Source: Podarcis muralis (taxonomy: Eukaryota). Taken from it: a stretch of DNA of 64,000 nucleotides. Under the pieces are notes generated by a model. That model made no database searches, was not told where the DNA came from, and saw only the letters and a program-made list of their open reading frames with translations. The first letter of the stretch is position 1; each line of letters begins with the position of its first letter. A program made the translations under genes and the position numbers. Below are positions 1 through 64,000 of the stretch, piece by piece. The DNA is taken from the NCBI RefSeq assembly GCF_964188315.1, contig NC_135670.1:6572001-6636000 (forward strand). The letters run 5' to 3'.

Positions 1-922
1 CCACTATATATATATATAATCAAAATAAAAGCAACAACCCAATAACAACTCCCTCCCCAAAAGAAACACATTTTAAAAGAGCAGAGGGTGTTAATCAAAT
101 CAACCAAAGGCCTGGTTTAAAAGGAACATTTTTGCCTGGTGCCTAAAGGTGTATAATGAAGGTGCCAGGCGAACTTCCCTGGGGAGAGCATTCCACAAAC
201 AGGGAGCCACTGCAGAGAAGGCCCTGTTCTTGTGTTGCCATCCTCTGGACTTCTCAAGGAGGAGGCAAACGAAGAAGGGCCTCAGAAGGTGATCTCAGGG
301 TCCGGGTAGGTTCAAACGGAAAGAGGTGGTCCTGAGTTGTTTAAGGCTTTATAGGTCAAAGCACTTTGAATTGGACCCGGAAACTAATTGGTAGCCACTG
401 AAGTTGGACCAGGATCTGTGCAATATGCTCAAACCGTCTTGCTCTGGTGAACAACCTATTTGCTGAATTCTGCACTAGCGGAAGTTTCCGAACCATCTTC
501 AGAGGCAGCCCAAGCATAATGCATTGCAGTAATCTAACCGTGAGGTTACCAGAGTACAGTGGTACCTTGGGTTACATACGCTTCAGGTTACACATGCTTC
601 AGGTTACAGACTCCACTAACCCAGAAATAGTACCTCGGGTTAAGAACTTTGCTTCAGGATGAAAACAGAAATCGTGCTCCGGCGGCGCAGCGGCAGTGGG
701 AGGCCCCATTAGCTAAAGTGGTGCTTCAGGTTAAGAACAGTTTCAGGTTAAGAACGCACCTCCGGAACGAATTAAGTATGTAACCAGAGGTACCACTGTA
801 TAGAAAACAGTAGTTAGGCAATCCCTGTCCAGATAGGGGCACAGCTGGGACACCAGCCAAAGGTGATGGCCACCTGAGTCTCGAGCGACAGCAAAAGATC
901 CAGGAGTAACACCAAGCAATGT
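1..922 (-). mobile_element. Degenerate L2-clade LINE 3' part, interrupted by a MITE at 557-798
   Basis: The reverse complement of 801-922 joined to 500-556 aligns by eye to the L2 RT C-terminal region at about 7220-7400. Confidence 0.7.
557..798. mobile_element. Tc1/mariner-type MITE (family A)
   Basis: TIRs cagtggtacct/aggtaccactg with TA on both sides (555-556, 799-800). Confidence 0.85.
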
Positions 923-940
923 TTTGTGGAGTCATATAAG

Positions 941-1376
941 CAGTGCTTTCCCCAGAGTTTTTTAGGGAGGACAGAGCTGCCGGTGGGGTTGGAGGAGGCG
1001 GGCAGTGGCTGGAGGGCGGCTTCTCTGGCAGAGAAGAGGCAGAGGCTGTACATGGCACTTCTCGGCTCAGCTGGCCACTGTGCCTCCCGGCATCAGCTCG
1101 CCGCCCTCGCCCGCCTCTGTCATGCTGCGCCAAAGCAGCGCCACCCCCGGAGCCTCCTCCTGCCATGGCCACCACGGCACGAAGCAGCCAGCTGAGCCGG
1201 GAGGTGCCGCGTACAGCCTCTGCCTCTTCCCCACCGGAGGAGCCGCCCTCCAGCCACTGCCCGCCTCCTCCAACCCCACCGGCAGCGCTGTCCTCCCTAA
1301 AAAACTCTGGGAGATGGGGCTAGGCACCGGAGGGAGCTTTGCAGCATGGCACTGGATATGCTTAAGACGGCCCTGA
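941..1376 (-). mobile_element. GC-rich hAT-like MITE with an internal fold-back
   Basis: Ends in taagacggccctg, the same TIR as the copies at 37651-38035 and 43502-43870. Contains an internal inverted repeat, 951-1075 versus 1187-1311. Confidence 0.55.
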
Positions 1377-1879
1377 CCAGAGGTAACGTAGCCTCGATTC
1401 TGACCAAACTACAGCAAGTCTCCTGATGTACATTGTGTTCAAGGAGGCTTCTCCATATGAACCAGGAAGTGACCTATGTTGTTAATCCATTAGCCAGTGT
1501 GAGACCTGGATGAAGGATTGATTATGCGTCTTTGGCCCAGGGCTCTTGGGTTATGACGATCAATGGCATGTATCAAGTGATGCCTCCACATGAGGGCTCT
1601 TTGCAAAGCTTCCCTTTTTGCCTTTGATGTAAAATGAAGTTGGTGGAACATTATCCCAGTGGGGAGAAGGGAGATCAGCGTGTTGGAATGTGCAGTGCAG
1701 TTATTGTGAGAATCCAGCAACAGCTTCATTAAATACAATTTGCTCATACTCTTTATGGCTATTATTAAAGTAATTTGGTGTGTGATGCTGATGAGGCAAT
1801 TTGTTGGCAGCTAATTAAGACTTTGGGCAGGAGGGGAAAGATCCTGTGTCCCAAAACCACAGACCTGTGAGGCTTAGAG

Positions 1880-1968
1880 TATATAAGCCCATGACATGGA
1901 GAGCTTTTCCATCAGTTCCACCAGAGCTTCAGACATCTCTCAGCTTCCTGTTGCTTGGAAAAGCAGGT
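1880..1968 (+). promoter_or_regulatory. G1 TATA box, non-coding exon 1 (about 1909-1966) and splice donor
   Basis: TATATAA at 1880-1886; ccatcagttcca 29 nt later; cag|GTAAG donor at 1967; no ATG in the exon. Paralogous to the G3 promoter. Confidence 0.8.
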
Positions 1969-3258
1969 AAGAGGGCTGACTCCAGAAGGGTTTGCGAGAA
2001 CACTACTTGCCTTTTCAATGTATCTTTGTCTTCCTGTTTCCTTTCCTCTGGGTTTTTTCCCCTTTAAAATATGGATAGCATGGTGAATCTTAGAGCCGGT
2101 TAAAGTACAGAATGTGCGTCTCTCAAAAAGGGAAGGCGAATCTAAACATTAAGAGGTTTATTAGCTGTTGGCTGGATGCTTGGATGAGCTGCGGATGGGG
2201 ACACAATGGCCACCCAGATGTTGTTGGACTGAAATTCCCATCAGCCCCAGCAAGCAGGGTTGAGGATAAGGGCTGATGGGAGCTGTAGTCTAGGAATTTC
2301 TGGATGACCACAACTTCCCCATCCCTGATATAATGTCACCAGGCTGATGCTCCTGATCAGGCTCTTTCTCTACACGTCCATCACTGCCATTTGTCCAGTC
2401 TGGCTTTCCTTGGACTCCAGGGATATGTGTCTGGCACCATGCGAACAAGATACTGGATGAAATGGGTCTTTAGTCTCATCCAGCAGGGCTTTTCTTACGT
2501 TGTTCTTCTGCAAGCTGTGGGAATTGCCTGCTCTGCACCATTGCACTGCATCTAGGGACACAAAACCTGTGACTCTCCAGATGTCAGGGACTGGGGAGAG
2601 GAGGAAAGGTGGAGACCGCCTCCCCAGCCTAACCCTTCCAGAGAAGAGGAAGACAGTTCAGACAGGGGTTTGAGGGAGGTCACAGCTCAGAGGCAAATGA
2701 GAAGAAAAGCTGGGGAATAATGGGGGGGGGAGGAAGAGGAAGAACGGGGGGGGGAGAGACAGCTGGTGGACACAGTGTATTTAGAAAGCATTACAGACCA
2801 CCTTCCCCCCTTCTAGAACACGGTGAGCCTTGAAAGTAAGAGAGCAAAGAGCTCAAAGGCAGAGGGCACATAGTAGCAGATGTAGAAGTGAAGAATGAGG
2901 AAGTGGGAGAGACAGGGGAGGGGGTGAAGGTTCACCCAGGTCATCAACATTATCCAAGAGGCTGGGTTCCAAAGACTCTCTGTGAATACTGAATAATAAG
3001 CGGATGGTAAGAAACATTCATTGTCTTTGAACTTTCCTGGGCAACTGGCTGTGGGAGTTGCTGGCATCTGCCTGACACTAGATACGCATCAGCCTCCAAG
3101 TCTCACCAGTCATACCAGCACTGTTCTGGTATGAACAGTGATCAGGGAAGATGGGGGAGTAGTGGTTCACAACATCTGGAGGACTGCAGGATCTCCAAAT
3201 TTGAATTAGAGGTACTTGGATATTTCTACATAGGAAGGTCCCCATCCCTGCTTTAAAT

Positions 3259-3605
3259 GTAAAGGGACCCCCGACTGTTAGGTCCAGTCACGGATGACTC
3301 TGGGGTTGCAGCGCTCATCTCGCTTTCCTGGCCAAGGGAGCCGGGGTACAGCTTCCGGGTCATGTGGCCAGCCTGACTAAGCTGCTTCTAGCAAACCAGA
3401 ACAGCGCACGGAAACACTGTTTACCTTCCCGCCGGAGCGGTACCTATTTATCTACTTGCACTTTGACATGCTTTCGAACTGCTAGGTGAGCAGGAGCAAG
3501 GACCGAGCAACAGGAGCTCACCCCATTGCGGGGATTTGAACCGCCGACCTTCTGATTGGCATACCCTAGGCTCAGTGGTTTGGACCACAGCGCCACCCGC
3601 ATCCC
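3259..3605 (+). mobile_element. Sauria SINE in the G1 intron
   Basis: aaagggacccc...aggtccag head; ttaccttcccgccggagcggtacctatttatctacttgcac core; ccacagcgccacccgc end. Confidence 0.85.
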
Positions 3606-3800
3606 AGATATGCTTTAAGGCACAATAAAATGTAAATCTTCTTGTAGTATTATGAATACACATTGTGATAAAATTTAAACAGATTTCTTGCATTGTAAAG
3701 GTGAGGCTAAGTATCTCCCATTGGCCCCAGAACACTAAAACACTTGTCTATCTTTCTACTCCCTCCTGTGTCCTTTCAGACTCATCTCCAACACTCAGCC

Positions 3801-4277
3801 ATGGCAAACTGTGGACCATCCTGTGCTGTCCCATCTTGCGCTTCCACCCCAGTCGTCGGTTTTGGATCAGCAGGTCTTGGAGGCCTTGGAGGCCTTGGTG
3901 GCCTTGGCCTTGGCGACACCTACGGCTATGGCTCCGGCGCCCTGGTGGGATCCGGCATCCCTTCTGCTAGTCTTGGTATTCTTTCTGGTGTCGCCCCTTC
4001 ATGCATCAACCAGATCCCACCATCAGAGGTCGTGATCCAGCCACCAGCCTGCATCGTGACCATCCCAGGACCCATCCTCTCTGCTAGCTGTGAGCCAGTG
4101 GCCGTAGGAGGAAATGCTCCATGCTCCCCTGGTGGTTTGGGCAGTGGGTTCCTCGGAGCTGGTTCTCTTGGAGCCGGTGCTCTTGGAGCTGGTGGTCTTG
4201 GAGGATCTCGTTTTGGACTTGGGAGTCGCTATGGATTCGTTGGAGACAGAGGAAGCATCTGTTACCGCCCCTGCTAA
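3801..4277 (+). CDS. Corneous beta-protein (beta-keratin) G1, 158 aa
   Basis: MANCGPSCAVPSCAS start, beta-core SCINQIPPSEVVIQPPACIVTIPGPILSASCEP, Gly-rich tail ending SICYRPC. Acceptor tttcAG at 3778-3779, 21 nt before the gccATGG start. Confidence 0.96.
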   Translation: MANCGPSCAVPSCASTPVVGFGSAGLGGLGGLGGLGLGDTYGYGSGALVGSGIPSASLGILSGVAPSCINQIPPSEVVIQPPACIVTIPGPILSASCEPVAVGGNAPCSPGGLGSGFLGAGSLGAGALGAGGLGGSRFGLGSRYGFVGDRGSICYRPC

Positions 4278-4799
4278 GTAAATATGGAAGGTTTATTAGG
4301 GAAAAGAATGTGGACTGCAAAACGTTCAAGCCTGGGTTTAAGATATGCTGAGCATCCTCAATTCCTGATGAAGCCACTGGGCATTGGGGGCACCCAGCAG
4401 GCCTGAAAATCAGACCCACAACTATCTTTCATGCATCTATTTCTCATCTTAACATAATCCCCCTCTATCCCACTGTTTATGTGCTTTCCTCTCCCCTGGC
4501 TTTTATTTATTATCTGTACAGCTCTTCTGCACTCCTCCAGCAGACTAAAGAGCAAAACAACAACAACTACGGACTTTTCCCCTGGAATTAATGCCCAGTC
4601 AGTTTGGTACATCTGTGAAAATGGCAGAGGTGGGAAAAGTTTTATAAATCCCACAAATAGAACTTATCTCATTCTGGCTCAAGATTTGCAATACAGAGAC
4701 AATTTATGTATATTTCTTCAGATTTGTCCTTTTCAAAAAATAACCAACTTCTTGAGAATTTGTTCAATTATGTATCTCTCCCCCCACCCCTGGATTCCT

Positions 4800-4805
4800 A
4801 ATAAA
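4800..4805 (+). terminator. G1 polyadenylation signal
   Basis: AATAAA followed by the shared motif ctgcatcatagc. Confidence 0.75.
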
Positions 4806-6229
4806 ACTTACCCTGCATCATAGCTCTGGTCTCCTGTTCTACTTTAGCATTTAGACTCTTTTCTTCCTTAAAGATGGATTACTGTGAAGAGAATCATCTG
4901 ATGATAGAATTCCAATCAAGGCCTTCCATCTCTGGAGCATTCTTTGCAGGATTGGGGCACATTTTCAGGGAGTTCCTAGAATCCTTACATGACACGGCGT
5001 AGGTGGGGTACATTACAGAGGGGGTCTCCAACATTTCTCAGACCAATGGCACCCTCGAGGACTTTCCTGGCTCCAATGTAGCTTCTGAGTGTCCCATTCA
5101 CTGGCTCCTAGATGGTCAGGGCAGTTCTATTTGCTTTCCGGAAAAGTGCCCAGGGCTTGAGTTGGAAGACTTGACACACTCTTTCCTTTGGAATTTAATC
5201 ATTAAAGTTGGTTGAGCTTTGGTTCAGAGTAGACTTAATCACGGGAAGTTGGATCGACGCAGTCCCCTCCACTACCTGTTCAGTCTCAATCACACTTCAC
5301 AAGCATCACTTTAAAAGAATATAAAAACGCACACATAGAGATTCCATTGATAAAGAAAGCAAAAGTGATTTACAGTGGCTCAGTGTAGGGGGAAGTATGG
5401 TGTGGGAGAAGCCACAGGCTGTGTATGTTACTGCCTGTGCCATGTGCCAGCCCTTCCTCCAACCTGGGGAACTGTGGTGGTCCTATCAGCCACCCTCGGG
5501 TCTGCAGCTGCTGCTGCTATTTACTAGGTCAGCTCACGGTAAGACCACCCTTATCTATGGCTGGATTGTGGATGAGGAAACCAATCTGGGCTGTTTCACT
5601 AAGACCTGGATGTCAGGAAACTGACATCGGAGCAGAGTGGAGAGGCTAGGCTCCCCAATGATGCCGGAGAGGGAACCAGTACAGGGGTAGAGAGGGCTTC
5701 CGCTGGGGAAGAAAGCCAAGGTGACACCAGGAAGAAAGAAGGGATGGAGAGCACGTCGGAGGGGAGGCTCCGAGACTCTTCAAGTGAGGTCATTGAGGAG
5801 AGTGGAGGACCACCGGTGGGGACGCCCACTCTGCGCAGAAGGCTTCCGCGCAGAGAGGCGAGAAGGAGGCTGTCCGTGAAGGAATTTTTATGTTGGAAGA
5901 AGTTTAGGAAACGCCCACTGACGGATTCTGCCAGCGACTGAAGCAGTCGTGCCCGAGGGGGGGTGCTCAGCCAGGGAAAACGCAACAGCCTCACGCAGTT
6001 TGGAGCAGGTGGAGGTTACACACAAGCAACCCCAATTCCCATGATACTGGGTGAACTGGGTGCATCTGGTCTCACCCTGTTGTGCCCACGCGGGTATTCG
6101 GCGTAGTATCATGGTAGACTTGGCACTCAAGGAGGGGGAGTTGCTGCTGTAGTCTATAGAGATTCTCTTCTTCCCTTCCTCTCTCCCTCCCAGCTCTCTG
6201 TTCATTTTGGGTAAGATCCAGAGCATGTG

Positions 6230-7740
6230 TCCTTAGCATTGGGCAATCAAGACAGATTATGGCTTCTGCTGCTTTACTGCCCACCTCACCGACTAGCAGT
6301 CTCCCTGCCTGAGCTGATGGAGCTGGTTTCGGAGGCAGTGTTGAGGAGACCTAGACTGCTGGTTCTGGGGGACTTCAACAACCATGCCCAGCTTGGCATG
6401 GCTGCCATGACAACCATGGTTCTCCTCCAACATGTAACTGGCCCAACACATCTGGACCCTGTTTTCTCAAGTGGGCAGGAAGAGAAAAGAGAGAGAGAGA
6501 AGGGTAGATTCGTAATCTGGGGAACAGGGTTTGCGTCTCCGCTCCTCCACATGCAGCTGCTGGGTGACCTTGGGCCAGTCACACTTCTCTGAAGTCTCTC
6601 AGCCCCACTCACCTCACAGAGCGTTTGTTGTGGGAGAGGAAGGGAAAGGAGAATGCTAGCCACTTTGAGACTCCTTAGGGTAGTGATAAAGCGGGATATC
6701 AAATCCAAACTCCTCGTCCTCTTCTTCTTCTTCTTCTCAGCAGCTTTCGAGACCATTGACCATGGCAACCTTCTGGAACGACTCTCCAAACTTGGGGTGG
6801 GTGACACTGCTTTGTGCTGGTTCCAGGCCTACTTGGATGGTTGTTCCCAGAGGGTGTTGCTTGGGGAGTGCTTCTCAGCCTCATGGAACCTTCAATGTGG
6901 GGTTCTGCAGGGCTCAATCCTATCCCCCACATTGTTTAACATCTACATGAAACTGCTGGGTGGGTTTATCCAGAGGTTTGGAGTATGTTGTCAGCAGTAT
7001 GCTGATGGCACTCAGCTCTATTTCTCCTTTACATCTGCAGGGGAGGCAATGGAAGTGCTGGACCAGTGTCTTCCTTCAGTAATAGACTGGATGAGACCCA
7101 ACAAACTGAAGTCAATCCAGATAAGACTGAGGCACTGTTAGTGGGTGGTTCCCTAGACCAGATGGCTGAGAGATCACCTGCTCTTGATGGAGTTATACTT
7201 CCTCTGAAGGAGCAGGTTCATTGCTTGGAGTTACTCCTGGATCCTTTGCTGTTGCTCGAGGCTCAGGTAGCCTCAGTGGTCCAGAGTGCCTTCCATCAGC
7301 TTCAGCTGGTGGCCCAGCTATGCCGCTATCTGGACAGGGATAGCCTTACTACTGTTGTCTATGCTCTGGTAACCTCAAGGTTAGATTACTGCAATGCATT
7401 ATACATAGGGCTGCCTCTGAAGACACTTTGGAAACTTCAGCTGGTGCAGAATTCAGTGGCCAGGTTGCTCACTGAAGCAAGACAGTTTGAGCATATTACA
7501 CTGATCCTGCACTGGCTACTAGTTAATTTCTAGGCCCAATTCAAAGTGCTGGTTTTGACCTATACAGCCTTAAATGGCTCAGGACCGCAATGCTCCAAGG
7601 ACCACCTCTTTCTATATGAACCTACGTGGTACCTGCGATCATCTTCTGAGGACCTCCTTTGTGTGCCTCCTCCTTGAGAGGTCCGGAGGGTGGCAACATG
7701 AGAACGGGGCCTTCTCTGCATGTCCTTTCGTCCCAGCTGT
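6230..7740 (+). mobile_element. Degenerate L2-clade LINE ORF2 (endonuclease and RT fragments)
   Basis: Frameshifted ORFs with LLVLGDFN, SAAFETIDH, GVLQGSILSPTLFNIYM, YADGTQLY and VTSRLDYCNALY motifs. Confidence 0.85.
6500..6738 (+). mobile_element. tRNA-derived SINE inserted in the L2
   Basis: Matches the copy at 30734-30982 and ends in a (CTT)n tail. Confidence 0.75.
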
Positions 7741-9083
7741 CTTCTCAGCATATCTTCCCAAATGGATTCAAACCATGTAACCTCCTGAAAATAAAAGGTA
7801 TCCATATGAAGCTAATGGATTACAGGCCATCTACACTAGCAAAGTTTTTCTCTGGTGGTTCTGGTCAGGAGATGTGGAATACCAGTAGCTCAGAAGGAGA
7901 GACCTATTCACCAGCAGCAGTGCCAATTCACAAAGCAGTCGGCTCTGCTGACAACCTTTATAAACTGTCCCTGCAACCCCTCAGTGCAGATGTTTTCCTG
8001 AGACAACAACAGACATCACCAACTTCTGCTGTCTCTCCATCTCTACTCCCTGCGTCATTGGCCTTTGTGCCCCAAAGCACTTACAGCAGTACTATGAACA
8101 ATTGCAATGAACTGAAACATGAGGTGCTCAGTCGTGCCAAACATAAGTTGGCAAAGACAGCCTCTCTCCCACACAGAAATGGAAACTCCCACACAGAAAT
8201 TTGCTGTTGCAACAGCTGGCTATGACAAGTGCCCAGGTGGCAGAGGCCTAGCAAAGCTGTCACCAGTTAAAACCAAGTCTTCTGGCTTTATGAATGTTTC
8301 ACACACAACAGTGGACAGTGATGGTTCTAAGAGTTCTGGTTTGTGGAGTCATATAAGCAGTGCTTTTTTTAGGGGAAATGGTGGTGGGCAAGTGCCCTGC
8401 CTTGCCCCCACAACATTGGGTGCCCGGGGCATGCCAACATCACCCTGGCATGCATACATGATGTCCGTATGCCCTGTGGCATGCTGACTTCACTTGGAAG
8501 AAGAAGCTCAGATCCTTCGCCTAATGTACATTGCTTATCTGAATACTGAAATAAAGAAGAAAAGGACTATTGTCCAGGTGAAAATCACAGTAAATTCTGC
8601 AATATGTCTGAAACAAACTTGCAAGCTGTTTTCTGCCATTCCTAGCCAGTCCCCTTCATTGTTACCCTGTAGTCATACATGAATTACTTTAAAGACTGAC
8701 TTGAGATTATCATAGTTTGAAATTGCTTACGAGCATGGAAACGTTCGGAAGCAGTTAAACGAAAATCATATAAGACCACAGTCTTGTGTACTTTTTACCA
8801 TCTGCTGTTTATGTTTTTTAAACACTTGGCAAGATTCCAAAACACAGTAGTTTTTAACTAACGTGATTGGTTTTACAATTTCAAGCCAGTATTATGTTCT
8901 CAAACATAATTTTTAAGAGAAGGTGTTAAAAATGCAGAATATTCCACCCACCATCATAAGGCTCTTTGTTAAAGTCTCTACAAATGTAAAGACCTTAGGA
9001 GCAAAATCAACCATTGAGCTGAGTTCATTCCTCAACAGTGGACCTCTGGGGGAATATCTAATAGGACACCGTTATATCTGTAA

Positions 9084-9426
9084 ACCTTTGCCCTGCCTCG
9101 TTTTGAACTCCAAGGCCAAACTTGCCAGTTGTTCCTTTTATCTCTTGACTCCCTACTTTAGCATTCCAATCCCCTATAATGAGAAGAACATCCTTCTTTG
9201 GTGTCATTTCTAGAAGGTGTTGCAAGTCTTCATAGAATGTTGGGAAAGATGGAGGGCACAAGGAGAAGGGGACGACAGAGGACAAGATGGTTGGACAGTG
9301 TTCTGGAAGCTACCAGCATGAGTTTGACCAAATTTCAGGAGGCAGTGGAAGACAGGAGTGCTTGGAGTGCTCTGGTCCATGTGGTCACGAAGAGTCGGAC
9401 ACGACTAAATGACTAAACAACAACAA
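9084..9426. mobile_element. RTE-BovB LINE insertion: inverted endonuclease fragment plus 3' end
   Basis: Minus-strand FYEDLQHLLEMTPKKDVLLIIGDWNAKVGSQE; plus-strand MLGKMEGTRRRGRQRTRW...TKSRTRLND with a (caa)n tail; 10-bp TSD atatctgtaa at 9074-9083 and 9427-9436. Confidence 0.85.
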
Positions 9427-10242
9427 ATATCTGTAAGACAGCCTAGATTAGCCAGAATGGGGTTCTTCTCACATTAAGCAATAATTTAATATATTAGATA
9501 GATTTACAGGTGTGCATAGCTCTAGCAAACTATGTCCAAAGTAGTGAAATGCTACAGACTCGCGCTGAGATTCTATACGACTAAATAGCATATGTTTTCT
9601 GGAAAGGTATAATAGGAGTTTAGGTGAGTAATGCTGTGGAAAAGTGTGCTGGGGAGGACTGGTACAATGTTATGCCAATCTAGAAAGACAATATCTACGC
9701 TCCAAAAAGACTAAAATATGGGCCCATATATTGTCTCTACTAATTTCTTAGGCCTAATGTTGCTTTTTATGCCCCTGCTGGCCCAGGCAGCAGCTGGTGA
9801 TTCTACAGCAGCAGTCCAGCTGACCATTCGTGGGTCAAACCCAACTAATTTCAACTCAGAGTATACCCATTTAAAGTTCTGACCATAAAACTGCCATACA
9901 CCGTCATTCTCATGGGCTTGAATAATATTGGAGTCAACTCTAGGGGAGGTGTTCATGTATCATGTGTTTCTGACCATTCTATCAGTCAAAACACTTCTAC
10001 CTGCTCCCTGCAATGATTCCACACTCTCCACCAACCTCCACATGGTATTATGGGGGTTCTCCCGACCCTCCAGAGAAGATATGAAGGACGTGCAGTTATG
10101 AGTGGGCACAGGAGAGGGAGAAAGGCCTGTAGCACTAGTGGGAGTCCCAGTGCTGATTTCTGCTGGAATGCTGGGTTGATTGAATCCAGTCCTATGATCT
10201 TAGAAGAAAACCCAAAAACCAGTGCTATGATGCAGTGTAAAT

Positions 10243-10248
10243 TTTATT
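10243..10248 (-). terminator. G2 polyadenylation signal
   Basis: tttatt on the plus strand, with gctatgatgcag immediately upstream on the plus strand. Confidence 0.75.
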
Positions 10249-10751
10249 AGGAATGAAGAAGACAGCATTTCAGTGAACAACAAGCAGGTTTGAACAGGGC
10301 AAAATGCAAAAAGCTCTTGCGATTGAACAGCTTATTTGTTTCTGAGAGAGGTGATGTATTTAAATAATATTATTGCTCCGCTCCTTTACAGGAGGTCCCC
10401 AGTTACCCAGAAGATCTGGTGCAAATGAGTGTGCTAATTTCATCAACAGAGAGAATAATTCCTGTGCTCTTTACTCTGCTATAGGAACATATGCCTTGAA
10501 GAGCCATAGGCAAATAAATAAATAAACATCAGAGAGGAACATAAATAGTGGGACACAGTGGAGCAAGTTTAGATAGAAAGAGATGCATGAAAGATCTAGC
10601 TGGGCCTGATTCCCAGAGATGCTGAACATTCCCCCAGCTCCTATTGGTACTGACTAGGATTAGGGTGCTCATCATAGCTAAACTCAGGTGTAGCTATTCT
10701 GCTGTTTATCTGGGTCTGTTTTCTTCTCGTTAGTTGATAGTCCATGTGAAC

Positions 10752-11228
10752 TTAGCAGGGGTTGTAACAGATGCTTCCTCTGTCTCCAACGAATCCATAG
10801 TGACTCCCAAGTCCAAAACGAGATCCTCTAAGACCACCAGCTCCAAGAGCACCAGCTCCAAGAGAACCGGCTCCTAGGAACCCACTGCCCAAACCACCAG
10901 GGGAGCATGGAGCATTTCCTCCCACAGCCACGGGCTCACAGCTGGCAGAGAGGATGGGTCCTGGGATGGTCACGATGCAGGCTGGTGGTTGGATCACGAC
11001 CTCTGCTGGTGGGATCTGGTTGATGCATGAAGGGGCGACACCAGAAAGAATACCAAGACTAGCAGAAGGGATGCCGGATCCAACCAGGGCACCGGAGCCA
11101 TAGCCGTAGGTGTCGCCAAGGCCAAGGCCACCAAGGCCTCCAAGGCCTCCAAGACCTGCTGATCCAAAACCGACGACTGGGGTGGAAGCGCAAGATGGGA
11201 CAGCACAGGATGGTCCACAGTTTGCCAT
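10752..11228 (-). CDS. Corneous beta-protein G2, 158 aa
   Basis: 4 aa differences from G1 and 3 from G3. Acceptor AG at 11250-11251 (minus), 21 nt before the ATG. Confidence 0.96.
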   Translation of the reverse strand: MANCGPSCAVPSCASTPVVGFGSAGLGGLGGLGGLGLGDTYGYGSGALVGSGIPSASLGILSGVAPSCINQIPPAEVVIQPPACIVTIPGPILSASCEPVAVGGNAPCSPGGLGSGFLGAGSLGAGALGAGGLRGSRFGLGSHYGFVGDRGSICYNPC

Positions 11229-11800
11229 GGCTGAGTGATGGAGATGAGTCTGAAAGGGCATAAAAGGGAGCAGAAGCAAAATTGTAGACAAGAAGTGCTG
11301 CAATGTTCAGGAATTTGGGGAGATATGTAGCCCCATCACCATCACAATACAGAAAATCTGTTTAAATGTCATCAAAATGTGCATTTATAATCCTAAAAGA
11401 AGAAACACATCAGTACTTTATTAAAAGCAGAGATGACAACCCTTCGATGTAGAGAGGTGAGAGTTCCTATAAGTAATGTATGGAGAAGATGTGGTCCTTC
11501 AGATATTGCTGGCCCATCTCGTCCTTCATCTTGTCATCATGGTGGCCAGCCAGATGACTTTGAGAAACTCTCAAGCAGGACCTGAATGCAACAGCAAAGT
11601 CTCTTCCTGAAGTTTCTTGCCACTCCAGTGTTATTCAGAAGCACCACTGCCTTTGGCACATGGAACATAGCCAAAGAACACAGCCAACATGAGCTGGCTC
11701 ATTGGTTGCATTGCTGAGCTGCTTTACATTCTACCCAAATCTTAGCTCCTGTAATTCGAAGTGGTCAAAGCTACCAAGATGACCTGGACAAGTGAAGCTT

Positions 11801-11885
11801 ACCTGTTCCTTTGAGGAATGGAAAGGCAAGAGAAGCTGATCAGTGAAGTTGTTGGAGGACTCTGGGTAGGTGAGGGCCTTTTATA
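11801..11885 (-). promoter_or_regulatory. G2 TATA box, exon 1 (about 11803-11855) and donor
   Basis: TATAAAA at 11879-11885 (minus); ccaacaacttca 30 nt later; cag|GTAAGC donor at 11802. Confidence 0.8.
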
Positions 11886-12404
11886 CTGTGTCTGTGGCAT
11901 CCCTGCTCAATGACACCTCTTTGCTCTCAAGATCCGCCCTCAAAATCTGCTGGTTTCATCATGTGCAAAATTACTTTAATAATCCCAGTGGTTTCAGGGC
12001 CAAGGACTCTGCTGTCCTCAGCTTATTACAATAAATTACTCAGATCGTCTTTTCAAGTTCTCTCTGTCTTCTCCCTGGGAATTTTCATTAATATTTTAGT
12101 ATCATGCCTAGTGACTTGATGTCCCACACTGACGACTGTTGGTCTTAGTGGGACTTATTTGTGAGAAAACATGCATGGATTTTGAGCTGTTGATTTTGTG
12201 TTGTTTTTTAAAGAATATTTATTGAAACTTTTCAACATAATACAACGAAAACCAAGCTAATCTGAATAAAATGAAAGAAAAAAAGGATTTGAAACTAAAA
12301 CTCCCATCATTCCCAATAATTGGTAGTGCCGGCTAGGGCTGATAGGAGTTAGAGTGCAACAACATCAGGTGAGTCCCATAGATTCCTTGCCCCTGTTTTA
12401 ACTT

Positions 12405-12700
12405 TGTGGCTTAGGGCCCTCGTATTTATGGGACCGCCTCTCTTGGTATGCCCCGCAGAGGACCTTAAGGTCCATGAATAATCATAGTTTGGAGGTCCTG
12501 GACCCTAAGGAAGTCAGACTATTCTCCACCAGGGCCAGGGCCTTTTCAGTGATGGCGAGGACCTGGTGGAATGCTCTGTCCCATGAGACTAGGGCCCTTC
12601 AGGATTTCACCTCCTTCCTTTGGGCCTGTAAGACAGAGCTATTCCGCCTGGCCTTTAATTTGAATTAGTCTGATCTTTTATTTCCCTTCTCTTCCCTCCC
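12405..12700 (+). mobile_element. L2 LINE 3' fragment
   Basis: accagggccagggccttttcagtgatggcg...tggtggaatgctctg...cctgtaagacagagctattccgcctggccttt is a typical L2 3' end. Confidence 0.55.
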
Positions 12701-14183
12701 CCTCCCCCTCCCCTTTTATAAAGATTACCTGCTCTGAGACCCCACAGCTAATTCTCCCCTGGCCTCCTTGCTGGCCCAAGTAGGACTAATTCAGCCAGCT
12801 AGCCCTGGTGACTATCTAATGCTTAGAATCACAGTGTCTACCTACTGTCTACTTCCACAGTCAACTCACAGTCAACCTTCACTCAAGCACCCACAGTCAT
12901 CCACAGTCGACCATCCACAGACATCTACAGTTAACCCACCCACACTCAGCATCCATTGACATTTGCGGGGCCACTGGTCACCCTCTCACACACATTTGGG
13001 CCTCATTCTGTATAAATCAGGTCTAATATAAACCTACTGGCTCCTGTTTCTGTAGCACCACATATAAGAAGAATACAGTAAGAGCCCTATTGATCAAACA
13101 CAAAGTCTGACTAGTTTTGGACATGAAGATCCTTCTATGAAGCTATATACAACGAAGCCATATACAACAAAGTCTTTACTAGGAATAGCTCATACACCGT
13201 TCTTGAAAATGGAGGAACTATATCAATTCTTCAGGAGAATTGTAATGTACTAGTGTGTGAGACCTCAAGATAGCACTGTAATTTGAGATTAAGGGCCTTT
13301 TTAGACTAGACGGATCAGACCCAAGTTTGTTGAATGTCTTGCAGCTCTGTCCATCAACCAATGTCCACCTGTTGGGTAATCTGGGACTGGAGGTCCCTTA
13401 AGGCACATTTCAGTCTCACCCTCTCAACCACCCTCTGTCTCAAAGGTGGTTGAGCATCTGTCTTGCATTCATGAGGTCCCAATTCCTGGCACCTCCAAGT
13501 AGGGCTGGGAAAGGTTTCCTGTCTGAAGACTTGGAGGGGTACTGCCGGTCAGTGTAAACAACACTGAACTGGATGGACCAACAGTCTGACTCAGCACAAT
13601 GCAGCTTCCTATATTCCTATTTCAATCATCCTTTACTTAATTCAAAGCTACACTTTTCAGGGTGGTTTCACAATCAATCCCTCTTCAGATCTGTAGGAGA
13701 GACAGAATGGAGTGGTTTTTCCTCAGGGTGTGAGGCTGAGAAAGATGGAAGCTGGGAAGACATGGATCTCTGTGAATTAAAGATTAAGACAGAAGGTTGA
13801 TAAAATATAAAAATGTTGTTTTGTGTAGGTGTGTTTCTTTTTTTCTCCTCCTCCCTGTTTTTCTTTTTCTTATTTTGCTCTTTAGATATTACCTTTGTTT
13901 GGTTTTTATTGTATTATAAGTTGAAAACATTTAACAAAATTGATTTTTTAAAAAATTCCTCTCCTCACGGAACGTAGGTAATTCAAGCTCTGGAAGTGGA
14001 ATAGGGGATCTCCTAGCAACTCTCAGCACCCCTGGGAAACTACAGCTCCCATAATTCTTTGGGGGGGAGCAATGACTATGTGGTATCATAGTGCTGTGAG
14101 TGCGGTTGGGAAGAAAAGCTCCTCTCTATCCACTCTGTCATCACTCCACAAAATTATTTCATTCACTGTTACTTGTTCTAAAC

Positions 14184-14321
14184 CAGGCAAAAGCAAACCC
14201 GGCCCTCCAGATGTTTTGAAACTACAACTCCCATCATCCTTGACCACTGGTCCTGTTAGCTAGGGATGATGGGAGTTGTAGTCCCAAAACATCTGGAGGG
14301 TGCCTAGTTTGCCTATGCCTG
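14184..14321. mobile_element. hAT-type palindromic MITE
   Basis: 8-bp TSD ttctaaac (14176-14183, 14322-14329); internal ctacaactcccatcatcc/ggatgatgggagttgtag palindrome. Confidence 0.8.
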
Positions 14322-14460
14322 TTCTAAACAAGAGTGGCAAGCAAGTAACTATGGAAAGTTGTTCCAGTCCCCTGATCATTTTGCTTATCCCCTTTTCCCC
14401 ATCTCAACAATATTTTTGAGATATTCAAAAAGAATTGTGAATGTATCTCTTCATTTACGA

Positions 14461-14817
14461 GAGCGCGGGTGGCACTGTGGGTTAAACCACAGAGCCTAGG
14501 ACTTGCCGATCAGAAGGTCGGTGGTTCGAATCCCTGCTACAGGGTGAGCTCCCGTTGCTCGGCCCCTGCTCCTGCCAACCTAGCGGTTTGAAAGCACGTC
14601 AAAGTGCAAGTAGATAAATACGTACCGCTCTGGCGGGAAGGTAAATGACATTTCCGTGCACTGCTCTGGTTCGCCAGAAGGGGCTTAGTCATGCTGGCCA
14701 CATGACCTGGAAGCTGTACGCCGGCTCCCTCGGCCAATAAAGCAAGATGAGCACCGCAACCGCAGAGTCGGTCACAACTGGACCCAATGGTCAGGGGTCC
14801 CTTTACCTTTACCTTTA
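14461..14817 (-). mobile_element. Sauria SINE
   Basis: Reverse complement of the Sauria SINE sequence, ending in ccctttacctttaccttt. Confidence 0.85.
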
Positions 14818-15429
14818 TCTCAAAAGGGACATCTGTGAGAACAGGCCGCTGGACTAGATGGGCCATGTTGTTATGGGAAGCTGGGCTGAAGTGTTCATTA
14901 AACTCCACAAATTTGCTACATGGACACTTCTGAGAGATTAGACCTTTATTGTGTAATATGTAATATCCGACCTGTCGCTAGAAAAGATGGTGGAGTGTTG
15001 GGACTCCATAACATGAGCTTCGGCTTGCAGCCATGTCCTTATTAAATCTCAACCTGGCATTTAGTTCTCGGCATGAACAGCCTATGAGAGAAGTTTGCTT
15101 TGATGGGCACTTTGATCTTGGAAAATGGCTCCGAAAAAATGCCAAGCTTCTGAGGAAGCAAATATCCTGTGTTTGTTTGTTTGATTTGTTGTTCTAGGAA
15201 ACCTCAAAGAAAGGTAGGGGATGCTTAGCCATGCAAGATGCAGCGGCAGGTTGAATCATTCTCAGTTTCAGTCTCTGTCAGTTATAAATATGGGAATTCA
15301 TAAAACTGTGGGGTAGGAACCTGCCTCAAATGTTTAGCTTGAAAGCAGGGTTCAGCAAAAGCTCAGGGCCTTGGAAACTGCCTTATATCAAACCATACTA
15401 TTGTATTGTCTATACAGTATTGTCTATAC

Positions 15430-15700
15430 CATGGGTAGGCAAACGAAGGTCCGTGGGCCGGATCAGGCCCAATTGCCTTCTGGATCCAGGCCGTGGACAG
15501 TCTGGGAATCGCCGTGTGGATCGCCAGCACGCACATTCTTTCCCTCTCCCTCACACGGCTGCGGCGGCTGCAGCGGCAGCGCCGCCTCCTCCCTCCCTCC
15601 TCCCGGCTTCTCCCTGTCCTGCCTAGAGGAGGAAGGGGGCTGGGCTTTGTTAGTGCCAGCAGCAAGCGGCCACCATTTTAAGCAGCGCGAGTATGAGAGC
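15430..15700 (+). mobile_element. hAT-type element, one terminus only
   Basis: catgggtaggcaaac terminus shared with the copies at 52136 and 55504; second TIR not found. Confidence 0.5.
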
Positions 15701-16095
15701 TGGCTAAGTGGGCCTTTGGTTTATGGCCTAATCCAGCCTGGCTCTTCCTGGGTTATGATGATGAGTGGCTTGTGTTCAGTGACGCCTCCACATGGCCTCT
15801 TTGCAAAGTTTCCCTGCTTTATTTGATCTGAAATGAAGCTGGCAGAACATTATCCCAGTGGTGGGCGAAGGAAGATCAACATGTTGGAATGTGCAGTGCA
15901 GTTACTGTGAGAATCTAACAACAGCTTCATTAAAGACAAATTGCTCCAACTCTTCACGGCTATTATTAAAGTAATCTGGTGTGTGATGCTGATGAGGCAA
16001 TTTGTCGGCAGCTAATTAGGACTTTGGGCAACAGGGGAAGAGGGGGGAAAAAACCACCGCTGTGTCCTGAAACCACAGACCAGTGAGGCTGAGAG

Positions 16096-16184
16096 TATAT
16101 AAACCCATGGATTGGAGAGCTTTTCCATCAGTTCCACCAGAGCTTCCGACGTCTCTCAGCTTTCTATTGCTTGGAAAGGCAGGT
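16096..16184 (+). promoter_or_regulatory. G3 TATA box, exon 1 (about 16125-16182) and donor
   Basis: TATATAAA at 16096-16103; ccatcagttcca at +29; cag|GTAAG donor at 16183. About 15725-16330 is homologous to about 1530-2110. Confidence 0.8.
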
Positions 16185-16551
16185 AAGAGAGCTGACTCCA
16201 GAAGGGATTTGCAATACCATTTGTCACTTTTCTAAGACATATCTTTCTCCATCTATCTCTTCCTCTCTGTTTTGCTTAAAAAAAATATGCATGGCATGGT
16301 GATTCTTTGAGCTAGTTCAATCCATAGAATGGGTGTTTCTTGCAAAATGGAAGTTGAATTCAGACATGAAGATATATGTTGTCAGCTGCAGCCTTACTCT
16401 TTGGTTGAGGCTGTGGCCCTCCATATATTATTGGGCTGCAACTCCCGTCAGCCTCACTCACCAGACACGATGGTCACGGGTGATGGAGCTGTTCTACAGA
16501 AACATCTAGAATAGATGGATGCAGTTCCTTATCGCTGGTATACAGTAAATA

Positions 16552-16913
16552 AAAGGTAAAGGTACCCCTGCCCGTACGGGCCAGTCTTGCCAGACTCTAG
16601 GGTTGTGCACCCATCTCACTCAAGAGGCCGGGGGCCAGCGCTGTCCGGAGACACTTCCGGGTCACGTGGCCAGCGTGACATTGCTGCTCTGGTGAGCCAG
16701 AGCCGCACACGGAAACGCCGTTTACCTTCCCGCTTGTAAGCGGTCCCTATTTATCTACTTGCACCCGGGGGTGCTTTCGAAATGCTAGGTTGGCTGGCGC
16801 TGGGACCAAGCAACGGGAGCGCACCCCGCCGCGGGGATTCGAACCGCCGACCTTTTGATCGGCAAGCCCTAGGCGCTGAGGCTTTTACCCACAGCGCGAC
16901 CCGCGTCCCGCCC
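16552..16913 (+). mobile_element. Sauria SINE in the G3 intron
   Basis: Full length; 12-bp TSD atacagtaaata at 16540-16551 and 16914-16925. Confidence 0.9.
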
Positions 16914-17427
16914 ATACAGTAAATAGGCAGACACTATTGGTCAGGCTGCCTCTCCCCACATCCATCCCTGCCACTCCTCAAATCCTTGCATTCCTTGCAC
17001 TGTCGGGACAGGCATCTGTTTGGCCAGCATGAAAGCAAGAAACTGCACCAAATGGGAATTTGGTTTTATCAATCAGAGCTTATCTTAAATTGTTCCCACA
17101 GATTGTATGGACATCGTTTCCATGACCGTGGACATTGCTTCCATGAGACCTTCAATGGCTACTAGGCATGACACCTTTGCTGTGCCATCCATGGCCAAGA
17201 GCAGTAATGCTTAAGAAGAACGGAGGGAGGTGGGTGCTCTTGTGCTTGTGTTCTACTTACAAGGCTCCCATTGCCACATAAGGAAGACCACAGTGAGAAG
17301 ATAATGCTGGACTAGATGGGCCATTGGGTAACCTAACTTAGGCTTTAATGCATTGCAGCACTCCTTACCTATAATGAACTTTCTGCTCCCTCCTGTGTCC
17401 TTTCAGACTCACCTCCAACACTCAGCC

Positions 17428-17904
17428 ATGGCAAACTGTGGACCATCCTGTGCTGTCCCATCTTGCGCTTCCACCCCAGTCGTCGGTTTTGGATCAGCAG
17501 GTCTTGGAGGCCTTGGAGGCCTTGGTGGCCTTGGCCTTGGCGACACCTACGGCTATGGCTCCGGCGCCCTGGTTGGATCCGGCATCCCTTCTGCTAGTCT
17601 TGGTATTCTTTCTGGTGTCGCCCCTTCATGCATCAACCAGATCCCACCATCAGAGGTCGTGATCCAACCACCAGCCTGCATCGTGACCATCCCAGGACCC
17701 ATCCTCTCTGCCAGCTGTGAGCCCGTGGCTGTGGGAGGAAACGCTCCATGCTCCCCTGGTGGTTTGGGCAGTGGGTTCCTAGGAGCCGGTTCTCTTGGAG
17801 CCGGTGCTCTTGGAGCTGGTGGTCTTAGAGGATCTCGGTTTGGACTTGGGAGTCGCTATGGATTCGTTGGAGACAGAGGAAGCATCTGTTACACCCCCTG
17901 CTAA
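17428..17904 (+). CDS. Corneous beta-protein G3, 158 aa
   Basis: 2 aa differences from G1. Acceptor AG at 17405-17406. Confidence 0.96.
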   Translation: MANCGPSCAVPSCASTPVVGFGSAGLGGLGGLGGLGLGDTYGYGSGALVGSGIPSASLGILSGVAPSCINQIPPSEVVIQPPACIVTIPGPILSASCEPVAVGGNAPCSPGGLGSGFLGAGSLGAGALGAGGLRGSRFGLGSRYGFVGDRGSICYTPC

Positions 17905-18392
17905 GTTCACACGGACTATCAACTTACGAGAAGAAGACAGACCCAGATAAACAGCAGAATAGCTACATCTGAGTTTAGCTATGATGAGCACCCCAATCCC
18001 AGTCAGTCCCAATGGGAGTGAGGTTCAGCACCCCTGGGAATCAGGCCCGGCTAGATCTTTCATGCATCTCTTTCCTATCTCAACTTGCTCCCACTATTTA
18101 TATTCCTCTCCGATGTTTGTTTATTTATTTGCCTAGAGCTCTTCAAGGCATATGTTCCTATAGCAGAGTAAAGAGCACATGAATTATTCTCTCTGTCAAG
18201 GAAATTAGCACCTCAGTTGCACCGGAACTTCCAGGTAACTGAGGACCTTCTGTAAAGGAGAGGAGGAATAATATTATTTAAATACATCACCTCTCTCAGA
18301 AACAAATAAGCTGTTCAATTGCATGAGCTTTTTGCATTTTGCCCTGTTCAAATCTGCTTGTTGTTCACTGAAATGCTGTCTTTTACATTCCT

Positions 18393-18398
18393 AATAAA
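18393..18398 (+). terminator. G3 polyadenylation signal
   Basis: AATAAA followed by ctgcatcatagcactgg. Confidence 0.75.
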
Positions 18399-19156
18399 AT
18401 TTACACTGCATCATAGCACTGGTTTTTGGGTTTTCTTCTAAGATCATAGGACTGGATTCAATCAACCCAGCATTCCAGCAGAAATCAGCACTGGGACTCC
18501 CACTAGTGCTACAGGCCTTTCTCCCTCTCCTGTGCCCACTCATAACTGCACGTCCTTCATATCTTCTGGAGGGTCAGGAGAACCCCCATAATACCATGTG
18601 GAGGTTGGTGGAGAGTGTGGAATCATTGCAGCGAGCAAGTAGACATGTTTTGGCTGATAGAATGGTCAGAAGCACATGATACATGAACACCTCCCCTAGA
18701 GTTGACTCCAATATTATTCAAGCCCATGAGAATGACGGTGTATGGCAGTTTTATGGTCAGAACTTTAAATGGGTATACTCTGAGTTGAAATTAGTTGGGT
18801 TTGACCCACGAATGGTCAGCTGGACTGCTGCTGTAGAATCACCAGCTGCTGCCTGGGCCAGCGGGGGCATAAAAAGCAACATTAGCTGTAAGAAATCAAA
18901 TAGAGTCAATGGTACAATATATGGGCCCATATTTGAGTCTTTTTGGAGCCTAGGAATTGTCTTTCTAGATTGGCATAACATTGTACTAGTCCTCCCCAGC
19001 ACTCTTTTTTATAGCATCAGTCACCTAAGCTCTTATTATACCTTTTCAGAAAACATATGCTATTTAGTCGTATAGAATCTCAGCGCGAGTCTGTAGCATT
19101 TCACTACTTTGGACATAGTTTGCTAGAGCTATGCACACCTGTAAATCTAACTAATA

Positions 19157-19766
19157 AGTGGTGCCTTGGTTTAGAACTATAATCTGTTCCGGAGATCCAT
19201 TTGTAAACCAAAACAGGTAGTAACCCAAAGCGTGCTTTCGCCAATGGGGCCTCGCAAAAAAAATCTGTTCGTCATCCAAAAAAAATGGGCTGTAATCCAA
19301 AAAAAGGTGGCAAACCAGGACATGCACTTCCGGGTTTGACAAGTTTGTAATCCAAAATGTATGCAAAGCAAGACATATGCAAACCAAGGTAAAGCGTAAA
19401 GGTAAAGAGTCCCCTGACCGTTAGGTCCAGTCGCGGATGACTGTGGGGTTGCGGCGCTCATCTCGCTTTATTGGCCGAGGGAGCCAGCGTAAAGCTTCCG
19501 GGTCATGTGGCCAGCATGACTAAGTCGCTTCTGGCGAACCAGAGCAGTGCACAGAAATGCCGTTTACCTTCCCGCCAGAGTGGTACCTATTTAACTACTT
19601 GCACTTTGACGTGCTTTTGAACTGCTAGGTTGCCAGGAGCAGGGACCGAGCAACGGGAGCTCACCCCGTCGCGGGGATTCGAACCACCGATCTTCTGATC
19701 AGCAAGCCTTAGGCTCTGTGGTTTAGCCCACAGTGCCACCCGTGTCCCAAACCAACGTACCACTGT
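19157..19766. mobile_element. Tc1/mariner-type MITE with a nested Sauria SINE (19388-19748)
   Basis: agtggtgccttggtt...cgtaccactg termini; the SINE is flanked by TSD caaaccaa; the insertion is absent from the G2 arm. Confidence 0.8.
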
Positions 19767-20228
19767 GTATTAAATTATTGTTTAATGTGTAGAAGAGTAG
19801 AAGAGTGCAAGGGCTACACACCTCCCCAAAAAGCTCCAAGAGGAGTATTGGGGTGTCTTGGGGTCCTGCTACTCACTGATGGTACCTTGGCATATCCTGT
19901 CCCTGCCTCTGTACCGAAAGGCGCAGAAAGTGGGGGGGGGGGGGGGAGCTGAGCCCACCGGTGAGCTAGGCACCAACACAGCTCCATAGAGCAAAGCCTC
20001 TGATCTAGCCACGAGCAGTTACCTTTCCAATACATTGAGCCGATTGAAAGGTGAGGAGGAGGATCAGTTTAATTTGACTAATTTAATTCAGCAAAGCGGG
20101 AGGGGGAAAAGGAAGTCTACTCCCCTTTTCGGGTCTTCGAGCACGAAACCCATACAAGTGAAGTGCTGATGAAGTTTACTTTGGTAGACAAGTTAACTAA
20201 TGAACAATAAGGACTAAAAGGTTTTACA

Positions 20229-20368
20229 CAGCTTTCGTTTCAACCTGTGGGTCCCCAGATGTTGTTGGACTACAACTCCCATCATCCCTGAGCTCCGGCC
20301 TTGCTAGCTAGGGGGGATGGGAGTTGTAGTACAACAACATCTGGGGACCCACTGGTTGAGAAAGGCTG
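20229..20368. mobile_element. hAT-type palindromic MITE
   Basis: caacctgtgggtccccagatgttgttggactacaactccc / gggagttgtagtacaacaacatctggggacccactggttg inverted arms. Confidence 0.7.
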
Positions 20369-20767
20369 GTTTATATCAATCTCATTTTTTAAAAAAAGCA
20401 AACTTGACTTGAATTCAATTTGAACCTGAACTTATCTTATGGCGCTAATGAACTTGACTGAAAATGGAGGTTAAACCTGAGAGGGATTACAGTGTTATTT
20501 AATGGAAGAATACTATAATTTTCTTCTCTGGAAGAAAGACAGGACTGACTCTCTGAATTTTTTTTACCTTTGGGAAAGAGTTTCTGGGCTTTTCAGAGTC
20601 AGTGAAGATACCAAACCTAATGGAGTTAGAATTGTGGACTTATTTTATTAAAAGGCACCAGCTGCTTAAAAATCAAGATTGAAAGAAGAGGACTATAATA
20701 CCCATAGCTAATATTGGACTAAATCGGATTTAAAATAAAAAATCAGTTTTATTTATAAGGAGACAAT

Positions 20768-21022
20768 TCCAGGTCACGTGGCCAGCGTGACAAAGCTGCA
20801 TCTGGTGAGCCAGCGCAGCACACGGAAACGCTGTTTACCTTCCCGCCAGTAAGCGGTCCCTATTTATCTACTTGCACCCGGGGGTGCTTTCGAACTGCTA
20901 GGTTGGCAGGCGCTGGGACCGAGCAGCGGGAGCTCACCCCGCCGCGGGGATTCGAACCGCCTACCTTTCGATCGGCAAGTCCTAGGCGCTGAGGCTTTAA
21001 CCCACAGCGCCACCTGCATCCC
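20768..21022 (+). mobile_element. 5'-truncated Sauria SINE
   Basis: Matches the 3' two-thirds of the full-length copies. Confidence 0.8.
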
Positions 21023-21154
21023 ACACAGTTTTATTTATATTGGATACTAAAAATTGCTTTGGTGTGAAGGAATGCTAAGATTTGAATATATATAATTGTT
21101 AAATTTTGTATCTGTGAGCAATGTGGGAGGAGGGGAGGGAAGAGGTTAGAAGTA

Positions 21155-21385
21155 CAGTGGTACCTCGGGTTACAGACGCTTCAGATTACAGATGCTTTAG
21201 GTTACAGACTCCACTAACCCAGAAATAGTACCTCAGGTTAAGAACTTTGCTTCAGGATGAGAACAGAAATTGTGCGGTGGCAGCGGGAGGCCCCATTAGC
21301 TAAAGTGGTACCTCAGGTTAAGAACAGTTTCAGGTTAAGAACGGACCTCCAGAATGAATTAAGTTCTTAACCTGAGGTACCACTG
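21155..21385. mobile_element. Tc1/mariner MITE (family A)
   Basis: TA-cagtggtacct...aggtaccactg-TA. Confidence 0.85.
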
Positions 21386-21407
21386 TACTGGTTTTCTCTA
21401 CTGAATA

Positions 21408-21533
21408 CAGTGGTACCTCGGGTTAAGTACTTAATTCGTTCCGGAGGTCCGTTCTTAATCTGAAACTGTTCTTAACCTGAAGCACCACTGAAGTGTATGT
21501 AACCTGAAGCATATGTAACCCGAGGTACCACTG
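21408..21533. mobile_element. Tc1/mariner MITE (family A), internally deleted
   Basis: TA-flanked TIRs; the central part is missing relative to the other copies. Confidence 0.8.
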
Positions 21534-21559
21534 TATAGCAAAATGACTTTGACCAAGTA

Positions 21560-22180
21560 CTGATAAAGTTAAAAATAACACTTTCCTTGGTGGAAAGGAC
21601 TCTTTGTTTTGAAATTTAACAATGTAGAGGAAGCTGGGAAACAGGGAGAGAATTCCCCCCCCCCCATACCAGATTAGAAATGGCAGAAGAAGGAAAATGT
21701 TAATAATGCAGTTTCTCAAATTTGGAAAAAAAAACCCCGATTTACTTTCAGAGGCAGTGGAACAATTTAAAGAGGGGAATGTAAAAACCACTAAGGTGGG
21801 AATTGTAGAGGAATGAGGTTCGAGGAAAATGCAAGGATCAGTAAGGGTGGTCCAAGATAAAACTGGCATCCCGTGTGAATAAATTTGGGAGGCTTTGACT
21901 GTGATGAAGATGAAACAGGAAGGGGGGGCAAATTGTATGAAAGGCTACTATATGTGGTGGTAATGTAAAGTTATCAAAAAGGCCTGGGAAATGACATAAA
22001 AGACTTGAAGACAATGTTGAAAATGATTTTTTGTTTTAAAAAAACCAGAAGCCATGATATTAAAAAAGGGAAATGTTTAATGCATATTTTTCAAGTGTTG
22101 TTTATAGACTTCCACATTAGTAAAACTTACAAAAATCACTTGTATTAAGATGAGCAAGGTTTTAACATTGGACTGTTAAG
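21560..22180 (+). mobile_element. Degenerate L1-clade LINE ORF2 C-terminal fragment
   Basis: A-rich; decayed zinc-knuckle-like tatatgtggtggtaatgtaaa (HMWWxC-like). Confidence 0.45.
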
Positions 22181-22184
22181 AATA

Positions 22185-22425
22185 CAGTGGTATCTTGGGT
22201 TACGAACTTAATTCGTTCCGGAAGTCCATTCTTAACCTGAAACCATTCTTAACCTGAGGTACCACTTTAGCTAATGGCGCCTCCCGCTGCCGCCGTGCCA
22301 TCAGCGCACAATTTCCGTTCTCATCCTGGGGCAGAGTTCTCAACCCGAGGTACTACTTCTGGGGTGGCAGAGTTTGTAACCCGAAGTGTTTGTAACCTGA
22401 AGCGTTTGTAACCCAAGGTACCATT
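22185..22425. mobile_element. Tc1/mariner MITE (family A)
   Basis: TA-cagtggtatctt start; same internal sequence as the other copies, in reverse orientation. Confidence 0.8.
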
Positions 22426-23044
22426 AATAAAACATTAATATTTTAATGTTTCAATATTTTAATGTTGTATTTTAATCTTGTTCTTAAGTTGTATTCATTA
22501 AACTTGTTTTTATTATTGCTTGTTAGCCACCCTGAGCCAGGCCTGGGCTGGGGAGGGCGGGGTATAAATAAAATTTATTATTATTATAACCACTGTATAA
22601 TGTTTAACAGACGTGCATGAATAAGCATATAACAATAGAACCAAGAGGAGAAGTGGAGGGAAGTCAATTGAGTTAAAATTCATGATATGTTTGTAGTGTG
22701 TGTTTTTCTTTTTGTGTCATTATAAAATCAATAAATTGTATTTAAAAAACAACAACAGAGTATCTGCACCACCATGGATTCCTCTGCCATATCTTCTATT
22801 GCTCTTCTCTCAGAACAGTTGTCAACGTTTCCCTTTTTAAAAGAGAAATTCCCTTATTCTGAATAGGATTCCTCGCAAGAAAAGGGAAAAGTTGACACCT
22901 ATGTCTCTCAGGCCTTTGGCAGACTTCTGGCATCAAAGACAACAGAGGTATTAGAACAATTGGTTAAATCCTTTGAGACTAAAAAGACAGTGGTCAATTT
23001 TTATACATATTTGGTATCAGTAAATAAATTTGATATAGTAATTT

Positions 23045-23050
23045 AATTTA

Positions 23051-23110
<60 letters not shown>
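23045..23110. repeat. (TTA)n microsatellite
   Basis: Direct reading. Confidence 0.95.
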
Positions 23111-23111
<1 letters not shown>

Positions 23112-23398
23112 TTATTTATGATATCCCTTTCACCTCCTCCAATGTTCAAGGGTTCTGATGGTCTCTAGATGGCAAGTTCTGGAAATACTTGCTGCACTGT
23201 GAACAGGATGGTGGGTGCTTGAACCAGTCCAAGAGGATATGTGTTAGGTTCTTAAGGCTGTGACCCTGAACCGACTTACTTTTGAGTAAGTTGCATTGAA
23301 CTGTATTGAAAGGAACTTATTTCTTGGTAGACGGATATAGGATTGTGCTGCCACATAAAAGGAAAACCAGAAAGCCAGTGCTATGATGCAGAAAAAGT

Positions 23399-23404
23399 TT
23401 TATT
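23399..23404 (-). terminator. G4 polyadenylation signal
   Basis: tttatt, with gctatgatgcag upstream on the plus strand. Confidence 0.75.
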
Positions 23405-23906
23405 GGGAATTTCAAACAGTAAAAGTATTCAAGTGAATACTAAGCATACTGGAAGACAATAAAGCAAAAAAGAACACATTCCAGTGAACAGCTTCTCCTT
23501 TAGAATTATTTTTTTCAGGTTGGAGGTAGAGTAGAGGGTCCTACATTTATAGAACATTCTTTCCACCTTCCTTTACATTAAGTCCCAATTACACATATTT
23601 ACACTTGCATGCTAATTTCATAGACATAGTGAATGGATCTTGTGCTTTTCTTCCCAATGCAAATTGGTGTGTTTCAAAGAGACGTAGGCAAATAAATATA
23701 GTAGCAAGCAGGAGAAAGTGAGATAAAATTAAACTGGAAACAGCTGCATGTTCTAGATGGGCCTGATTACAAGGGATGCAGAACACTCTCCCAGCTCCCA
23801 TTGGGACTGCCTAGGGAGTTTGGGTGCTCAGCATACCTAAAATCAGACCGAAATAGTCCACCACAGATCTCTTTTTCTTTCCTCCTTCTTGACAGACCGT
23901 GAGAGC

Positions 23907-24401
23907 TTAGCAGGGGGTATAGCAGATGCTGCCTCTACGCCCCACAAACCCATAACGGCCACGGCCCCCCAAACCACCAGAGCTAGACCCCAGAAGACCT
24001 GCACCACCATAGAGCCCTCTGCCAAATCCGCTGCCAAATCCGGATCCATAACCTCCAGCAGCACATGGGGTGTTGCCTCCGACAGACACAGGCTCACAAC
24101 TGGCAGAGAGGATGGGTCCTGGGATGGTCAGGACGACAGAAGGTGGCTGGACCACAACCTCTGCTGGTGGGATCTGGTTGACGCATGAAGGCTGGACTCC
24201 AGAAAGAATACCAAGACTGGCAGAAGGGACGCCGGATCCAACCAGGGCACCGGAGCCATAGCCAGAACCATAGCCGAATCCACCGCCCAATCCACCGCCA
24301 AGGCCAAGGCCACCGCCAAAACCACAGCCGGCTGGTCCAAAACCAACGACTGGGGTGGAAGCACAAGATGGGACGGCGCAGGAAGGTCCACAGTTAGCCA
24401 T
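23907..24401 (-). CDS. Corneous beta-protein G4, 164 aa
   Basis: MANCGPSC...SCVNQIPPAEVVVQPPSVVLTIPGPILSASCEP...RRGSICYTPC. Acceptor AG at 24410-24411 (minus). Confidence 0.96.
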   Translation of the reverse strand: MANCGPSCAVPSCASTPVVGFGPAGCGFGGGLGLGGGLGGGFGYGSGYGSGALVGSGVPSASLGILSGVQPSCVNQIPPAEVVVQPPSVVLTIPGPILSASCEPVSVGGNTPCAAGGYGSGFGSGFGRGLYGGAGLLGSSSGGLGGRGRYGFVGRRGSICYTPC

Positions 24402-25423
24402 GGTTGAGTCTGGAAAGACATAGGCAGGCACATATTATAGCAAAGAAACATTGTAATTCACAAGAGCAATGAAAATTATGGGTTGCATCCAACTACCAAT
24501 CTGGGTCGACATGTCTATTGATTAAATGGGTCTACATGGAAAAACATGGAATACATGGAGAAACATGGAATACAGCCCTATGTATTCTCAGTGGCACAGT
24601 ATATCAAGAGAGGGATATCCCAGAACATGTACTGAGCATCTTTATTTTCCCCCTGGTTAGATCTGAAGCTGGTGTTGCCAGTCTTTTGAGGCCACTAGGG
24701 ACATTTTATTCTTGACAATTGTTCCCATGGAGTGAGGAGAGAAGTGGCGTATCAGAAATTGACTACCGTATCTGAAGAACCGGGAAAAGAGGCAGGGACG
24801 TAATTTTAGTTCAGCAACACCTGTGGACTCAAGGTTGAAACACTGGTGCAGGGAGTTCTGAGCTAGATGTTCTAACAGCCAATACCATGATGGTTATGCT
24901 CTGCCTCACTAGTTACAGGCATCATGCTTCTGAATACCAGCTGCTGGAAACTTCAGAAGGGGAGAGTGCCATTTCATAGGGATCTTATGGATAGGCTTTC
25001 AACAGGCATCTGATTGGCCTATGTGGGAACAGGATGCTGAACTAGATGGCCATTTGCGTGATCCAATAGCAGCTCCCAATACTGCCATTTAGATCAGGAT
25101 TCTGGAAGAAATCTCTCCCCCCTCACATACAGAATTACATCTCTGTTTCCAAAGAGAGAAGAAATATTAAATCAGTTTTAGGTTTGTATCATAGGTAGAC
25201 TTTCCAGCATATAGGGTAAAACATGCTGAGAATGCGACATTCTAAATCCCCAGCTAACTGTTGAAAGACGTTGGAAATTCAAAAGAGCTAGATATGTGTG
25301 TGGAAGTCTAAGAGATATACTTCAAAGGAACTAGGTAGCACAAATACACCATGGAGATTTAGTATAAGTGTGCATTAGCATTTTAAATCTCCCAGTCATG
25401 TCCTTCATTGACAGGTATAAGTA

Positions 25424-25665
25424 CAGTGGTACCTCGGGTTAAGAACTTATTTCGTTCCGGAGGTCTGTTCTTAACTTGAAACTGTTCTTAACCTGAAGCA
25501 CCACTTTAGCTAATGGGGCCACCCACTGCCACCGCGCCACTGCTGCACTATTTCTCTTCTCATCCTGAAGCAAAGTTCTTAACCCGAGGTACTATTTCTG
25601 GGTTAGTGGAGTCTGTAACCTGAAGTGTCTGTAACCTGAAGTGTCTGTAACCTGAGGTACCACTG
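25424..25665. mobile_element. Tc1/mariner MITE (family A) in the G4 intron
   Basis: TA-flanked cagtggtacct TIRs. Confidence 0.85.
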
Positions 25666-26294
25666 TAAATGGGAGCAAACTGGAGCTTCTTCCGAGATGA
25701 ATCAGTGTAACTATTCTAAAAGCTCTCCATAAAGAATCACAGAACTGTAGCTTTTTTACACCATCAATTCCTATCTCCCCGGTTTGATGCAGGCAATCCA
25801 GACCTCCAGTGCAGGAAATATTGACTACCCAACTCTCTATTCAATCGCTTCCTTCATCAAACCAATCGGTTTCTTTGGGGAAGGATTCTGGCTCTGTTTA
25901 AAGCATCTACTTTGTATACAAAAGGCCCTAGTTCAACACCCAGCATCTTCAGGTAGGGGTGACAGGTACACCCAGTGTGGAACCCAATGTAGACTAGTTG
26001 TGGGGAATCTTTTACTCTCCAGGGACTGCTGAACTACTACATCCATCATCCCTGGCCATTGGCCATGCTTGCTAAGGATGACAGGAGCTACAGTTCAGCA
26101 ACCTCTGGAGGACCAAAGGTTTCCCACTCCTAGTGTAGACAATACTGAGCTCGGTAGACCAATCATCTGACTCAATATAAGGCAGCTTCCTATGCTCCCT
26201 GCTTTCCTACAAACTGTGCTATGTCCAACCAAGATTGACCTTCCTCTAGCTTTTACCCATTTGATCTATGCAAGGACTTGGACAAGCCAAGCTT

Positions 26295-26380
26295 ACCTGT
26301 GTTGTTTTGATGAGTGGGAAGTTGAGAGATGATGAGAGGTGAAGCTGTTGGTGAACTGTGGAAGAAGGAGAGCTTTTATA
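26295..26380 (-). promoter_or_regulatory. G4 TATA box, exon 1 (about 26297-26351) and donor
   Basis: TATAAAA at 26374-26380 (minus); ccaacagcttca at +29; cag|GTAAGC donor at 26296. Confidence 0.8.
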
Positions 26381-27323
26381 CCATCCTCACGGAGTCCCTA
26401 ATGGTTAAGAAACGCCCCTTCACGCTTAATGTCTCAATTATCCACGATCAAAATCTGCTGCTTCCATCATAGTCTAAAATTGCTTTAATAAGCCAAACCT
26501 TGTCAGGATGCCAACTCTGTAATCAGCTCATTACACAACATGTTCATTTTTTCCTTCCATTTCTTCCCTCCGGGAATTGTTCACTGTATTCCGTTGGCTT
26601 GGGAAGGAATCTCGTTGGGGGAAAAAGTGGGCCTTATTTCCTTTTCGTTCTGTTTTTAAATATACAGCATTTTTAAACAAATGAAAATACAAAGAAACAG
26701 CAACTATAACAGAGCCTCCAAGTGTCCCAATTTTCCAGAGACAGTCCCGGATTTACAAAAGCTCACTCGGTTTCCGATTTAGTCCCAGAATGCCCCACTT
26801 TTCCCTAGGATTTCCCTATTTTCATTTGATAAATGTTGGAGGGTATGCAGTTATGCAACCCCTGAGCCTAAGAGATAAGTAATTATACAACCTTTAGAAG
26901 ACATCTGAAGGCAACCCTGTATAGGGACATTTTTAAATGTCTAATGTTTTATTATATTTTTACATATGTTGGAAGCCGCTCAGAGTGGCTGGGGCAACCC
27001 AGAATCTCTAGCCATTTTGGAAGTAAAATTACAGGAAAAGATGTGCAGGTCCCCTCAAAGCAATTTCTGTGACATCAGACATGAGCGTGGTGGGGATCTT
27101 GTATATTTTTCTGGAAGCTGCAGTTAGTCACCTTTTCAAAGCCACAATTTCCAGAGTCCCCATGTTTGTTAAACAGTTGATTGTTAAAGCACCCTGGAAA
27201 TTGTAATTCTGTGCTGGGAATAGGGGTCCCCTAACAACTTTTTGCTCCCTTAACAAACTGCATTTACCATTCTTTGGGGACTTTAAATATCCATAACTAT
27301 TTAAAGCAGCCTAATGATGCTTC

Positions 27324-27686
27324 GGGGATGCGGGTGGCGCTGTGGGTTAAAGCCTCAGTGCCTAGGACTTGCCGATCGAAAGGTCGGCAGTTCGAATTCC
27401 CGCGCCAGGGTGCGCTCCCGTCGCTCGGTCCCAGCGCCTGCCAACCTAGCAGTTTGAAAGCACCCTCGGGTGCAAGTAGATAAATAGGGACCGCTTACTA
27501 GCGGGAAGGTAAACAGCATTCTGTGTGCTGTGCTGGCTCGCCAGATGCAGCTTGTCACGCTGGCCACGTGACCCGGAAGTGTCTCCGGACAGCGCTGGCC
27601 CCCGGCCTCTTGAGTGAGATGGGCGCACAACCCTAGAGTCTGTCAAGACTGGCCCGTACGGGCAGGGGTACCTTTACCTTTACCTT
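27324..27686 (-). mobile_element. Sauria SINE
   Basis: Full length; 12-bp TSD taatgatgcttc at 27312-27323 and 27687-27698. Confidence 0.9.
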
Positions 27687-27875
27687 TAATGATGCTTCAC
27701 CTATATAGATGAGATGGGCCTATATCTTTTTTTTTAAAAAAATGCAGACTGATTCAGCTGAATTGAACTTAAGATGGGGGATATGAGAAACGGAGAGAGA
27801 TTGAAATTCCAGTGTTCCCAGGATTCATTGGGGGAAACCATGGTGATTGTGTTAATGGATATTGTCAGTGGCGCC

Positions 27876-28598
27876 CAGGGCCGGATTTAGGTTTGATGAG
27901 GCCCTAAGTTGCTGAAGGTAATGGGGCCCTTTATATGTCCAGCTGTCCTTTGTCAACAACAAATTGTCACTGCTTTTTGTGTTGAATATATGCTATACGG
28001 TAATTTATGGACCTAATAGGTATCAAAAGCCATTTGCACATAACAAAATATGTATTTTATCAAAGTAACTGTTGAACTAAAATACACTTAAGAAGAAGTA
28101 TATTAATAGTGAAATACAACAAGAAGAAGAATATTAATAGTGAAATAATTATTAAACTCTAACTTAAAATGATTTTTTATTCATAACAAACTTAATAATG
28201 CAAACACATTGGCATTTGTCAATAACAAAAGTTGCTTTAGAAACACAGTTTACAAAGACCCATAATCTAGTCTCTAGAAACTTGCTATAACATGAAATAA
28301 TAATAGGTGTAAATATATGATGCAAACTACGAATAATTATAAATAGCATTATTAATATGAAATTAAGTGTTATAACCTGTACAATGCAATTGTAGTTAAT
28401 ACAATGCATTTTTTTATAACATCAATATCACCATAGTAGTCCACACTGTTCATTGGGACAGCAGACCTTATTTGTTTTTCTCCCCTTATATTTTGGAAAT
28501 GTACATCCAGGTTTTCTCCTTTAATTTTTTTTGGGGGGGCCCAAGAGAGTGGGGCCCTAAGCTATAGCTTGTTTAGCTTATACGTAAATCCGGCATTG
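27876..28598. mobile_element. hAT-like non-autonomous DNA transposon
   Basis: TIR cagggccggattta/taaatccggcattg; degenerate 8-bp TSD gtggcgcc/gtgatgcc; AT-rich interior. Confidence 0.65.
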
Positions 28599-29369
28599 GT
28601 GATGCCTGGTCAGCTGAATAGTGTGAACCTCGCAGGGTAATTCCAGAGTCAGCAATCTTAACAGGAGAAAAACCCAGAAGCAACCTTGTGGCTAGAGGAT
28701 CATCTCCCTGCTTTGATGCCTTCCGCTGGTGTCAGGTGTTGGCTCTTTGGGTTTCCTGCTAGAGGATTCTTGTTGGCTTTCCAAAATTGTCGACAAGATC
28801 AGAAGAAACCAACAAAGCAAGTTAAGTGCCATGACCCCATGCAATCCTGCATTCCAGCATTAATTGAGCCGCTTTGCCCTGCTTGTAATTATTTGCCCAT
28901 AAAGAAAATTGTAGTGTGTGCTTGTTAAAATGCTCAGTTTATTTAATTCAAATTGTCTGAATGTTTTTTCCCAGGGTTTAATGCAAGACAAGCTTAAAGT
29001 TTGCACAGGTTTGACTTAATCATTCCTCCTTGACTTTTCTTAACAAATGTTTCGAATTTGTGAGTTACACAATTCTCAAGATAATACTTCCTACAAGGAG
29101 CAAACAAAAATTACAGAGAAAGGGGTCTCTTGTGTATGCAATCCAATGTAAACAAGCAGAGCTCACACAGCTTTGCCACTGGTCTTCGCAGCCTCTAGTC
29201 TACGGGCAGAGAAGGACTGGTGTCAAAACTCTGTGGAACATCTCCCCTTCTGCTGAGTGAGAGAGGAGAGGCATTCTGCAATCCTGCTTTGCTGCCAGGC
29301 AGGGAGGGGAGATCTCCCTCACATACACATGGCGGTGTGACGCATCTTTCCATTGGCAAGCAATCTCAG

Positions 29370-29800
29370 CTAGAGCATCCATGACAGATGGCCATCCAAC
29401 CTCTGCTTCAAAACTTCCAAGGAAGGAGAGTCCACAGCCTCCTACTGTCAGAGAGTTCTTTCTGATGTTTAGTAGAACTCTCCTTTCTTGTAACTTCAAT
29501 CCATTGGTTCGAGTCCTACCCTCCAGAGCAGGAGAAAACAAGCTTGCTCCATCTTCCATGTGACAGCCCTTGAGATATTTGAAGATGGCTATCATAACTC
29601 CCTCAGTCTCTTTTCCAGACTAAACATACCCAGCTCCTTTAACCGTTCCTCATAAGGCTTGGTTTCCAGAACCTCTGTCATCTTGGTGACTCTCCTCTGT
29701 GCACGTTCCAGCTTGTCAATATGTATCTTAAATAGTGGCAACCAGAACTGGACATAGTATTCCAAAGCGGAATAGAGTGATAATATTGCTTCCCTTGATC
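29370..29800 (-). mobile_element. CR1 LINE 3' fragment
   Basis: [12 protein letters not shown]...GRTRTNGLKLQERR...NIRKN is the typical CR1 ORF2 C-terminus. Confidence 0.8.
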
Positions 29801-29859
29801 AGGACACTATATTTCTGTTCATGCAGCCTAATCCCAGATTCCAACCCTACTATCCAGTA

Positions 29860-30214
29860 CAGTGGTGCCTCGCAAGACAAAAAGAATCCGTTCCGCGATT
29901 CTCTTCGTCTAGCGGTTTTTTCGTCTTGCGAAGCAACCCTATTAGCGGTTAAGTGGATTAGTGCTATTAGCGGTTTAGCGGCTTAGCGGCTATTAAAGGC
30001 TTAGCGGCTTAGCTGCTAAAAGGCTATTAGCGGCTTAGCGGCTTTGAAAAAGGGGGGGAAGCGGGGGGGGGGAATCGCAAGACTAGCAAGACGTTTCGTC
30101 TTGCGAAGCAAGCCCATAGGGAAAATCGTCTTGCGAAGCAACTCAAAAACGGAAAACCCTTTCGTCTAGCGGGTTTTCCGTCTTGCGAGGCATTCGTCTT
30201 GCGGGGCACCACTG
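29860..30214. mobile_element. Tc1/mariner MITE (family B)
   Basis: TA-cagtggtgcctcgcaagac...gtcttgcggggcaccactg-TA; internal ttagcggc repeats; related to 63188-63542. Confidence 0.85.
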
Positions 30215-30663
30215 TATAAAGATTTAATTCTCTTTCTGCTGGTAGTCGCACATTTAGTGATAGCGTATCACTGGAAATCCCAGGTGGAGCTACCTCTTGA
30301 GACATGGTTCAATAATATTTGGGATATAGCTAGTTCAGAATGACTGCTGGGCTTAGAAGAGTTGCAAATGGTGTTATAAAGGGAAATACCTTTGGTGAAA
30401 CCTGGTCTCCCCTTTTTTTATTTGTAAAGGAAAAAGTAAGTAAAGCTCTTCCATCAGCCTCACCAACCTGTCTGTGGAGAACCTATATGGACTGCCAACG
30501 TTTTAAGATCATGTAAAATAGCACCATAAACTTAATGCTATGTTCTTTTCTTTCCAGTGACTGTATTGTATAATAAATATATATATATTTTTTAAAAGAA
30601 CTAAGTCCCTCTGAATTCAATGGGATTTTCTCTCTGGTATGTTCCTGATCATTCTCAAAGTTT

Positions 30664-30664
30664 C

Positions 30665-30706
<42 letters not shown>
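30664..30706. repeat. (TGT)n microsatellite
   Basis: Direct reading. Confidence 0.95.
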
Positions 30707-30708
<2 letters not shown>

Positions 30709-30733
30709 CTTTTCCCCCCTGACAGGGACTCAA

Positions 30734-30982
30734 GAGCCAGTGCGGTGTATTGGTTAAGAGTGGTGGACTCGTAATCTGGTGAACTGGGTTCGATTCCCTG
30801 CTCCTCCACATGCAGCTGCTGGGTGACCTTGGGCCAGTCACACTTCTCTGAGGTCTCTCAGCCCCACTCACTTCACAGATTGTTTGTTGTGGAGGAGGAA
30901 GTGAAAGGAGATTGTGAGCCGCTTTGAGACTCCTTTAGGTAGTGATAAAGCAGAATATCAAATCCAAATCCAAACTCTCTTC
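30734..30982 (+). mobile_element. tRNA-derived SINE
   Basis: A box tgcggtgtattgg and B box ggttcgattccc; body matches 6500-6738. Confidence 0.8.
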
Positions 30983-31395
30983 AAGGCAGCTCACAGCTAC
31001 AATTTTATTATGTTCCATTTATGTGTTGAAGGTGTTTCGCATGATTCCTTCACTCACACATTTTTTTCTTTTCAACAATCTTGCGAGGTAGATTTGGCAG
31101 AGCGGTTGTATTTGGCTCAAGGTGGCAGGTGTATATGACACATATCTGGGTGGGAGATCAAACATGGGAGAAGCTTCCTGGTGTAGAATAGAACGTACCA
31201 ATGTCCATCTGAGAAATGTTGGAGGATATGCCATGGGGCTATATGGGCCTTTGGTCTGAGCTAGCAGGCCTTTTCTTACATTTGTGAAGAGAATGCTGGG
31301 GTTGGAGAACCATAATGATGTAAAAGAGGCCAGCTGGATGAGTTGTAGTTTAGTGTTACCTTGGGTAAACTATTTCTTCCAGGCTACTCTCTCCT

Positions 31396-31397
<2 letters not shown>

Positions 31398-31446
<49 letters not shown>
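31398..31446. repeat. (GA)n microsatellite
   Basis: Direct reading. Confidence 0.95.
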
Positions 31447-31448
<2 letters not shown>

Positions 31449-32174
31449 CTCTGTCATTAACTTGATGCTGCCTTGACAGCTAAGTTGTAAGTGATAAAGA
31501 TCAAGTCAACAGAGCATCATTTTGTCCCTTGTCTCTTCTCTCTCTCTTTCACACATGCGCGCACACACAAACACATCAAGACAAGCTGCTGATGCACCGA
31601 TTTGGGGAAATTAACATTAATCATTTTACATTTTGGGCAGGACAGGTTTCTTACCAGTATAATTAGAGTGCTCATTCCCTTAATCGGGGTTCTGATCTCT
31701 CAAAATTAGTTTGACAGAAACAAGCAAATTAAACAGCAGGTATGTCACCATGTTTAAGCTCCAGGGCACCCCCAAACACGTGGATTGTCTGGGTTTGATT
31801 TTGTTTTGCTGAGAGTGAGAAAAGGAAATGAATGAAGAGGCAAGATATTTTGTGTGTGGGCTTTGCCCCCCAGTAGATGTGCCCCCCTCAAGGTCACCCA
31901 CCCACACAATGCAAATTGGGTTTGTTTTATATTATATTATATTATTTATTTTTAAAAAAATAAGTCCCCTTTATGGATGGCACAGATCACAATCAAAGGG
32001 AAGCCTACCTAAATTACATTGCTGAAACAATAAGCAAAGCATACTCCGAAATTTGCACTTCTCTGAATTTTGCAGTGCTGTTGTAAAATTGTGTATATTG
32101 TAAGTTCAGAGCAATGCTGATGAATTTTCCTGAAGGCGCTTTTTTAAATGATGATGATGATGTTAATTAAGAAA

Positions 32175-32210
32175 TACTACTAGTACTACTACTACTACTA
32201 CTACTACTAC

Positions 32211-32240
<30 letters not shown>
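32175..32240. repeat. Compound (TAC)n(TAA)n microsatellite
   Basis: Direct reading. Confidence 0.9.
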
Positions 32241-32241
<1 letters not shown>

Positions 32242-33143
32242 TTCACAACTTTATATACAAATGTGGATAACAGAACTTAACACTGGATAAAGGAGAGACT
32301 GAAATAGATAGCTTCACTTATCCCTAGAAGCAATGAAGACTTACCAAGGGTAGACCCAGTGAAATTGATTGATTACTCTGATGGCCCTGAGTACCTTGTC
32401 CACTTATGTCAGTATGTCTACTATGATTAAGACTTATTTGAATGAAAACCAATAATCTCCCTTCCATCATACATCTCTGTTGCTGCCACATAATACCTGT
32501 TCCACAGCTGTGAGGATTCTGGGATGTGGACAAGAATCCTTTATTGTCCCCTATGCTCCATCAATGCTGATACATTGTCAAGATGGATGCTCTTTCTGCC
32601 TTCCGTTATAGCTCACTGATCGAGTCCTTGCTTTGCATGGAGAAGGTCCCAGGTTCAATCCTCAGAATGCCCAGGTAGGGCTGGGAATTGTCACCTGTCT
32701 GAAACCCTGGAGATGCCTGTCAATGTAATCAGCACTAAGCTATATGGACCTCAGTGTTCTGTCTTGGTAGAAAGCACCTTTCTACATTGGGAGCCAAGCT
32801 ATGTTCCTCTGCGTCTAGAAAATGCATTGCTGATATCTTCAAAATGGTATCCACTGGGTATTATATCTGAATGAACTTCAACAAGTATATCAAGAGGTAT
32901 CCATGTCTTTAATGGCACATGCCAAATACTCTAAGGCAAACATAAAGCATAGAGCTGGAGAGGAGCCAGATTATTTCAATGATTTCAATTATACTTTTGT
33001 ATGTTTTATTTGCATGTGTGTCAATGGGTCTTTACTCTCCTCCTGCCACAAGTACCAGTCTGGGTAGGCCAGCCAAGCAAGGGACCCTTAGGCAGACTGT
33101 TCCCACAGTCTCAAAGTTTCAAAGAAAAATGTTTGTAGAATAA

Positions 33144-33385
33144 CAGTGGTACCTCGGGTTACATACGCTTCAGGTTACATACGCTTCAGGTTACAGACTC
33201 CGCTAACCCAGAAATGGTGCTTCAGATTAAGAACTTTGCTTCAGGATGAGAACAGAAATTGTGCTCTGGCGGCACGGCGGCAGCAGGAGGCCCCATTTGC
33301 TAAAGTGGTGCTTCAGGTTAAAAACAGTTTCAGGTTAAGAACGGACCTCCGGAATGAAGTAAGTACGTAACCAGAGGTACCACTG
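33144..33385. mobile_element. Tc1/mariner MITE (family A)
   Basis: cagtggtacct/aggtaccactg TIRs; matches 557-798. Confidence 0.85.
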
Positions 33386-34112
33386 CCTTAGATCAAGTGC
33401 TCCCTTAGGTTCTAGTCAGGCCATTGGTTCTAGGCAGGCCATTGGTTCTATCTCAGTATTGTCTATGCTGCTTGGCAGTGCTGCTTCAGGGTTCTGTATG
33501 GTGCTTTCTCTCAGCCCTAGCTGGAAAAGTTAGGGATTGAATCTGAGAGCTTCTGTATTCAAAGGATGTACTTGGCATTGGTGCTGGAAGGTGGCACCAA
33601 ATAGGGAGAGTTCTGAGAGCCAGATAGAGAGGTTGAGATGGCTACATTTGCCCCTGAGCCTGAGATTTCCCCACCCTTGGTCTACATTGACCGGAAGCAA
33701 CTATCCAGGGTTTCAGCATGGACATTCCCATCCCTACCCGTAGATGCCAGGGATTGAACCTGGCAACCTTCTGAATGCAGAACAGGTGCTCTGCCACTAA
33801 ACTTTGACACCTGGAATGGTGGGACACCAGTGTTGATTGATGAAGATACATAATCATTTCATAGCATTCCCCAGGAGGATCAGGTGATGGCGGGGGGGGG
33901 GGGGGAGAGGAAAAAAAGTACCAGAAATGCCCACAAGCCATTCTGGAAGGGAAGAAAAAACACTGACAAGTTGTTAATTATTTCCCTTGCATGCTGTGAG
34001 TAATAGCATTAATGAGATCTCATGATGCATAAAAAGAAATTTGTTTGCCGCTGATTAAAGCCTCTGAGCGTCATGGGGCGTTTCCTAACTGGCACTGCTT
34101 CTAGAAAAATGG

Positions 34113-34199
34113 TATAAAAGCTCATGCCATCCCAGGTTCTCTATACAGCTTCACCTGACAAACCTTCTCATTCATCTCCAGCTCCTTCAAGAGACAGGT
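34113..34199 (+). promoter_or_regulatory. G5 TATA box, exon 1 (about 34142-34197) and donor
   Basis: TATAAAA at 34113-34119; tatacagcttca at +29; cag|GTAAGT donor at 34198. Confidence 0.8.
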
Positions 34200-35222
34200 A
34201 AGTCATCCTTAAGGGAAGGGCTGTAGCTCTGGGACAGAGGATCTGCTGTGCCGGCAAAAGGTTCCCAGATGAATGCCTGGCATCTCCAAGTAGGGTTGGG
34301 AATGCCACCCTTTCTGAAACCTCAGTGAGGGCTATAGCTCAATGGTAGATCATCTGGAGCAGGGACATCATCTTAGGTTCCATTCCTACCCTAGACTATT
34401 GTAGGGGATGTGCCAATGATATACCAGTTAATACAACTTAATGAAGCTTTTGCATAGCGTATAGCTCCATTCTTTGCCGTGTTTTCGCCACTATCCTCAC
34501 TGAAAGGCCTCAATAAATAGTCTGAACCTTGTATATGTTGCAAGCTTTAAGAAGAGCCTGTTGGAACAGGCCCATTTAGTTCAGCATCCTCCTGTTCTCA
34601 CACAGGCCAATCAGATGCCTGTTGAAAGCCCATCCGTAAGACCCACATGCAATGGCACTCTCCCCTTCTGAAGTTTCCAGCAGCTGGTATTCAGAAGCAT
34701 GCTGCTTGTAAATGGTGGGGCAGAGCATAACCATCATGGTATTGGCTGTTAGAACATCTAGCTCAGAACTCCCTGCACCAGTGTTTCAACCTTGAGTCCA
34801 CAGGTGTTGCTGAACTAAAATTACGTCCCTGCCTCTTTTCCCGGTTCTTCAGATACGGCAGTCAATTTCTGATAGGCCACTTCTACCATCCCTCCATTAG
34901 AACTAATGTCAAGAATAAAATGTACCTGCTGGCCTCAAAAGACTGGCAACACCAGCTTCAGATCTAACCAGGGGGGAAATAAAGATGCTCAGTACATGGT
35001 CTGGGATATCCCTCTCTTGATATACTGTGCCACTGAGAATACATAGGGCTGTATTCCATGTTTCTCCATGTATTCCATGTTTTTCCATGTAGACCCATTT
35101 AATCAATAGACATGTCGACTCAGATTGGTAGTTGGATGCAACCCATAATTTTCATTGCTCTTGTGAATTACAATGTTTCTTTGCTATAATATGTGCCTGC
35201 CTATGTCTTTCCAGACTCAACC

Positions 35223-35729
35223 ATGGCTAACTGTGGACCTTCCTGCGCCGTCCCATCTTGTGCTTCCACCCCAGTCGTTGGTTTTGGACCAGCCGGCTGT
35301 GGTTTTGGCGGTGGCCTTGGCCTTGGCGGTGGATTGGGCGGTGGATTCGGCTATGGTTCTGGCTATGGCTCCGGTGCCCTGGTTGGATCCGGCGTCCCTT
35401 CTGCCAGTCTTGGTATTCTTTCTGGAGTCCAGCCTTCATGCGTCAACCAGATCCCACCAGCAGAGGTCGTCATCCAGCCTCCGGCCGCCATCGTGACCGT
35501 CCCAGGACCCATCCTCTCTGCCAGCTGTGAGCCCGTGGCTGTGGGAGGATATGCTCCATGCTCCCCTGGTGGTTATGGATCCGGATTTGGCAGCGGATTT
35601 GGCGGCGGATTTGGCAGAGGGCTCTATGGTGGTGCAGGTCTTCTGGGGTCTAGCTCTGGTGGTTTGGGGGGCCGTGGCCGTTATGGGTTTGTGGGGCGTA
35701 GAGGCAGCATCTGCTATACCCCCTGCTAA
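35223..35729 (+). CDS. Corneous beta-protein G5, 168 aa
   Basis: N-terminus identical to G4; core IQPPAAIVTVPG...PVAVGGYAPCSP; tail ending RRGSICYTPC. Acceptor AG at 35213-35214. Confidence 0.96.
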   Translation: MANCGPSCAVPSCASTPVVGFGPAGCGFGGGLGLGGGLGGGFGYGSGYGSGALVGSGVPSASLGILSGVQPSCVNQIPPAEVVIQPPAAIVTVPGPILSASCEPVAVGGYAPCSPGGYGSGFGSGFGGGFGRGLYGGAGLLGSSSGGLGGRGRYGFVGRRGSICYTPC

Positions 35730-36234
35730 GCTCTCACGGTCTGTCAAGAAGGAGGAAAGAAAAAGAGATCTGTGGTGGACTATTTCGGTCTGATTATAGA
35801 TATGCTGAGCACCCAAACTCCCTAGGCAGTCCCAATGGCAGCTGGGAGAGTGTTCTGCATCCCTTGTAATCAGGCCCATCTAGAACATGCAGCTGTTTCC
35901 AGTTTAATTTTATCTCACTTTCTCCTGCTTGCTACTATGATATTTATTTGCCTACGTCTCTTTGAAACACACCAGTTCGCATTGGGAAGAAAAGCACAAG
36001 ATCCATTCACTATGTCTATGAAATTAGCATGCAAGTGTAAATATGTGTAATTGGGACTTAATGTAAAGGAAGGTGGAAAGAATGTTCTATAAATGTAGAA
36101 CCCTCTACTCTACCTCCAACCTGAAAAAAATAATTCTAAAGGAGAAGCTGTTCACTGGAATGTGTTCTTTTTTGCTTTATTGTCTTCCAGTATGCTTAGT
36201 AGTCACTTGAATACTTTTACTGTTTGAAATTCCC

Positions 36235-36240
36235 AATAAA
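36235..36240 (+). terminator. G5 polyadenylation signal
   Basis: AATAAA followed by acttttctgcatcatagcactgg. Confidence 0.75.
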
Positions 36241-37650
36241 ACTTTTCTGCATCATAGCACTGGCTTTCTGGTTTTTCTTTTATGTGGCAGCACAATCCTA
36301 TATCCGTCTACCAAGAAATAAGTTCCTTTCAATACAGTCCAATGCAACTTACTCAAAAGTTAGTCGTTTCAGGGTGACAACCTTAAGAACATAACACATA
36401 TCCTCTTGGACTGGTTCAAGCACCCACCATCCTGTTAACAGTGCAGCAAGTATTACCAGAACTTGCCCCCAAATATCATCAGAACCCTTGGATTTTGGAG
36501 GAGGTGTAGGAGATATCACGGGGTTACTTACCAACAGAGAATATTGATAAGGCATAGAACCAAGAAATCCAGAGAGAAGCATCACTGTTATTTTGCTCAG
36601 CAATAGGGGGGAATTTCAAATCTGGGTTTGAGGAACAGTTAATGAACATTCCATTCATTTCTTAGATTCTGTAGAAGAAATTGATTTCCTGACACCAAAT
36701 ATCTATAAAAATTGACCACTGGTTTTTTTTAGTCTCAAAGGATTTAACCAATTGTTCTAGTACCTCTGGTGTCTTAGATGCTAGGAAGGCTGCCAAAGGC
36801 CTGAGAGAAGAGGAATGTTCTTGCCTGGCACTTAAAGATATGTAATGAAGGCATCTATTGAACCTCCTTGGGAGAGCAGTCCAAAAACAGAGAACCACAA
36901 AAGAAAATGAACATTTTCTTGTTGCTGTCCTTCAGACCTCTCATGGAGGAGGTACCTGAAGAAGGGTCTCAGATGGTGATCACAGGGACTGGGTCAGTTC
37001 ATATGGGCAGAGGTGGTCCTTGAGACAAACTTGGTTCTCCAGCTCTTTGGGACTACAATTCCCATCATCCCTGACCACTGGTCCTATTAGCTAGTAGTAG
37101 TAATAATAGTAATTATAATTATAATTATAATTATAATTATAATTATAATTTATTTATACCCCGCCCATCTGGCTGGGTTTCCCCAGCCACTCTGGGCTAC
37201 TTCCAACAGAATATTAAAATACAATAGTCTGTTTAACATTATTTGTAGTCCCAAAACAGCTGGAGGGCCAAGTCTGGCCATCACTGGGTTAGGCTATTGC
37301 TGTTCAGATAGGAGCACAGCTGGCTCACCAGCCAAATCTGATGGAAGGGACTCCATGCCACCGAGGCCAACTGAACCTCAAGTGACAGCAGTGGAACCAG
37401 AAGGACACCCCAAGCTACATGTCTGTTCCTTCAGGGGCTATGTAACCCCATCAAGAGCAGGCCACCTCCCATCTATCCAGTCTATGGAGCACCCACTAAC
37501 TGTACCTCAGTCTTATCTGGACTGAGCTTCAGTTTGTTGGCTCTCATCCAGTCCATTACCAAGGAAGAAAACTGCCCAGCACATCCACGGACAAGCCTTG
37601 AGATATAAAAGAGAAGTAGAGCTGTGTGCCATCAGCATATTGCTGATGAC

Positions 37651-38035
37651 CAGGGCTGTCTTAAGCATATTCGGCGCTGTGATGCAAAGCTCCCTCTGTG
37701 CCCCGCCCCCGTTCCCCGGAGTTGTCAACCTTTTTTCAGGGAGGATGGCACTGCAGGAGGTGGGCAGTGGCTGGAGGGCGGCTCCTCCAGTGGGGAAGAG
37801 CCGGAGGCTGGACTTGGCGCCTTCTGGCTCAGCTGGCCACTTCATGCCACGGTGGGCATGGCAGGCAGAGGCTCTGGATGCAGCGCTGCTTCAGCACAGC
37901 ATGGCGGAGGCGGGAGAGGGCGGAGAGCTGATGCTGGGAGGCACCACATCCAGACTCTGCCTCTTCCCTGGCAACCTCCAGAACATGGCGCCCTGGCACC
38001 CCTCACCACTAGCCTCTATGGGTAAGATGCCACTG
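37651..38035. mobile_element. GC-rich hAT-like MITE (arm partner 43502-43870)
   Basis: TIR cagggctgtctta/taagatgccactg. Confidence 0.6.
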
Positions 38036-39847
38036 CTGTCGATATACGCCAAAACTCCAGATAACCCCACTCAGCAGTTTCATTTGGATGTTAAACAGCA
38101 TGAGGGATAAAATCAAATTCTTCATGGGTCTCATAGAGCCAAAGAGCACTCCCCAAGCATCACCTACTGGAGGTCCAAGTTGGACCGGAACCACTGCAGT
38201 ACAGTGCCACGCACACTTAACTTAGGCTGGATCTAGACACATCAAAGAAGCGTTTCCGTGAAACCTGTTGCAAACTTTGCATGAGAAATTGGGTTGGCAA
38301 AAATAGGACTCCCCAGCGCCATCTGGTGTCACAGTGTTAGAGTGCATAAACAACGCTTATAAAGCGCTTTTTCTTTGCCAGTGTAGCTGAGTCCCTTAGA
38401 CAAGCATTTTTCAGAACAGCAGCTTTCATGACACATGAAGGAAGATAATGACACGATAAAATTCAAAACAGTAACTATTAATGACACAGCTGTATGGAAA
38501 ATGCATCTGGAAGACAAAATGTATTGAGGAGCTAGTGATGTGACACGGAGCCCTTCCTGCCTCTGTTCCTTTCCCCCTCCCTCGCTCTTGTTAAGTATTT
38601 TGATGGTGTGAGAACAGTCTTTAATGTCCTGAGAAAGTTAGAAGGAGGTGAAGCCCTGCCCCCCAGCTGCCTTAATAAGTTGTGGAGGATAACAGCTGGG
38701 CCCCTTCTTTGATGTTGGACATTGTTTTGAGGAAGTTAGGCAATGGGAGGTGGTGGCTATCTATAAAATTGGGTGGTTGGGGCAGAGTTTTTTTTGAAGC
38801 TCGTGCATGGACTGATTGGCTGCAGAGCCGTGCAAACTGAGGCTACCTGGAGGAGTCACTTCACTGCTTCTTGAGGGCTTCCAAGTGGCAGATTGAAGTG
38901 CTTGCTTGCTGTTTTAGGATAAAATCTTTTAATCTTCTCACTCACTTTTGTAGTTTGCATTGCTTCTGAGTCGCATTTTAAAAGAACCACTTTCCCTTTG
39001 GCAAGACAACAGCCTTTCAAAATCCTATTAAAACTATTTAGTTTAATTAATTCAACAACATTTATGAACTTGATCCAGGGATACCAGCTTTTTACAACCT
39101 GGTAATTACATCTCCAATGCCCCTCTGCTACCCGCTTGCCTTTTAGCACCTCCCTGGATTACCCCACTGCCTCCCTTGGGGTGATTCCACTCACTTTGGG
39201 AGTTATTGCTTTAGCATTGCAAGTTAGTAATTCTAACACTTGGAACAAAGAGATGGGATGTTTGTGCTTGGCTTGCTAGGGATGCAACTTTAGAATATAT
39301 GAAAGTGTACTGTAGCCTGTGTGAGAACTGGTCAAGCCTGGAACCACCTACCCAACCTCCATCTTACTTGCCTGAGGCTGCAGTCCTAACCCTGCTTACC
39401 TGGCAGTAAGCCCCATTGAATTCAATAGGACTCAGATTGATTTGGTTAGGGCTTTGCTGTAATTGAGATCAAGGCTGACCCTGATCTTAGACAAAGGATG
39501 TGAAAGCTGAGGTCCTCCAGCTATTGAATAGCTACATATAGTACCCACCAGTCCCAGCAAGTATGACTGTTGGTCTGGGGCTGATGAGAGCTGTGGTCCA
39601 ATGACATCTCGTTGGCTGCAGGTGCCTTAGACAAAAACAGTTACACCCAAAGGAGGCTGTTACAGAGGTATATCTGTACCATTATCCTTCAGGTCAATTT
39701 GGTTTATGGGCCAAAGAGGTGAGGCCTTTTCTATGATTCTCCCAAATGATGGAATACAATTTCCATTGAAATGAGAATTGTCTCAGCAGTGCATATTTTT
39801 TAAAATAAAGCAGGTTTTAATTGGTATTGTTTTGAGTTACCTTTTCA

Positions 39848-40285
39848 TAGAATCATAGAATTGTAGAGTTGGAAGAGACCCCTATGGTCATCTAGTCCAA
39901 CCCCCTAAAGCATCCATGACAGATGGCCAACCAACGTCTGCTTCAAAACCTCCAAGGAAGGAGAGTCCACAACCTCCTGTGTGAGACTGTTTCACAGTCA
40001 AACAGCTCCTACTGTCAGAAAGTACTTCCTGATGTTTAGTTGGAATCTCCTTTATTTTAACTTGAAGCCATTGGTTGAAGTCCTACCCACAAGAGCAAGA
40101 GAAAAACAAGTTTGTTCCCTCTTCCATGTGAAAACCCTTGAGATATTTGAAGAGGGCTGTCATATCTCATTCTCCTCTTTTCCAAGCTAAACATGCCCAG
40201 CTCCGTCAACCATTCTTCATAAAGCTTGCTTTTCAGACTCTTGATCATCTTGGTTGCCCACCTCTGCACACATTCCAGCTTTTTC
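39848..40285 (-). mobile_element. CR1 LINE 3' end
   Basis: atagaatcatagaattgtagagttgg 3' end; KLECVQRWATKMIKSL...GMFSLEKRR motif. Confidence 0.8.
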
Positions 40286-40524
40286 TTGAGGAAAGGGCTG
40301 TAGCTCAGTTGTAGAACATCTGCTTTGTATGCCAAAGCTCCCAGGATCAATCCCTATCATCCCTAGGGAGTGCTAGGAAAAGGACTCCTATCTCAAACCC
40401 TGGGAGATGCTACAGCCAATGTAGACTATACTGAGTTAGGTATACCAGTGGCCTGATTTTGTACAAGGCAGTTTCTTAATTATCTAACTGGGGTTATTTA
40501 AGGCTGGGTTTATTTAAATGGTTA

Positions 40525-40881
40525 AAGGTAAAGGTAAAGGGACCCCTGACCATTAGGTCCAGTCATGACCGACTCTGGGGTTGCGGCACTCATCTCGCTT
40601 TATTGGGCAAGGGAGCCAGCGTACAGCTTCCGGGTCATGTGGCCAGCATGACTAAGCCGCTTCTGGCGAACCAGAGCAGCGCACAGAAACGTCGTTTACC
40701 TTCCCGCCAGAGTGGTACCTATTTATCTACTTGCACTTTGACATGCTTTCGAGCTGCTAGGTGGGCAGGAGCAGGGACTGAGCAACGGGAGCTCACCCCG
40801 TCACGGGGATTTGAACCGCTGACCTTCTGATTGGCAAGTCCTAGGCTCTGTGGTTTAACCCACAGCGCCAGCAGCATCCCC
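40525..40881 (+). mobile_element. Sauria SINE
   Basis: 13-bp TSD atttaaatggtta at 40512-40524 and 40882-40894. Confidence 0.9.
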
Positions 40882-41513
40882 ATTTAAATGGTTAGTTGTT
40901 TTTAAATGCCGAACTTTTATTTGCTGGAATGCATGTCGATTTTTTTGTGTCTCTTATTTGCTTTAAAGAATTCTTGAGCTTTTCTCATATGGTAGCCTGA
41001 TATGTTTGTTTTAAATGGTATTTCCTGCTTATCTCCTCTCGTAGTATTAGAACTTGGGGCCATCCAATGAAGTTGAATGTCAGAAGATCCAGGACAGAAA
41101 AAAAATCAATGACTTCTTCAAATAGGGCATAATTAAACTACAAAATTCTTTCACACAATGGTTAAGATAAGAGATGGCCAGTAAACTGGATGGCTCTAAG
41201 ACAGGATTAGACAAATTCATAGAGGAGAAGGCTATCTGTGACTACCAGCCATTATGTCTATGGCCTCTTTCCACTGTTGGGGGTAGCCTATCTCTGGATA
41301 CCAGTTGCTTGGAATCACAAGTGGGGAATGTTGCTGTTGCACTTATGACATGCTTGTGAGCTTCCCATTGGGTCAACTGTTTGGCCTGTGTGAGAACAGG
41401 GTCATTGACTAGATGAACTAGATCCATCAGACCTGCCCTTATCTCCTTGTAAGAAATGTTCCCCCAAGTACAACTTGCATGGAAGTGTATGCTTGCAGTG
41501 ATAAAAAAATTAA

Positions 41514-42402
41514 TGTCGCAATGAGGCACCAAACGAAGAGAGTTGATTCAGAATGAACTTTAATGACCACTCCCCGCTTAAAACGGGGGGCGCACTTTGC
41601 GTGGACGCGCGCAGCCCCTAGATCTGGAGCGGCTCCAACAGCATAGGCTTGGTTTGCCTTCCCTCAGGTGGGATACCCGGAGGTCTCCGCCTACCTCAGT
41701 CAGTTGTCCAATCCCACCTGGGGGAAGCGTTGCCAAGGAGACCAGGCCAGGTGGGGGAGGGATTACCTTCCCACACAATAGAGGGAGGATCTTACCTGGG
41801 AATCCTCACTTGGCTCCAGAGCTTCTCCCACCCTACCCACCCTCAGTTAATGTCTTATTTGCAGGTTAACTTTTCTTCACAGGTTTTGCAGGTTAACTTT
41901 TCTTCACAAGTATGCGGGCGCTGCTACGTTAAGGTCGCTGTTAAAGGGCCGGAAAGGAATTTCCCTGCATTGGCAGGTTTCGCCTTTCCCGTAGCAAAAC
42001 GTCACAACTTTGGCGGTATCAGGCCTTGGGCGGAATCCTTTAGTCCATCTTCCTCTTTGCGGCAGCGATACCAGGGTTCCCCGTTAAAGGGGTTTCTGAA
42101 GGGAGGCTTTGGCCGTACGCCGAAAGGTCATCATTGCTCTCCCCTGCGGCGGCGGCTATCTCTGCTTGAACATATGTTCTCCAGAACCGGCCCATCCCCC
42201 CCACACACACTGGATAACCCTGATGCTCCCTAGGTCCCCGGCTGGGGACTGGGGAGGGAGAACGCCCAATGCCTGAGCCAAGGTCTACCCACGTTTGAAA
42301 TTTAATAAAGTTGTGGCCAATTTAATCCCATAGCATGTTGTCATGAGTCGTTATTCCACATGACGGGGGGACCGCGCGGGATCTGGGGACTCCACTTGTC
42401 CA
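41514..42402 (+). mobile_element. Putative solo LTR (ends unresolved)
   Basis: CpG-rich island; aataaagttgtggccaa at 42304-42320 is identical to 58821-58837; possible TG...CA ends. Confidence 0.45.
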
Positions 42403-42710
42403 TGCAATGGAAATATGAAAAGCTTCAAGCAAGCAATTGTAAAAGAAGCAGGACAGGAACAAGGCAAAGGCACACAGTATACAATGTGGCTTTGAACTTC
42501 TTCTTGGTCTGGAGGCTTTCGGGACACATAGTGGGAAAGCAGGAGAAAGAAAAGATGGCAGAGACTGCTGTTGGCTTAGATGACGGTCCCAGAAATTCAG
42601 ATTTTCCAGAATCCAAGGTGAGATGCTTAATAATGGATAGGCATGATCTTCACCCATTCAGGGTCATTCAAATCATCACCACACAGATTTTCTTCAGAAG
42701 TTCAATAGGC

Positions 42711-42830
42711 CTAAAAGCACACGCTGCCACGACGCCCCTGCAGAGCCCTCCTTCCAAAGAGCCCACCCCTCCTCAGACCATAGCCCCAAGAGCTTCCAAG
42801 GAGGCCATCCCCATAGCCCCACCCACCATG
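42711..42830 (-). pseudogene. Orphan CBP C-terminal fragment (G7/G8-type tail)
   Basis: Translates HGGWGYGDGLLGSSWGYGLRRGGLFGRRALQGRRGSVCF*, aligning to the G7 tail. The post-stop gcctattgaactt resembles G7/G8 gccaattaaacct. In-frame stop upstream; no start or core. Confidence 0.85.
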
Positions 42831-42961
42831 GTCAGGTTACATTTACCTTTACGTAATTAATAGTTACTGTTTTGAATTTTATCATGTCATTATCTTCCTT
42901 CATGTGTCATGAAAACTGCTGTTGATTCATATGCTGTTGTGGGGGATAGATCATTGTCTTA

Positions 42962-43193
42962 TTATGTATGGCCACCTCATGAGAAGAGAAGACTCCCTGG
43001 AAAAGACCCTAATGTTGGGAAAGATTGAGGGCACACGGAGAAGGGGACGACAGAGGACGAGATGGTGGGACAGTGTTCTCGAAGCTACCAACATGAGTCT
43101 GACCAAGCTGCGGGAGGCAGTGGGAGGCAGGAGTGCCTGGCGTGCTCTGGTCCATGAGGTCACGAAGAGTCGGACACGACTAAACAACAACAA
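42962..43193 (+). mobile_element. RTE-BovB 3' fragment
   Basis: GHLMRREDSLEKTLMLGKIEGTRRRGRQRTRW...TKSRTRLN with a (aac)n tail; absent from the G5 arm. Confidence 0.85.
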
Positions 43194-43904
43194 TGCATTC
43201 TAACACTGTGACACCAGATGGCGCTGTGGAGTCCTGTTTTTGCCAACCCAATTTCTCATGCAAAGTTTGCAACGGGTTTCACGGAAACGCTTCTTTGATG
43301 TGTCTAGATCCAGCCTAAGTTAAGTGTGAGTGGCACTGTTCTGCAGTGGTTCCTGTCCTACTTAGACTTACAGTAGCTGATGCTTGGGGAGTGCTCTTTG
43401 GCTCTGTGAGGTCCATGAAGGGTTTGATTTTATCCCTCATGCTGTTTAATATCCACATGAAACTGCTGAGTGGGGTTATCTGAAGTTTTGGACATCGTCA
43501 GCAGGGGCGTCTTACCCTTAGAGGCTAGTAGTGCAGGACGCCAGGGTGCCAAGTTCTGGAGGGCACCAGGGAAGAGGCGGTGGCTGGACACAGTGCCTCC
43601 CCACATCAGTTCGCCGCCCTCGCCCAAAACAGTGCCGTGCTCGGAGCCTCCGCCTGGCGTGGCCACCTTGGCACGAAGCAGCCAGCTGAGCGGGGAGGCA
43701 CTGCGTCCAGCCTCCGCCTCTTCCCTGCCGGAGGAGCAGCCCTCCAGCCACTGCCCACCTCCTCCAGCCCCGCCAGCAGCGCTGTCCTCCCCCCCAAAAA
43801 GGTCGACAATGGGGGTGGGTGCCAGGGGGAGCCTTGCACCACGGCACCGAATATGCTTAAGACAGCTCTACTTCTCTTTTATATCTCAAGGCTTGTCCGT
43901 GGAT

Positions 43905-44680
43905 GTGCTGGGCAGTTTTCTTCCTTGGTAATGGACTGGATGAGAGCCAACAAACTGAAGCTCAGTCCAGATAAGACTGAGGTACAGTTAGTGGGTGCTC
44001 CATAGACTGGATAGATAGGAGGTGGCCTGCTCTTGATGGGGTTACATAGCCCCTGAAGGAACAGACATGTAGCTTGGGGTGTCCTTCTGGTTCCACTGCT
44101 GTCACTTGAGGTTCAGTTGGCCATGGTGGCATGGAGTCCCTTCCATCAGATTTGGCTGGTGAGCCTGCTGTGCTCCTATCTGAACAGCGATAGCCTAACC
44201 CAGTGATGGCCAAACTTGGCCCTCCAGCTGTTTTGGGACTACAACTCCTATGATCCCTAGCTAACAGGACCAGTGGTGAGGGATGATGGGAATGGTAGTC
44301 CCAAACCTTGAGGGCCAAGTTTGGCCATCATTGGCCTAACCTCTGTTGCCTCTACCACTAGGTTAGATCACTGCAATGCATTGTATGTGAAGCTGCCTCT
44401 GAAAACAGTTCAGAAACATTGGCTGGTGCAGAATTTGGTGGCTGGGTTGCTCACTGGGGCAGGACAGTTTGAGCATATAACACCAATCCTGGCCTGACTC
44501 CACTGGCTGCTAATTAGTTTCCTGACCCAATAAAGCCTTAAATGGCTCAGGACTGCAATATCTCAAGGACCAGCGCTGCCCATATGAACTGACCCAGTCC
44601 ATGTGATCACCATCTGAGACCCTTCTTCAGGTCCCTCCTCCATGAGAGGTCTGAAGGACAGCAACAAGAAAATGGTCATT
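43905..44680 (+). mobile_element. L2 LINE 3' fragment with a nested hAT MITE (44201-44333)
   Basis: MDWMRANKLKLSPDKTEV motif; the MITE has 8-bp TSD gcctaacc. Confidence 0.75.
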
Positions 44681-45358
44681 TTCTTTTCTGGTTCTCTGTT
44701 TTTGGACTGCTCTCCCCAAGGAGGTTCAATAGATGCTTTCATTACATATCTTTAAGTGCCAGGCAAGAACATTCCTCTTCTCTCAGGCCTTTGGCAGCCT
44801 TCCTAGCATCTAAGACACCAGAGGTACTAGAACAATTGGTTAAATCCTTTGAGACTAAAAAAAACCAGTGGTCAATTTTTATAGATATTTGGTGTCAGGA
44901 AATCAATTCGATATACAGAATCTAAGAAATGAATGGAATGTTCATTAACTGTTCCTCAAATCCAGATTTGAATTTTCCCGCTATTGCTGAGCAGACCATC
45001 TTAAAACAACAGTGATGCTTCTCTCTGGATTTCTTGGTTCTATGCCTTATCAATATTCTCTGTTGGTAAGTAACCCCGTGATATCTCCTACACCTCCTCC
45101 AAAATCCAAGGGTTCTGATGATATCTAGGTGGCAAGTTCTGGAAATACTTGCTGCACTGTTAACAGGATGGTGGGTGCTTGAACCAGTCCAAGAGGATAT
45201 GTGTTATGTTCTTAAGGTTGTCACCCTGAAACGACTTACTTTTGAGTAAGTTCCATTGAACTGTATTGAAAGGAACTTATTTCTTGATACACATGTATGG
45301 CATTGTGCTGCCACATAAAAGGAAAACCAGAAAGCCAGTGCTATGATGCAGAAAAAGT

Positions 45359-45364
45359 TTTATT
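45359..45364 (-). terminator. G6 polyadenylation signal
   Basis: Same context as in G4 and G5. Confidence 0.75.
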
Positions 45365-45869
45365 GGGAATTTCAAACAGTAAAAGTATTCAAGTGAATAC
45401 TAAGCATACTGGAAGACAATAAAGCAAAAAAGAACACATTCCAGTGAACAGCTTCTCCTTTAGAATTATTTTTTTCAGGTTGGAGGTAGAGTAGAGGGTC
45501 CTACATTTATAGAACATTCTTTCCACCTTCCTTTACATTAAGTCCCAATTACACATATTTACACTTGCATGCTAATTTCATAGACATAGTGAATGGATCT
45601 TGTGCTTTTCTTCCCAATGCGAACTGGTGTGTTTCAAAGAGACGTAGGCAAATAAATATCATAGTAACAAGCAGGGGAAAGTAAGATAAAATTAAACTGG
45701 AAACAGCTACATGTTCTAGATGGGCCTGATTACAAGGGATGCAGAACACTCTCCCAGCTGCCATTGGGACTGCCTAGGGAGTTTGGGTGCTCAGCATACC
45801 TAAAATCAGACCAAAATAGTCCACCACAGATCTCTTTTTCTTTCCTCCTTCTTGACAGACCGTGAGAGC

Positions 45870-46337
45870 TTAGCAGGGGGTATAGCAGATGCTGCCTCTA
45901 CGCCCCACATACCCATAACGGCCACGGCCCCCCCAAGCACCAGAGCTAGACCCCAGAAGACCTGCACCACCATAGAGCCCTCTGCCAAATCCGCTGCCAA
46001 ATCCAGATCCATAACCACCAGCAGCACATGGGGTGTTGCCTCCGACAGACACAGGCTCACAACTGGCAGAGAGGATGGGTCCTGGGATGGTCAGGACGAT
46101 AGGAGGTGGCTGGACCACAACCTCTGCTGGTGGGATCTGGTTGACGCATGATGGGGCAACTCCTGCCAGGACTCCAAGGTTGCTTGCTCTTTCAGCACCT
46201 CCATAACCATAGCCGAGACCTCCGTAGCCGTAGCCGAGACCTCCATATCCATTGCCAAGACCTCCTGCTGATCCAAACCCAACAGTGGGAGTGGAAGCAC
46301 AGGATGGGACAGCGCAGGATGGACCACAGTCAGCCAT
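45870..46337 (-). CDS. Corneous beta-protein G6, 155 aa, chimeric
   Basis: N-terminus MADCG...GGAERASNLGVL is like G7/G8; tail GGYGSGF...RRGSICYTPC is like G4/G5. Acceptor AG at 46356-46357 (minus). Confidence 0.95.
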   Translation of the reverse strand: MADCGPSCAVPSCASTPTVGFGSAGGLGNGYGGLGYGYGGLGYGYGGAERASNLGVLAGVAPSCVNQIPPAEVVVQPPPIVLTIPGPILSASCEPVSVGGNTPCAAGGYGSGFGSGFGRGLYGGAGLLGSSSGAWGGRGRYGYVGRRGSICYTPC

Positions 46338-47184
46338 TGTTGTGTAGAGGTGAGTCTGAAACCAAGAAGACCATGGGACAAAATGAACATGTGGAATGCT
46401 ACTTCAATAGGGAACAGAGGGGACATTTAAATCAGCTGCCTTTGACAGTTCTAACGCTATGCCCTAATGCTTGGGTTCTTTATTGTCTTCTCTTTCTTTC
46501 ACCACAGCCCTTCTCTTCATTGTGGGTCCCAAATCCAAATACTGGTAGATCCAGGAATGTCTGAGAACGTCCTCTATCTGAAACTCTGGAGAATAGTTTC
46601 CAGTCAGTGAGGACAATACTGAACTAGGAGGTCCAATGGTCTGTCTTGGTAAAAAGCAACTCTCTAAGTTTCTATTTAAACCAGACCTTTAGCTGGAACA
46701 ACGAATGCAGGAATTTTTTTTCTTTCCTAGAGGAAGGGCCATTACTCACTGGCAGAACATATGCTTTGTATTCGATCCCTGGAATCTGCAGGTTGGGCTG
46801 GGAAAGAATCTCTCATCTGAAACCCTGGAGAGCCTCAGTCGGTCAGAAGAGACAATACTGAACTAGATGGATCAATTTTAAGGCAGCTTCCAATATTATT
46901 ACTTTCTTCATCTGCCAAATCTTCCATGAAGAACAAATGTATATTAGCCTATGCAATTAATACTCCCTTATGCTGTTTTTTTTTAATCTTCCTGATTGAA
47001 TTTTTGCTAAGGTTACATTGCTGGGGAAATCTGAAAAACATTCCGTGGAATGCTGTCTTGTGTCTCAAGCCCAATGCATGGAGAGTCATTAAGGCTAAAT
47101 TTGTACTTTACAATGAGGAAAGCTGGATTTGCAAAACTTGTGATAGAATAAGACTCTCTCACCAGGAAAACAAAAATGTCTAGT

Positions 47185-47359
47185 NNNNNNNNNNNNNNNN
47201 NNNNNNNNNNNNNNNNNNNNNNNNNNNNNNNNNNNNNNNNNNNNNNNNNNNNNNNNNNNNNNNNNNNNNNNNNNNNNNNNNNNNNNNNNNNNNNNNNNNN
47301 NNNNNNNNNNNNNNNNNNNNNNNNNNNNNNNNNNNNNNNNNNNNNNNNNNNNNNNNNNN
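47185..47359. other. Assembly gap (175 N) inside the inferred G6 intron
   Basis: Run of N. Confidence 1.
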
Positions 47360-47916
47360 TGGCTGAGTTTCCCCAGCCACTCTGGGCAGCTCCCAATGGA
47401 GTGTTAAAAACAATACAGCATTAAATATTAAAAACTTCCCTAAACAGGGCTGCCTTCAGATGTCTTTTAAAAATAAGATAGCTGCTTATTTCCTTGGCAT
47501 CTGATGGGAGGGCGTTCCACAGGGCGGGCGCCACTACTGAGAAGGCCCTCTGCCTGGTTCCCTGTAACCCCACTTCTCGCAATCAGGGGAATTGCCAGAA
47601 GGCCCTTGGAGCTAGATCTCAGTGTCCGGGCTGAACAATGGGGGTGGAGAGGGCTATAGTGAATTGTTAGAGCATCTTCTTTGCATGCAGAAGGCCCTGA
47701 CTTCACTCCCCAGCATCTCCAGGTAAGGTTTGGAAGAAAAACCTTCCTTGAAGCCCTGGAGAACTGCAGCCAGTCAAACATTACAGTGCTGGATGGATGA
47801 ACACTCTGGTCTTGGTGTAAGGCAACTTCCTAAAACGTTTGTGTTCAGAAGAAATACATAGAAAATAAGTCAGCCAACAAAATGGAGGATGGAGGATTCC
47901 TGATGGAATAGCAACA

Positions 47917-48266
47917 TAAAGGTAAAGGGACCCCTGACCCTTATGTCCAGTCGTGACCGACTCTGGGGTTGCGGCGCTCATCTCGCTTTACTGGCCGAGG
48001 GAGCCGGCGTACAGTTTCTGGGTCATGTGGCCAGCATGACTAAGCCGCTTCTAGAGAACCAGAGCAGCGCACGGAAATGCAGTTTACCTTCCCGCCAGAG
48101 CAGTACCTATTTATCTACTTGCCCTTTGACGTGCTTTTGAACTGCTAGGTTGGCGGGAGCAGCGACCGAGCAACGGGAGCTCACACCGTTGCAGGGATTC
48201 GAACCGCCGACCTTCTGATCGGCATTCCTAGGCTCTGTGGTTTAACCCATAGTGCCACCCGCATCC
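47917..48266 (+). mobile_element. Sauria SINE
   Basis: Full-length match to the other copies. Confidence 0.88.
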
Positions 48267-48348
48267 AGCTGAACCCTCTAAGCAGTGCAAACGAACAAAA
48301 AAAAGCACGTAAAGACAAGATCTTAACATACATGCACACATTTGACTT

Positions 48349-48437
48349 ACCAAAGTCTCTGAGGAGTACAAATGGAGAGAAGGAGATCAAGTCAAGTGAA
48401 GCTGTTGGGATATCTCAGCCCAAGGAGCCCTTTTATA
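48349..48437 (-). promoter_or_regulatory. G6 TATA box, exon 1 (about 48351-48408) and donor
   Basis: TATAAAA at 48431-48437 (minus); ccaacagcttca at +29; ttg|GTAAGT donor at 48350. The link to the CDS crosses an assembly gap. Confidence 0.7.
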
Positions 48438-49559
48438 CTCTTTTGACTGTATCCCCTGATGGCCCCACAGCTAGCTGGGATACACCCCCTTTCCCTGAGG
48501 CTTTAATTAGCAGGCAATTTATGAATTGCATCATGCCCTCTAATTGTTTTAATAAGAACGAAAAATGGGGCAAAAGAGTTCGCATTTCCTCTGCTCCCCA
48601 CAACGCTTCTTTCCTGTTCTCACCCTTTTGATCTTTGCATTCCCATTCTTCCACCAAAGGAGTTAATAAAAAAAATTAAGAAAATGTAAAGATGCCTTTG
48701 TATGTTCATTTCGGACAGATCAACAGGTGCTATGGCTTTGAATGGAATTAAAGTAGCTGGAATGGCTGGAGATTTTATCAGCAGCCTACTTGACTTCCAT
48801 ATCCAAGATTTCGGCTTATGATTCCCTTCACAGCACATAGCCAGGGTTCTCTGCCTCCAATGCCTCTGAATACCTGTTGTTGGAAATCAGAATTGGGGAA
48901 TGGGACATTGAGTTCCTGTCCTTCATATGGGATTCCTATTGGTATCTGGTATCTGGTTGACCGCTGTGAGAACAGAATCTTCCTAATGCTCTAACCTTCG
49001 TTGATGCAAGGATGTCATATACACATGTATGAATAAGTGTACCCAATAAAGCGAAAACGATTTTGAAGAGTTAGCAAAAATTGACAATTATTTGAAGCCC
49101 ACCTCCCAAATAAAACGACTGAAGAAATAAAAGGATAATCTAGGCAGGGATGATAGGAAACCCCTGGAGGGCCACTTTCGCCAGCACTGTACTAGACATA
49201 TGTCCCAACCAATCAGGGATCACATATTAAATTCACTTGTAATATTAGCAGCTCCTGGTTTCCTGAATTTCTAGCCCTCCTGTAACTTGTAATGTCAATG
49301 TGGCTAACACGCTAACACAATGCAAGGGTAAAATTTAATAATGATGTTTAAAAAAATCCTTCGATAGCTTCCTGTTTCTATCCATCTTTGAGATCAGCAA
49401 GGGAAATTCTATCCACTATTGCATCAATATGCAAGATCAGGTGGGCAGATCGAAGAGTTGGTGCCTTCATGGTGGTCAGTTGAGATCTGTTGGTATCCAT
49501 CTATCTCCACTTACTGAAATGCCAAGGTTATTTTCAACTAGCTCATGTTAGACCTATTG

Positions 49560-50118
49560 AAAGCAATGGACAGGGGATGCCAGGAAACAGGGAATTATGT
49601 TCACATGTGGTGGGAGTGTAAATATGTACAATTTTTTTTGGCAAAGGGTATTTAAGGAGATAACAGAAATCACTGGGTTACAGCTGACAGAAAGTCTAGA
49701 GATAGCATTATTATCAATTTACAATGGAGGGGAAGTTTCGCAGGCTATGAAAGACTTGCTCACAAATTTATTGACAGCTGCGTGAATTATTATAGCTAAG
49801 AAGTGGAAGGGGCAAGCAGAATATAAAATGGAAGAAAGGTCTAAAAAGGTGTGGGCTATAGCTGTTAATGATAAATCAACATGTGCCATTGAGGTAAGAT
49901 GGGAAATATGCAAGGGAAATTGTTTTGAGGAGATATGGAGGGTGTTTGCAGAACTTGTACTGTTAAAATGGAAAAGGGTCAAAGCATCGTAAGAAGTGTT
50001 GAATTTTTGGGAGGCGGGATAGTTACAATGGGATAGTATCAGTGGTGGGGTGCACATTTTTATTCTTATTTATTTATGATTATTACTTTGTAAAAAAAGA
50101 AGAAGAAGAAGAAGAAAG
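49560..50118 (+). mobile_element. Degenerate L1-clade LINE 3' end
   Basis: FWQRVFKEITEITG...LLTNLLTAA*IIIAKKWK resembles the L1 ORF2 C-terminus; A-rich tail. Confidence 0.6.
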
Positions 50119-51182
50119 CAATGGACATGTCAGTCAACACCGTGCATTTTGATGGAAATTTCCTGAGAATGAGTTTATTAGACGCAACCCATCATAATTT
50201 CAGCTATGTTTGTGTGTGGCTTGTCGCTCTTAAATTAGCATGTTCTAAACTACAGATTTTGAATACATTTCATACGTTTTCTAGGCTTCCCAATACGCAA
50301 GTTTTAATTGCCTTTCTAAGCTGCCTTTTTCAAAAGAAAAAAAGTAGTGCTTTCCTTTTGGTTTCAACTTGGTACTGATTTTATATATCTGGTTTAGATG
50401 CTTAACATATTTTTGGTTGGTGTGGGGGTTTTTTAACCACAGACACCATCTTCCACCTAGAAGACCACTCCAGATTAACTCTAGATTTTTGCCAGGCTGA
50501 AGGAAACATCTCTCACCTCCTAGGACAAGTGAAGAAGATAACGTATAATGATCCCTGAAGCTGGATCAAACCAAAGGCCCATGTTGTCCAGCATCCTCTT
50601 TCCTGCAGTGGTCAACCAGATGCAGTGGTCAACATAGGGACCATAGCTCTTTCTCACTATTGTTCTCTTCCAAGTGGCATTGGCGCTCTCAGGTCCCAAT
50701 TGTGAGTTCCCCATTGAGGCATCTGGTTCTGCACTGTGAATACAAGAAGCTGAATTAGATGGGGCTTTGACCACATCCAGCAGGGCTTTTCTGATGTGCT
50801 CAAGGCATTCAAGGACACCAATTTCATCTGATACCGGAGATGTCTCAGAAGGTGTAAGCAGAAAGCTTTGATCATGTCCTAGAGTTCCCTACACTGATGA
50901 AAGAGCTTTGATGATCTCCATCTTCTCCCTCTGGGTGTTTCTGATTTAAAACAGCAGATAAACTAGAGCAATTTGACTTGAGGTCAGCAAAATTAAAAGG
51001 AAGGGAGAGGGGAACAAACTGGTGTCAAGACTATTTGTGTTGCATTATTGCAACCACTTAATTTTGTGACCTCCCTCTTTTGTGCTTAGTAAAGTATTTT
51101 GCACATGAAATTGTTGACAACTAAATAAAATGTTAGCTGGAAAGAGGCGGTTTCTTGGTCACAGGAGTGGTTGACAGAACTG

Positions 51183-51266
51183 TATAAAAACGGAAACTTC
51201 TCCCAGTTCCTCCAACAGCTTCATCTGACTCTCTTGTCTTCGTTCCATCTTCTCAAAGAAGCAGGT
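51183..51266 (+). promoter_or_regulatory. G7 TATA box, exon 1 (about 51212-51264) and donor
   Basis: TATAAAA at 51183-51189; ccaacagcttca at +29; cag|GTAAGT donor at 51265. Inverted paralog of the G8 promoter. Confidence 0.8.
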
Positions 51267-51546
51267 AAGTCCATTTTCTTGGGTGAATATTTCTGAATTT
51301 ATCAAAAAATTCACACCAAATTAAGACTAGATGGATTTTCCAGCTTCACACTTTGTAAGTGCATTGACTATGATATTGCTAGAAGAAACTCTCATTAAGC
51401 ATTTTTAAGGACAGCTGAAAGGTGCCACCAGCTCTCCATCTTCTCCCTTCCTTCCTAAATGATATTTAGACAAACATACACACTGCTGTCTTTTACAGCA
51501 CAAAACTCTGCATTTCACTCAGCAGTAAACCTGAATGTGTTGTGCT

Positions 51547-51793
51547 TAAAGGTAAAGGGACCCCGGACCATTAGGTCCAGTCGTGGCCGACTCTGGGGTT
51601 GCAGCGCTCATCTCACTTTATTGGCCGAGGGAGCCGGCATACAGCTTCTGGGTCATGTGGCCAGCATAACTAAGCCGCTTCTGGTGAACCAGAGCAGCCA
51701 TGGAAATGCCGTTTACCTTCCTGCCGGAGCGGTACCTATTTATCTACTTGCACTTTGACGTGCTTTCAAACTGCTAGGTTGGCAGGAGCAGGG
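51547..51793 (+). mobile_element. 3'-truncated Sauria SINE in the G7 intron
   Basis: aaaggtaaagggacccc head and core present. Confidence 0.8.
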
Positions 51794-52135
51794 CTGTCTT
51801 ATTTTTTTCAAGCTCATCCCCAACTTGCTAAACAATGGTATACTGTGGTCCAGTATGTTCAAGATACACACCGATAGCATTGCTGATAAAACATGCCTTT
51901 TCTTAAAAGAACCTTACTGGGTTATCTCATCATTTTCTTATATTTCAGAACATCAGTACTGGGAGTAGCCAGCATAGCACCTTCTAGATTAAAATGCCAA
52001 GAAAGGGGGTCATTCCTTAGTGCTGCAGCCCATGCTTTGCATGCACAAGGTCTCAGGATCAGTTCCCTACACCTCTAGGTGGGGCCAGTAATGTCTGTCG
52101 GGAACCCAGGAGAGCCATTGGCAATCAGTGTAGAC

Positions 52136-52371
52136 CGTGGGTAGACCCCAGTCCGGGGGCTGGATCTGGCCCAATTGCCTTCTAAATCCGGCCCATGGAT
52201 GGTCCAGAATCAGCAAGTTTTTACATGAGTAGAATGTGTCCTTTTATTTAAAATGCATCTCTGGGTTATTTGTGAGGCATAGGAATTCATTCATATATTT
52301 TTTTTCAAAATATAGTCTGGCCCCTCACAAGGTCTGAGGGACAGTGGACTGAAAAAGTTTGCTGACTCCTG
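52136..52371. mobile_element. hAT (Charlie-like) MITE
   Basis: 8-bp TSD gtgtagac at 52128-52135 and 52372-52379. Confidence 0.8.
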
Positions 52372-53134
52372 GTGTAGACAATATTGACAACAAAACCCAC
52401 ATTTAGTAGATGGCAGCTATATATCTTGTTCTCATCACCCTGAACTGTTGTTCATGCTAGCTGAGTCTCATGGGCGTTGAAGTCCACGATATCAGGGCAG
52501 GCATCACTTTGATTCCTCTTGATCTGCACCATATCTGAAACTTTTTCATTCTTTGCCTTTCGTGATCCATGTTCAACTCAGTTCAGCAATTTTATGTTTT
52601 GTTTTGTTTTGGATATAATTTTTTATTCCATTTTCTGTTTCACAATTTCAGATAAAGATTTTACGTACTTAAAATATCAGTGACTTCCTGTCAGGGACTG
52701 GACTGAGGAGGAATGGTGGAGACCACCCACTTTCCTCCTGAAGCTTCCAAAGAAGAGGGAGACAGTATAGAATTACAACAGTGGTTTGCAGGAGGTCATA
52801 GTTCAGAGGCTGCAGAGGGGAGAAGCTGGGAAATATTGGGAGAGGAGCAGAAGGAAGAAGAAGCACCAGGGGAGATACAGCTGGCAGACTGAGTGTCTTT
52901 AGAATGCATTCCAGGCCCTTCTCTCTCCCAGAACCTGGCAGGCATTGAAAGTAGGAGAGCAGAGAGCTCAGAGGCAAAAGGCATAGAGAAGCGACCATAG
53001 GGAAGACATATAATAGAAGAGACGGAGGGGGTGGGGTTTTCACTTGGAGCAACGTCATTACTCTAAGAAGCAACATTTCTAAGCCTCTCTCTGTGAACAT
53101 TGAATAAAATACCTTGGTAAGAACTCCCATCGTT

Positions 53135-53385
53135 CAGCCTGGACACTGAGATCCAGCGCCGAGGGCCTTCTGGCAGTTCCCTCATTGTGAGAAGTGAGGT
53201 TACAGGGAACCAAACAGAGGGCCTTCTTGGTAGTGGCGCCCACCCTGTGGAACGCCCTCTCATCAGATGTCAAGGAAATAAGTAGCTATCCTATCTTTAA
53301 AAGACATCTGAAGGCAGCCCTGTTTAGGGAAGTTTTTAATATTTAATGCTGTATTGTTTTTAACACTCAATTGGGAGCCACTTCC
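53135..53385 (+). mobile_element. L2 LINE 3' end (same family as about 47360-47645, minus)
   Basis: gggccttcttggtagtggcgcccaccctgtggaacgccct...gacatctgaaggcagccctgtttagggaag. Confidence 0.65.
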
Positions 53386-53470
53386 CTTCTTCTCTTTCCA
53401 TGGTTCATTTTGCATATCTTATATCCCTGCATATCTTACAAAACCTATACCGATCAGTTTTCCATTATTA

Positions 53471-53831
53471 GGTAAAAGGTAAAGGTACCCCTGCCCGTAC
53501 GGGCCAGTCTTGCCAGACTCTAGGGTTGTGCGCTCATCTCACTCTATAGGCCAGGAGCCAGTGCTGTCCGCAGACACTTCCGGGTCACGTGGCCAGCGTG
53601 ACATCGCTGCTCTGGCAAGCCAGCGCAGCACACGGAACACCGTTTACCTTCCCGCTAGAAAGCGGTCCCTATTTATCTACTTGCACCCGAAGGTGCTTTC
53701 GAACTGCTAGGTTGGCAGGCGCTGGGACCGAACGACAGGAGCGCACCCCGCCGCAGGGATTCGAACCGCCGACCTTTCGATCGGCAAGTCCTAGGTGCTG
53801 AGGCTTTAACCCACAGCGCCACCTGCGTCCC
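53471..53831 (+). mobile_element. Sauria SINE immediately before the G7 acceptor
   Basis: 12-bp TSD tttccattatta at 53459-53470 and 53832-53843. Confidence 0.9.
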
Positions 53832-53933
53832 TTTCCATTATTACATCCATCAAAAAATTATTTATCTTCATGCTGCCAGAGTTTTCAGCTGTACACAAGC
53901 AATTTTTTTTTTTTTTTAGATTCATCTTCAGCC

Positions 53934-54443
53934 ATGGCTCACTGTGGCCCATCCTGTGCCGTCCCATCCTGTGCTTCCACCCCCACCGTTGGGTTTGGAT
54001 CTGCAGCTCTTGGTAGACGTGGAGGTCTTGGCTACGGATGGGGAGGTCTTGGCTACGGCAATGGAGGTCTCGGCTACGGCTATGGAGGTCTCGGCTACGG
54101 CTATGGAGGTGCCGAAAGAGCAGCCAATCTCGGTGTCCTGGACGGAGTCATCCCTTCATGCGTCAACCAGATCCCACCAGCAGAGGTCGTGATCCAGCCA
54201 CCTCCCAGTGTCCTGACCATCCCAGGGCCCATCCTCTCTGCCAGCTGTGAGCCTCTGTCTGTTGGAGGCAACACTCCATGTGCTGTTAGTGGTTCTGGAA
54301 TCGTAGGGGGTTATGGCTATGGTGGGTGGGGCTATGGGTCTGGCCTCCTTGGAAGCTCTGGGGGCTGGGGCTATGGTTTGGGCTATGGAAGGGGAGCACT
54401 CCTTGGAAGGAAGTTCGGGCGTCGTGGTAGCATCTGTTCTTAG
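53934..54443 (+). CDS. Corneous beta-protein G7, 169 aa
   Basis: MAHCGPSC, GGLGYGx repeats, core SCVNQIPPAEVVIQPPPSVLTIPGPILSASCEP, tail ending GRRGSICS. Acceptor (t)n-AG at 53918-53919. Confidence 0.96.
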   Translation: MAHCGPSCAVPSCASTPTVGFGSAALGRRGGLGYGWGGLGYGNGGLGYGYGGLGYGYGGAERAANLGVLDGVIPSCVNQIPPAEVVIQPPPSVLTIPGPILSASCEPLSVGGNTPCAVSGSGIVGGYGYGGWGYGSGLLGSSGGWGYGLGYGRGALLGRKFGRRGSICS

Positions 54444-54667
54444 GCCAATTAAACCTAAGAAGCATATCCTGAACTGATATCCAGGGAACTTGATACAGAT
54501 CCATTTGCTAAGGTTTAGAAGACCTGCATCCAAGCAAACCGCTGCTGAAGCTGAAGCCTCTTAATTCCCCCCTCTGTATTATGAAGTTGAGAAGACCAAG
54601 AACCTTCTACAATATGCACCTTTTTTGCCTATTGTACAACTATCCTTTCTTTTTCTTTGACCTTTTC

Positions 54668-54673
54668 AATAAA
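54668..54673 (+). terminator. G7 polyadenylation signal
   Basis: AATAAA followed by gcttgttctgcat. Confidence 0.7.
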
Positions 54674-55187
54674 GCTTGTTCTGCATTCTGATAACCTGTG
54701 TGTCTTTGTTTTTAAAACTCCACCTCCAGTTTCTCATAGCAAGGTGTCCAAGGTCTTACCCAATTAAAATTGGAGTATTGAGGGCTGTCTTTCTCTCTTG
54801 CGCCCTGAAGGGTTTACATGGAGTGTGGAAAAAGTATGTTATATTCCTCTAGAAAAACCATTCTCCTCTTATTCAACATAAGTACGGGATCTCTCTCCAG
54901 GGCACCCTGACTGTTTAACATTCAGAGAAACAACTCATAGTCGGGGTTCAAACACAACTTTTGCTGATCGTTAAAGGACCAGGAAGGATGGGTTAAATAG
55001 GTGCAAGGAAGCAGTTGTGGCCCTTCTCCTGATTCCTCTTTGCTGTCATTTGGGGGAAGTGAGTCATAATTAAATCATATGAGTGGGGGAATAGATTTCT
55101 CATAACAACTGGGCAGGTTATAGGGTTCAAGAAGAGTCACTGATACACCTAGATTGGAGGTATCAAGTGACCCTCTAGAGTCTAGAC

Positions 55188-55504
55188 CAGGGGTCAGCAA
55201 ACTTTTTCATCAGGGGGCGGTCCAATGTCGCTCAGACCCTGTGGGGGGCCAGACTATATTTTTTTTTTGGGGGGGGATGAACGAATTCCTATGCCCAACA
55301 AATAACCCAGAGACTCATTTTAAATAAAAGCACACATTCTACCCATGTAAAAATACCAGGCAGGCCCCACAAATAACCCAGAGATGCATTTTAAATATAA
55401 GGACACCTTCTACTCATGTAAAAACATGCTGATTCCCATACCGTCCGTGGGCCGGATTTAGAAGGTGATTGGACCAGATCCGGCCCCTAGTTTGCCTACC
55501 CATG
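55188..55504. mobile_element. hAT (Charlie-like) MITE
   Basis: 8-bp TSD gtctagac at 55180-55187 and 55505-55512. Confidence 0.85.
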
Positions 55505-56126
55505 GTCTAGACATCACTGGACTCCAGCTCCTGTCATCCCTGTCCTTGGTTCAGGATTGCTGGATCTGGTGCAAGTTAGAGTCCAACAACTTCTGCAGAG
55601 ACAGAGCTTCCCCATCCCATCCCATCCAATACCTATAAACATGAAGTGGGAGTCACAAGTCTTGCCCTAATGGTGAGAACTATGGACATGGAAAGAACAG
55701 AAGACGAGAAGAAGAGAGAGCCCTGCTGGGTCAGGTCAAAGGCCCTTCTAGTCCAGCATCCTGTTCTCATAGTAGCCAATTAGTTCTATGGCAAACCTGC
55801 ACACAAGACATGAACCCAATATCCCTCTCCCACTTGTGATTCCAAGCAACTGGTGTTCAGAGTCATGCCGTCTCTTGTACGAGTGTAATATATAGCCATG
55901 GATGAAGTCAAGGTCTAAATGCATTTGATATTTTTCAACAAGTGCTAAATAATTTACTCCCCCCTCCTCTTATTTGTTCAGAAATATGTTTCTGTATAAC
56001 CAGATAGGCATAACCATGTTATCACATCATTGCAGTGTGAAAGTGCCTATCTAATCAAAAAGTCAACAATACATGAAGAGAGAGAGATAGAGAATAGAGA
56101 TCCTTAAGTTCAATGAGGACATATAA

Positions 56127-56614
56127 TGTCAGGCTCAAGGGATTTTCTCCTCCCCCGGTAGCATCAAGGAAGAAACAAGAAAGTTCGTATTTATGTTTTT
56201 ATTCGGTCATCGTGGTGAAAGGCAAAGAATTCTAGTCCTTTATTCCATACTGATGTTGCTCACTCTGAGCTCCTCCCCTTCCTTCCCCAGCAACAGCCTG
56301 TGGCTCTACTGGGGGCCTCAGGAGTCAAATGTTGTTGAGCCCTTGGCTCTTGAATTCTCATTGAGCGGCGTGTATGTGGGGATGGTGAAGATTCTGTGCT
56401 TTCCAAGGACATCTCTGCTGGCAGTTCTCCAACTCCCCCTCCTTCTCCTGACACCTCATAACTCAGCAGCTCTGAATTCTACTGTAACTCAATCCTGTCT
56501 CCCTCTTCTCTTGAACCTGCTGGAGAAGGGGGGGGTGATACCACCTCCTCCGAGGGAAGCAGAGGAGAAGGAGGGGGCGATCCCCAGCCCTCCTCTTCAG
56601 TCCGGCCCCTAACA
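56127..56614 (-). mobile_element. Solo LTR
   Basis: TGTCAGG...CCTAACA termini; 5-bp TSD tataa at 56122-56126 and 56615-56619; AATAAA on the minus strand near 56200. Confidence 0.7.
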
Positions 56615-56911
56615 TATAAATAGGTGTCACCAGTCCATCCATTAATATAATAACTGTGAAAAAGGAAGTATATAATAATAAATACTTAGCTAAGAAAAAG
56701 AAAAGGGGAAAAGAAAGGAGGGAGGTAAAAAAGCATACCTTTAAATAAACTTTCTTATTTTAAAAATAAATTCATATTTATAGATACTCAAAAAACAAAG
56801 TAATAGCCATCTATATTAATATGAAAAAAATATCTGTGGAAATCAATGTGGAGGGGCAGAAAATATAAATTGCATACTTTTTTCACAGATTAATCACAGA
56901 CATATTACCAG

Positions 56912-56912
<1 letters not shown>

Positions 56913-56945
<33 letters not shown>
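56913..56945. repeat. (TG)n microsatellite
   Basis: Direct reading. Confidence 0.95.
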
Positions 56946-56948
<3 letters not shown>

Positions 56949-57630
56949 GTAATTCCAAATTCATAAATTAAGCTCCCACCCTATTTAAACACTATATACA
57001 GTAAACCAGGCAAAAAGTATTAGATCACAGAGAATAAATTATATGGAGGAGTGTTTTCTTCAACTTTCTTATCCCCCCCAAAATATTTAAAATGTCCATC
57101 TTTTAACTATTCCCCCCCCCTCCTTGCTGGATAACAAGAACTCTTCTCTGACAAGTTGCTGCAGTCAAAATGGCAGCTTGGAACTTCCTCATTTTTCCAA
57201 TTTTGATGCCTTGGCAGAGCCTTGACATGACATGACTTCTGGTGCTTCGTAAGGACCTGGAAGTCATGTCAGAGGCCTTGCGGTGCAGGTGCTGAGCACC
57301 CACAACAATGTTTTGTGGGTGCCCTGGCCCCCTGGATGCTTTCCTTTGTTCTCTCAGTCTCTCCCTTCCCTGCCTCTTACTCCGAGTCCTTCACCAACAA
57401 TCCATCACTTTAATGTGTGTGTAATTCTTGGGTCCCAATAATGGCCCATAGCTGAGGACACCAAGGAAAACAAAAGGGGGCTGGGAGCCAGGGAAGAATA
57501 TAAAAAGAAGAAAAGAGGAAAGAAAGAAGAAAGAGAAAGGCACTTCCAATTTTCCATCTGCCAGTTACATAACAGAAATTATTCAAAATATTCACTCCAA
57601 GAAAGCGTGTTCTCCTTCATGGAGAGCATG

Positions 57631-58923
57631 TGTTGCGGTGGGGGCCGACAGGACGCTCCAAAGTTGTGGGGCGGGCTAATTGATCATTGGCCACTGTTGT
57701 GATTGGGCTTCCCTTGTTGTTGGGATGATGTTGCCATTTGATGATTGACAGGCAGAAATGTTAAAATTCCCTGCATGAGGCGTAGAGCTTCCTCTTTTTG
57801 TTCCGTGCATCGGATTGCCCGCCCCCCCTCCCTATATTTAAGGGTTGTTCGCTTTGACCTTGCTATGCCTATCATGGGGTCGTCTGCTCCTGGGGCAGGG
57901 GCTGGGTAGGAATTTTGTCCATCTGGCTGATTGGCTGGGGCCATTTGGTTTTTGCCTACTGTGTAGCAAATCGTCACAACTTGTAAGGTTGCGGTTAGGC
58001 ATTGGTTTATGGTTTGGTTGGTTGAGGGGCATGGATTGGCTGTGCCTGCCCCTCTAATGCTGCTGCTGCAAGGGATTCCGTTAAAGGAATACAGGGGCTC
58101 ATTATTGCTTTTGTCAAACCCTGTCAAGGGGCTAGGGCCACGCAAGAGCCCCTGGTTGCATTTGGGGAAGGCTGAGGGCAGGCTCCCTGCTCTGTCGCTA
58201 CCCTCAAATTTATTCCCCTTTTCTGACTTTCGCAGACTTGCGAAATATCAGTCTGTCCCCCACTGGCGTGCAGATAGTCGCAACCAATGCCTAAGCAACC
58301 ACTCACATTTGGAAGAATGGCAGATGAAGGTGATGGATTACATGGAATTGGCGGAAATGACTGGCAGGATCCGAGACCAGGGAGAAGAGTCAGTGGAAGA
58401 AGACGGGAAGAAATTTAAAGACTATCTACAGAGATATTGTAAAATTAATGAATGTTAGAATGATGTTGGATTGAAATTAAGTGGTTTCTAGCTGTAATGG
58501 TATAAAAGAATATGAAAAAATGGTTTTTTATAAGTAAAAATTCAAGGTTATAATAATTTAAGATTAAAGATCAGGGTAAAATAAAGAGGGAAAGAAACTG
58601 CTGAACTAATAAATAGAACTGGAATACAAAAAAGGGAGGTATGAGGAGGTCCAGGAAACAAGTAAATGAAAAATAAGTGATGAAAAGATTGACTGTTTTT
58701 AACTGTTTTTATTTGTATTTTTTTCTTTTTTCTTTTTCTATTTTGTAATATTGTAAAAACCCTAATAAAAAATTTATTAAAAAAATAAAAATAAGCAACC
58801 ACTCACATTTTTTCTATTTTAATAAAGTTGTGGCCAAAATTATGCCAAAAAACCTTCTGTGTTATGCCAACAAAAATTCTGTGTGTTGTGTGAGTTATTT
58901 GGGGTGGCCTGGGGACCTCGACA
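57631..58923 (+). mobile_element. Putative solo LTR carrying an L1 insertion
   Basis: TGTTG...CGACA termini; aataaagttgtggccaa shared with 42304; no clean TSD. Confidence 0.5.
58311..58791 (+). mobile_element. 5'-truncated L1-clade LINE
   Basis: EEWQMKVMDYMELAEMTGRIRDQ...KFKDYL C-terminus; AATAAA and A-rich tail; 19-bp TSD taagcaaccactcacattt at 58292-58310 and 58792-58810. Confidence 0.8.
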
Positions 58924-58949
58924 TGCAAAACATCCAGCTGTTCTACTTC

Positions 58950-59300
58950 CTGCTAAGCAATATTTTCCCAATCCCCAGATTCTATAGTTTCAATATAGGG
59001 TTTCGCGCTAAGTATACAATTCCTGGTAAAAGGTTTCTGCAATTTCTCGCATCTTTATCCTTATATTTAATGGATGGAATACACATTTGGATCTGTTTAT
59101 CTTTCAGATGTTTTGATAGTGATTTAGATGGTTTATTGCTGTATTTCAACCATCTTTGATTTTTTTTACAGTTGGCAAAGCATTCCAGTTTTTCGGCTTG
59201 GATATTTTGAATGTTCTCTGTTGTTCTTAACTTCATACACCATGTTTGCTTATGCTAATGTGTCTTTTCTTAACATTTAAACCATTTTTTTCTGCTTGAG
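58950..59300 (-). mobile_element. L1-clade ORF2 internal fragment
   Basis: KYSNKPSKSLSKHLKDKQ...IPSIK resembles the EN-RT linker. Confidence 0.45.
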
Positions 59301-59835
59301 AGAATCTCTTATACATCTCTGCTGCTGTTTTCGTTTTGTCAGAACACCTCTGATATTAGATTCAGTTTCATCCCATTTATGGCCATTTTGTTTATGCACT
59401 TAAAAAAACCAATCTAAATATTGCTCTATTTGTGTCTTTCTGTCTGCTCTTACTGATATACTGTTATTCATTCTCTAGAGTTTATTATTACAATTATTTG
59501 ACATTTTGATGTTCAATTTTATTAGTGCACGATCTGCATAAATCTTTAGTAATACTGGAATAGATTTCACTCAAGTGACCAAATTAGCAGCTATTTTAAA
59601 ATATCACATTCAACAGGATCTATGAGCTTGCAAGTAAAATGTATAATCCCTTAAAGTTGGAGTATAAAACCTCCAAACATCTGTCAAATTTTTGTTGGCA
59701 AACATGCCTTGAGCCACATTCTAGTTTTAATTTAGACAAAAAGTCACTTCAATCAGCTGGACAGCTTGCTGTGAGGAACTGAGGCCAAGTGTTACAAAAA
59801 CCAACACACATGGGTTACCATAATGCGCCAAAAGC

Positions 59836-59841
59836 TTTATT
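59836..59841 (-). terminator. G8 polyadenylation signal
   Basis: Sense ttcAATAAAgctttt, same context as in G7. Confidence 0.7.
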
Positions 59842-60065
59842 GAAAAGATTCAAGAAATGACATTGATAGCTGTATGAGAAATACAGAGGAAATTTAGCAT
59901 ATAAGCATCTTAGTTTTCTGGACTTCAAAGCCAAGAGGTGGGGGATGAAGGGGGTTCAACTTCAGCAGTGGATCCTGGGATTTAGCTCTTTTGAACCACG
60001 CCCAATGGATCTGTATCAAGCTCTCTGATTATCAGTTCATAATATGCTTCTCAGGTTTAATTGGC

Positions 60066-60569
60066 TTATGCACAGATGTTACCACGACGCCCGAACTTCC
60101 TTCCAAGGAGTGCTCCCCTCCCGTAACCCAAACCATAGCCGAAGCCCCCAGAGCTTCCAAGGAGACCAGACCCATAGCCCAAGCCCCCAAAGCCTCCTAC
60201 GATCCCGGAACCACCAACAGCACATGGAGTGTTGCCTCCAACAGCCACAGGCTCACAGCTGGCAGAGAGGATGGGCCCTGGGATGGTCACAACGCAGGCA
60301 GGTGGCTGGACCACAACTTCTGCTGGTGGGATTTGGTTGATGCAGGATGGGACAACTCCTGCCAGGACTCCGAGGTTGGCTGCTCTTTCAGCACCTCCAT
60401 ATCCATAGCCGAGACCACCAAATCCGTAGCCGAATCCTCCATTTCCATAGCCAAGACCTCCCAATCCATAGCCGAGACCACCATAGCCAAGACCTCCTGC
60501 TGATCCAAACCCAACAGTGGGGGTGGAAGCACAGGATGGGACAGCACAGGATGGACCACAGTCAACCAT
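60066..60569 (-). CDS. Corneous beta-protein G8, 167 aa
   Basis: MVDCGPSC...GGAERAANLGVLAGVVPSCINQIPPAEVVVQPPACVVTIPGP...GRRGNICA. Acceptor AG at 60588-60589 (minus). Confidence 0.96.
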   Translation of the reverse strand: MVDCGPSCAVPSCASTPTVGFGSAGGLGYGGLGYGLGGLGYGNGGFGYGFGGLGYGYGGAERAANLGVLAGVVPSCINQIPPAEVVVQPPACVVTIPGPILSASCEPVAVGGNTPCAVGGSGIVGGFGGLGYGSGLLGSSGGFGYGLGYGRGALLGRKFGRRGNICA

Positions 60570-61489
60570 GTTTGGATGGAGGTGAGTCTGAAACCAAAAA
60601 CACCAAGGTAACACAGTAAGCCATGGCTGAAGTTGAATCTAAAAAATAAGGTTGCAGAACCGAGGAGAACATGGAGCATGAAAACCAAAAAACAACAGAG
60701 AATTATAAATCGTCAGATATGATGTATATGAAGGAGGCCCAGTGTTGCATGCTTCAACTCCCACCAGATGTAGGCAGAACGTCCTATGGTCAAGGATCAT
60801 GACAATTGTAGTTCAACAACAATTGGAAGCCCAGTACTTATTCTCTACTCTCCGACACATGTTCCAACCAATCAGGGTTCACATATTATAGGTTTATTGT
60901 CCAAACTCCATCTGTGAGGTTTTGTCTTCTTCCCAAAAATTACTACTTTAATTTTAGAAGGGTTGACTGTTGACTGTTCACTGCTCTTTTGTGCAAAGGA
61001 CATTCAACTTCCTCAAAAGTCTTTGCATCCCAATTAAGGTAGCAGAAACCAAAACAATATCGTTGGCATACAGAAGAACTGAGAGTTTGACTTCCTGAAC
61101 AGAAACAGGAAAATATTCTAGGCCTCCTAGTTCTTGAACAATATCATTTATATACAAATTGAAAAGAAAGGGTGCTAGGCAGCATCCCTGTCAGACGCTC
61201 CTCTCAGTAGGGATATTATCAGAGAGCAACCCATTTGCCACAAGTCTAACCCTAAGCAAAGTATGGCTATGCAGCAGTTTATACAACTATGAAGTAGGTA
61301 TGATGAACTGTAGACCTCCAGTTGTCACTGGACTTTAGTCCCCTCAGTCAGCAAGCCCAAAGGTCAAGCATGACCAAAGGTCAAGGACCAAATGGTGCTC
61401 ATTCTTGCTCTAGTGGGAATATCAATCTAGCCTTCTGCTGTCATAAACTTCTGATAAATTACGAAGTATTTCCCCAAGAAATCGGACTT

Positions 61490-61575
61490 ACCTGCTTCTT
61501 TGAGAAGATGTAGTGAAGACAGACGAGTCAGATGAAGCTGTTGGAGGAAAGGAGAGAACTCTGAGCTTTTATATA
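61490..61575 (-). promoter_or_regulatory. G8 TATA box, exon 1 (about 61492-61544) and donor
   Basis: TATATAAAA at 61567-61575 (minus); ccaacagcttca at 61533-61544; cag|GTAAGT donor at 61491. Confidence 0.8.
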
Positions 61576-62194
61576 GTTCTTCCAGCTGCCCCTTTGACTC
61601 AGAAACCGCCTATTTCCTGCAAACATTTTACTTAGCTGTCACCAACGCAATATGCAAAATTACTTTGCTAAGCACAAAAGAGGGAGGTCACAAAATTAAG
61701 TGGTTGTAATAATGCAACACAAATAGTCTTGACACCATGTTTTTCCCTCACTCATTCTTTTAATGTTGCTGGCCTCAAGTCAAATTGCTCTAATTTATCT
61801 GTTGCTTTTAACCAGAAACACCCAGAGGGAGAGGATGGAGATTAAGGCTCCTTCATCAGCTCTGGGGACTCTCAGTCATTATCAAAGCTTTTTGCATACA
61901 TAAATGGGATTTTAGGACACCACCAATATTAGAGGAAGGCAGAGTCTTAAAATGATGTACAAACATGGGAGAAGCTTTGCTGCATCAGGGGAAAGACCCA
62001 TCTAACCCTGTCCTTGTAATGGCCAGACAGATGGCACAAACAGGACCTGCAAACAATAGCAGAAAAGCGCTATGGCCCCAGTGTTCTACGTGGAATAACC
62101 AAGAAGCATCTGGTTGGCCACTGTGGAAAAGATGATGCCTTTGCTCTAAAAAAAATTAAGCAAACAAACTAGAACTATAAACTCCATGCAAATA

Positions 62195-62418
62195 CATTGG
62201 TCCCTTGGTTCTCAAAGTCCATTTGACTTCCAAAACGTTCGAAAACCAAGGCACAGCTTCTGATTGGTGCAGGCGCCCCAGAAACAGTAGCCAACAACCG
62301 CACTGGATGTTCAGCTTCCAAAAAAAGTTCCTAAACCAAAGCATTTACTTCTGGGTTTGCGGCGTTCGGGTTCCAATTTGTTCATCAACTAAGCCATTCG
62401 AGAACCAAGGTTCCACTG
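62195..62418. mobile_element. Tc1/mariner-type MITE
   Basis: TA-cattggtcccttggttctc...gagaaccaaggttccactg-TA. Confidence 0.7.
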
Positions 62419-63187
62419 TATATAAAATAAATACAATACATTTTAAAAATCTGAAACCAAAGGAAGGCACTGTTGTTGACCTCTGCTCATCTTGAGAGAC
62501 AATGGAGTGCACCTACAGGGGTTAAGTCAAGCCACTGTGTTAGCAGCACTGAAGTGATCTCCCTGGGGCAAAAGCCTGGGCAGTGGGCATGGAGGTCCTG
62601 GCCAGCAGCCAATGAATGTAGACCAATACGTTTGGCACCAGCTTGGCTGCATGAGTTGCTGGAAGGCAGTTTACAAGGCCCCATCCAACCGTCTTGGGGA
62701 CTGTACTCCAGATTTGTGTAGTGTTTACTTGTTAGCCACTTCTTCACCTGAAGATATCCTGCAAGCCAGCAGAGGTTTAGGATCAGAGTTTTCCTTCTCC
62801 TTGATGGGGCTACCTTCCCAGGTTGACAAGCACCATCTGCCCCACACTTCCCTATACAACTCATGCAGAAACCACCTTCTTGATTGCTGGGCCCACTATT
62901 GGTCTCGTTAGCTCAATGCAAGCAGGGAAAGTCCCTAGCTCACCAAGGGTTTGAGGCCTATTGGCTACCCTCACCTGGTTTAGGGGGACAGTCGAAGCTG
63001 CTCCTGGGGTGTGGCCAATGTCTCATGCTGCCAGCTTCTGGGAGCCATCGGTGAAATTTGAGTGCAGGGTGGGGACCAAAGGTGGGCAAAATATCTGAAA
63101 AGGAGCATGTTGTGTCCCCAGACAGAGGCACTATCCCTCCACGAACACCCTGAACACCCCAAAAGAATGCTATTATTACTATTACTA

Positions 63188-63542
63188 CAGTGGTACCTCG
63201 CAAGACGAATGCCTCGCAAGACGGAAAACTCGCAAGACAAAAGGGTTTTTGGTTTTTTGAGCTGCTTCGCAAGATGATTTTCCCTATGGGCTTGCTTCGC
63301 AAGACGGAAACGTCTTGCAAGTTTGTTTCCTTTTTCTTAAAACCGTTAATACAGTTGCGACTTGACTTCGAGGAGCAACTCATAGCACGCGGTGTGGTAG
63401 CCTTTTTTGAGGTTTTTGAAGACTTTGGTGATTTTTGAAGCTTTTCCAAAACTTTTCCGAAACCGTGCTTCATAAGACAAAAAAAATTGCAAGACGAAAA
63501 AACTCGTGGAACGAATTAATTTCGTCTTGCGAGGCACCACTG
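63188..63542. mobile_element. Tc1/mariner MITE (family B) inserted in a (TTACTA)n tract
   Basis: TA-flanked cagtggtacctcgcaagac/gtcttgcgaggcaccactg; the tandem repeat continues on both sides. Confidence 0.85.
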
Positions 63543-63624
63543 TATTACTATTACTATTACTATTACTATTATTACTATTACTATTACTATTATTCCCCAG
63601 TCGCTCTGGGCAGCTCCTAGCATC

Positions 63625-63753
63625 NNNNNNNNNNNNNNNNNNNNNNNNNNNNNNNNNNNNNNNNNNNNNNNNNNNNNNNNNNNNNNNNNNNNNNNNNNNN
63701 NNNNNNNNNNNNNNNNNNNNNNNNNNNNNNNNNNNNNNNNNNNNNNNNNNNNN
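63625..63753. other. Assembly gap (129 N)
   Basis: Run of N. Confidence 1.
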
Positions 63754-64000
63754 ATATATATACCATATATATTTATGGTTAACAAGCAATTAGCAATCCC
63801 GCTTTCAGAAACCATCAAAACACTTTCATTTATTAGCAACAAATCACAAACACAGATAGCTGAAATGATTGTGATGGTGGATGTCATTCTTAGGTTGCAT
63901 CCATCAAAATCCATCAAGGGTGATGTCTGGCTTGTTCATTGCTTTCAGTTGGTCTACTCTCAGTACGGATAAACAACAGATCACCAAAAAGCTGCCATCT

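Follow-up and report, generated by a model that had tools for sequence, protein, structure and literature searches.

Coding exons and promoters of discordant ancestry in a lacertid corneous beta-protein gene cluster with head-to-head inverted repeats

Introduction

Interlocus gene conversion limited to coding sequence is known from several gene families, among them the human gamma-globin pair, Drosophila amylase and the Hsp70 duplicates. The lizard gene cluster described here resembles these systems in that paralogues are closer within a species than orthologues are, tracts are discrete and sharp-edged, and regulatory flanks diverge independently. It differs in that the exchange appears to run mostly between the arms of head-to-head inverted repeats, in that 1-1.3 kb of the 3' flank, which is non-coding, belongs to the tracts, and in that the promoters are of different types, not diverged copies of one. 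Arm-to-arm gene conversion is likewise known from the primate X/Y palindromes and from inverted-repeat gene pairs, with which the cluster shares inverted arms around a unique spacer, independent homogenisation in each lineage and conserved arm limits. However, whereas palindromes measure tens of kb and are >99% identical, the lizard arms measure 1.8-2.2 kb and are 93.75-94.8% identical overall; moreover, the lizard arm genes have their promoters and first exons in the spacer, each arm being the 3' part of a gene only.

In protein trees of beta-keratins, species-specific clusters are frequent and are usually attributed to separate expansions of the family. In the skin-gene complex to which these genes belong, concerted evolution has been reported for the loricrins of birds (PMC6447390) and the KRTAPs of mammals (PMC4180150). 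Genes of Podarcis muralis have been described as having a TATA promoter, a first exon that is non-coding and a single coding exon (PMC11431283). The family and gene structure found here are like those in that study of the P. muralis epidermal differentiation complex (Genes 2024;15:1136), whereas the present analysis measures tracts, their edges and their timing against an orthologous cluster, together with the discordance between promoters and coding exons.

Results

A cluster of eight corneous beta-protein genes

The window, by which we mean the whole 64-kb stretch of P. muralis DNA analysed, contains eight two-exon corneous beta-protein (CBP; beta-keratin) genes on alternating strands (Table 1), and the locus is part of the lacertid-lizard corneous beta-protein (beta-keratin) array. 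All six proteins scored against Pfam PF02422 (G1, G2, G4, G5, G6 and G7; cutoff 25 bits) passed, with 29.8-38.8 bits, and the best-matching named proteins were lacertid 'scale keratin-like' and 'claw keratin-like' proteins. All eight genes are built alike: a TATA promoter precedes a short exon 1 that is non-coding, and an intron separates this from a single exon with the whole CDS. The donor, GGTAAG, lies 82-87 bp 3' of the TATA box, and the AG acceptor, with its pyrimidine tract, 9-21 bp upstream of the ATG. The window has N gaps at 47185-47359 and 63625-63753.

Table 1. Genes, promoters and exchanged segments, in window coordinates
Feature	Position	Strand	Content	Basis
G1	TATA 1880; exon-1 donor 1967; ATG 3801; stop 4277	+	gene	
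G2	TATA 11885; exon-1 donor 11802; ATG 11228; stop 10752	-	gene	
G3	TATA 16096; exon-1 donor 16183; ATG 17428; stop 17904	+	gene	
G4	TATA 26380; exon-1 donor 26296; ATG 24401; stop 23907	-	gene	
G5	TATA 34113; exon-1 donor 34198; ATG 35223; stop 35729	+	gene	
G6	TATA 48437; exon-1 donor 48350; ATG 46337; stop 45870	-	gene	
G7	TATA 51183; exon-1 donor 51265; ATG 53934; stop 54443	+	gene	
G8	TATA 61575; exon-1 donor 61491; ATG 60569; stop 60066	-	gene	
G1 promoter	1544..1966	+	A-type, TATA 1880; non-coding exon 1 (~1910-1966; donor GT 1967)	G3-promoter alignment, tree with orthologue, quartet, RNA contig
G2 promoter	11803..12087	-	B-type, TATA 11885; non-coding exon 1 (~11855-11803; donor GT 11802-11801)	nearest paralogue G4, orthologue LaG2
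G3 promoter	15746..16182	+	A-type, TATA 16096; exon 1 (donor 16183)	
G4 promoter	26297..26583	-	B-type, TATA 26380; exon 1 (donor 26296)	
G5 promoter		+	TATA 34113, donor 34198; outside G5 arm, in spacer	
G1 tract	3748..4279	+	last ~50 bp of intron, exon-2 5'UTR, whole CDS (ATG 3801, stop 4275-4277)	
G2 arm	about 9450..11305	-	exon 2 (CDS 10752-11228), 3'UTR (poly(A) end near 10226-10238), 3' flank	
G2 intron 3' part	11306..11532	-	-304 to -78; homologue of G1 intron, unlike G3 or G4	
G3 arm	17351..19156	+	last 77 bp of intron, exon 2 (CDS 17428-17904), 3'UTR, flank	
G4 arm	about 22904..25049	-	~650 bp of intron, CDS 23907-24401, 3'UTR, flank	
G5 arm	about 34572..36808	+	CDS 35223-35729	

The proteins of G1, G2 and G3 are 158 aa each and differ from one another at two (G1-G3) to four (G1-G2) residues; with three differences from G3, the G2 protein is G1/G3-like, as the original prediction had it. 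The same prediction described the G4 protein as G5/G6-like, which we found to be correct with the nuance that it is composite: G4 is identical to G5 over -250 to +200 and G6-like over +204 to +350, and beyond that lies a region where G4, G5 and G6 are alike.

For comparison we used the cluster of Lacerta agilis (CM020432.1), which is collinear with window positions 1072-64000 at 86-91% identity; with two species in all, the timing derived from it is coarse. For the paralogue pairs named below, taken from both species, we counted the informative sites that group the four sequences orthologue-wise or species-wise (quartet site patterns), and relative depth was expressed as paralogue K2P divided by orthologue K2P. 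Exon 2 of G7/G8, which served as the control, gave 65 orthologue-wise and 5 species-wise sites. Two differences from L. agilis concern single genes: the tail of G6 in the window was gained via a 3.2-kb inverted duplication, and the G1 intron carries a SINE that LaG1 is without.

Promoters follow gene orthology, coding exons do not

It had been proposed that the promoters of G1 and G3 (here A-type) are paralogous, with TATA boxes 14,216 bp apart, and that so are the promoters and first exons of G2 and G4 (B-type), with TATA boxes 14,495 bp apart. Both spacings proved exact, and the motifs quoted for the second pair are present in both genes. Over promoter and exon 1, identity is 88-90% for G1-G3, 85% for G7-G8, about 61-70% for G2-G4 and 40-52% for all other pairs. 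The similarity of the G2 and G4 promoters therefore exceeds that of other pairs (61% versus 40-52%), as predicted, save G1-G3 (88%) and G7-G8 (85%), and it is far weaker than that of G1-G3; the two are joined by a BLAST match of 328 bp (E = 1e-23) and by a clade whose support, 93/93 with orthologues added, is not decisive. Each of the eight promoters pairs with its own orthologue in a 16-sequence tree (G2 with LaG2 at 100/98), and the promoter quartets returned orthologue-wise and species-wise sites in ratios of 112:0 (G1/G3), 122:0 (G2/G4) and 143:0 (G4/G5), that is, an exchange pattern at 0 of 377 informative sites.

Trees of the CDS, 3'UTR and 3' flank, by contrast, group by species. In AU tests, promoter data rejected the placement of G2 with G1+G3 (p = 0.015 and 0.026) as well as a pairing of G2 with G3 (p no higher than about 1e-32), while CDS and 3'UTR data rejected G2+G4 (p = 2e-5 and 1e-36), and so the anticipated disagreement between promoter and coding ancestry is borne out for G2 by significantly incongruent trees. 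The promoter data did not reject G4+G5 (p = 0.10-0.22) or G4+G5+G6 (p = 0.054), and because they alone fail to reject G4+G5, the G4 half of the discordance is weaker.

Sharp-edged tracts in inverted-repeat arms

G2/G3 and G4/G5 form head-to-head inverted repeats, with exon 2 and 3' flank in arms of 1.8-2.2 kb. As inverted repeats, the arms span 9492-11305 and 17351-19156 for G2/G3, and 23119-25049 and 34572-36518 for G4/G5. Between them lie unique spacers of ~6.0 kb (G2/G3) and ~9.5 kb (G4/G5), which contain the promoter, the first exon and most of the intron of each gene in the pair. The arms of G2 and G3 are 93.75% identical over 1,824 bp, and their tract comprises exon 2 and 1.3 kb of 3' flank: between -72 and +1779 we counted 81 species-wise and 3 orthologue-wise sites, with sharp edges at -78 and +1799. 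The limits of the L. agilis arms match those of the window (-75 to +1829, 94.9%), the upstream tract edge lying at -77 and -75 in the two species. The arms of G4 and G5 are 94.8% identical over 1,949 bp and 100% identical from -250 to +200 (~450 bp); their tract comprises exon 2 together with ~0.6 kb of intronic and about 1 kb of flanking sequence, and its 77 species-wise sites extend from -582 to +1404, some of them in intron and 3' flank. Across tracts, K2P between paralogues within a species (0.03-0.09) is smaller than between orthologues (0.06-0.14).

Paralogues closer than orthologues would also be expected had the exon-2 segments been duplicated recently and independently in each species, with no gene conversion, and the inverted duplication at G6, missing from L. 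agilis, provides a precedent. However, the two clusters are collinear in gene number, order, orientation, promoters, introns and flanks, the tract edges are the same in both, such that the same segments would have had to be replaced twice at the same edges, and displaced old exons were not found near G2, G3, G4 or G5. We thus consider independent duplication highly unlikely.

The coding sequence of G1 is converted too, and its partners include G3, which lies in direct, not inverted, orientation to it. The G1 tract is 97% identical to G3, with identity falling to 64-67% directly after the stop codon. All 13 informative sites of the G1/G3 quartet between -10 and +446 are species-wise, whereas the flanks are orthologue-wise (53/53 sites upstream of -53 and 57/59 downstream of +480); a species-wise run of this kind was reached by 0 of 100,000 shuffles in a permutation test, and the tract edge lies at -53 and -51 in the two species. 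That the high identity of G1 ends exactly at the stop codon is what one would expect if purifying selection on the protein alone kept the coding sequences alike, without DNA exchange. Such selection cannot, however, give paralogues the same new substitutions, of which the 13 species-wise sites in the G1/G3 CDS are examples, nor does it account for the non-coding 3' sequence (3'UTR and flank), which holds 62 of the 81 species-wise sites of G2/G3, or for the dozens more in the intron and flank of G4/G5; we find this explanation scarcely credible.

An old junction in the G2 intron

The 3' part of the G2 intron resembles the G1 intron at 64% identity (K2P 0.50-0.55, 5.3x species divergence), with a local alignment score of 66 against a shuffle maximum of 16, and contains 62 orthologue-pattern and 0 species-pattern sites. 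Since this segment is G1-type at such a depth, the junction between promoter and body in G2 is best read as an old intron breakpoint and not as the recent replacement of a G4-like exon, and the G2 body would have been A-type since roughly the separation of G1 and G3. G2 thus probably goes back to an old recombination within the intron, which put a B-type 5' end on an A-type body. The proposal that coding exons were overwritten by inverted neighbours while promoters kept their history stands for G2/G3 and G4/G5, where the L. agilis quartets support it, but it does not extend to the G2 mismatch, which goes back to this junction, or to G1, among whose partners is G3, a direct repeat.

The original prediction further held that a convergent gene pair of ~14.3 kb was tandemly duplicated before the coding exons were overwritten. 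Spelled out, a single duplication of G1+G2 would have given G3+G4, after which exon 2 of G2 (originally G4-like) was overwritten by that of G3, and that of G4 by G5. In keeping with this, the G1/G3 and G2/G4 promoters are mutual closest paralogues, the TATA spacings are near-equal, the +-+- orientation fits duplication of a pair, and the 95% ranges of relative age just touch (3.7-6.4 for the G1-G3 intron, 6.2-12.2 for the G2-G4 promoter). A single duplication nevertheless predicts equal depth, whereas G1-G3 depth is 2.6x for the promoter (1.9-3.6), 4.8x for the intron and 4.0x for the 3'UTR, and that of the G2-G4 promoter is 8.4x. In L. agilis, moreover, the TATA boxes are 16,387 bp (G1-G3) and 18,339 bp (G2-G4) apart, and lineage-specific insertions, such as the G1 intron SINE, alter the spacing within the window itself, so the near-equality there appears coincidental. 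Apart from the genes and dispersed repeats, the two units showed no homology to each other, though neutral DNA at K2P of at least 0.45 is hard to detect, and the G1-type intron segment of G2 (-304 to -77) also runs counter to an originally G4-like body. With unequal depths and a period that L. agilis does not keep, this part of the prediction was not upheld, and we regard a tandem duplication of this kind as unlikely.

Transcripts of G1 and G2

RNA-like contigs over G2 cover 10226-11275 only, i.e., exon 2 and the 3'UTR of G2 itself (99% identity), leaving the intron and 3' flank uncovered, and they have an adapter-poly(T) loose end at 10226. One RNA contig is spliced from the predicted exon-1 donor of G2 (11803|11802). 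As the sole exon-1 joint lies at a non-canonical site, 26 nt upstream of the canonical acceptor, and is of low depth, normal use of the B-type exon 1 remains predicted. For G1, one RNA contig has exon 1 canonically spliced to exon 2 and ends in exon 1.

These contigs also bear on whether near-identical paralogues were collapsed or cross-stitched during assembly, yielding false mosaics, as the ~450 bp of complete identity between G4 and G5 and the presence of two N gaps might suggest. The contigs match the 3'UTR of G2 itself at ~99%, whereas the 3'UTR of G3 is only ~92% like it. Furthermore, an independent assembly of another genus has the same architecture, with arms 94-95% alike, and within the window the two arms of a repeat remain 4-9% apart in K2P, making an assembly artefact very improbable.

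Discussion

The cluster contains discrete tracts with defined edges, homogenised independently in two genera, next to promoters that behave as orthologues. Conversion of coding exons between inverted-repeat arms, with the promoters in unconverted spacers, is very probably the best explanation; the process is already known, and this cluster is a clean case of it. Non-allelic gene conversion would repeatedly copy one arm onto the other, and a shorter tract, limited to the CDS, would tie G1 to G2/G3. Conversion would halt where the flanking homology ends, and the promoters would therefore never be included and would evolve as ordinary orthologues. The mechanism would be heteroduplex-based conversion and not repeated re-duplication. 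A remnant of a coding exon that G2 or G4 had carried before was not found. The outcome would be near-identical G1, G2 and G3 proteins made from unrelated promoters, A-type for G1 and G3 and B-type for G2 (where use of exon 1 is predicted), while the B-type promoter would be common to G2 and G4, the latter having a coding exon of the G5/G6 group.

By promoter, intron, flank and gene order these loci are one-to-one orthologues, and it is because of conversion that their coding exons cluster by species. If conversion drives such clusters, beta-keratin orthology and counts of gene births should rest on promoters and flanks and not on the CDS. The cluster also offers natural experiments, with the same protein behind two unrelated promoter types (G1 and G3 versus G2) and one promoter type before two different proteins (G2 versus G4). 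A- and B-type promoters may confer different expression, and the cluster could help to separate regulatory from protein contributions to the formation of scales, claws and shedding layers.

A more speculative thought, which we hold to be doubtful, is that the head-to-head layout is a maintained device and not a by-product. With only the coding exon and 3'UTR exposed to conversion, in the arms, and the two promoters shielded in the spacer, it would hold one structural protein constant and yet have it expressed from two promoter types, and crossing-over between the arms could also flip the spacer, swapping the promoters relative to the surrounding enhancers. Were this so, the promoter types could be active in different epidermal layers, at different body sites or at different stages of the shedding cycle. 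The head-to-head inverted-repeat layout occurs twice in the window.

Gene set and reference cluster

ORF listing and Pfam scans identified eight PF02422 genes in the window (the corneous beta-protein, CBP or beta-keratin, genes G1 to G8), which lie on alternating strands. In all eight, exon 1 is short and non-coding and ends at a GGTAAG donor 82-87 bp 3' of the TATA box; the intron spans 0.55-2.7 kb, and the AG acceptor of the single coding exon lies 9-21 bp 5' of the ATG. This layout agrees with that published for P. muralis CBP genes (PMC11431283). Since a single exon carries all of the coding sequence, the searches needed no spliced model. The best database matches of the window's proteins were lacertid, the nearest to G2 being a Lacerta agilis protein (91% identity) and the nearest to G7 an almost identical P. 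muralis protein; no match came from an exact-sequence look-up of the G2 protein or from looking up three L. agilis proteins by cluster.

As a yardstick we used the L. agilis cluster (CM020432.1, ~70 kb), assembled by script from overlapping pieces of one public record that were reached by a gene-to-gene walk, with an 81-bp gap between two pieces left open. A homologue search with G5 returned no L. agilis G5, and this orthologue (LaG5) was reached by the walk. The cluster is collinear with window positions 1072-64000 at 86-91% identity and holds the same eight genes (LaG1 to LaG8) in the same orientations. The exon 1 and donor of an L. agilis gene just past G8 (P0020; L004 10001-10510; TATA at 28754 of the merged piece) are of the G6 type, so promoter types come back farther along the array, past the window.

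Promoters and coding exons have different histories

Promoter identities (Table) were taken from one multiple alignment of promoter plus exon 1; values from free-end pairwise global alignment were degenerate and misleading, and were dropped. The TATA-to-TATA distances originally noted were confirmed at 14,216 bp for G1 and G3 (A-type promoter) and 14,495 bp for G2 and G4 (B-type promoter), and the motifs quoted for G2 and G4 were found in both. A module consisting of an AT-rich box, ATGATG, an AATTTG-like element and then TATA is present in all eight promoters, and G2 and G4 have further blocks in common outside it (BLAST E = 1e-23), their likeness exceeding that of all pairs other than G1-G3 and G7-G8. 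The window-only promoter tree supported (G1,G3) and (G7,G8) at 100 each and (G2,G4) at 76/88; with L. agilis added (16 sequences), each promoter grouped with its own orthologue and support for (G2,G4) rose to 93/93. In AU tests the promoter data rejected G1+G2+G3 (p = 0.015 window only, 0.026 with 16 sequences) and G2+G3 (p ~1e-113 and ~1e-32), and did not reject G4+G5 (p = 0.22 and 0.10) or, with 16 sequences, G4+G5+G6 (p = 0.054), whereas G2+G4 was rejected by the CDS (p = 2e-5) and by the 3'UTR (p = 1e-36). The promoter and coding ancestries of G2 are thus incongruent, as had been proposed, and its protein is indeed of the G1/G3 kind (158 aa each, with 2-4 residue differences between pairs).

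Table. Features of the window and paralogue comparisons (promoter identities include exon 1; ages are paralogue distances scaled to orthologue divergence)
Feature	Window position	Identity	Spacer	Orthologue-wise sites	Species-wise sites	Age	95% range
G1-G3 promoter		88%		112	0	2.6x	1.9-3.6
G2-G4 promoter		61%		122	0	8.4x	6.2-12.2
G4-G5 promoter				143	0
G7-G8 promoter		85%
Every other promoter pair		40-52%
G1-G3 intron						4.8x	3.7-6.4
G1-G3 3'UTR						4.0x	3.1-5.4
G1-G2 intron, 3' part						5.3x	3.9-7.6
G2/G3 head-to-head arms	9492-11305 and 17351-19156	93.75%	~6.0 kb
G4/G5 head-to-head arms	23119-25049 and 34572-36518	94.8%	~9.5 kb
SINE-like repeat, G1 intron	3254-3606
LINE reverse transcriptase-like ORFs	6227-7533
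G5 core-box patch	~35469-35568
Orphan tail of G6	42714-42830
Inverted copy of G5 3' part	42830-46008
Relic acceptor and start module, G8 intron	~60615-60646 (-)

Coding exons are exchanged between inverted neighbours

G2/G3 and G4/G5 each form a head-to-head pair of inverted-repeat arms, and the spacer of each pair encloses the promoter, the first exon and most of the intron of both genes. To assess exchange we combined AU tests with quartet site patterns and a permutation test of run length; informative quartet sites were scored as orthologue-wise (pairing orthologues) or species-wise (pairing same-species paralogues). The promoters keep their orthologous history, all 377 informative sites of the three promoter quartets being orthologue-wise. 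Between -72 and +1779 of the ATG, in contrast, the G2/G3 quartet had 81 species-wise sites (62 of them in non-coding 3' sequence) against 3 orthologue-wise, and upstream of -78 all 31 sites were orthologue-wise. The G1/G3 quartet was species-wise at 13/13 sites from -10 to +446, a run matched in none of 100,000 permutations, and orthologue-wise in its flanks (53/53 sites upstream of -53, 57/59 downstream of +480). G4/G5 showed 77 species-wise sites between -582 and +1404, and the control quartet, G7/G8, was orthologue-wise at 65 sites and species-wise at 5. Segment trees agreed with these patterns, and within the tracts K2P distances were lower between paralogues of one species (0.03-0.09) than between orthologues (0.06-0.14).

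When a substitution occurs in the two paralogues of one species but in neither orthologue, it must have passed from one paralogue to the other by copying; neither selection by itself nor decay in separate lines can account for such a pattern. It is also very unlikely that the exon-2 segments were re-duplicated independently in each species, for the tract edges are the same in both (in L. agilis, -75 to +1829 for G2/G3, -51 to +487 for G1/G3 and from ~-700 for G4/G5) and no displaced exons were left behind: a tblastn search near G2 and G4 for relic coding exons, the mark of insertional replacement, found only the orphan tail of G6. The proposal that coding exons were overwritten between the inverted neighbours G2/G3 and G4/G5 while the promoters were spared is therefore upheld. 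At G2/G3, the inner edge of the arm (-77) coincides with the start of unrelated sequence in the G3 intron, suggesting that conversion may have halted where homology is lost. G1 is direct to G3 and inverted to G2, and its likeness to both is confined to the coding sequence (97%, dropping to 64-67% at the stop codon).

That gene conversion can be restricted to coding regions, and that it can run from arm to arm of an inverted repeat, is well established. A search of the openly accessible literature found no measured account of the present pattern in CBP genes; the cluster is thus a new and well-documented case of a process already known. Bird loricrins (PMC6447390) and mammalian KRTAPs (PMC4180150), members of the same skin-gene complex, have been reported to evolve in concert, and for the wall lizard this has only been suggested (PMC11431283). 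CBP coding-sequence trees will misread homogenised orthologues as lineage-specific expansions. The cluster is, in addition, a natural comparison that can be put to use: one protein stands under two promoter types, and one promoter type drives two proteins.

Origin of G2

From -304 to -77 the G2 intron has its homologue in the intron of G1, not in those of G3 or G4, and G2-G4 homology stops ~20 bp into the intron. We therefore infer that G2 is an old recombinant whose promoter, exon 1 and 5' intron are B-type and whose 3' intron and exon 2 are A-type, the junction falling somewhere between -553 and -304. The A-type body of G2 would date to roughly the time of the G1/G3 split (Table). A single tandem duplication of 14.3 kb, as originally envisaged, is not supported: the depths of the two promoter pairs are several-fold apart, the L. 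agilis spacings are 16,387 bp (G1-G3) and 18,339 bp (G2-G4), and the window spacing includes lineage-specific insertions, such as a SINE in the G1 intron. This SINE-like repeat, one of ~10 copies in the window (75-92% identity), has no counterpart in the L. agilis orthologue and is therefore a lineage-specific insertion. The interval separating the 3' ends of G1 and G2 contains ORFs resembling LINE reverse transcriptase.

Mosaic genes

The G4 protein is G5/G6-like, as noted at the outset, but in mosaic form: G4 matches G5 without a difference from -250 to +200, is 97-98% like G6 from +204 to +350, and beyond +350, out to +1240, all three are about 98% alike. An apparent non-orthology of the G4 and LaG4 introns (K2P 0.6) was dropped as an alignment artefact of a ~580-bp insertion in the LaG4 intron.

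A ~100-bp stretch of the G5 core box (+246 to +345) is 89-92% like G1-G3 and only 76-80% like G4, G6 and LaG5, and is a short conversion patch with a G1-3-type donor; its protein version also occurs in the P. muralis entry P0056. A 3.2-kb inverted copy of the G5 3' part supplies the G6 tail, next to the orphan tail. In L. agilis this insertion is absent, its flanks being contiguous and LaG6 retaining a G7/G8-type tail, so the G6 chimera is derived in the window's lineage; the G4/G5-type tail sits on LaG7 instead. The G8 intron holds a relic G7-like acceptor and ATGGC start module ~45 nt upstream of the acceptor used, which suggests that the 5' end of the G8 coding exon may have been replaced.

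Transcription

The predicted gene models are partly backed by RNA contigs; one raw RNA-seq run (X16) gave partial, non-specific matches only. Two RNA-like contig runs cover 10226-11275, with no coverage in the G2 intron or 3' flank, and appear 3'-biased, so that they give no measure of exon 1 use. An adapter-poly(T) loose end places the G2 poly(A) site at 10226, and the 3'UTR contigs are ~99% identical to G2. In one contig, of depth 64, the predicted exon-1 donor of G2 (11803/11802, - strand) is used and joined to 11275, a non-canonical end 26 nt upstream of the canonical acceptor; this is the sole RNA joint from G2 exon 1. A second contig contains the end of G1 exon 1 with a canonical splice, and was placed on G2 because the G1 and G2 sequences are so alike.

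Follow-up and report, generated by a model that had tools for sequence, protein, structure and literature searches.

Mosaic CBP genes in a lacertid lizard array probably reflect ordinary gene-family recombination that recurs independently in a related lizard

Corneous beta-proteins (CBPs, or beta-keratins) form reptile scales, claws and gecko setae. The family has a conserved β-sheet core of ~34 residues and variable ends that are thought to set material properties, and the origin of new combinations of these ends is not demonstrated in the literature searched. Interlocus gene conversion and concerted evolution are described in keratin-associated protein genes (PMC4180150). For wall lizard EDC genes and lizard CBPs, gene conversion has only been suggested (PMC11431283), and GENECONV analyses detected it rarely in birds (PMC2894828) and not at all in a turtle cluster (PMC3673632), as far as the literature searched shows. 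Chimeric genes generated by non-allelic recombination or segmental duplication are represented by a Drosophila case (PMC1463047). The window analyzed here, a 64,000-nt stretch of Podarcis muralis DNA (GCF_964188315.1 NC_135670.1:6572001-6636000), together with Lacerta agilis as an outgroup, documents three processes at the level of single junctions: conversion over a short tract, concerted evolution across an exon, and the formation of a chimeric gene. The chimeric gene is seen with its discarded tail still present, and a gene of this kind was formed twice independently. The mosaics in this window most probably represent ordinary gene-family recombination, which recurs independently in a related lizard.

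The window is part of a CBP array in the epidermal differentiation complex of a lacertid lizard. Eight intact CBP genes (G1–G8) from three subfamilies, each presumably with a single coding exon, and one orphan tail are found (Table 1). The genes span 57 kb, strictly alternate in orientation and each contain an uninterrupted coding ORF. All six proteins scanned (G1 and G4–G8) match Pfam PF02422 'Keratin' over the core with 29.8–38.8 bits (curated cutoff, 25 bits), and G2 and G3 are assigned via their 97–99% identity to G1. A polypyrimidine tract and an AG are located ~21 nt upstream of the ATG in G1–G3, and RNA-like coverage at G6 ends between 46386 and 46500; the gene model, with an intron and a non-coding exon preceding the single coding exon, is taken from PMC11431283. 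The best matches of the window proteins are CBPs of Lacerta agilis, Zootoca vivipara and Podarcis muralis. Assembly GCA_964188315.1 includes a record of the G6 protein, and G7 differs from the P. muralis protein P0018 by two amino acids. The single N run lies outside all coding exons and homology blocks, and the conclusions are therefore independent of continuity there.

Table 1. Positions of CBP genes and recombination-related features in the window
Feature	Position	Strand	Basis or remark
G1, a-type CBP (axp)	3801-4277	+	ORF, PF02422 match
G2, a-type CBP (axp)	10752-11228	-	ORF; head-to-head with G3
G3, a-type CBP (axp)	17428-17904	+	ORF; inverted-repeat arm with G2, -77 to +1736
G4, b-type CBP (byq)	23907-24401	-	ORF, PF02422 match
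G5, b-type CBP with converted tract (bxq); donor of G6 insert	35223-35729	+	ORF, PF02422
Conversion tract in G5 (core second half), a-type source	35498-35600	+	8-sequence codon-alignment nt 261-363; window coordinates converted from alignment positions, accurate to a few nt
Donor arm: G5 mid-core, tail, 3'UTR and 3' flank	35454-38485	+	Copied inverted into G6
Orphan r2 tail, stop codon and 3'UTR start	42686-42834	-	tblastn; aligns to G7 CDS nt 380-535
Inverted copy inserted in G6 locus	42853-46107	-	G5 colinearity, 3' flank comparison
G6, chimeric CBP (cyq)	45870-46337	-	ORF, PF02422 match
N run (assembly gap), intergenic between G6 and G7	47185-47359	.	848 nt upstream of G6 ATG
G7, c-type CBP (c-y-r1)	53934-54443	+	ORF, PF02422 match
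G8, c-type CBP (c-z-r1)	60066-60569	-	ORF, PF02422 match

Each coding exon is described by its head (a, b or c), core second half (x, y or z) and tail (p, q or r). The mosaic of these modules that a first-pass annotation had listed is observed at both the protein and DNA levels. G4 and G5 exhibit no difference in the head (0 of 180 nt) and one in the tail (1 of 147 nt) but 13 in the 60 nt of the core second half, where G4 and G6 are identical (0/60); the variable heads of G4 and G6 differ at 30 of 87 nt. A PHI permutation test yields p<=5e-4, and exact 3SEQ-type triplet tests yield p ~2e-16 for G5 and <1e-20 for G6. In a GARD-like scan, a form of the breakpoint mapping that the annotation had proposed, the best breakpoints fall at alignment nt 234 and 360 (delta AICc of -330 versus one tree), and in AU tests the tree of each segment is rejected when applied to the others (p<1e-3). 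One tree for the whole alignment is thus rejected, and the mosaic is far beyond chance. A weaker residual signal (p ~1e-4), which associates b heads with a genes and b core halves with c genes, may represent older exchange or a lineage-specific substitution burst.

The genes fall into three old subfamilies, a (G1–G3), b (G4 and G5) and c (G6–G8). The Lacerta agilis inventory, incomplete with 12.6 kb of its cluster unreadable, contains a-x-p, b-y-q and c-z-r genes. The six module combinations hold as a pattern but not as a combinatorial 3x3x3 system, given that four of them, axp, byq, cyr and czr, mark ancestral subfamilies that L. agilis has as well. Many independent recombinant combinations were not found among the eight genes: only those of G5 and G6 are derived, two events suffice, and the case of G8 is unsupported. 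The z core of G8, previously regarded as a hybrid, gives exact triplet p values of 0.27–0.43. The G8 core second half (ACVVTIPG ... VAVGGNTPCAVGG) is identical, residue for residue, to that of the Lacerta gene LgC3 and is thus ancestral. G1–G3 and G5 do share the x core type, but G5 differs by three residues, and the orphan tail, which had been grouped with those of G7 and G8, is r-like but belongs to a separate subtype (r2, not r1).

G5 is a b-type gene with a short tract copied from an a-type gene. G4, whose byq architecture is the ancestral one of Lacerta LgB, is colinear with G5 from -648 to ~+1282 at ~98–100% identity except in the core tract. At this ~105-bp tract, a run of 17 of the 19 informative G2-type sites is embedded within 97 G4-type sites (exact p=2e-16). 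The signal persists with LgB as the b parent (p=3e-7), and this outgroup gene retains the y state. The tract matches a non-orthologous paralogue, its flanks are of the gene's own lineage, and silent sites are transferred: where the codons of G4 and G5 differ within the tract, G5 has the exact codon of G2 at 7 of the 10 synonymous and 8 of the 11 non-synonymous differences. The copying of silent sites indicates DNA exchange rather than convergence, in line with the first-pass annotation. The b-head/x-core junction is also present in the P. muralis protein P0005.

In G6, a c-type head is joined in frame, in the middle of the core, to a b-type core half and a q tail. Triplet tests with G8 or LgC2 as one parent and G4 as the q parent locate the switch at alignment nt 234–241 (p=5e-26 and 5e-22). 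A 3.3-kb inverted copy from G5 gives G6 the rest of its coding sequence (second core half, q tail and stop codon) together with its 3'UTR and poly(A) site. Colinear blastn blocks connect G5 and G6 (35223-37025/46337-44561, 37243-38347/44244-43193 and 38415-38485/42923-42853) with 96–99% identity in the unique pieces, and the colinearity extends to G5 +3263, with 20 differences in 719 nt of the 3' flank. A filler of ~20 nt separates the end of the G5-like DNA from the orphan r2 tail, which starts at G7-equivalent nt 380. The orphan is orthologous to the tail and UTR of Lacerta LgC2 (76% identity, indels in common) and resembles, at the protein level, the tail of P0009, an intact Zootoca gene. 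It is the original 3' end of G6, stranded 3 kb downstream. Rather than the proposed domain-shuffling system inside a single exon, G6 represents an inverted duplication that has a homologous junction on one side and a non-homologous one on the other and that left the old tail over.

The chimera is intact and apparently highly transcribed. In run X15, contigs cover 45314–46385 and nothing beyond, with a poly(T) loose end at 45342 as a poly(A) signature. The head-specific part of G6 (46118–46385) has a word depth of ~1e5 in this run, which is only guessed to be RNA and in which reads from the near-identical 3' halves of G4 and G5 could map onto the 3' part of G6.

An analogous chimera is found in L. 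agilis. LgCh consists of a G7-like head and the core and tail of LgB; the head follows G7 up to alignment nt 292, and the switch falls at nt 292–306 (p=7e-28). Directly after 1.23 kb of LgB-like DNA, an r1 orphan begins at c-gene nt 360 and displays 90% identity to the tail and UTR of G7. G7 is the intact orthologue of the gene that was turned into a chimera in L. agilis, and the Lacerta c-head/q-tail chimera, which involves a different c gene and its own orphan tail, is of independent origin. In both species, the 3' flank of the chimera groups with the b gene of the same species (bootstrap 100) and diverges from it by 2.8–2.9%, compared with ~8% between species. The events may have proceeded from the G5-to-G6 copy through the G4/G5 duplication to the G5 tract, but the donor-to-copy divergences are nearly equal (2.8% and 2.9%) and continuing conversion between the arms could reset the clock, which leaves ages and order uncertain.

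Exchange within subfamilies has different limits and ends outside the core, at exon or CDS ends or far into the 3' flank. The G1 CDS is 97% identical to those of G2 and G3, and the identity is ~55–70% directly beyond -49 and +478. The 5' flanks of G2 and G3 are orthologous to those of Lacerta LgA2 (91% over 578 nt) and LgA1 (86% over 493 nt), respectively, whereas the G2 CDS shares 99% identity with that of G3 but 90% with that of LgA2. This pattern indicates concerted evolution of the a-type CDS, with flanks that keep their orthology.

The mosaics are explained, with a probability of roughly 0.8, by ordinary ectopic recombination and repair between inverted paralogues. Because orientation strictly alternates, neighboring genes form inverted repeats. 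Ectopic homologous repair within a subfamily would homogenize whole coding exons. Between subfamilies, exchange could start or end only at near-identical DNA, which is the β-sheet core, and this confinement would generate mosaics. In G5, a short conversion (~105 bp) introduced the latter half of an a-type core. In G6, a break within the core or immediately beyond it may have been repaired by invasion of the core of the convergent neighbor G5. Approximately 3.3 kb (core half, tail, 3'UTR and flank) would have been copied, and the other broken end would have been rejoined without homology, yielding an in-frame c-head/q-tail gene with the old tail left downstream. The pathway would be homology-initiated and end-joining-terminated or would involve replicative template switching; the junction filler and the 0–1 nt microhomology are compatible with either.

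The first-pass annotation placed switch points in and beside the core and viewed the core as a recombination hub. The placement is borne out, as every homologous inter-subfamily switch point is in the core or at its 3' edge (5 of 5, a small sample, with an identity-weighted expectation of 0.7–1.0 per event). The hub is not, given that this clustering matches the prediction from homology dependence alone. Between subfamilies, 70–100% of the identity tracts of at least 12–16 nt are within the core, which therefore represents a passive homology patch rather than a dedicated shuffling system. An excess of core switch points over the sequence-identity prediction was not found among the five switch points. 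We infer that no dedicated shuffling mechanism operates.

A true hub, with a break-prone or hotspot core-tail boundary, selection for new head/tail combinations and repeated module shuffling, is accordingly an unlikely account, although several observations are in its favor. An intact c-head/q-tail chimera was produced in each of two independent lineages, in both chimeras the sequence of the recipient gene picks up again no more than ~25 nt from the end of the core, the right edge of the G5 tract coincides with the head-tail boundary of Lacerta LgC1/LgC2, and the window's chimera is intact and seemingly well expressed. However, homology dependence already places most of the usable target in the core, and only core-adjacent breaks can invade a gene of another subfamily, which makes the shared position an ascertainment effect. 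Moreover, just two of the eight genes here carry derived events, four of the six combinations belong to old lineages, and no candidate motif, structure or enzyme that would direct the exchange is apparent in the window. It is similarly doubtful that head/tail replacement at the β-core is a recurrent, selected route to new matrix-forming tails in lacertid, perhaps all squamate, CBPs; if it were, the Podarcis and Lacerta chimeras would be parallel adaptive events aided by a break-prone core-tail boundary.

An assembly artefact, in which near-identical inverted paralogues were mis-joined into false mosaics, is highly improbable. The arms are 97–99% identical across kilobases, the assembly gap is 0.85 kb from G6, and neither G6 junction is bridged by public-run contigs among the contigs listed. 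Nevertheless, the P0005 record that contains the G5 junction was independently derived, an analogous chimera and orphan are present in a Lacerta agilis assembly, the junctions preserve the reading frame, and the orphan is coherent. Fourteen runs contain half or more of the words sampled from 42500–46500; they fall within 20 matching runs from 9 studies, a second species label included, and X9 has coverage in every one of the 30 depth bins. The least credible account dispenses with recombination and derives the modules on one tree from convergent or parallel substitutions under core selection with uneven rates; the few residues that separate the x, y and z core types, an ancestral rather than hybrid z type and a residual a/b/c signal that could reflect rate heterogeneity suit it, but it is contradicted by synonymous codons copied into G5, non-coding flanks colinear over 3 kb at 97–99% identity, the existence of the orphan tail and AU tests in which all common topologies are rejected for the core segment. 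For G5 and G6 specifically, convergence is refuted by the AU tests, colinear flanks and copied synonymous codons.

Ectopic recombination between inverted paralogues relates the window to several known systems. As in interlocus conversion systems, short tracts are exchanged between nearby paralogues and end where homology ends, and the CDS is homogenized within species while the flanks remain orthologous (G2/G3 versus LgA2/LgA1). Unlike the earlier suggestion for lizard CBPs, the present case demonstrates conversion, with donor, recipient, tract limits and an outgroup. For CBPs, whole-CDS phylogenies and orthology tables will mislead unless head, core and tail are treated separately. G6 resembles the chimeric-gene class in that the 5' part of one gene is combined in frame with the 3' part of another and an early stage is visible. 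G6 differs in several respects: its junction is located within a single coding exon and inside the conserved core structure; the copied DNA comes from a neighbor in opposite orientation at a distance of 10 kb; only one of the two junctions is homologous; the displaced tail persists as an orphan; and a second genus underwent an event of the same kind.

Double-strand break repair that is started by homology and finished by end joining and FoSTeS/MMBIR template switching are known pathways. Their scars are similar to those of the lizard chimeras, with one homologous junction, 0–1 nt microhomology or filler at the other, a 1–3 kb copy at the break and a loss of ~60–140 nt of the recipient; unlike in the described repair systems, the pathway of the chimeras is deduced from scars alone. 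In avian feather genes on chicken microchromosome 25, shared inter-subfamily fragments of 33 and 72 nt were taken as recombination traces. Most of the avian genes stand in direct tandem orientation, and their number grows by unequal crossing-over. The lizard array, in contrast, strictly alternates in orientation, so that exchange occurs between inverted repeats and, instead of altering the copy number, gives rise to conversions and inverted insertions.

The eight genes for corneous beta-proteins (CBPs; G1-G8) in the window are intact open reading frames of 155-169 codons, and all six that were scanned against Pfam (G1 and G4-G8) score above the curated cutoff of PF02422, the avian and reptile 'Keratin' family that comprises the corneous beta-proteins. 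The genes lie on strictly alternating strands (+,-,+,-,+,-,+,- from 3801 to 60569), so that each adjacent pair forms an inverted repeat, head-to-head or tail-to-tail, a layout in which conversion and inversion are favoured over copy-number change. The closest database proteins come from Lacerta agilis, Zootoca vivipara and Podarcis muralis; G7 is two residues apart from a P. muralis protein, and the exact G6 protein sequence is present in assembly GCA_964188315.1. An assembly gap (47185-47359) is intergenic, 848 nt upstream of the G6 start codon, and is crossed by none of the ORFs, alignment blocks or tests. Outside the CBP genes, long runs of Asn, Thr, Leu and Ile codons, which are simple trinucleotide repeats, are found at 30483-30871 and 63346-63917, and a second N run (63625-63753) adjoins such repeats. 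ORFs judged by eye to resemble reverse-transcriptase (LINE) fragments occur at 6227-7533 (+), ~40057-40350 (-) and 42922-43203.

Coordinates of the CBP genes, the tail fragment, the Lacerta chimera and the homologous switch points
Feature	Position	Strand	Description
G1	3801-4277	+	Intact ORF; PF02422 match
G2	10752-11228	-	Intact ORF
G3	17428-17904	+	Intact ORF
G4	23907-24401	-	Intact ORF; PF02422 match
G5	35223-35729	+	Intact ORF; PF02422 match
Orphan	~42834-42686	-	Tail-only CBP fragment (tblastn)
G6	45870-46337	-	Intact ORF; PF02422 match
G7	53934-54443	+	Intact ORF; PF02422 match
G8	60066-60569	-	Intact ORF; PF02422 match
LgCh (Lacerta agilis, CM020432.1)	33793467-33793949	-	c head, then LgB-like from the core to LgB +1257, then orphan tail
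G6 left junction	Alignment nt 234-241		Homologous switch point
LgCh left junction	Alignment nt 292-306		Homologous switch point
G5 tract left end	Alignment nt 241-267		Homologous switch point
G5 tract right end	Alignment nt 369-374		Homologous switch point
LgC1 head-tail boundary	Alignment nt 294-378		Homologous switch point

A 34-residue beta-sheet core with variable flanks is established for these proteins (review PMC11816140). The first-pass annotation had sorted the genes by head (a, G1-G3; b, G4 and G5; c, G6-G8), second core half (x, y, z) and tail (p, q, r) and had proposed that the core mixes terminal modules within one exon; the module table holds at the protein and DNA levels, and the shuffling interpretation is supported in part only. 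G4 and G5 show no difference over 180 nt of head and one over 147 nt of tail, versus 13 in the 60-nt second core half, where G5 differs from G2 at a single position. G4 and G6 are identical over these 60 nt, with 5 differences in the 147-nt tail and 30 in the 87-nt variable head, for which the nearest sequences to G6 are G7 and G8. Three assignments needed correction: G5 does carry an x core, but three residues differ from the x core of G1-G3; the orphan tail is real, yet it represents a subtype (r2) distinct from the r tail of G7 and G8; and the z core of G8 is no hybrid (below). Compared with G4 and G6, G5 has gained 12 in-frame nucleotides at the start of its q tail (35600-35640), one extra GFGG-type unit that arose by slippage in the glycine-rich repeats.

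Four lines of evidence identify the mosaic structure as a product of recombination. A PHI-type permutation test gave p<=5e-4. In exact 3SEQ-type triplet tests, 17 of the 19 G2-type sites of G5 fall in a single run (nt 261-363 of the 8-sequence alignment) inside 97 G4-type sites (p=2e-16), and G6 matches G8/G7 up to ~nt 228-234 and G4 everywhere beyond (p<1e-20). A GARD-like exhaustive scan (1652 IQ-TREE fits combined by dynamic programming) placed the best breakpoints at nt 234 and 360, with an AICc of 4107.7 versus 4438.2 for one tree and little gain from a third breakpoint at nt 270. In AU tests, the tree of each segment was rejected on the other segments (p<1e-3), and so was, for the core segment, the 'subfamily' tree (p<1e-3). 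The topology ((a),(b),(G6,G7,G8)) was not rejected on the tail segment, where branches can collapse and the topology-only test has low power; triplet and flank evidence was therefore used there. A single tree, which the first-pass annotation had named as the competing explanation, thus does not fit equally well and is rejected by both AICc and AU tests.

The event in G5 is an interlocus gene conversion. The colinearity of G4 and G5 extends from -648 to about +1282, with 98-100% identity everywhere but in ~105 bp of core. The y state is kept in LgB, the b gene of Lacerta agilis, which makes the x tract of G5 the novelty. The tract begins inside the core and ends <=8 nt from the core-tail boundary, where the alignability of a and b genes ends. 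Convergence at the protein level is contradicted by the codons: the tract differs from G4 in 10 synonymous codons, and 7 of these are exactly the codons of G2. The DNA itself was copied. The same b-head/x-core junction is found in P0005, a Podarcis muralis protein record.

G6 is by origin a c-y-r2 gene; an inverted copy of sequence from G5, the neighbour convergent with it, was inserted into its exon and split it. The G5 stretch 35454-38485, which reaches from mid-core across the tail and 3'UTR as far as G5 +3263, is colinear with 46107-42853 downstream of G6. Read depth is very high at 42902-43303 and 44108-44375, which raised the suspicion that the homology past +1800 consists of shared transposable elements only, but the unique pieces between repeats are still colinear and 96-99% identical. 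The G5-like DNA is followed by ~20 nt of unmatched filler and then by the orphan, which starts at the position corresponding to nt 380 of the G7 CDS and extends beyond a stop codon into sequence like a 3'UTR. Its Lacerta orthologue is the tail and UTR of the c gene LgC2 (76%, with shared indels); it also resembles the tail of P0009, an intact Zootoca gene with a head that is also like that of G6. The left junction of G6 joins homologous sequences and preserves the reading frame. At the right junction there is no homology, and the recipient lost about 140 nt.

The two high-depth segments of the G6 arm have word depths of 1e5-1e6 in DNA runs X1 and X9 (1e4-1e5 in X15) and are high-copy, SINE-like interspersed repeats; part of this repeat DNA matches 9236-9409, and arm pieces at 43450-44500 match 6941-7681 at 72-83% identity. 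X1 has two single-base differences a few nucleotides from the homologous junction, at 46100 (T>C, which X15 also shows in some of its depth) and 46103 (G>A); allelic variation or ongoing inter-arm conversion could account for them.

At least half of the sampled words from 42500-46500 were present in 14 public sequencing runs, among 20 matching runs from 9 studies; a second species label is included. Setting aside repeats and a low depth of about 300-500 on the orphan, X15, which is RNA by guess, covers only 45314-46385, at a word depth of about 1e5, with a poly(T) loose end at 45342 and no coverage in the bin 46386-46500. Such coverage is what an abundant minus-strand mRNA with ~530 nt of 3'UTR would give, if X15 is RNA as guessed. 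No paralogue reaches 95% similarity to the head part 46118-46385, which on the same guess argues that the G6 head is transcribed; coverage of the 3' part could include G4/G5 reads. In the RNA run X23, raw reads gave only repeat-derived coverage and are uninformative on CBP expression, and none of the contigs listed from public runs bridged either G6 junction.

The Lacerta agilis array, of which four loci were read (GCA_009819535.1, CM020432.1, 33.77-33.84 Mb), separates old from new combinations. These loci contain two a-x-p genes, one b-y-q gene (LgB) and three c genes with r tails, which indicates that axp, byq and c-(y/z)-r are the ancestral subfamilies; the derived combinations in the window are bxq (G5) and cyq (G6) only. 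The z core of G8, described in the first-pass annotation as a hybrid, is not a recent x/y recombinant: the triplets are non-significant (p 0.27-0.43) and the second core half of LgC3 is identical. The a gene LgA1 has the same ACVVTIPG start of this half as G8 and LgC3; by these comparisons, z is most likely the core's old state. When G5 and G6 are left out, a weaker signal remains (p about 1e-4), a similarity of b heads to a genes and of b core halves to c genes; it could reflect older exchange or a substitution burst in the a lineage. In the parts read, gene orientation mostly alternates, with exceptions at LgCh and its neighbouring c gene, LgC3, as well as across 12.6 kb between LgCh and LgB (CM020432.1 33798711-33811284) that lie beyond those parts and may contain a further b gene or the true donor.

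LgCh is a chimera in its own right. Its head follows the intact G7 of the window as far as alignment nt 292 (p=7e-28). Its orphan, which follows the LgB-like DNA directly from c-gene nt 360 with a junction microhomology of 0-1 nt, shares 90% identity with the tail and UTR of G7. Both head and orphan are orthologous to G7. LgC2, the Lacerta orthologue of the gene disrupted in the window, is intact. The 3' flanks place each chimera beside its own species' b gene (bootstrap 100), with a chimera/b-gene divergence of 2.8-2.9% within species versus about 8% between species. One ancient chimera common to both species was rejected, as the heads and orphans derive from different orthologous c genes and the insert lengths (1.2 (1.23) versus 3.3 kb) and array orientations differ. 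Two independent events are the simplest reading of these differences. Protein databases yielded no further chimera: with G6 as the query, all matches were intact c-type genes, a weak blank given that LgCh was also absent from the match list. In the search along the Zootoca and P. muralis clusters, the P0044 locus holds one further CBP only, which is partial.

Exchange is also observed within subfamilies, as concerted evolution. The 5' flank of G2 pairs with that of LgA2 (91% over 578 nt) and the 5' flank of G3 with that of LgA1 (86% over 493 nt), which dates the G2/G3 duplication before the split of the two genera. The coding sequences of G2 and G3 are 99% identical, versus 90-93% to their Lacerta orthologues. 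The G1 coding sequence is 97% identical to those of G2 and G3, and identity falls to 55-70% just beyond -49 and +478. Among the Lacerta c genes, LgC1 has the head of LgC2 and the tail of LgC3 (p=4e-5).

All five switch points in the 15-sequence alignment lie in the core (nt 208-366) or a few nucleotides from its 3' edge, an outcome with a probability of about 0.3^5 under a uniform null. Such clustering agrees with the proposal of the core as a recombination hub, but identity alone predicts it, because 70-100% of the inter-subfamily tracts of perfect identity of >=12-16 nt are in the core, and homology-dependent repair could hardly resolve elsewhere. Exchanges within subfamilies end outside the core, at exon/CDS ends or far into the 3' flank. 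That recipient sequence resumes just past the core in both insertions is likewise expected, since only core-adjacent breaks leave an end able to invade a gene of another subfamily. The core is thus read as a passive homology patch, and a break-prone or selected hub is improbable.

No relevant description of chimeric CBP or beta-keratin genes was found in the literature searched, which left most subscription journals uncovered, so that an earlier description is possible. For lizard EDC genes, gene conversion has been suggested only (PMC11431283, PMC7393497). GENECONV found nothing in a turtle cluster (PMC3673632) and a few 33-72 nt fragments in chicken, where conversion was termed 'very rare' (PMC2894828). 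The processes described here, interlocus gene conversion, inverted segmental duplication and chimeric gene formation, are ordinary for a tandem family; the case is unusually clean and well documented, and the parallel event in a second genus was unexpected.

Follow-up and report, generated by a model that had tools for sequence, protein, structure and literature searches.

A Chimeric Corneous Beta-Protein Gene in Podarcis muralis with a Paralogous Tail Apparently Copied into Its Coding Exon

Introduction

Chimeric genes are usually inferred from the product alone, long after they were formed. In coupled homologous and non-homologous DSB repair in mammals, one end invades a homologous template and the other end is joined without homology. 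In human structural variation, FoSTeS/MMBIR junctions carry 2-8 nt of microhomology. Chimeric genes formed by partial gene duplication were reviewed by Katju 2012 (PMC3449122), and a Drosophila example arose by illegitimate recombination (PMC1463047). The CBP genes of the EDC are arranged as a tandem cluster and consist of a non-coding 5' exon and then one coding exon, and ectopic conversion and concerted evolution have been suggested for the EDC genes of P. muralis (PMC11431283). This report describes a locus in such a cluster where the donor, the product, the in-frame discarded tail, both junctions, resolved to the base, and the unbroken gene in three relatives are all still readable, so the event can be dated and the repair pathway can be argued from evidence. 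The event is a clean natural case of an already known kind.

The Gene Cluster and the Chimeric Gene G6

The window, that is, the whole stretch of 64,000 nucleotides that was analysed (P. muralis, NC_135670.1, positions 6,572,001 to 6,636,000), is a cluster of corneous beta-protein genes of a lacertid. One of them, G6 (45870-46337, minus strand), is an intact open reading frame of 155 codons plus stop in one coding exon; a TTTCAG acceptor-like site lies about 18 nt upstream of its ATG, and RNA coverage ends before 46400. G6 scores 38.6 bits over residues 63-114 with Pfam PF02422 (cut-off 25), the profile of the beta-sheet core box, and for comparison G5 scores 29.8 bits and the P. lilfordi protein P0095 41.2 bits. 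This domain is carried by all of the 90 squamate matches, and the exact G6 protein is absent from the protein collection searched.

Compared with the present-day genes of the window, 46013-46376 of G6 resembles G8 (82%) and G7 (79.5%), and from 46013 on into the 3' flank G6 turns G5/G4-like; the switch from G7/G8-like to G5 sequence that the initial annotation had seen at 46013-46020 is thus present in self-BLAST and in the alignment of coding sequences. Two parental genes stand behind the reading frame: the N-terminus is orthologous to P0095, P0096 and P0094, and the tail to the G5 genes of the same species. The recipient-derived part, consisting of the coding-exon start, the ATG and the N-terminal coding sequence (46092-46376, minus strand), is in its original place and collinear with the three orthologues, and ancestral-G6-specific bases (the PPPIVLT codons) are common to G6 and P. 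lilfordi down to 46092. The donor-derived coding tail (…SCEPVSVGGNTPCAAGGYGSGFGSGFGRGLYGG…ICYTPC, 45870-46062, minus strand) is G5-type at five of the five informative sites in 46021-46062 and is of the same type as the G5 orthologues of P. lilfordi, Lacerta agilis and Zootoca vivipara. It is followed by a new, donor-type 3' UTR (45342-45869, minus strand) with AATAAA at 45359-45364 and a poly(A) site at about 45342. G6 is a chimera which combines its own promoter, N-terminus and core with a G5-type glycine-rich ICYTPC tail, 3' UTR and poly(A) signal.

The Orthologous Site in Related Lacertids

The window was compared with the corresponding loci of P. lilfordi (L003), L. agilis (L004) and Z. 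vivipara (L005). In all three species the collinear site holds one intact, unfused gene (P0095, P0096 and P0094, respectively), in which a G6-type N-terminus is joined directly to a tail of the orphan type, and in these orthologous genes no more than about 20 nt separate window positions 46009 and 42829. The three loci are collinear with the window on both sides and are without the insertion. The N-terminal G6 part aligns to L003 9151-10344, L004 9146-10329 and L005 9660-10346, the collinearity spanning 46009-47182, and relative to the orthologues the window holds about 3.2 kb extra, from 42830 to about 46062-46091. An unfused G6 contiguous with an orphan-like tail in related lacertids had been named in the initial annotation as the observation to look for, and it was found in P. 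lilfordi, L. agilis and Zootoca. The unfused gene in the three relatives bears out that an inverted G5-type tail and flank entered the ancestral G6 coding exon, that G6 received a new C-terminus and 3' UTR while its old tail was orphaned, and that donor, product and discarded remnant lie within one window. L. agilis P0002, which was also considered as the G6 orthologue, proved to be the next gene past the window's right end, the true orthologue being P0096.

The same comparison bears on a different history, in which G5 was duplicated whole, in inverted orientation, onto an older gene and the 5' half of this copy afterwards became G7/G8-like by conversion. Conversion is rife in the cluster, as seen in a G4 tract from G6 and a G5 core from the G1-3 type, and to that extent such a history would be in keeping with the locus. 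It is contradicted, however, by the collinear orthologous 5' coding sequence of G6 and more than 1 kb of upstream flank in three species (92.6% identity to L. agilis and 90.1%, with gaps, to P. lilfordi), and no G5-type 5' flank lies upstream of G6; a converted whole duplicate is highly improbable.

The Donor Gene and the Inserted Arm

The donor interval in G5 runs from the core box through the tail and 3' UTR and then through 2.75 kb of flank (35496-38485, plus strand; G5 coding sequence, 35223-35729). In self-BLAST, inverted homology between the G6 arm and G5 covers 44561-46345 against 37025-35215, 43193-44244 against 38347-37243 and 42853-42923 against 38485-38415. The arm is G5-derived, as had been stated, but it ends at 42853 and not at 42855. 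Beyond the poly(A) site, the rest of the arm is inverted G5 3' flank (42853-45341, minus strand), within which lie a piece of BovB (42969-43193) and, at 44335-44560, sequence since lost from the window's own G5 flank. The arm is homologous to the P. lilfordi G5 flank at L003 13868-15320 and 15463-17590. The position of the donor is unchanged, and the spacer 38415-41565 is collinear with, and in the same orientation as, P. lilfordi L003 10794-13938. Because the donor is intact in place and the spacer is not inverted, the copying was conservative. In addition, no marks of a retrocopy or of TE transduction were seen, that is, no A-run at 42853 and no target-site duplication, and the arm extends 2.5 kb past the poly(A) site (45342 to 42853), unlike a retrocopy ending at the mRNA poly(A).

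When inverted repeats recombine by crossing over, the stretch between them is inverted and the tails are exchanged reciprocally. The core boxes of G5 and G6, which are inverted relative to each other, are long and similar enough for such recombination, but G5 still has its own tail and flank, no part shows an inversion against P. lilfordi and there has been a duplication. Neither an inverted interval nor a reciprocal exchange of flanks was found at the locus, and NAHR between the two boxes is next to impossible.

Junction 1

The position of junction 1 was obtained from an informative-site map made with three orthologues of ancestral G6 and four of G5/G4 type. At 46062, 46053, 46044, 46032 and 46021, where all three ancestral-G6 orthologues differ, G6 carries the G5-type base, and it has ancestral-G6-type bases from 46092 upward only; therefore, the crossover lies inside 46063-46091 (minus strand), 29 nt of the core box (TIPGPILSAS) that are identical in donor- and recipient-type genes and sit inside about 130 nt of core-box homology. 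Since the crossover is in this identical stretch, the in-frame join was guided by homology.

The initial annotation had let the insert enter through the microhomology of the 8-mer TGGTGGTT, common to G5 and the G8-type context. The 8-mer does occur at the homologous place in G5 (35567-35574, plus strand), G6 (46013-46020, minus strand) and G8 (60209-60216, minus strand), and the similarity to present-day window genes switches at it, as would be expected from end joining or a template switch at 8 nt that was in frame by luck. However, it is not the junction: according to the G5/G4 orthologues of three other species, five G5-type sites lie 5' of the 8-mer (46021-46062), and the crossover is in the core box. 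Ancestrally G5 read PCAAGG, as lilG5, agiG5 and zooG5 do, the window's G5 having been altered there later by gaining a G1-3-like core, and the apparent junction at the 8-mer is due to this later conversion. Joining at the 8-mer would need an extra, later G4/G5-to-G6 conversion of exactly 46021-46062, and the L. agilis event described below likewise crosses over in the core box; such joining is distinctly improbable. Comparison with paralogues only had misplaced junction 1 by about 45-70 nt relative to the orthologue-based position, and the locus gives the caution that present-day paralogues alone can misplace a fusion junction. Furthermore, 45994-46119 is nearly identical in G4 and G6, so a later conversion among G4, G5 and G6 could have shifted the visible boundary, and the original junction 1 could have been further 3' than it now looks.

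Junction 2 and the Orphaned Tail

At junction 2 there is a filler of 23 nt, GTAAAGGTAAATGTAACCTGACC (42830-42852, minus strand), which matches neither donor nor recipient in alignments to their proxies and which is unique in the window with up to 3 mismatches allowed. No template of at least 13 nt was found for it in any locus fetched; because the only matches were 10-12-mers, in SINE heads and a tandem repeat, the template search was uninformative. Junction 2 is non-homologous, with this filler between the two ends. The insertion was not the clean paste that had been supposed, as the old exon is short of about 47-75 nt and the 23 nt of filler were gained.

The orphaned ancestral G6 tail (42711-42829, minus strand; ...GGWGYGDGLLGSSWGYGLRRGGLFGRRALQGRRGSVCF) still has 39 codons in frame and a stop at 42711-42713, both frame and stop being intact on the same strand as G6, and it is 89.7% identical to residues 122-160 of the P. 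lilfordi protein. The old 3' UTR and flank of ancestral G6 (42406-42710, minus strand) are homologous to the P. lilfordi, L. agilis and Zootoca genes, and 42829-42406 matches L003 10365-10797 (94.5%), L004 10350-10782 (91%) and L005 10373-10793 (87.5%). A tail with stop and 3' UTR near the end of the arm had been recognized correctly in the initial annotation, but its type is that of its own ancestral-G6 orthologue group and not strictly G7/G8. No homology to G7/G8 3' flanks was found in 38486-42685, and the orphan UTR matches the ancestral-G6 orthologues instead. RNA coverage of the orphan tail is nil beyond a 31-nt match to a paralogue.

Read and Transcript Support

In a repeated gene cluster the structure might also be an assembly artefact, and the arms are 92-98% alike, N gaps lie at about 47.0-47.4 kb and junction 1 is spanned unique-to-unique by none of the listed contigs, that is, no DNA or RNA contig listed runs from G6-specific 5' sequence through the core box, which G6 shares with G4, into arm-specific sequence. 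Against this, junction 2 is reproduced exactly, with 0 differences, in short-read contigs covering 42750-42882 (X3 and X14, from separate studies and years), and a contig from organism B also crosses 42830. In the contigs 44805-46093 and 45021-46093, flank specific to the arm runs on into the tail and core box. Moreover, a mis-join of G5 reads could not have made the arm, because the arm preserves segments of the ancestral G5 flank that are lost from the window's G5. An artefact is therefore very doubtful indeed.

The G6-specific 5' coding part is transcribed. RNA contigs lie over 46100-46399, with a depth like that of the tail, and end at the exon edge, and the exact words of 46021-46376 are present in RNA runs from two studies at 0.56-0.73. 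RNA contigs X15 and X17 have T-run loose ends at 45342, the poly(A) site, in a UTR shared with G4/G5; the G6 3' UTR differs from the G4/G5 UTRs by only 1.5-1.7%, and because of this identity of about 98% the contigs with poly(A) ends are not G6-specific. For the same reason, the RNA contigs 45342-46004 (X15, X17 and X18) were dropped both as proof of a chimeric mRNA and as proof of the insertion in organism C.

Age of the Insertion and Later Gene Conversion

The initial annotation spoke of a birth caught in place. As a fresh event this did not hold up, for the divergence between arm and G5 about equals that between the window and P. lilfordi, and the insertion is not recent but dates from shortly after the separation from the P. 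lilfordi lineage. Raw distances among the arm, the window's G5 and lilfordi G5 are almost equal (0.076, 0.062 and 0.072), so it is by 11 versus 6 sites that the insertion is placed after the species split: the arm shares 45 derived sites with both Podarcis G5 flanks and groups with the window's G5 at 11 sites, as against 6 and 1 for the other groupings, and each has 22-23 changes of its own. An arm about 10% distant from G5, and older than the species split, had been suggested by gapped BLAST identities, which misled; substitution-only distances and polarised sites overturned this, and they also rejected the G4 PCAAGG as derived from G6.

Ordinary gene-conversion tracts also occur in the cluster, in G4 (from G6) and in the G5 core (from the G1-3 type). 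In the window's G5, 35525-35574 was later overwritten by G1-3-like sequence. The G4 tract (24031-24156, minus strand), a secondary product recognized in alignments of coding sequences, is nearly identical to G6 46119-45994 and includes ancestral-G6-type codons (VVVQPPSVVLT) and the same 12-nt deletion as G6; lilG5, agiG5, zooG5 and zooG4 are without these states.

Proposed Mechanism and Its Recurrence

The best explanation, and a probable one, is one-ended homologous copying from the paralogue G5, finished by end joining. The course of events, from the break through strand invasion to the final join, is read from the scar and would be as follows. Ancestral G6 would have been broken just 3' of the conserved beta-sheet core box, and the broken end with the core box would have lost some 50-75 nt and paired with its almost identical counterpart in G5, which lies on the opposite strand at a distance of about 7-10 kb. 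Synthesis would then have been primed through the G5 tail, the 3' UTR and 2.6 kb of downstream flank, about 3.2 kb in all, and the new strand would have been released and joined to the other broken end without homology, gaining the 23-nt filler. The original tail and UTR would have been left dead 3.2 kb downstream and the donor untouched. As the first join relied on homology within the core box, the G6 reading frame would have been kept automatically.

In L. agilis G7, the crossover again lies in the core box, and beyond it 0.76 kb of agiG5 tail and flank (distance 0.032) has been copied in direct orientation; at junction 2 there is a microhomology of 3 nt (GTT), and the orphaned tail of G7 is still intact. 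This event is independent of, and of the same design as, that in the window's G6. There are then two independent tail swaps in the four lacertid loci examined, both of which put a G5-type ICY(T/S)PC tail on neighbouring genes. A third chimera suspected in Zootoca turned out to be a complete G4-like gene moved next to G7 by rearrangement.

The copying might also have been started by FoSTeS/MMBIR-type fork switching, a collapsed fork in G6 having re-primed on the opposite-strand paralogue and switched back. An inverted template close by, a copied tract of 3 kb and filler where the switch back took place are in keeping with such events, and inverted duplications induced by DSBs and by forks are documented experimentally (PMC10622511, PMC13275508). 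However, the first switch used long homology and not microhomology: as against the 2-10 nt of microhomology by which FoSTeS/MMBIR is recognized, junction 1 is a 29-nt block and junction 2 a filler with no microhomology. In addition, the L. agilis event was a direct copy, so inversion is no required feature. Fork switching is unlikely but a serious candidate; it is a variant of one-ended copying, and a collapsed fork would leave the same sequence scar as a two-ended break.

More tentatively, and with somewhat less than even credence, the CBP core box may be a recombination handle through which glycine-rich tails and 3' UTRs are repeatedly swapped between paralogues by one-ended copying. If so, either the sequence just 3' of the core box would be a fragile site or the ICY(T/S)PC tail would be favoured by selection, and tail shuffling would be a regular diversification route of this skin-protein family, with orphan tails as datable fossils. 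The repeat in L. agilis hints at such a regular exchange of tails among beta-keratin-type skin proteins.

Comparison with Known Systems

As in chimeras formed by partial duplication (PMC3449122, PMC1463047), a copied piece of one gene was joined at this locus to a piece of a second, a new reading frame, C-terminus and 3' UTR resulted and the parent was kept. Unlike in those chimeras, the G6 insert lies in the middle of the coding exon of a paralogue and a homologous join in a shared domain guaranteed the frame; furthermore, the displaced tail survives beside G6 and the unbroken state survives in three relatives. In this way the locus illustrates that a structural domain common to two genes can secure the reading frame of their fusion. 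The G6 insert is, like those of FoSTeS/MMBIR, a nearby templated inverted insertion with filler at one junction, but at junction 1 there are 29 perfectly matching nucleotides inside about 130 nt of homologous sequence. As in the ectopic conversion of CBP/EDC genes, paralogues exchanged sequence via their conserved parts (PMC11431283). Ordinary conversion, however, is like-for-like with two homologous ends, whereas the G6 tract ran 3 kb past the homology, added sequence and left a tail behind. G6 resembles coupled DSB repair in that one junction is homologous and the other, which has filler, is not, in that a long tract was copied past the homology and in that the donor is unchanged. Coupled DSB repair is an experimental outcome in cultured cells, whereas in the lacertids it is read from a germline event that is fixed and several million years old, and this in two instances.

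The gene cluster and the chimeric gene G6

The window contains eight single-exon corneous beta-protein genes (sauropsid beta-keratins, Pfam PF02422) of alternating orientation, that is, G1 (3801-4277, +), G2 (10752-11228, -), G3 (17428-17904, +), G4 (23907-24401, -), G5 (35223-35729, +), G6 (45870-46337, -), G7 (53934-54443, +) and G8 (60066-60569, -); G7 differs from a Podarcis muralis protein at 2 of 169 residues. The G1-G3 regions (3637-4554, 9492-11305 and 17351-19156) are near-identical copies in alternating orientation, G1 matching G3 at 97% over 528 nt and G2 matching G3 at 93.8% over 1.8 kb. Judging from the sequence, inverted duplications seem to have built the whole cluster.

The 5' part of G6 (46013-46376) shows 82% similarity to G8 and 79.5% to G7. 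Self-comparison of the window revealed that its 3' part and 3 kb beyond consist of G5 tail and flank copied in inverted orientation (the "arm"), with three inverted matched segments: 44561-46345 to 37025-35215, 43193-44244 to 38347-37243 and 42853-42923 to 38485-38415. Downstream of the arm, on the same strand as G6, lies an "orphan" tail (42711-42829, -) of 39 codons, whose frame and stop are intact and which ends with ...GGWGYGDGLLGSSWGYGLRRGGLFGRRALQGRRGSVCF and the stop. The 8-mer TGGTGGTT was found where the initial annotation had placed it, and all the features described there, namely, the G7/G8-like 5' part, the inverted arm, the 8-mer and the downstream tail, were seen in the sequence.

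The unfused gene in relatives

A protein search with G6 gave a Zootoca vivipara protein that matches G6 in the N-terminus and the orphan in the tail; its 90% cluster also includes proteins from P. lilfordi (P0095) and Lacerta agilis (P0096). The orthologous loci of P. lilfordi (L003), L. agilis (L004) and Z. vivipara (L005) were compared; each is collinear with the window on either side, in the order G7, G6, G5, and has a single intact gene where G6 lies. In P. lilfordi, L003 9151-10344 corresponds to window 47180-46009 and the directly adjoining 10365-10797 to 42829-42406, beyond which the spacer (41565-38415) and G5 are arranged and oriented as in the window; the other two loci have the same pattern. 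Therefore, about 3.2 kb within the coding exon of the window is absent from the relatives, and the orphan is the original G6 tail with its original 3' UTR. The finding that the initial annotation had named as confirmation, an unfused G6 contiguous with an orphan-like tail, is thus present in all three species, and the one it had named as refutation, a separate complete gene at the orphan position, was not seen in L003, L004 or L005.

Other differences were observed among these loci. P. lilfordi lacks about 840 nt (window 41566-42405) that separate the old G6 3' flank from the spacer. In Z. vivipara (OY735919.1; L005, L006 and L007), there are two copies of the G6-G7 pair, whose G7 proteins are identical and which include a further intact ORF of G6 type at about L007 3024-3446. 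A complete G4-like gene adjoins the G7 3' region 76 nt past the G7 stop, and the G5-G6-G7 block has the opposite orientation to that in Podarcis and Lacerta.

The two junctions

Junction 1, the join from recipient to G5 sequence, was mapped on a 14-gene nucleotide alignment. G6 and the P. lilfordi gene have common ancestral-G6-specific bases down to 46092, and all informative sites of G6 from there on (46062, 46053, 46044, 46032 and 46021) carry the G5-type base, the three ancestral-G6 orthologues all having another base there, which places the crossover within 46063-46091. This 29-nt stretch, which encodes TIPGPILSAS, does not differ between the two parents and lies inside about 130 nt of strong similarity in the core box, the conserved beta-sheet segment. 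Later conversion could have moved the visible boundary, because G4 and G6 are almost identical over 45994-46119. The junction formerly placed at TGGTGGTT is an illusion, since G5-type bases are already present at 46062-46021. The core box of the window G5 (35525-35574) reads VAVGGYAPCSPGG and is G1-G3-like, and G5 of the three relatives reads V(A/S)VGGNTPCAAGG without this change; the window G5 was overwritten later by G1-3-like sequence through conversion, which produced the false junction. Moreover, G5 of the three relatives and the Zootoca G4-like gene all read ...VSVGGNTPCAAGGYGSGFG..., so PCAAGG is ancestral G5 sequence and no fusion scar. The window-type G5 core is also carried by the G5-like P. 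muralis model P0081 (UniProt A0A670JZ74). In this model the reading frame is lost immediately after ...GGYAPCS and the tail is read in its +1 frame, owing to either a 1-nt indel in the P. muralis assembly or a mis-model.

At junction 2, between the arm and the orphan, donor homology stops at ...TTAATTAC (42853) and recipient homology restarts at ATGGTGGGTGGGG (42829, nucleotide 365 of the P. lilfordi CDS). The 23 nt between them, GTAAAGGTAAATGTAACCTGACC, are unique in the window, and a search for their template found no convincing one; the old exon has lost about 47-75 nt.

Sequencing support and expression

The junction 2 region (42750-42882) is matched with 0 differences by contigs from runs of different studies (X3 and X14), and a contig from a second organism (X10) also spans 42830. 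Contigs 44805-46093 and 45021-46093 link the arm-specific flank to the tail and core box; they end at 46093, where G4 and G6 diverge, so that no listed contig crosses junction 1 from unique to unique sequence. A 12-nt unit at 45981-45983, corresponding to one GSGF repeat of the tail, occurs in G6-like contigs of two individuals (X3 and X14) and is absent from the window, and is a length polymorphism of the new G6 tail among individuals.

In the RNA run X15, depth is very high over 45350-46399 and zero beyond 46400, and T-runs in RNA contigs mark a poly(A) site at 45342, 17 nt below an AATAAA. RNA contigs over the G6 3' UTR are not G6-specific, because it differs from the G4 and G5 UTRs by only 1.5-1.7%. 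The G6-specific evidence is the coverage of 46100-46399, and RNA runs from two studies contain 0.56-0.73 of the exact 31-mers of 46021-46376. Therefore, G6 is transcribed in its G6-specific 5' part, a single chimeric mRNA being a candidate; RNA coverage of the orphan tail was looked for and none was found. The 3' UTRs of G4, G5 and G6 (G6: 45342-45869) are 1.3-1.7% apart within the genome and 2.7-2.9% from P. lilfordi, and 4-10% apart further out in the flank; this similarity results from either homogenising conversion or a constraint on the UTR sequence.

Donor and age of the arm

The ancestry of the arm was analyzed over 1975 columns of the flank alignment, L. agilis and Zootoca serving as outgroups. 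Derived sites common to the arm, the window G5 and the P. lilfordi G5 number 45, while 11 sites unite the arm with the window G5, 6 the arm with the P. lilfordi G5 and 1 the two G5s, leaving aside 13 clustered in a small palindromic element. The substitution-only distances are 0.076 (arm-window G5), 0.062 (arm-P. lilfordi G5) and 0.072 (between the G5s), and in orthologous unique sequence the window is 0.054-0.057 from P. lilfordi and 0.071 from L. agilis. These values suggest that the copy was taken from the Podarcis G5 lineage soon after the P. lilfordi lineage split, probably at roughly two-thirds or more of the depth of that split. The insertion is thus an old, settled event and not a birth "caught in place" as initially described, the arm and the window G5 having 22 and 23 private changes, respectively.

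The arm keeps a BovB LINE fragment (42969-43193) and a 226-nt segment (44335-44560), both present in the P. lilfordi G5 flank and absent from the window's own. They are pieces of the ancestral G5 flank since lost by the window G5, so the arm is a better fossil of the old flank than its donor.

A second chimera and probable spread to G4

In L. agilis, the position of G7 is occupied by a gene (L004 2733-3215; CM020432.1) that joins an N-terminus of G7 type to a tail of G5 type ending ICYSPC. Behind it come about 0.76 kb of flank from the L. agilis G5 (distance 0.032), sharing bases specific to L. agilis, and then the orphan G7 tail, still intact (L004 1839-1985), with the G7 flank. Its junction 1 lies in the core box (alignment columns 311-323), like that of G6, and its junction 2 is a 3-nt GTT microhomology; this copy, however, is direct, whereas that in G6 is inverted. 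The window, P. lilfordi and Zootoca all have an unbroken G7, and the L. agilis chimera is independent of the G6 event.

In addition, G4 24031-24156 is almost identical to G6 46119-45994. Because this tract has ancestral-G6-type codons (VVVQPPSVVLT) and the same 12-nt deletion as G6, it resembles the product of a gene conversion with the chimeric G6, located 22 kb away in the same orientation, as the donor.

Mechanism and comparison with known events

One junction is homologous and the other is non-homologous with filler, the copied tract extends 3 kb beyond the homology, the donor is unchanged and the spacer is not inverted. Together, these features point to homologous copying from G5 by one end, which would have been completed by end joining, possibly as synthesis-dependent repair of a break or the corresponding process at a collapsed replication fork. 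A crossover between inverted repeats is excluded because neither inversion nor reciprocal exchange is seen, a retrocopy because the arm continues 2.5 kb beyond the poly(A) site, and a duplicate of the whole gene whose 5' part was converted later because the G6 5' part and its flank are orthologous to those of the relatives. It is conceivable, if somewhat doubtful, that tails are regularly swapped within the corneous beta-protein family by way of the core box. The G6 chimera is not described in a paper on the P. muralis epidermal differentiation complex (PMC11431283). Chimeric genes via partial duplication and one-ended repair are both already known (PMC3449122, PMC1463047), and G6 is an unusually complete case of this known type of event.
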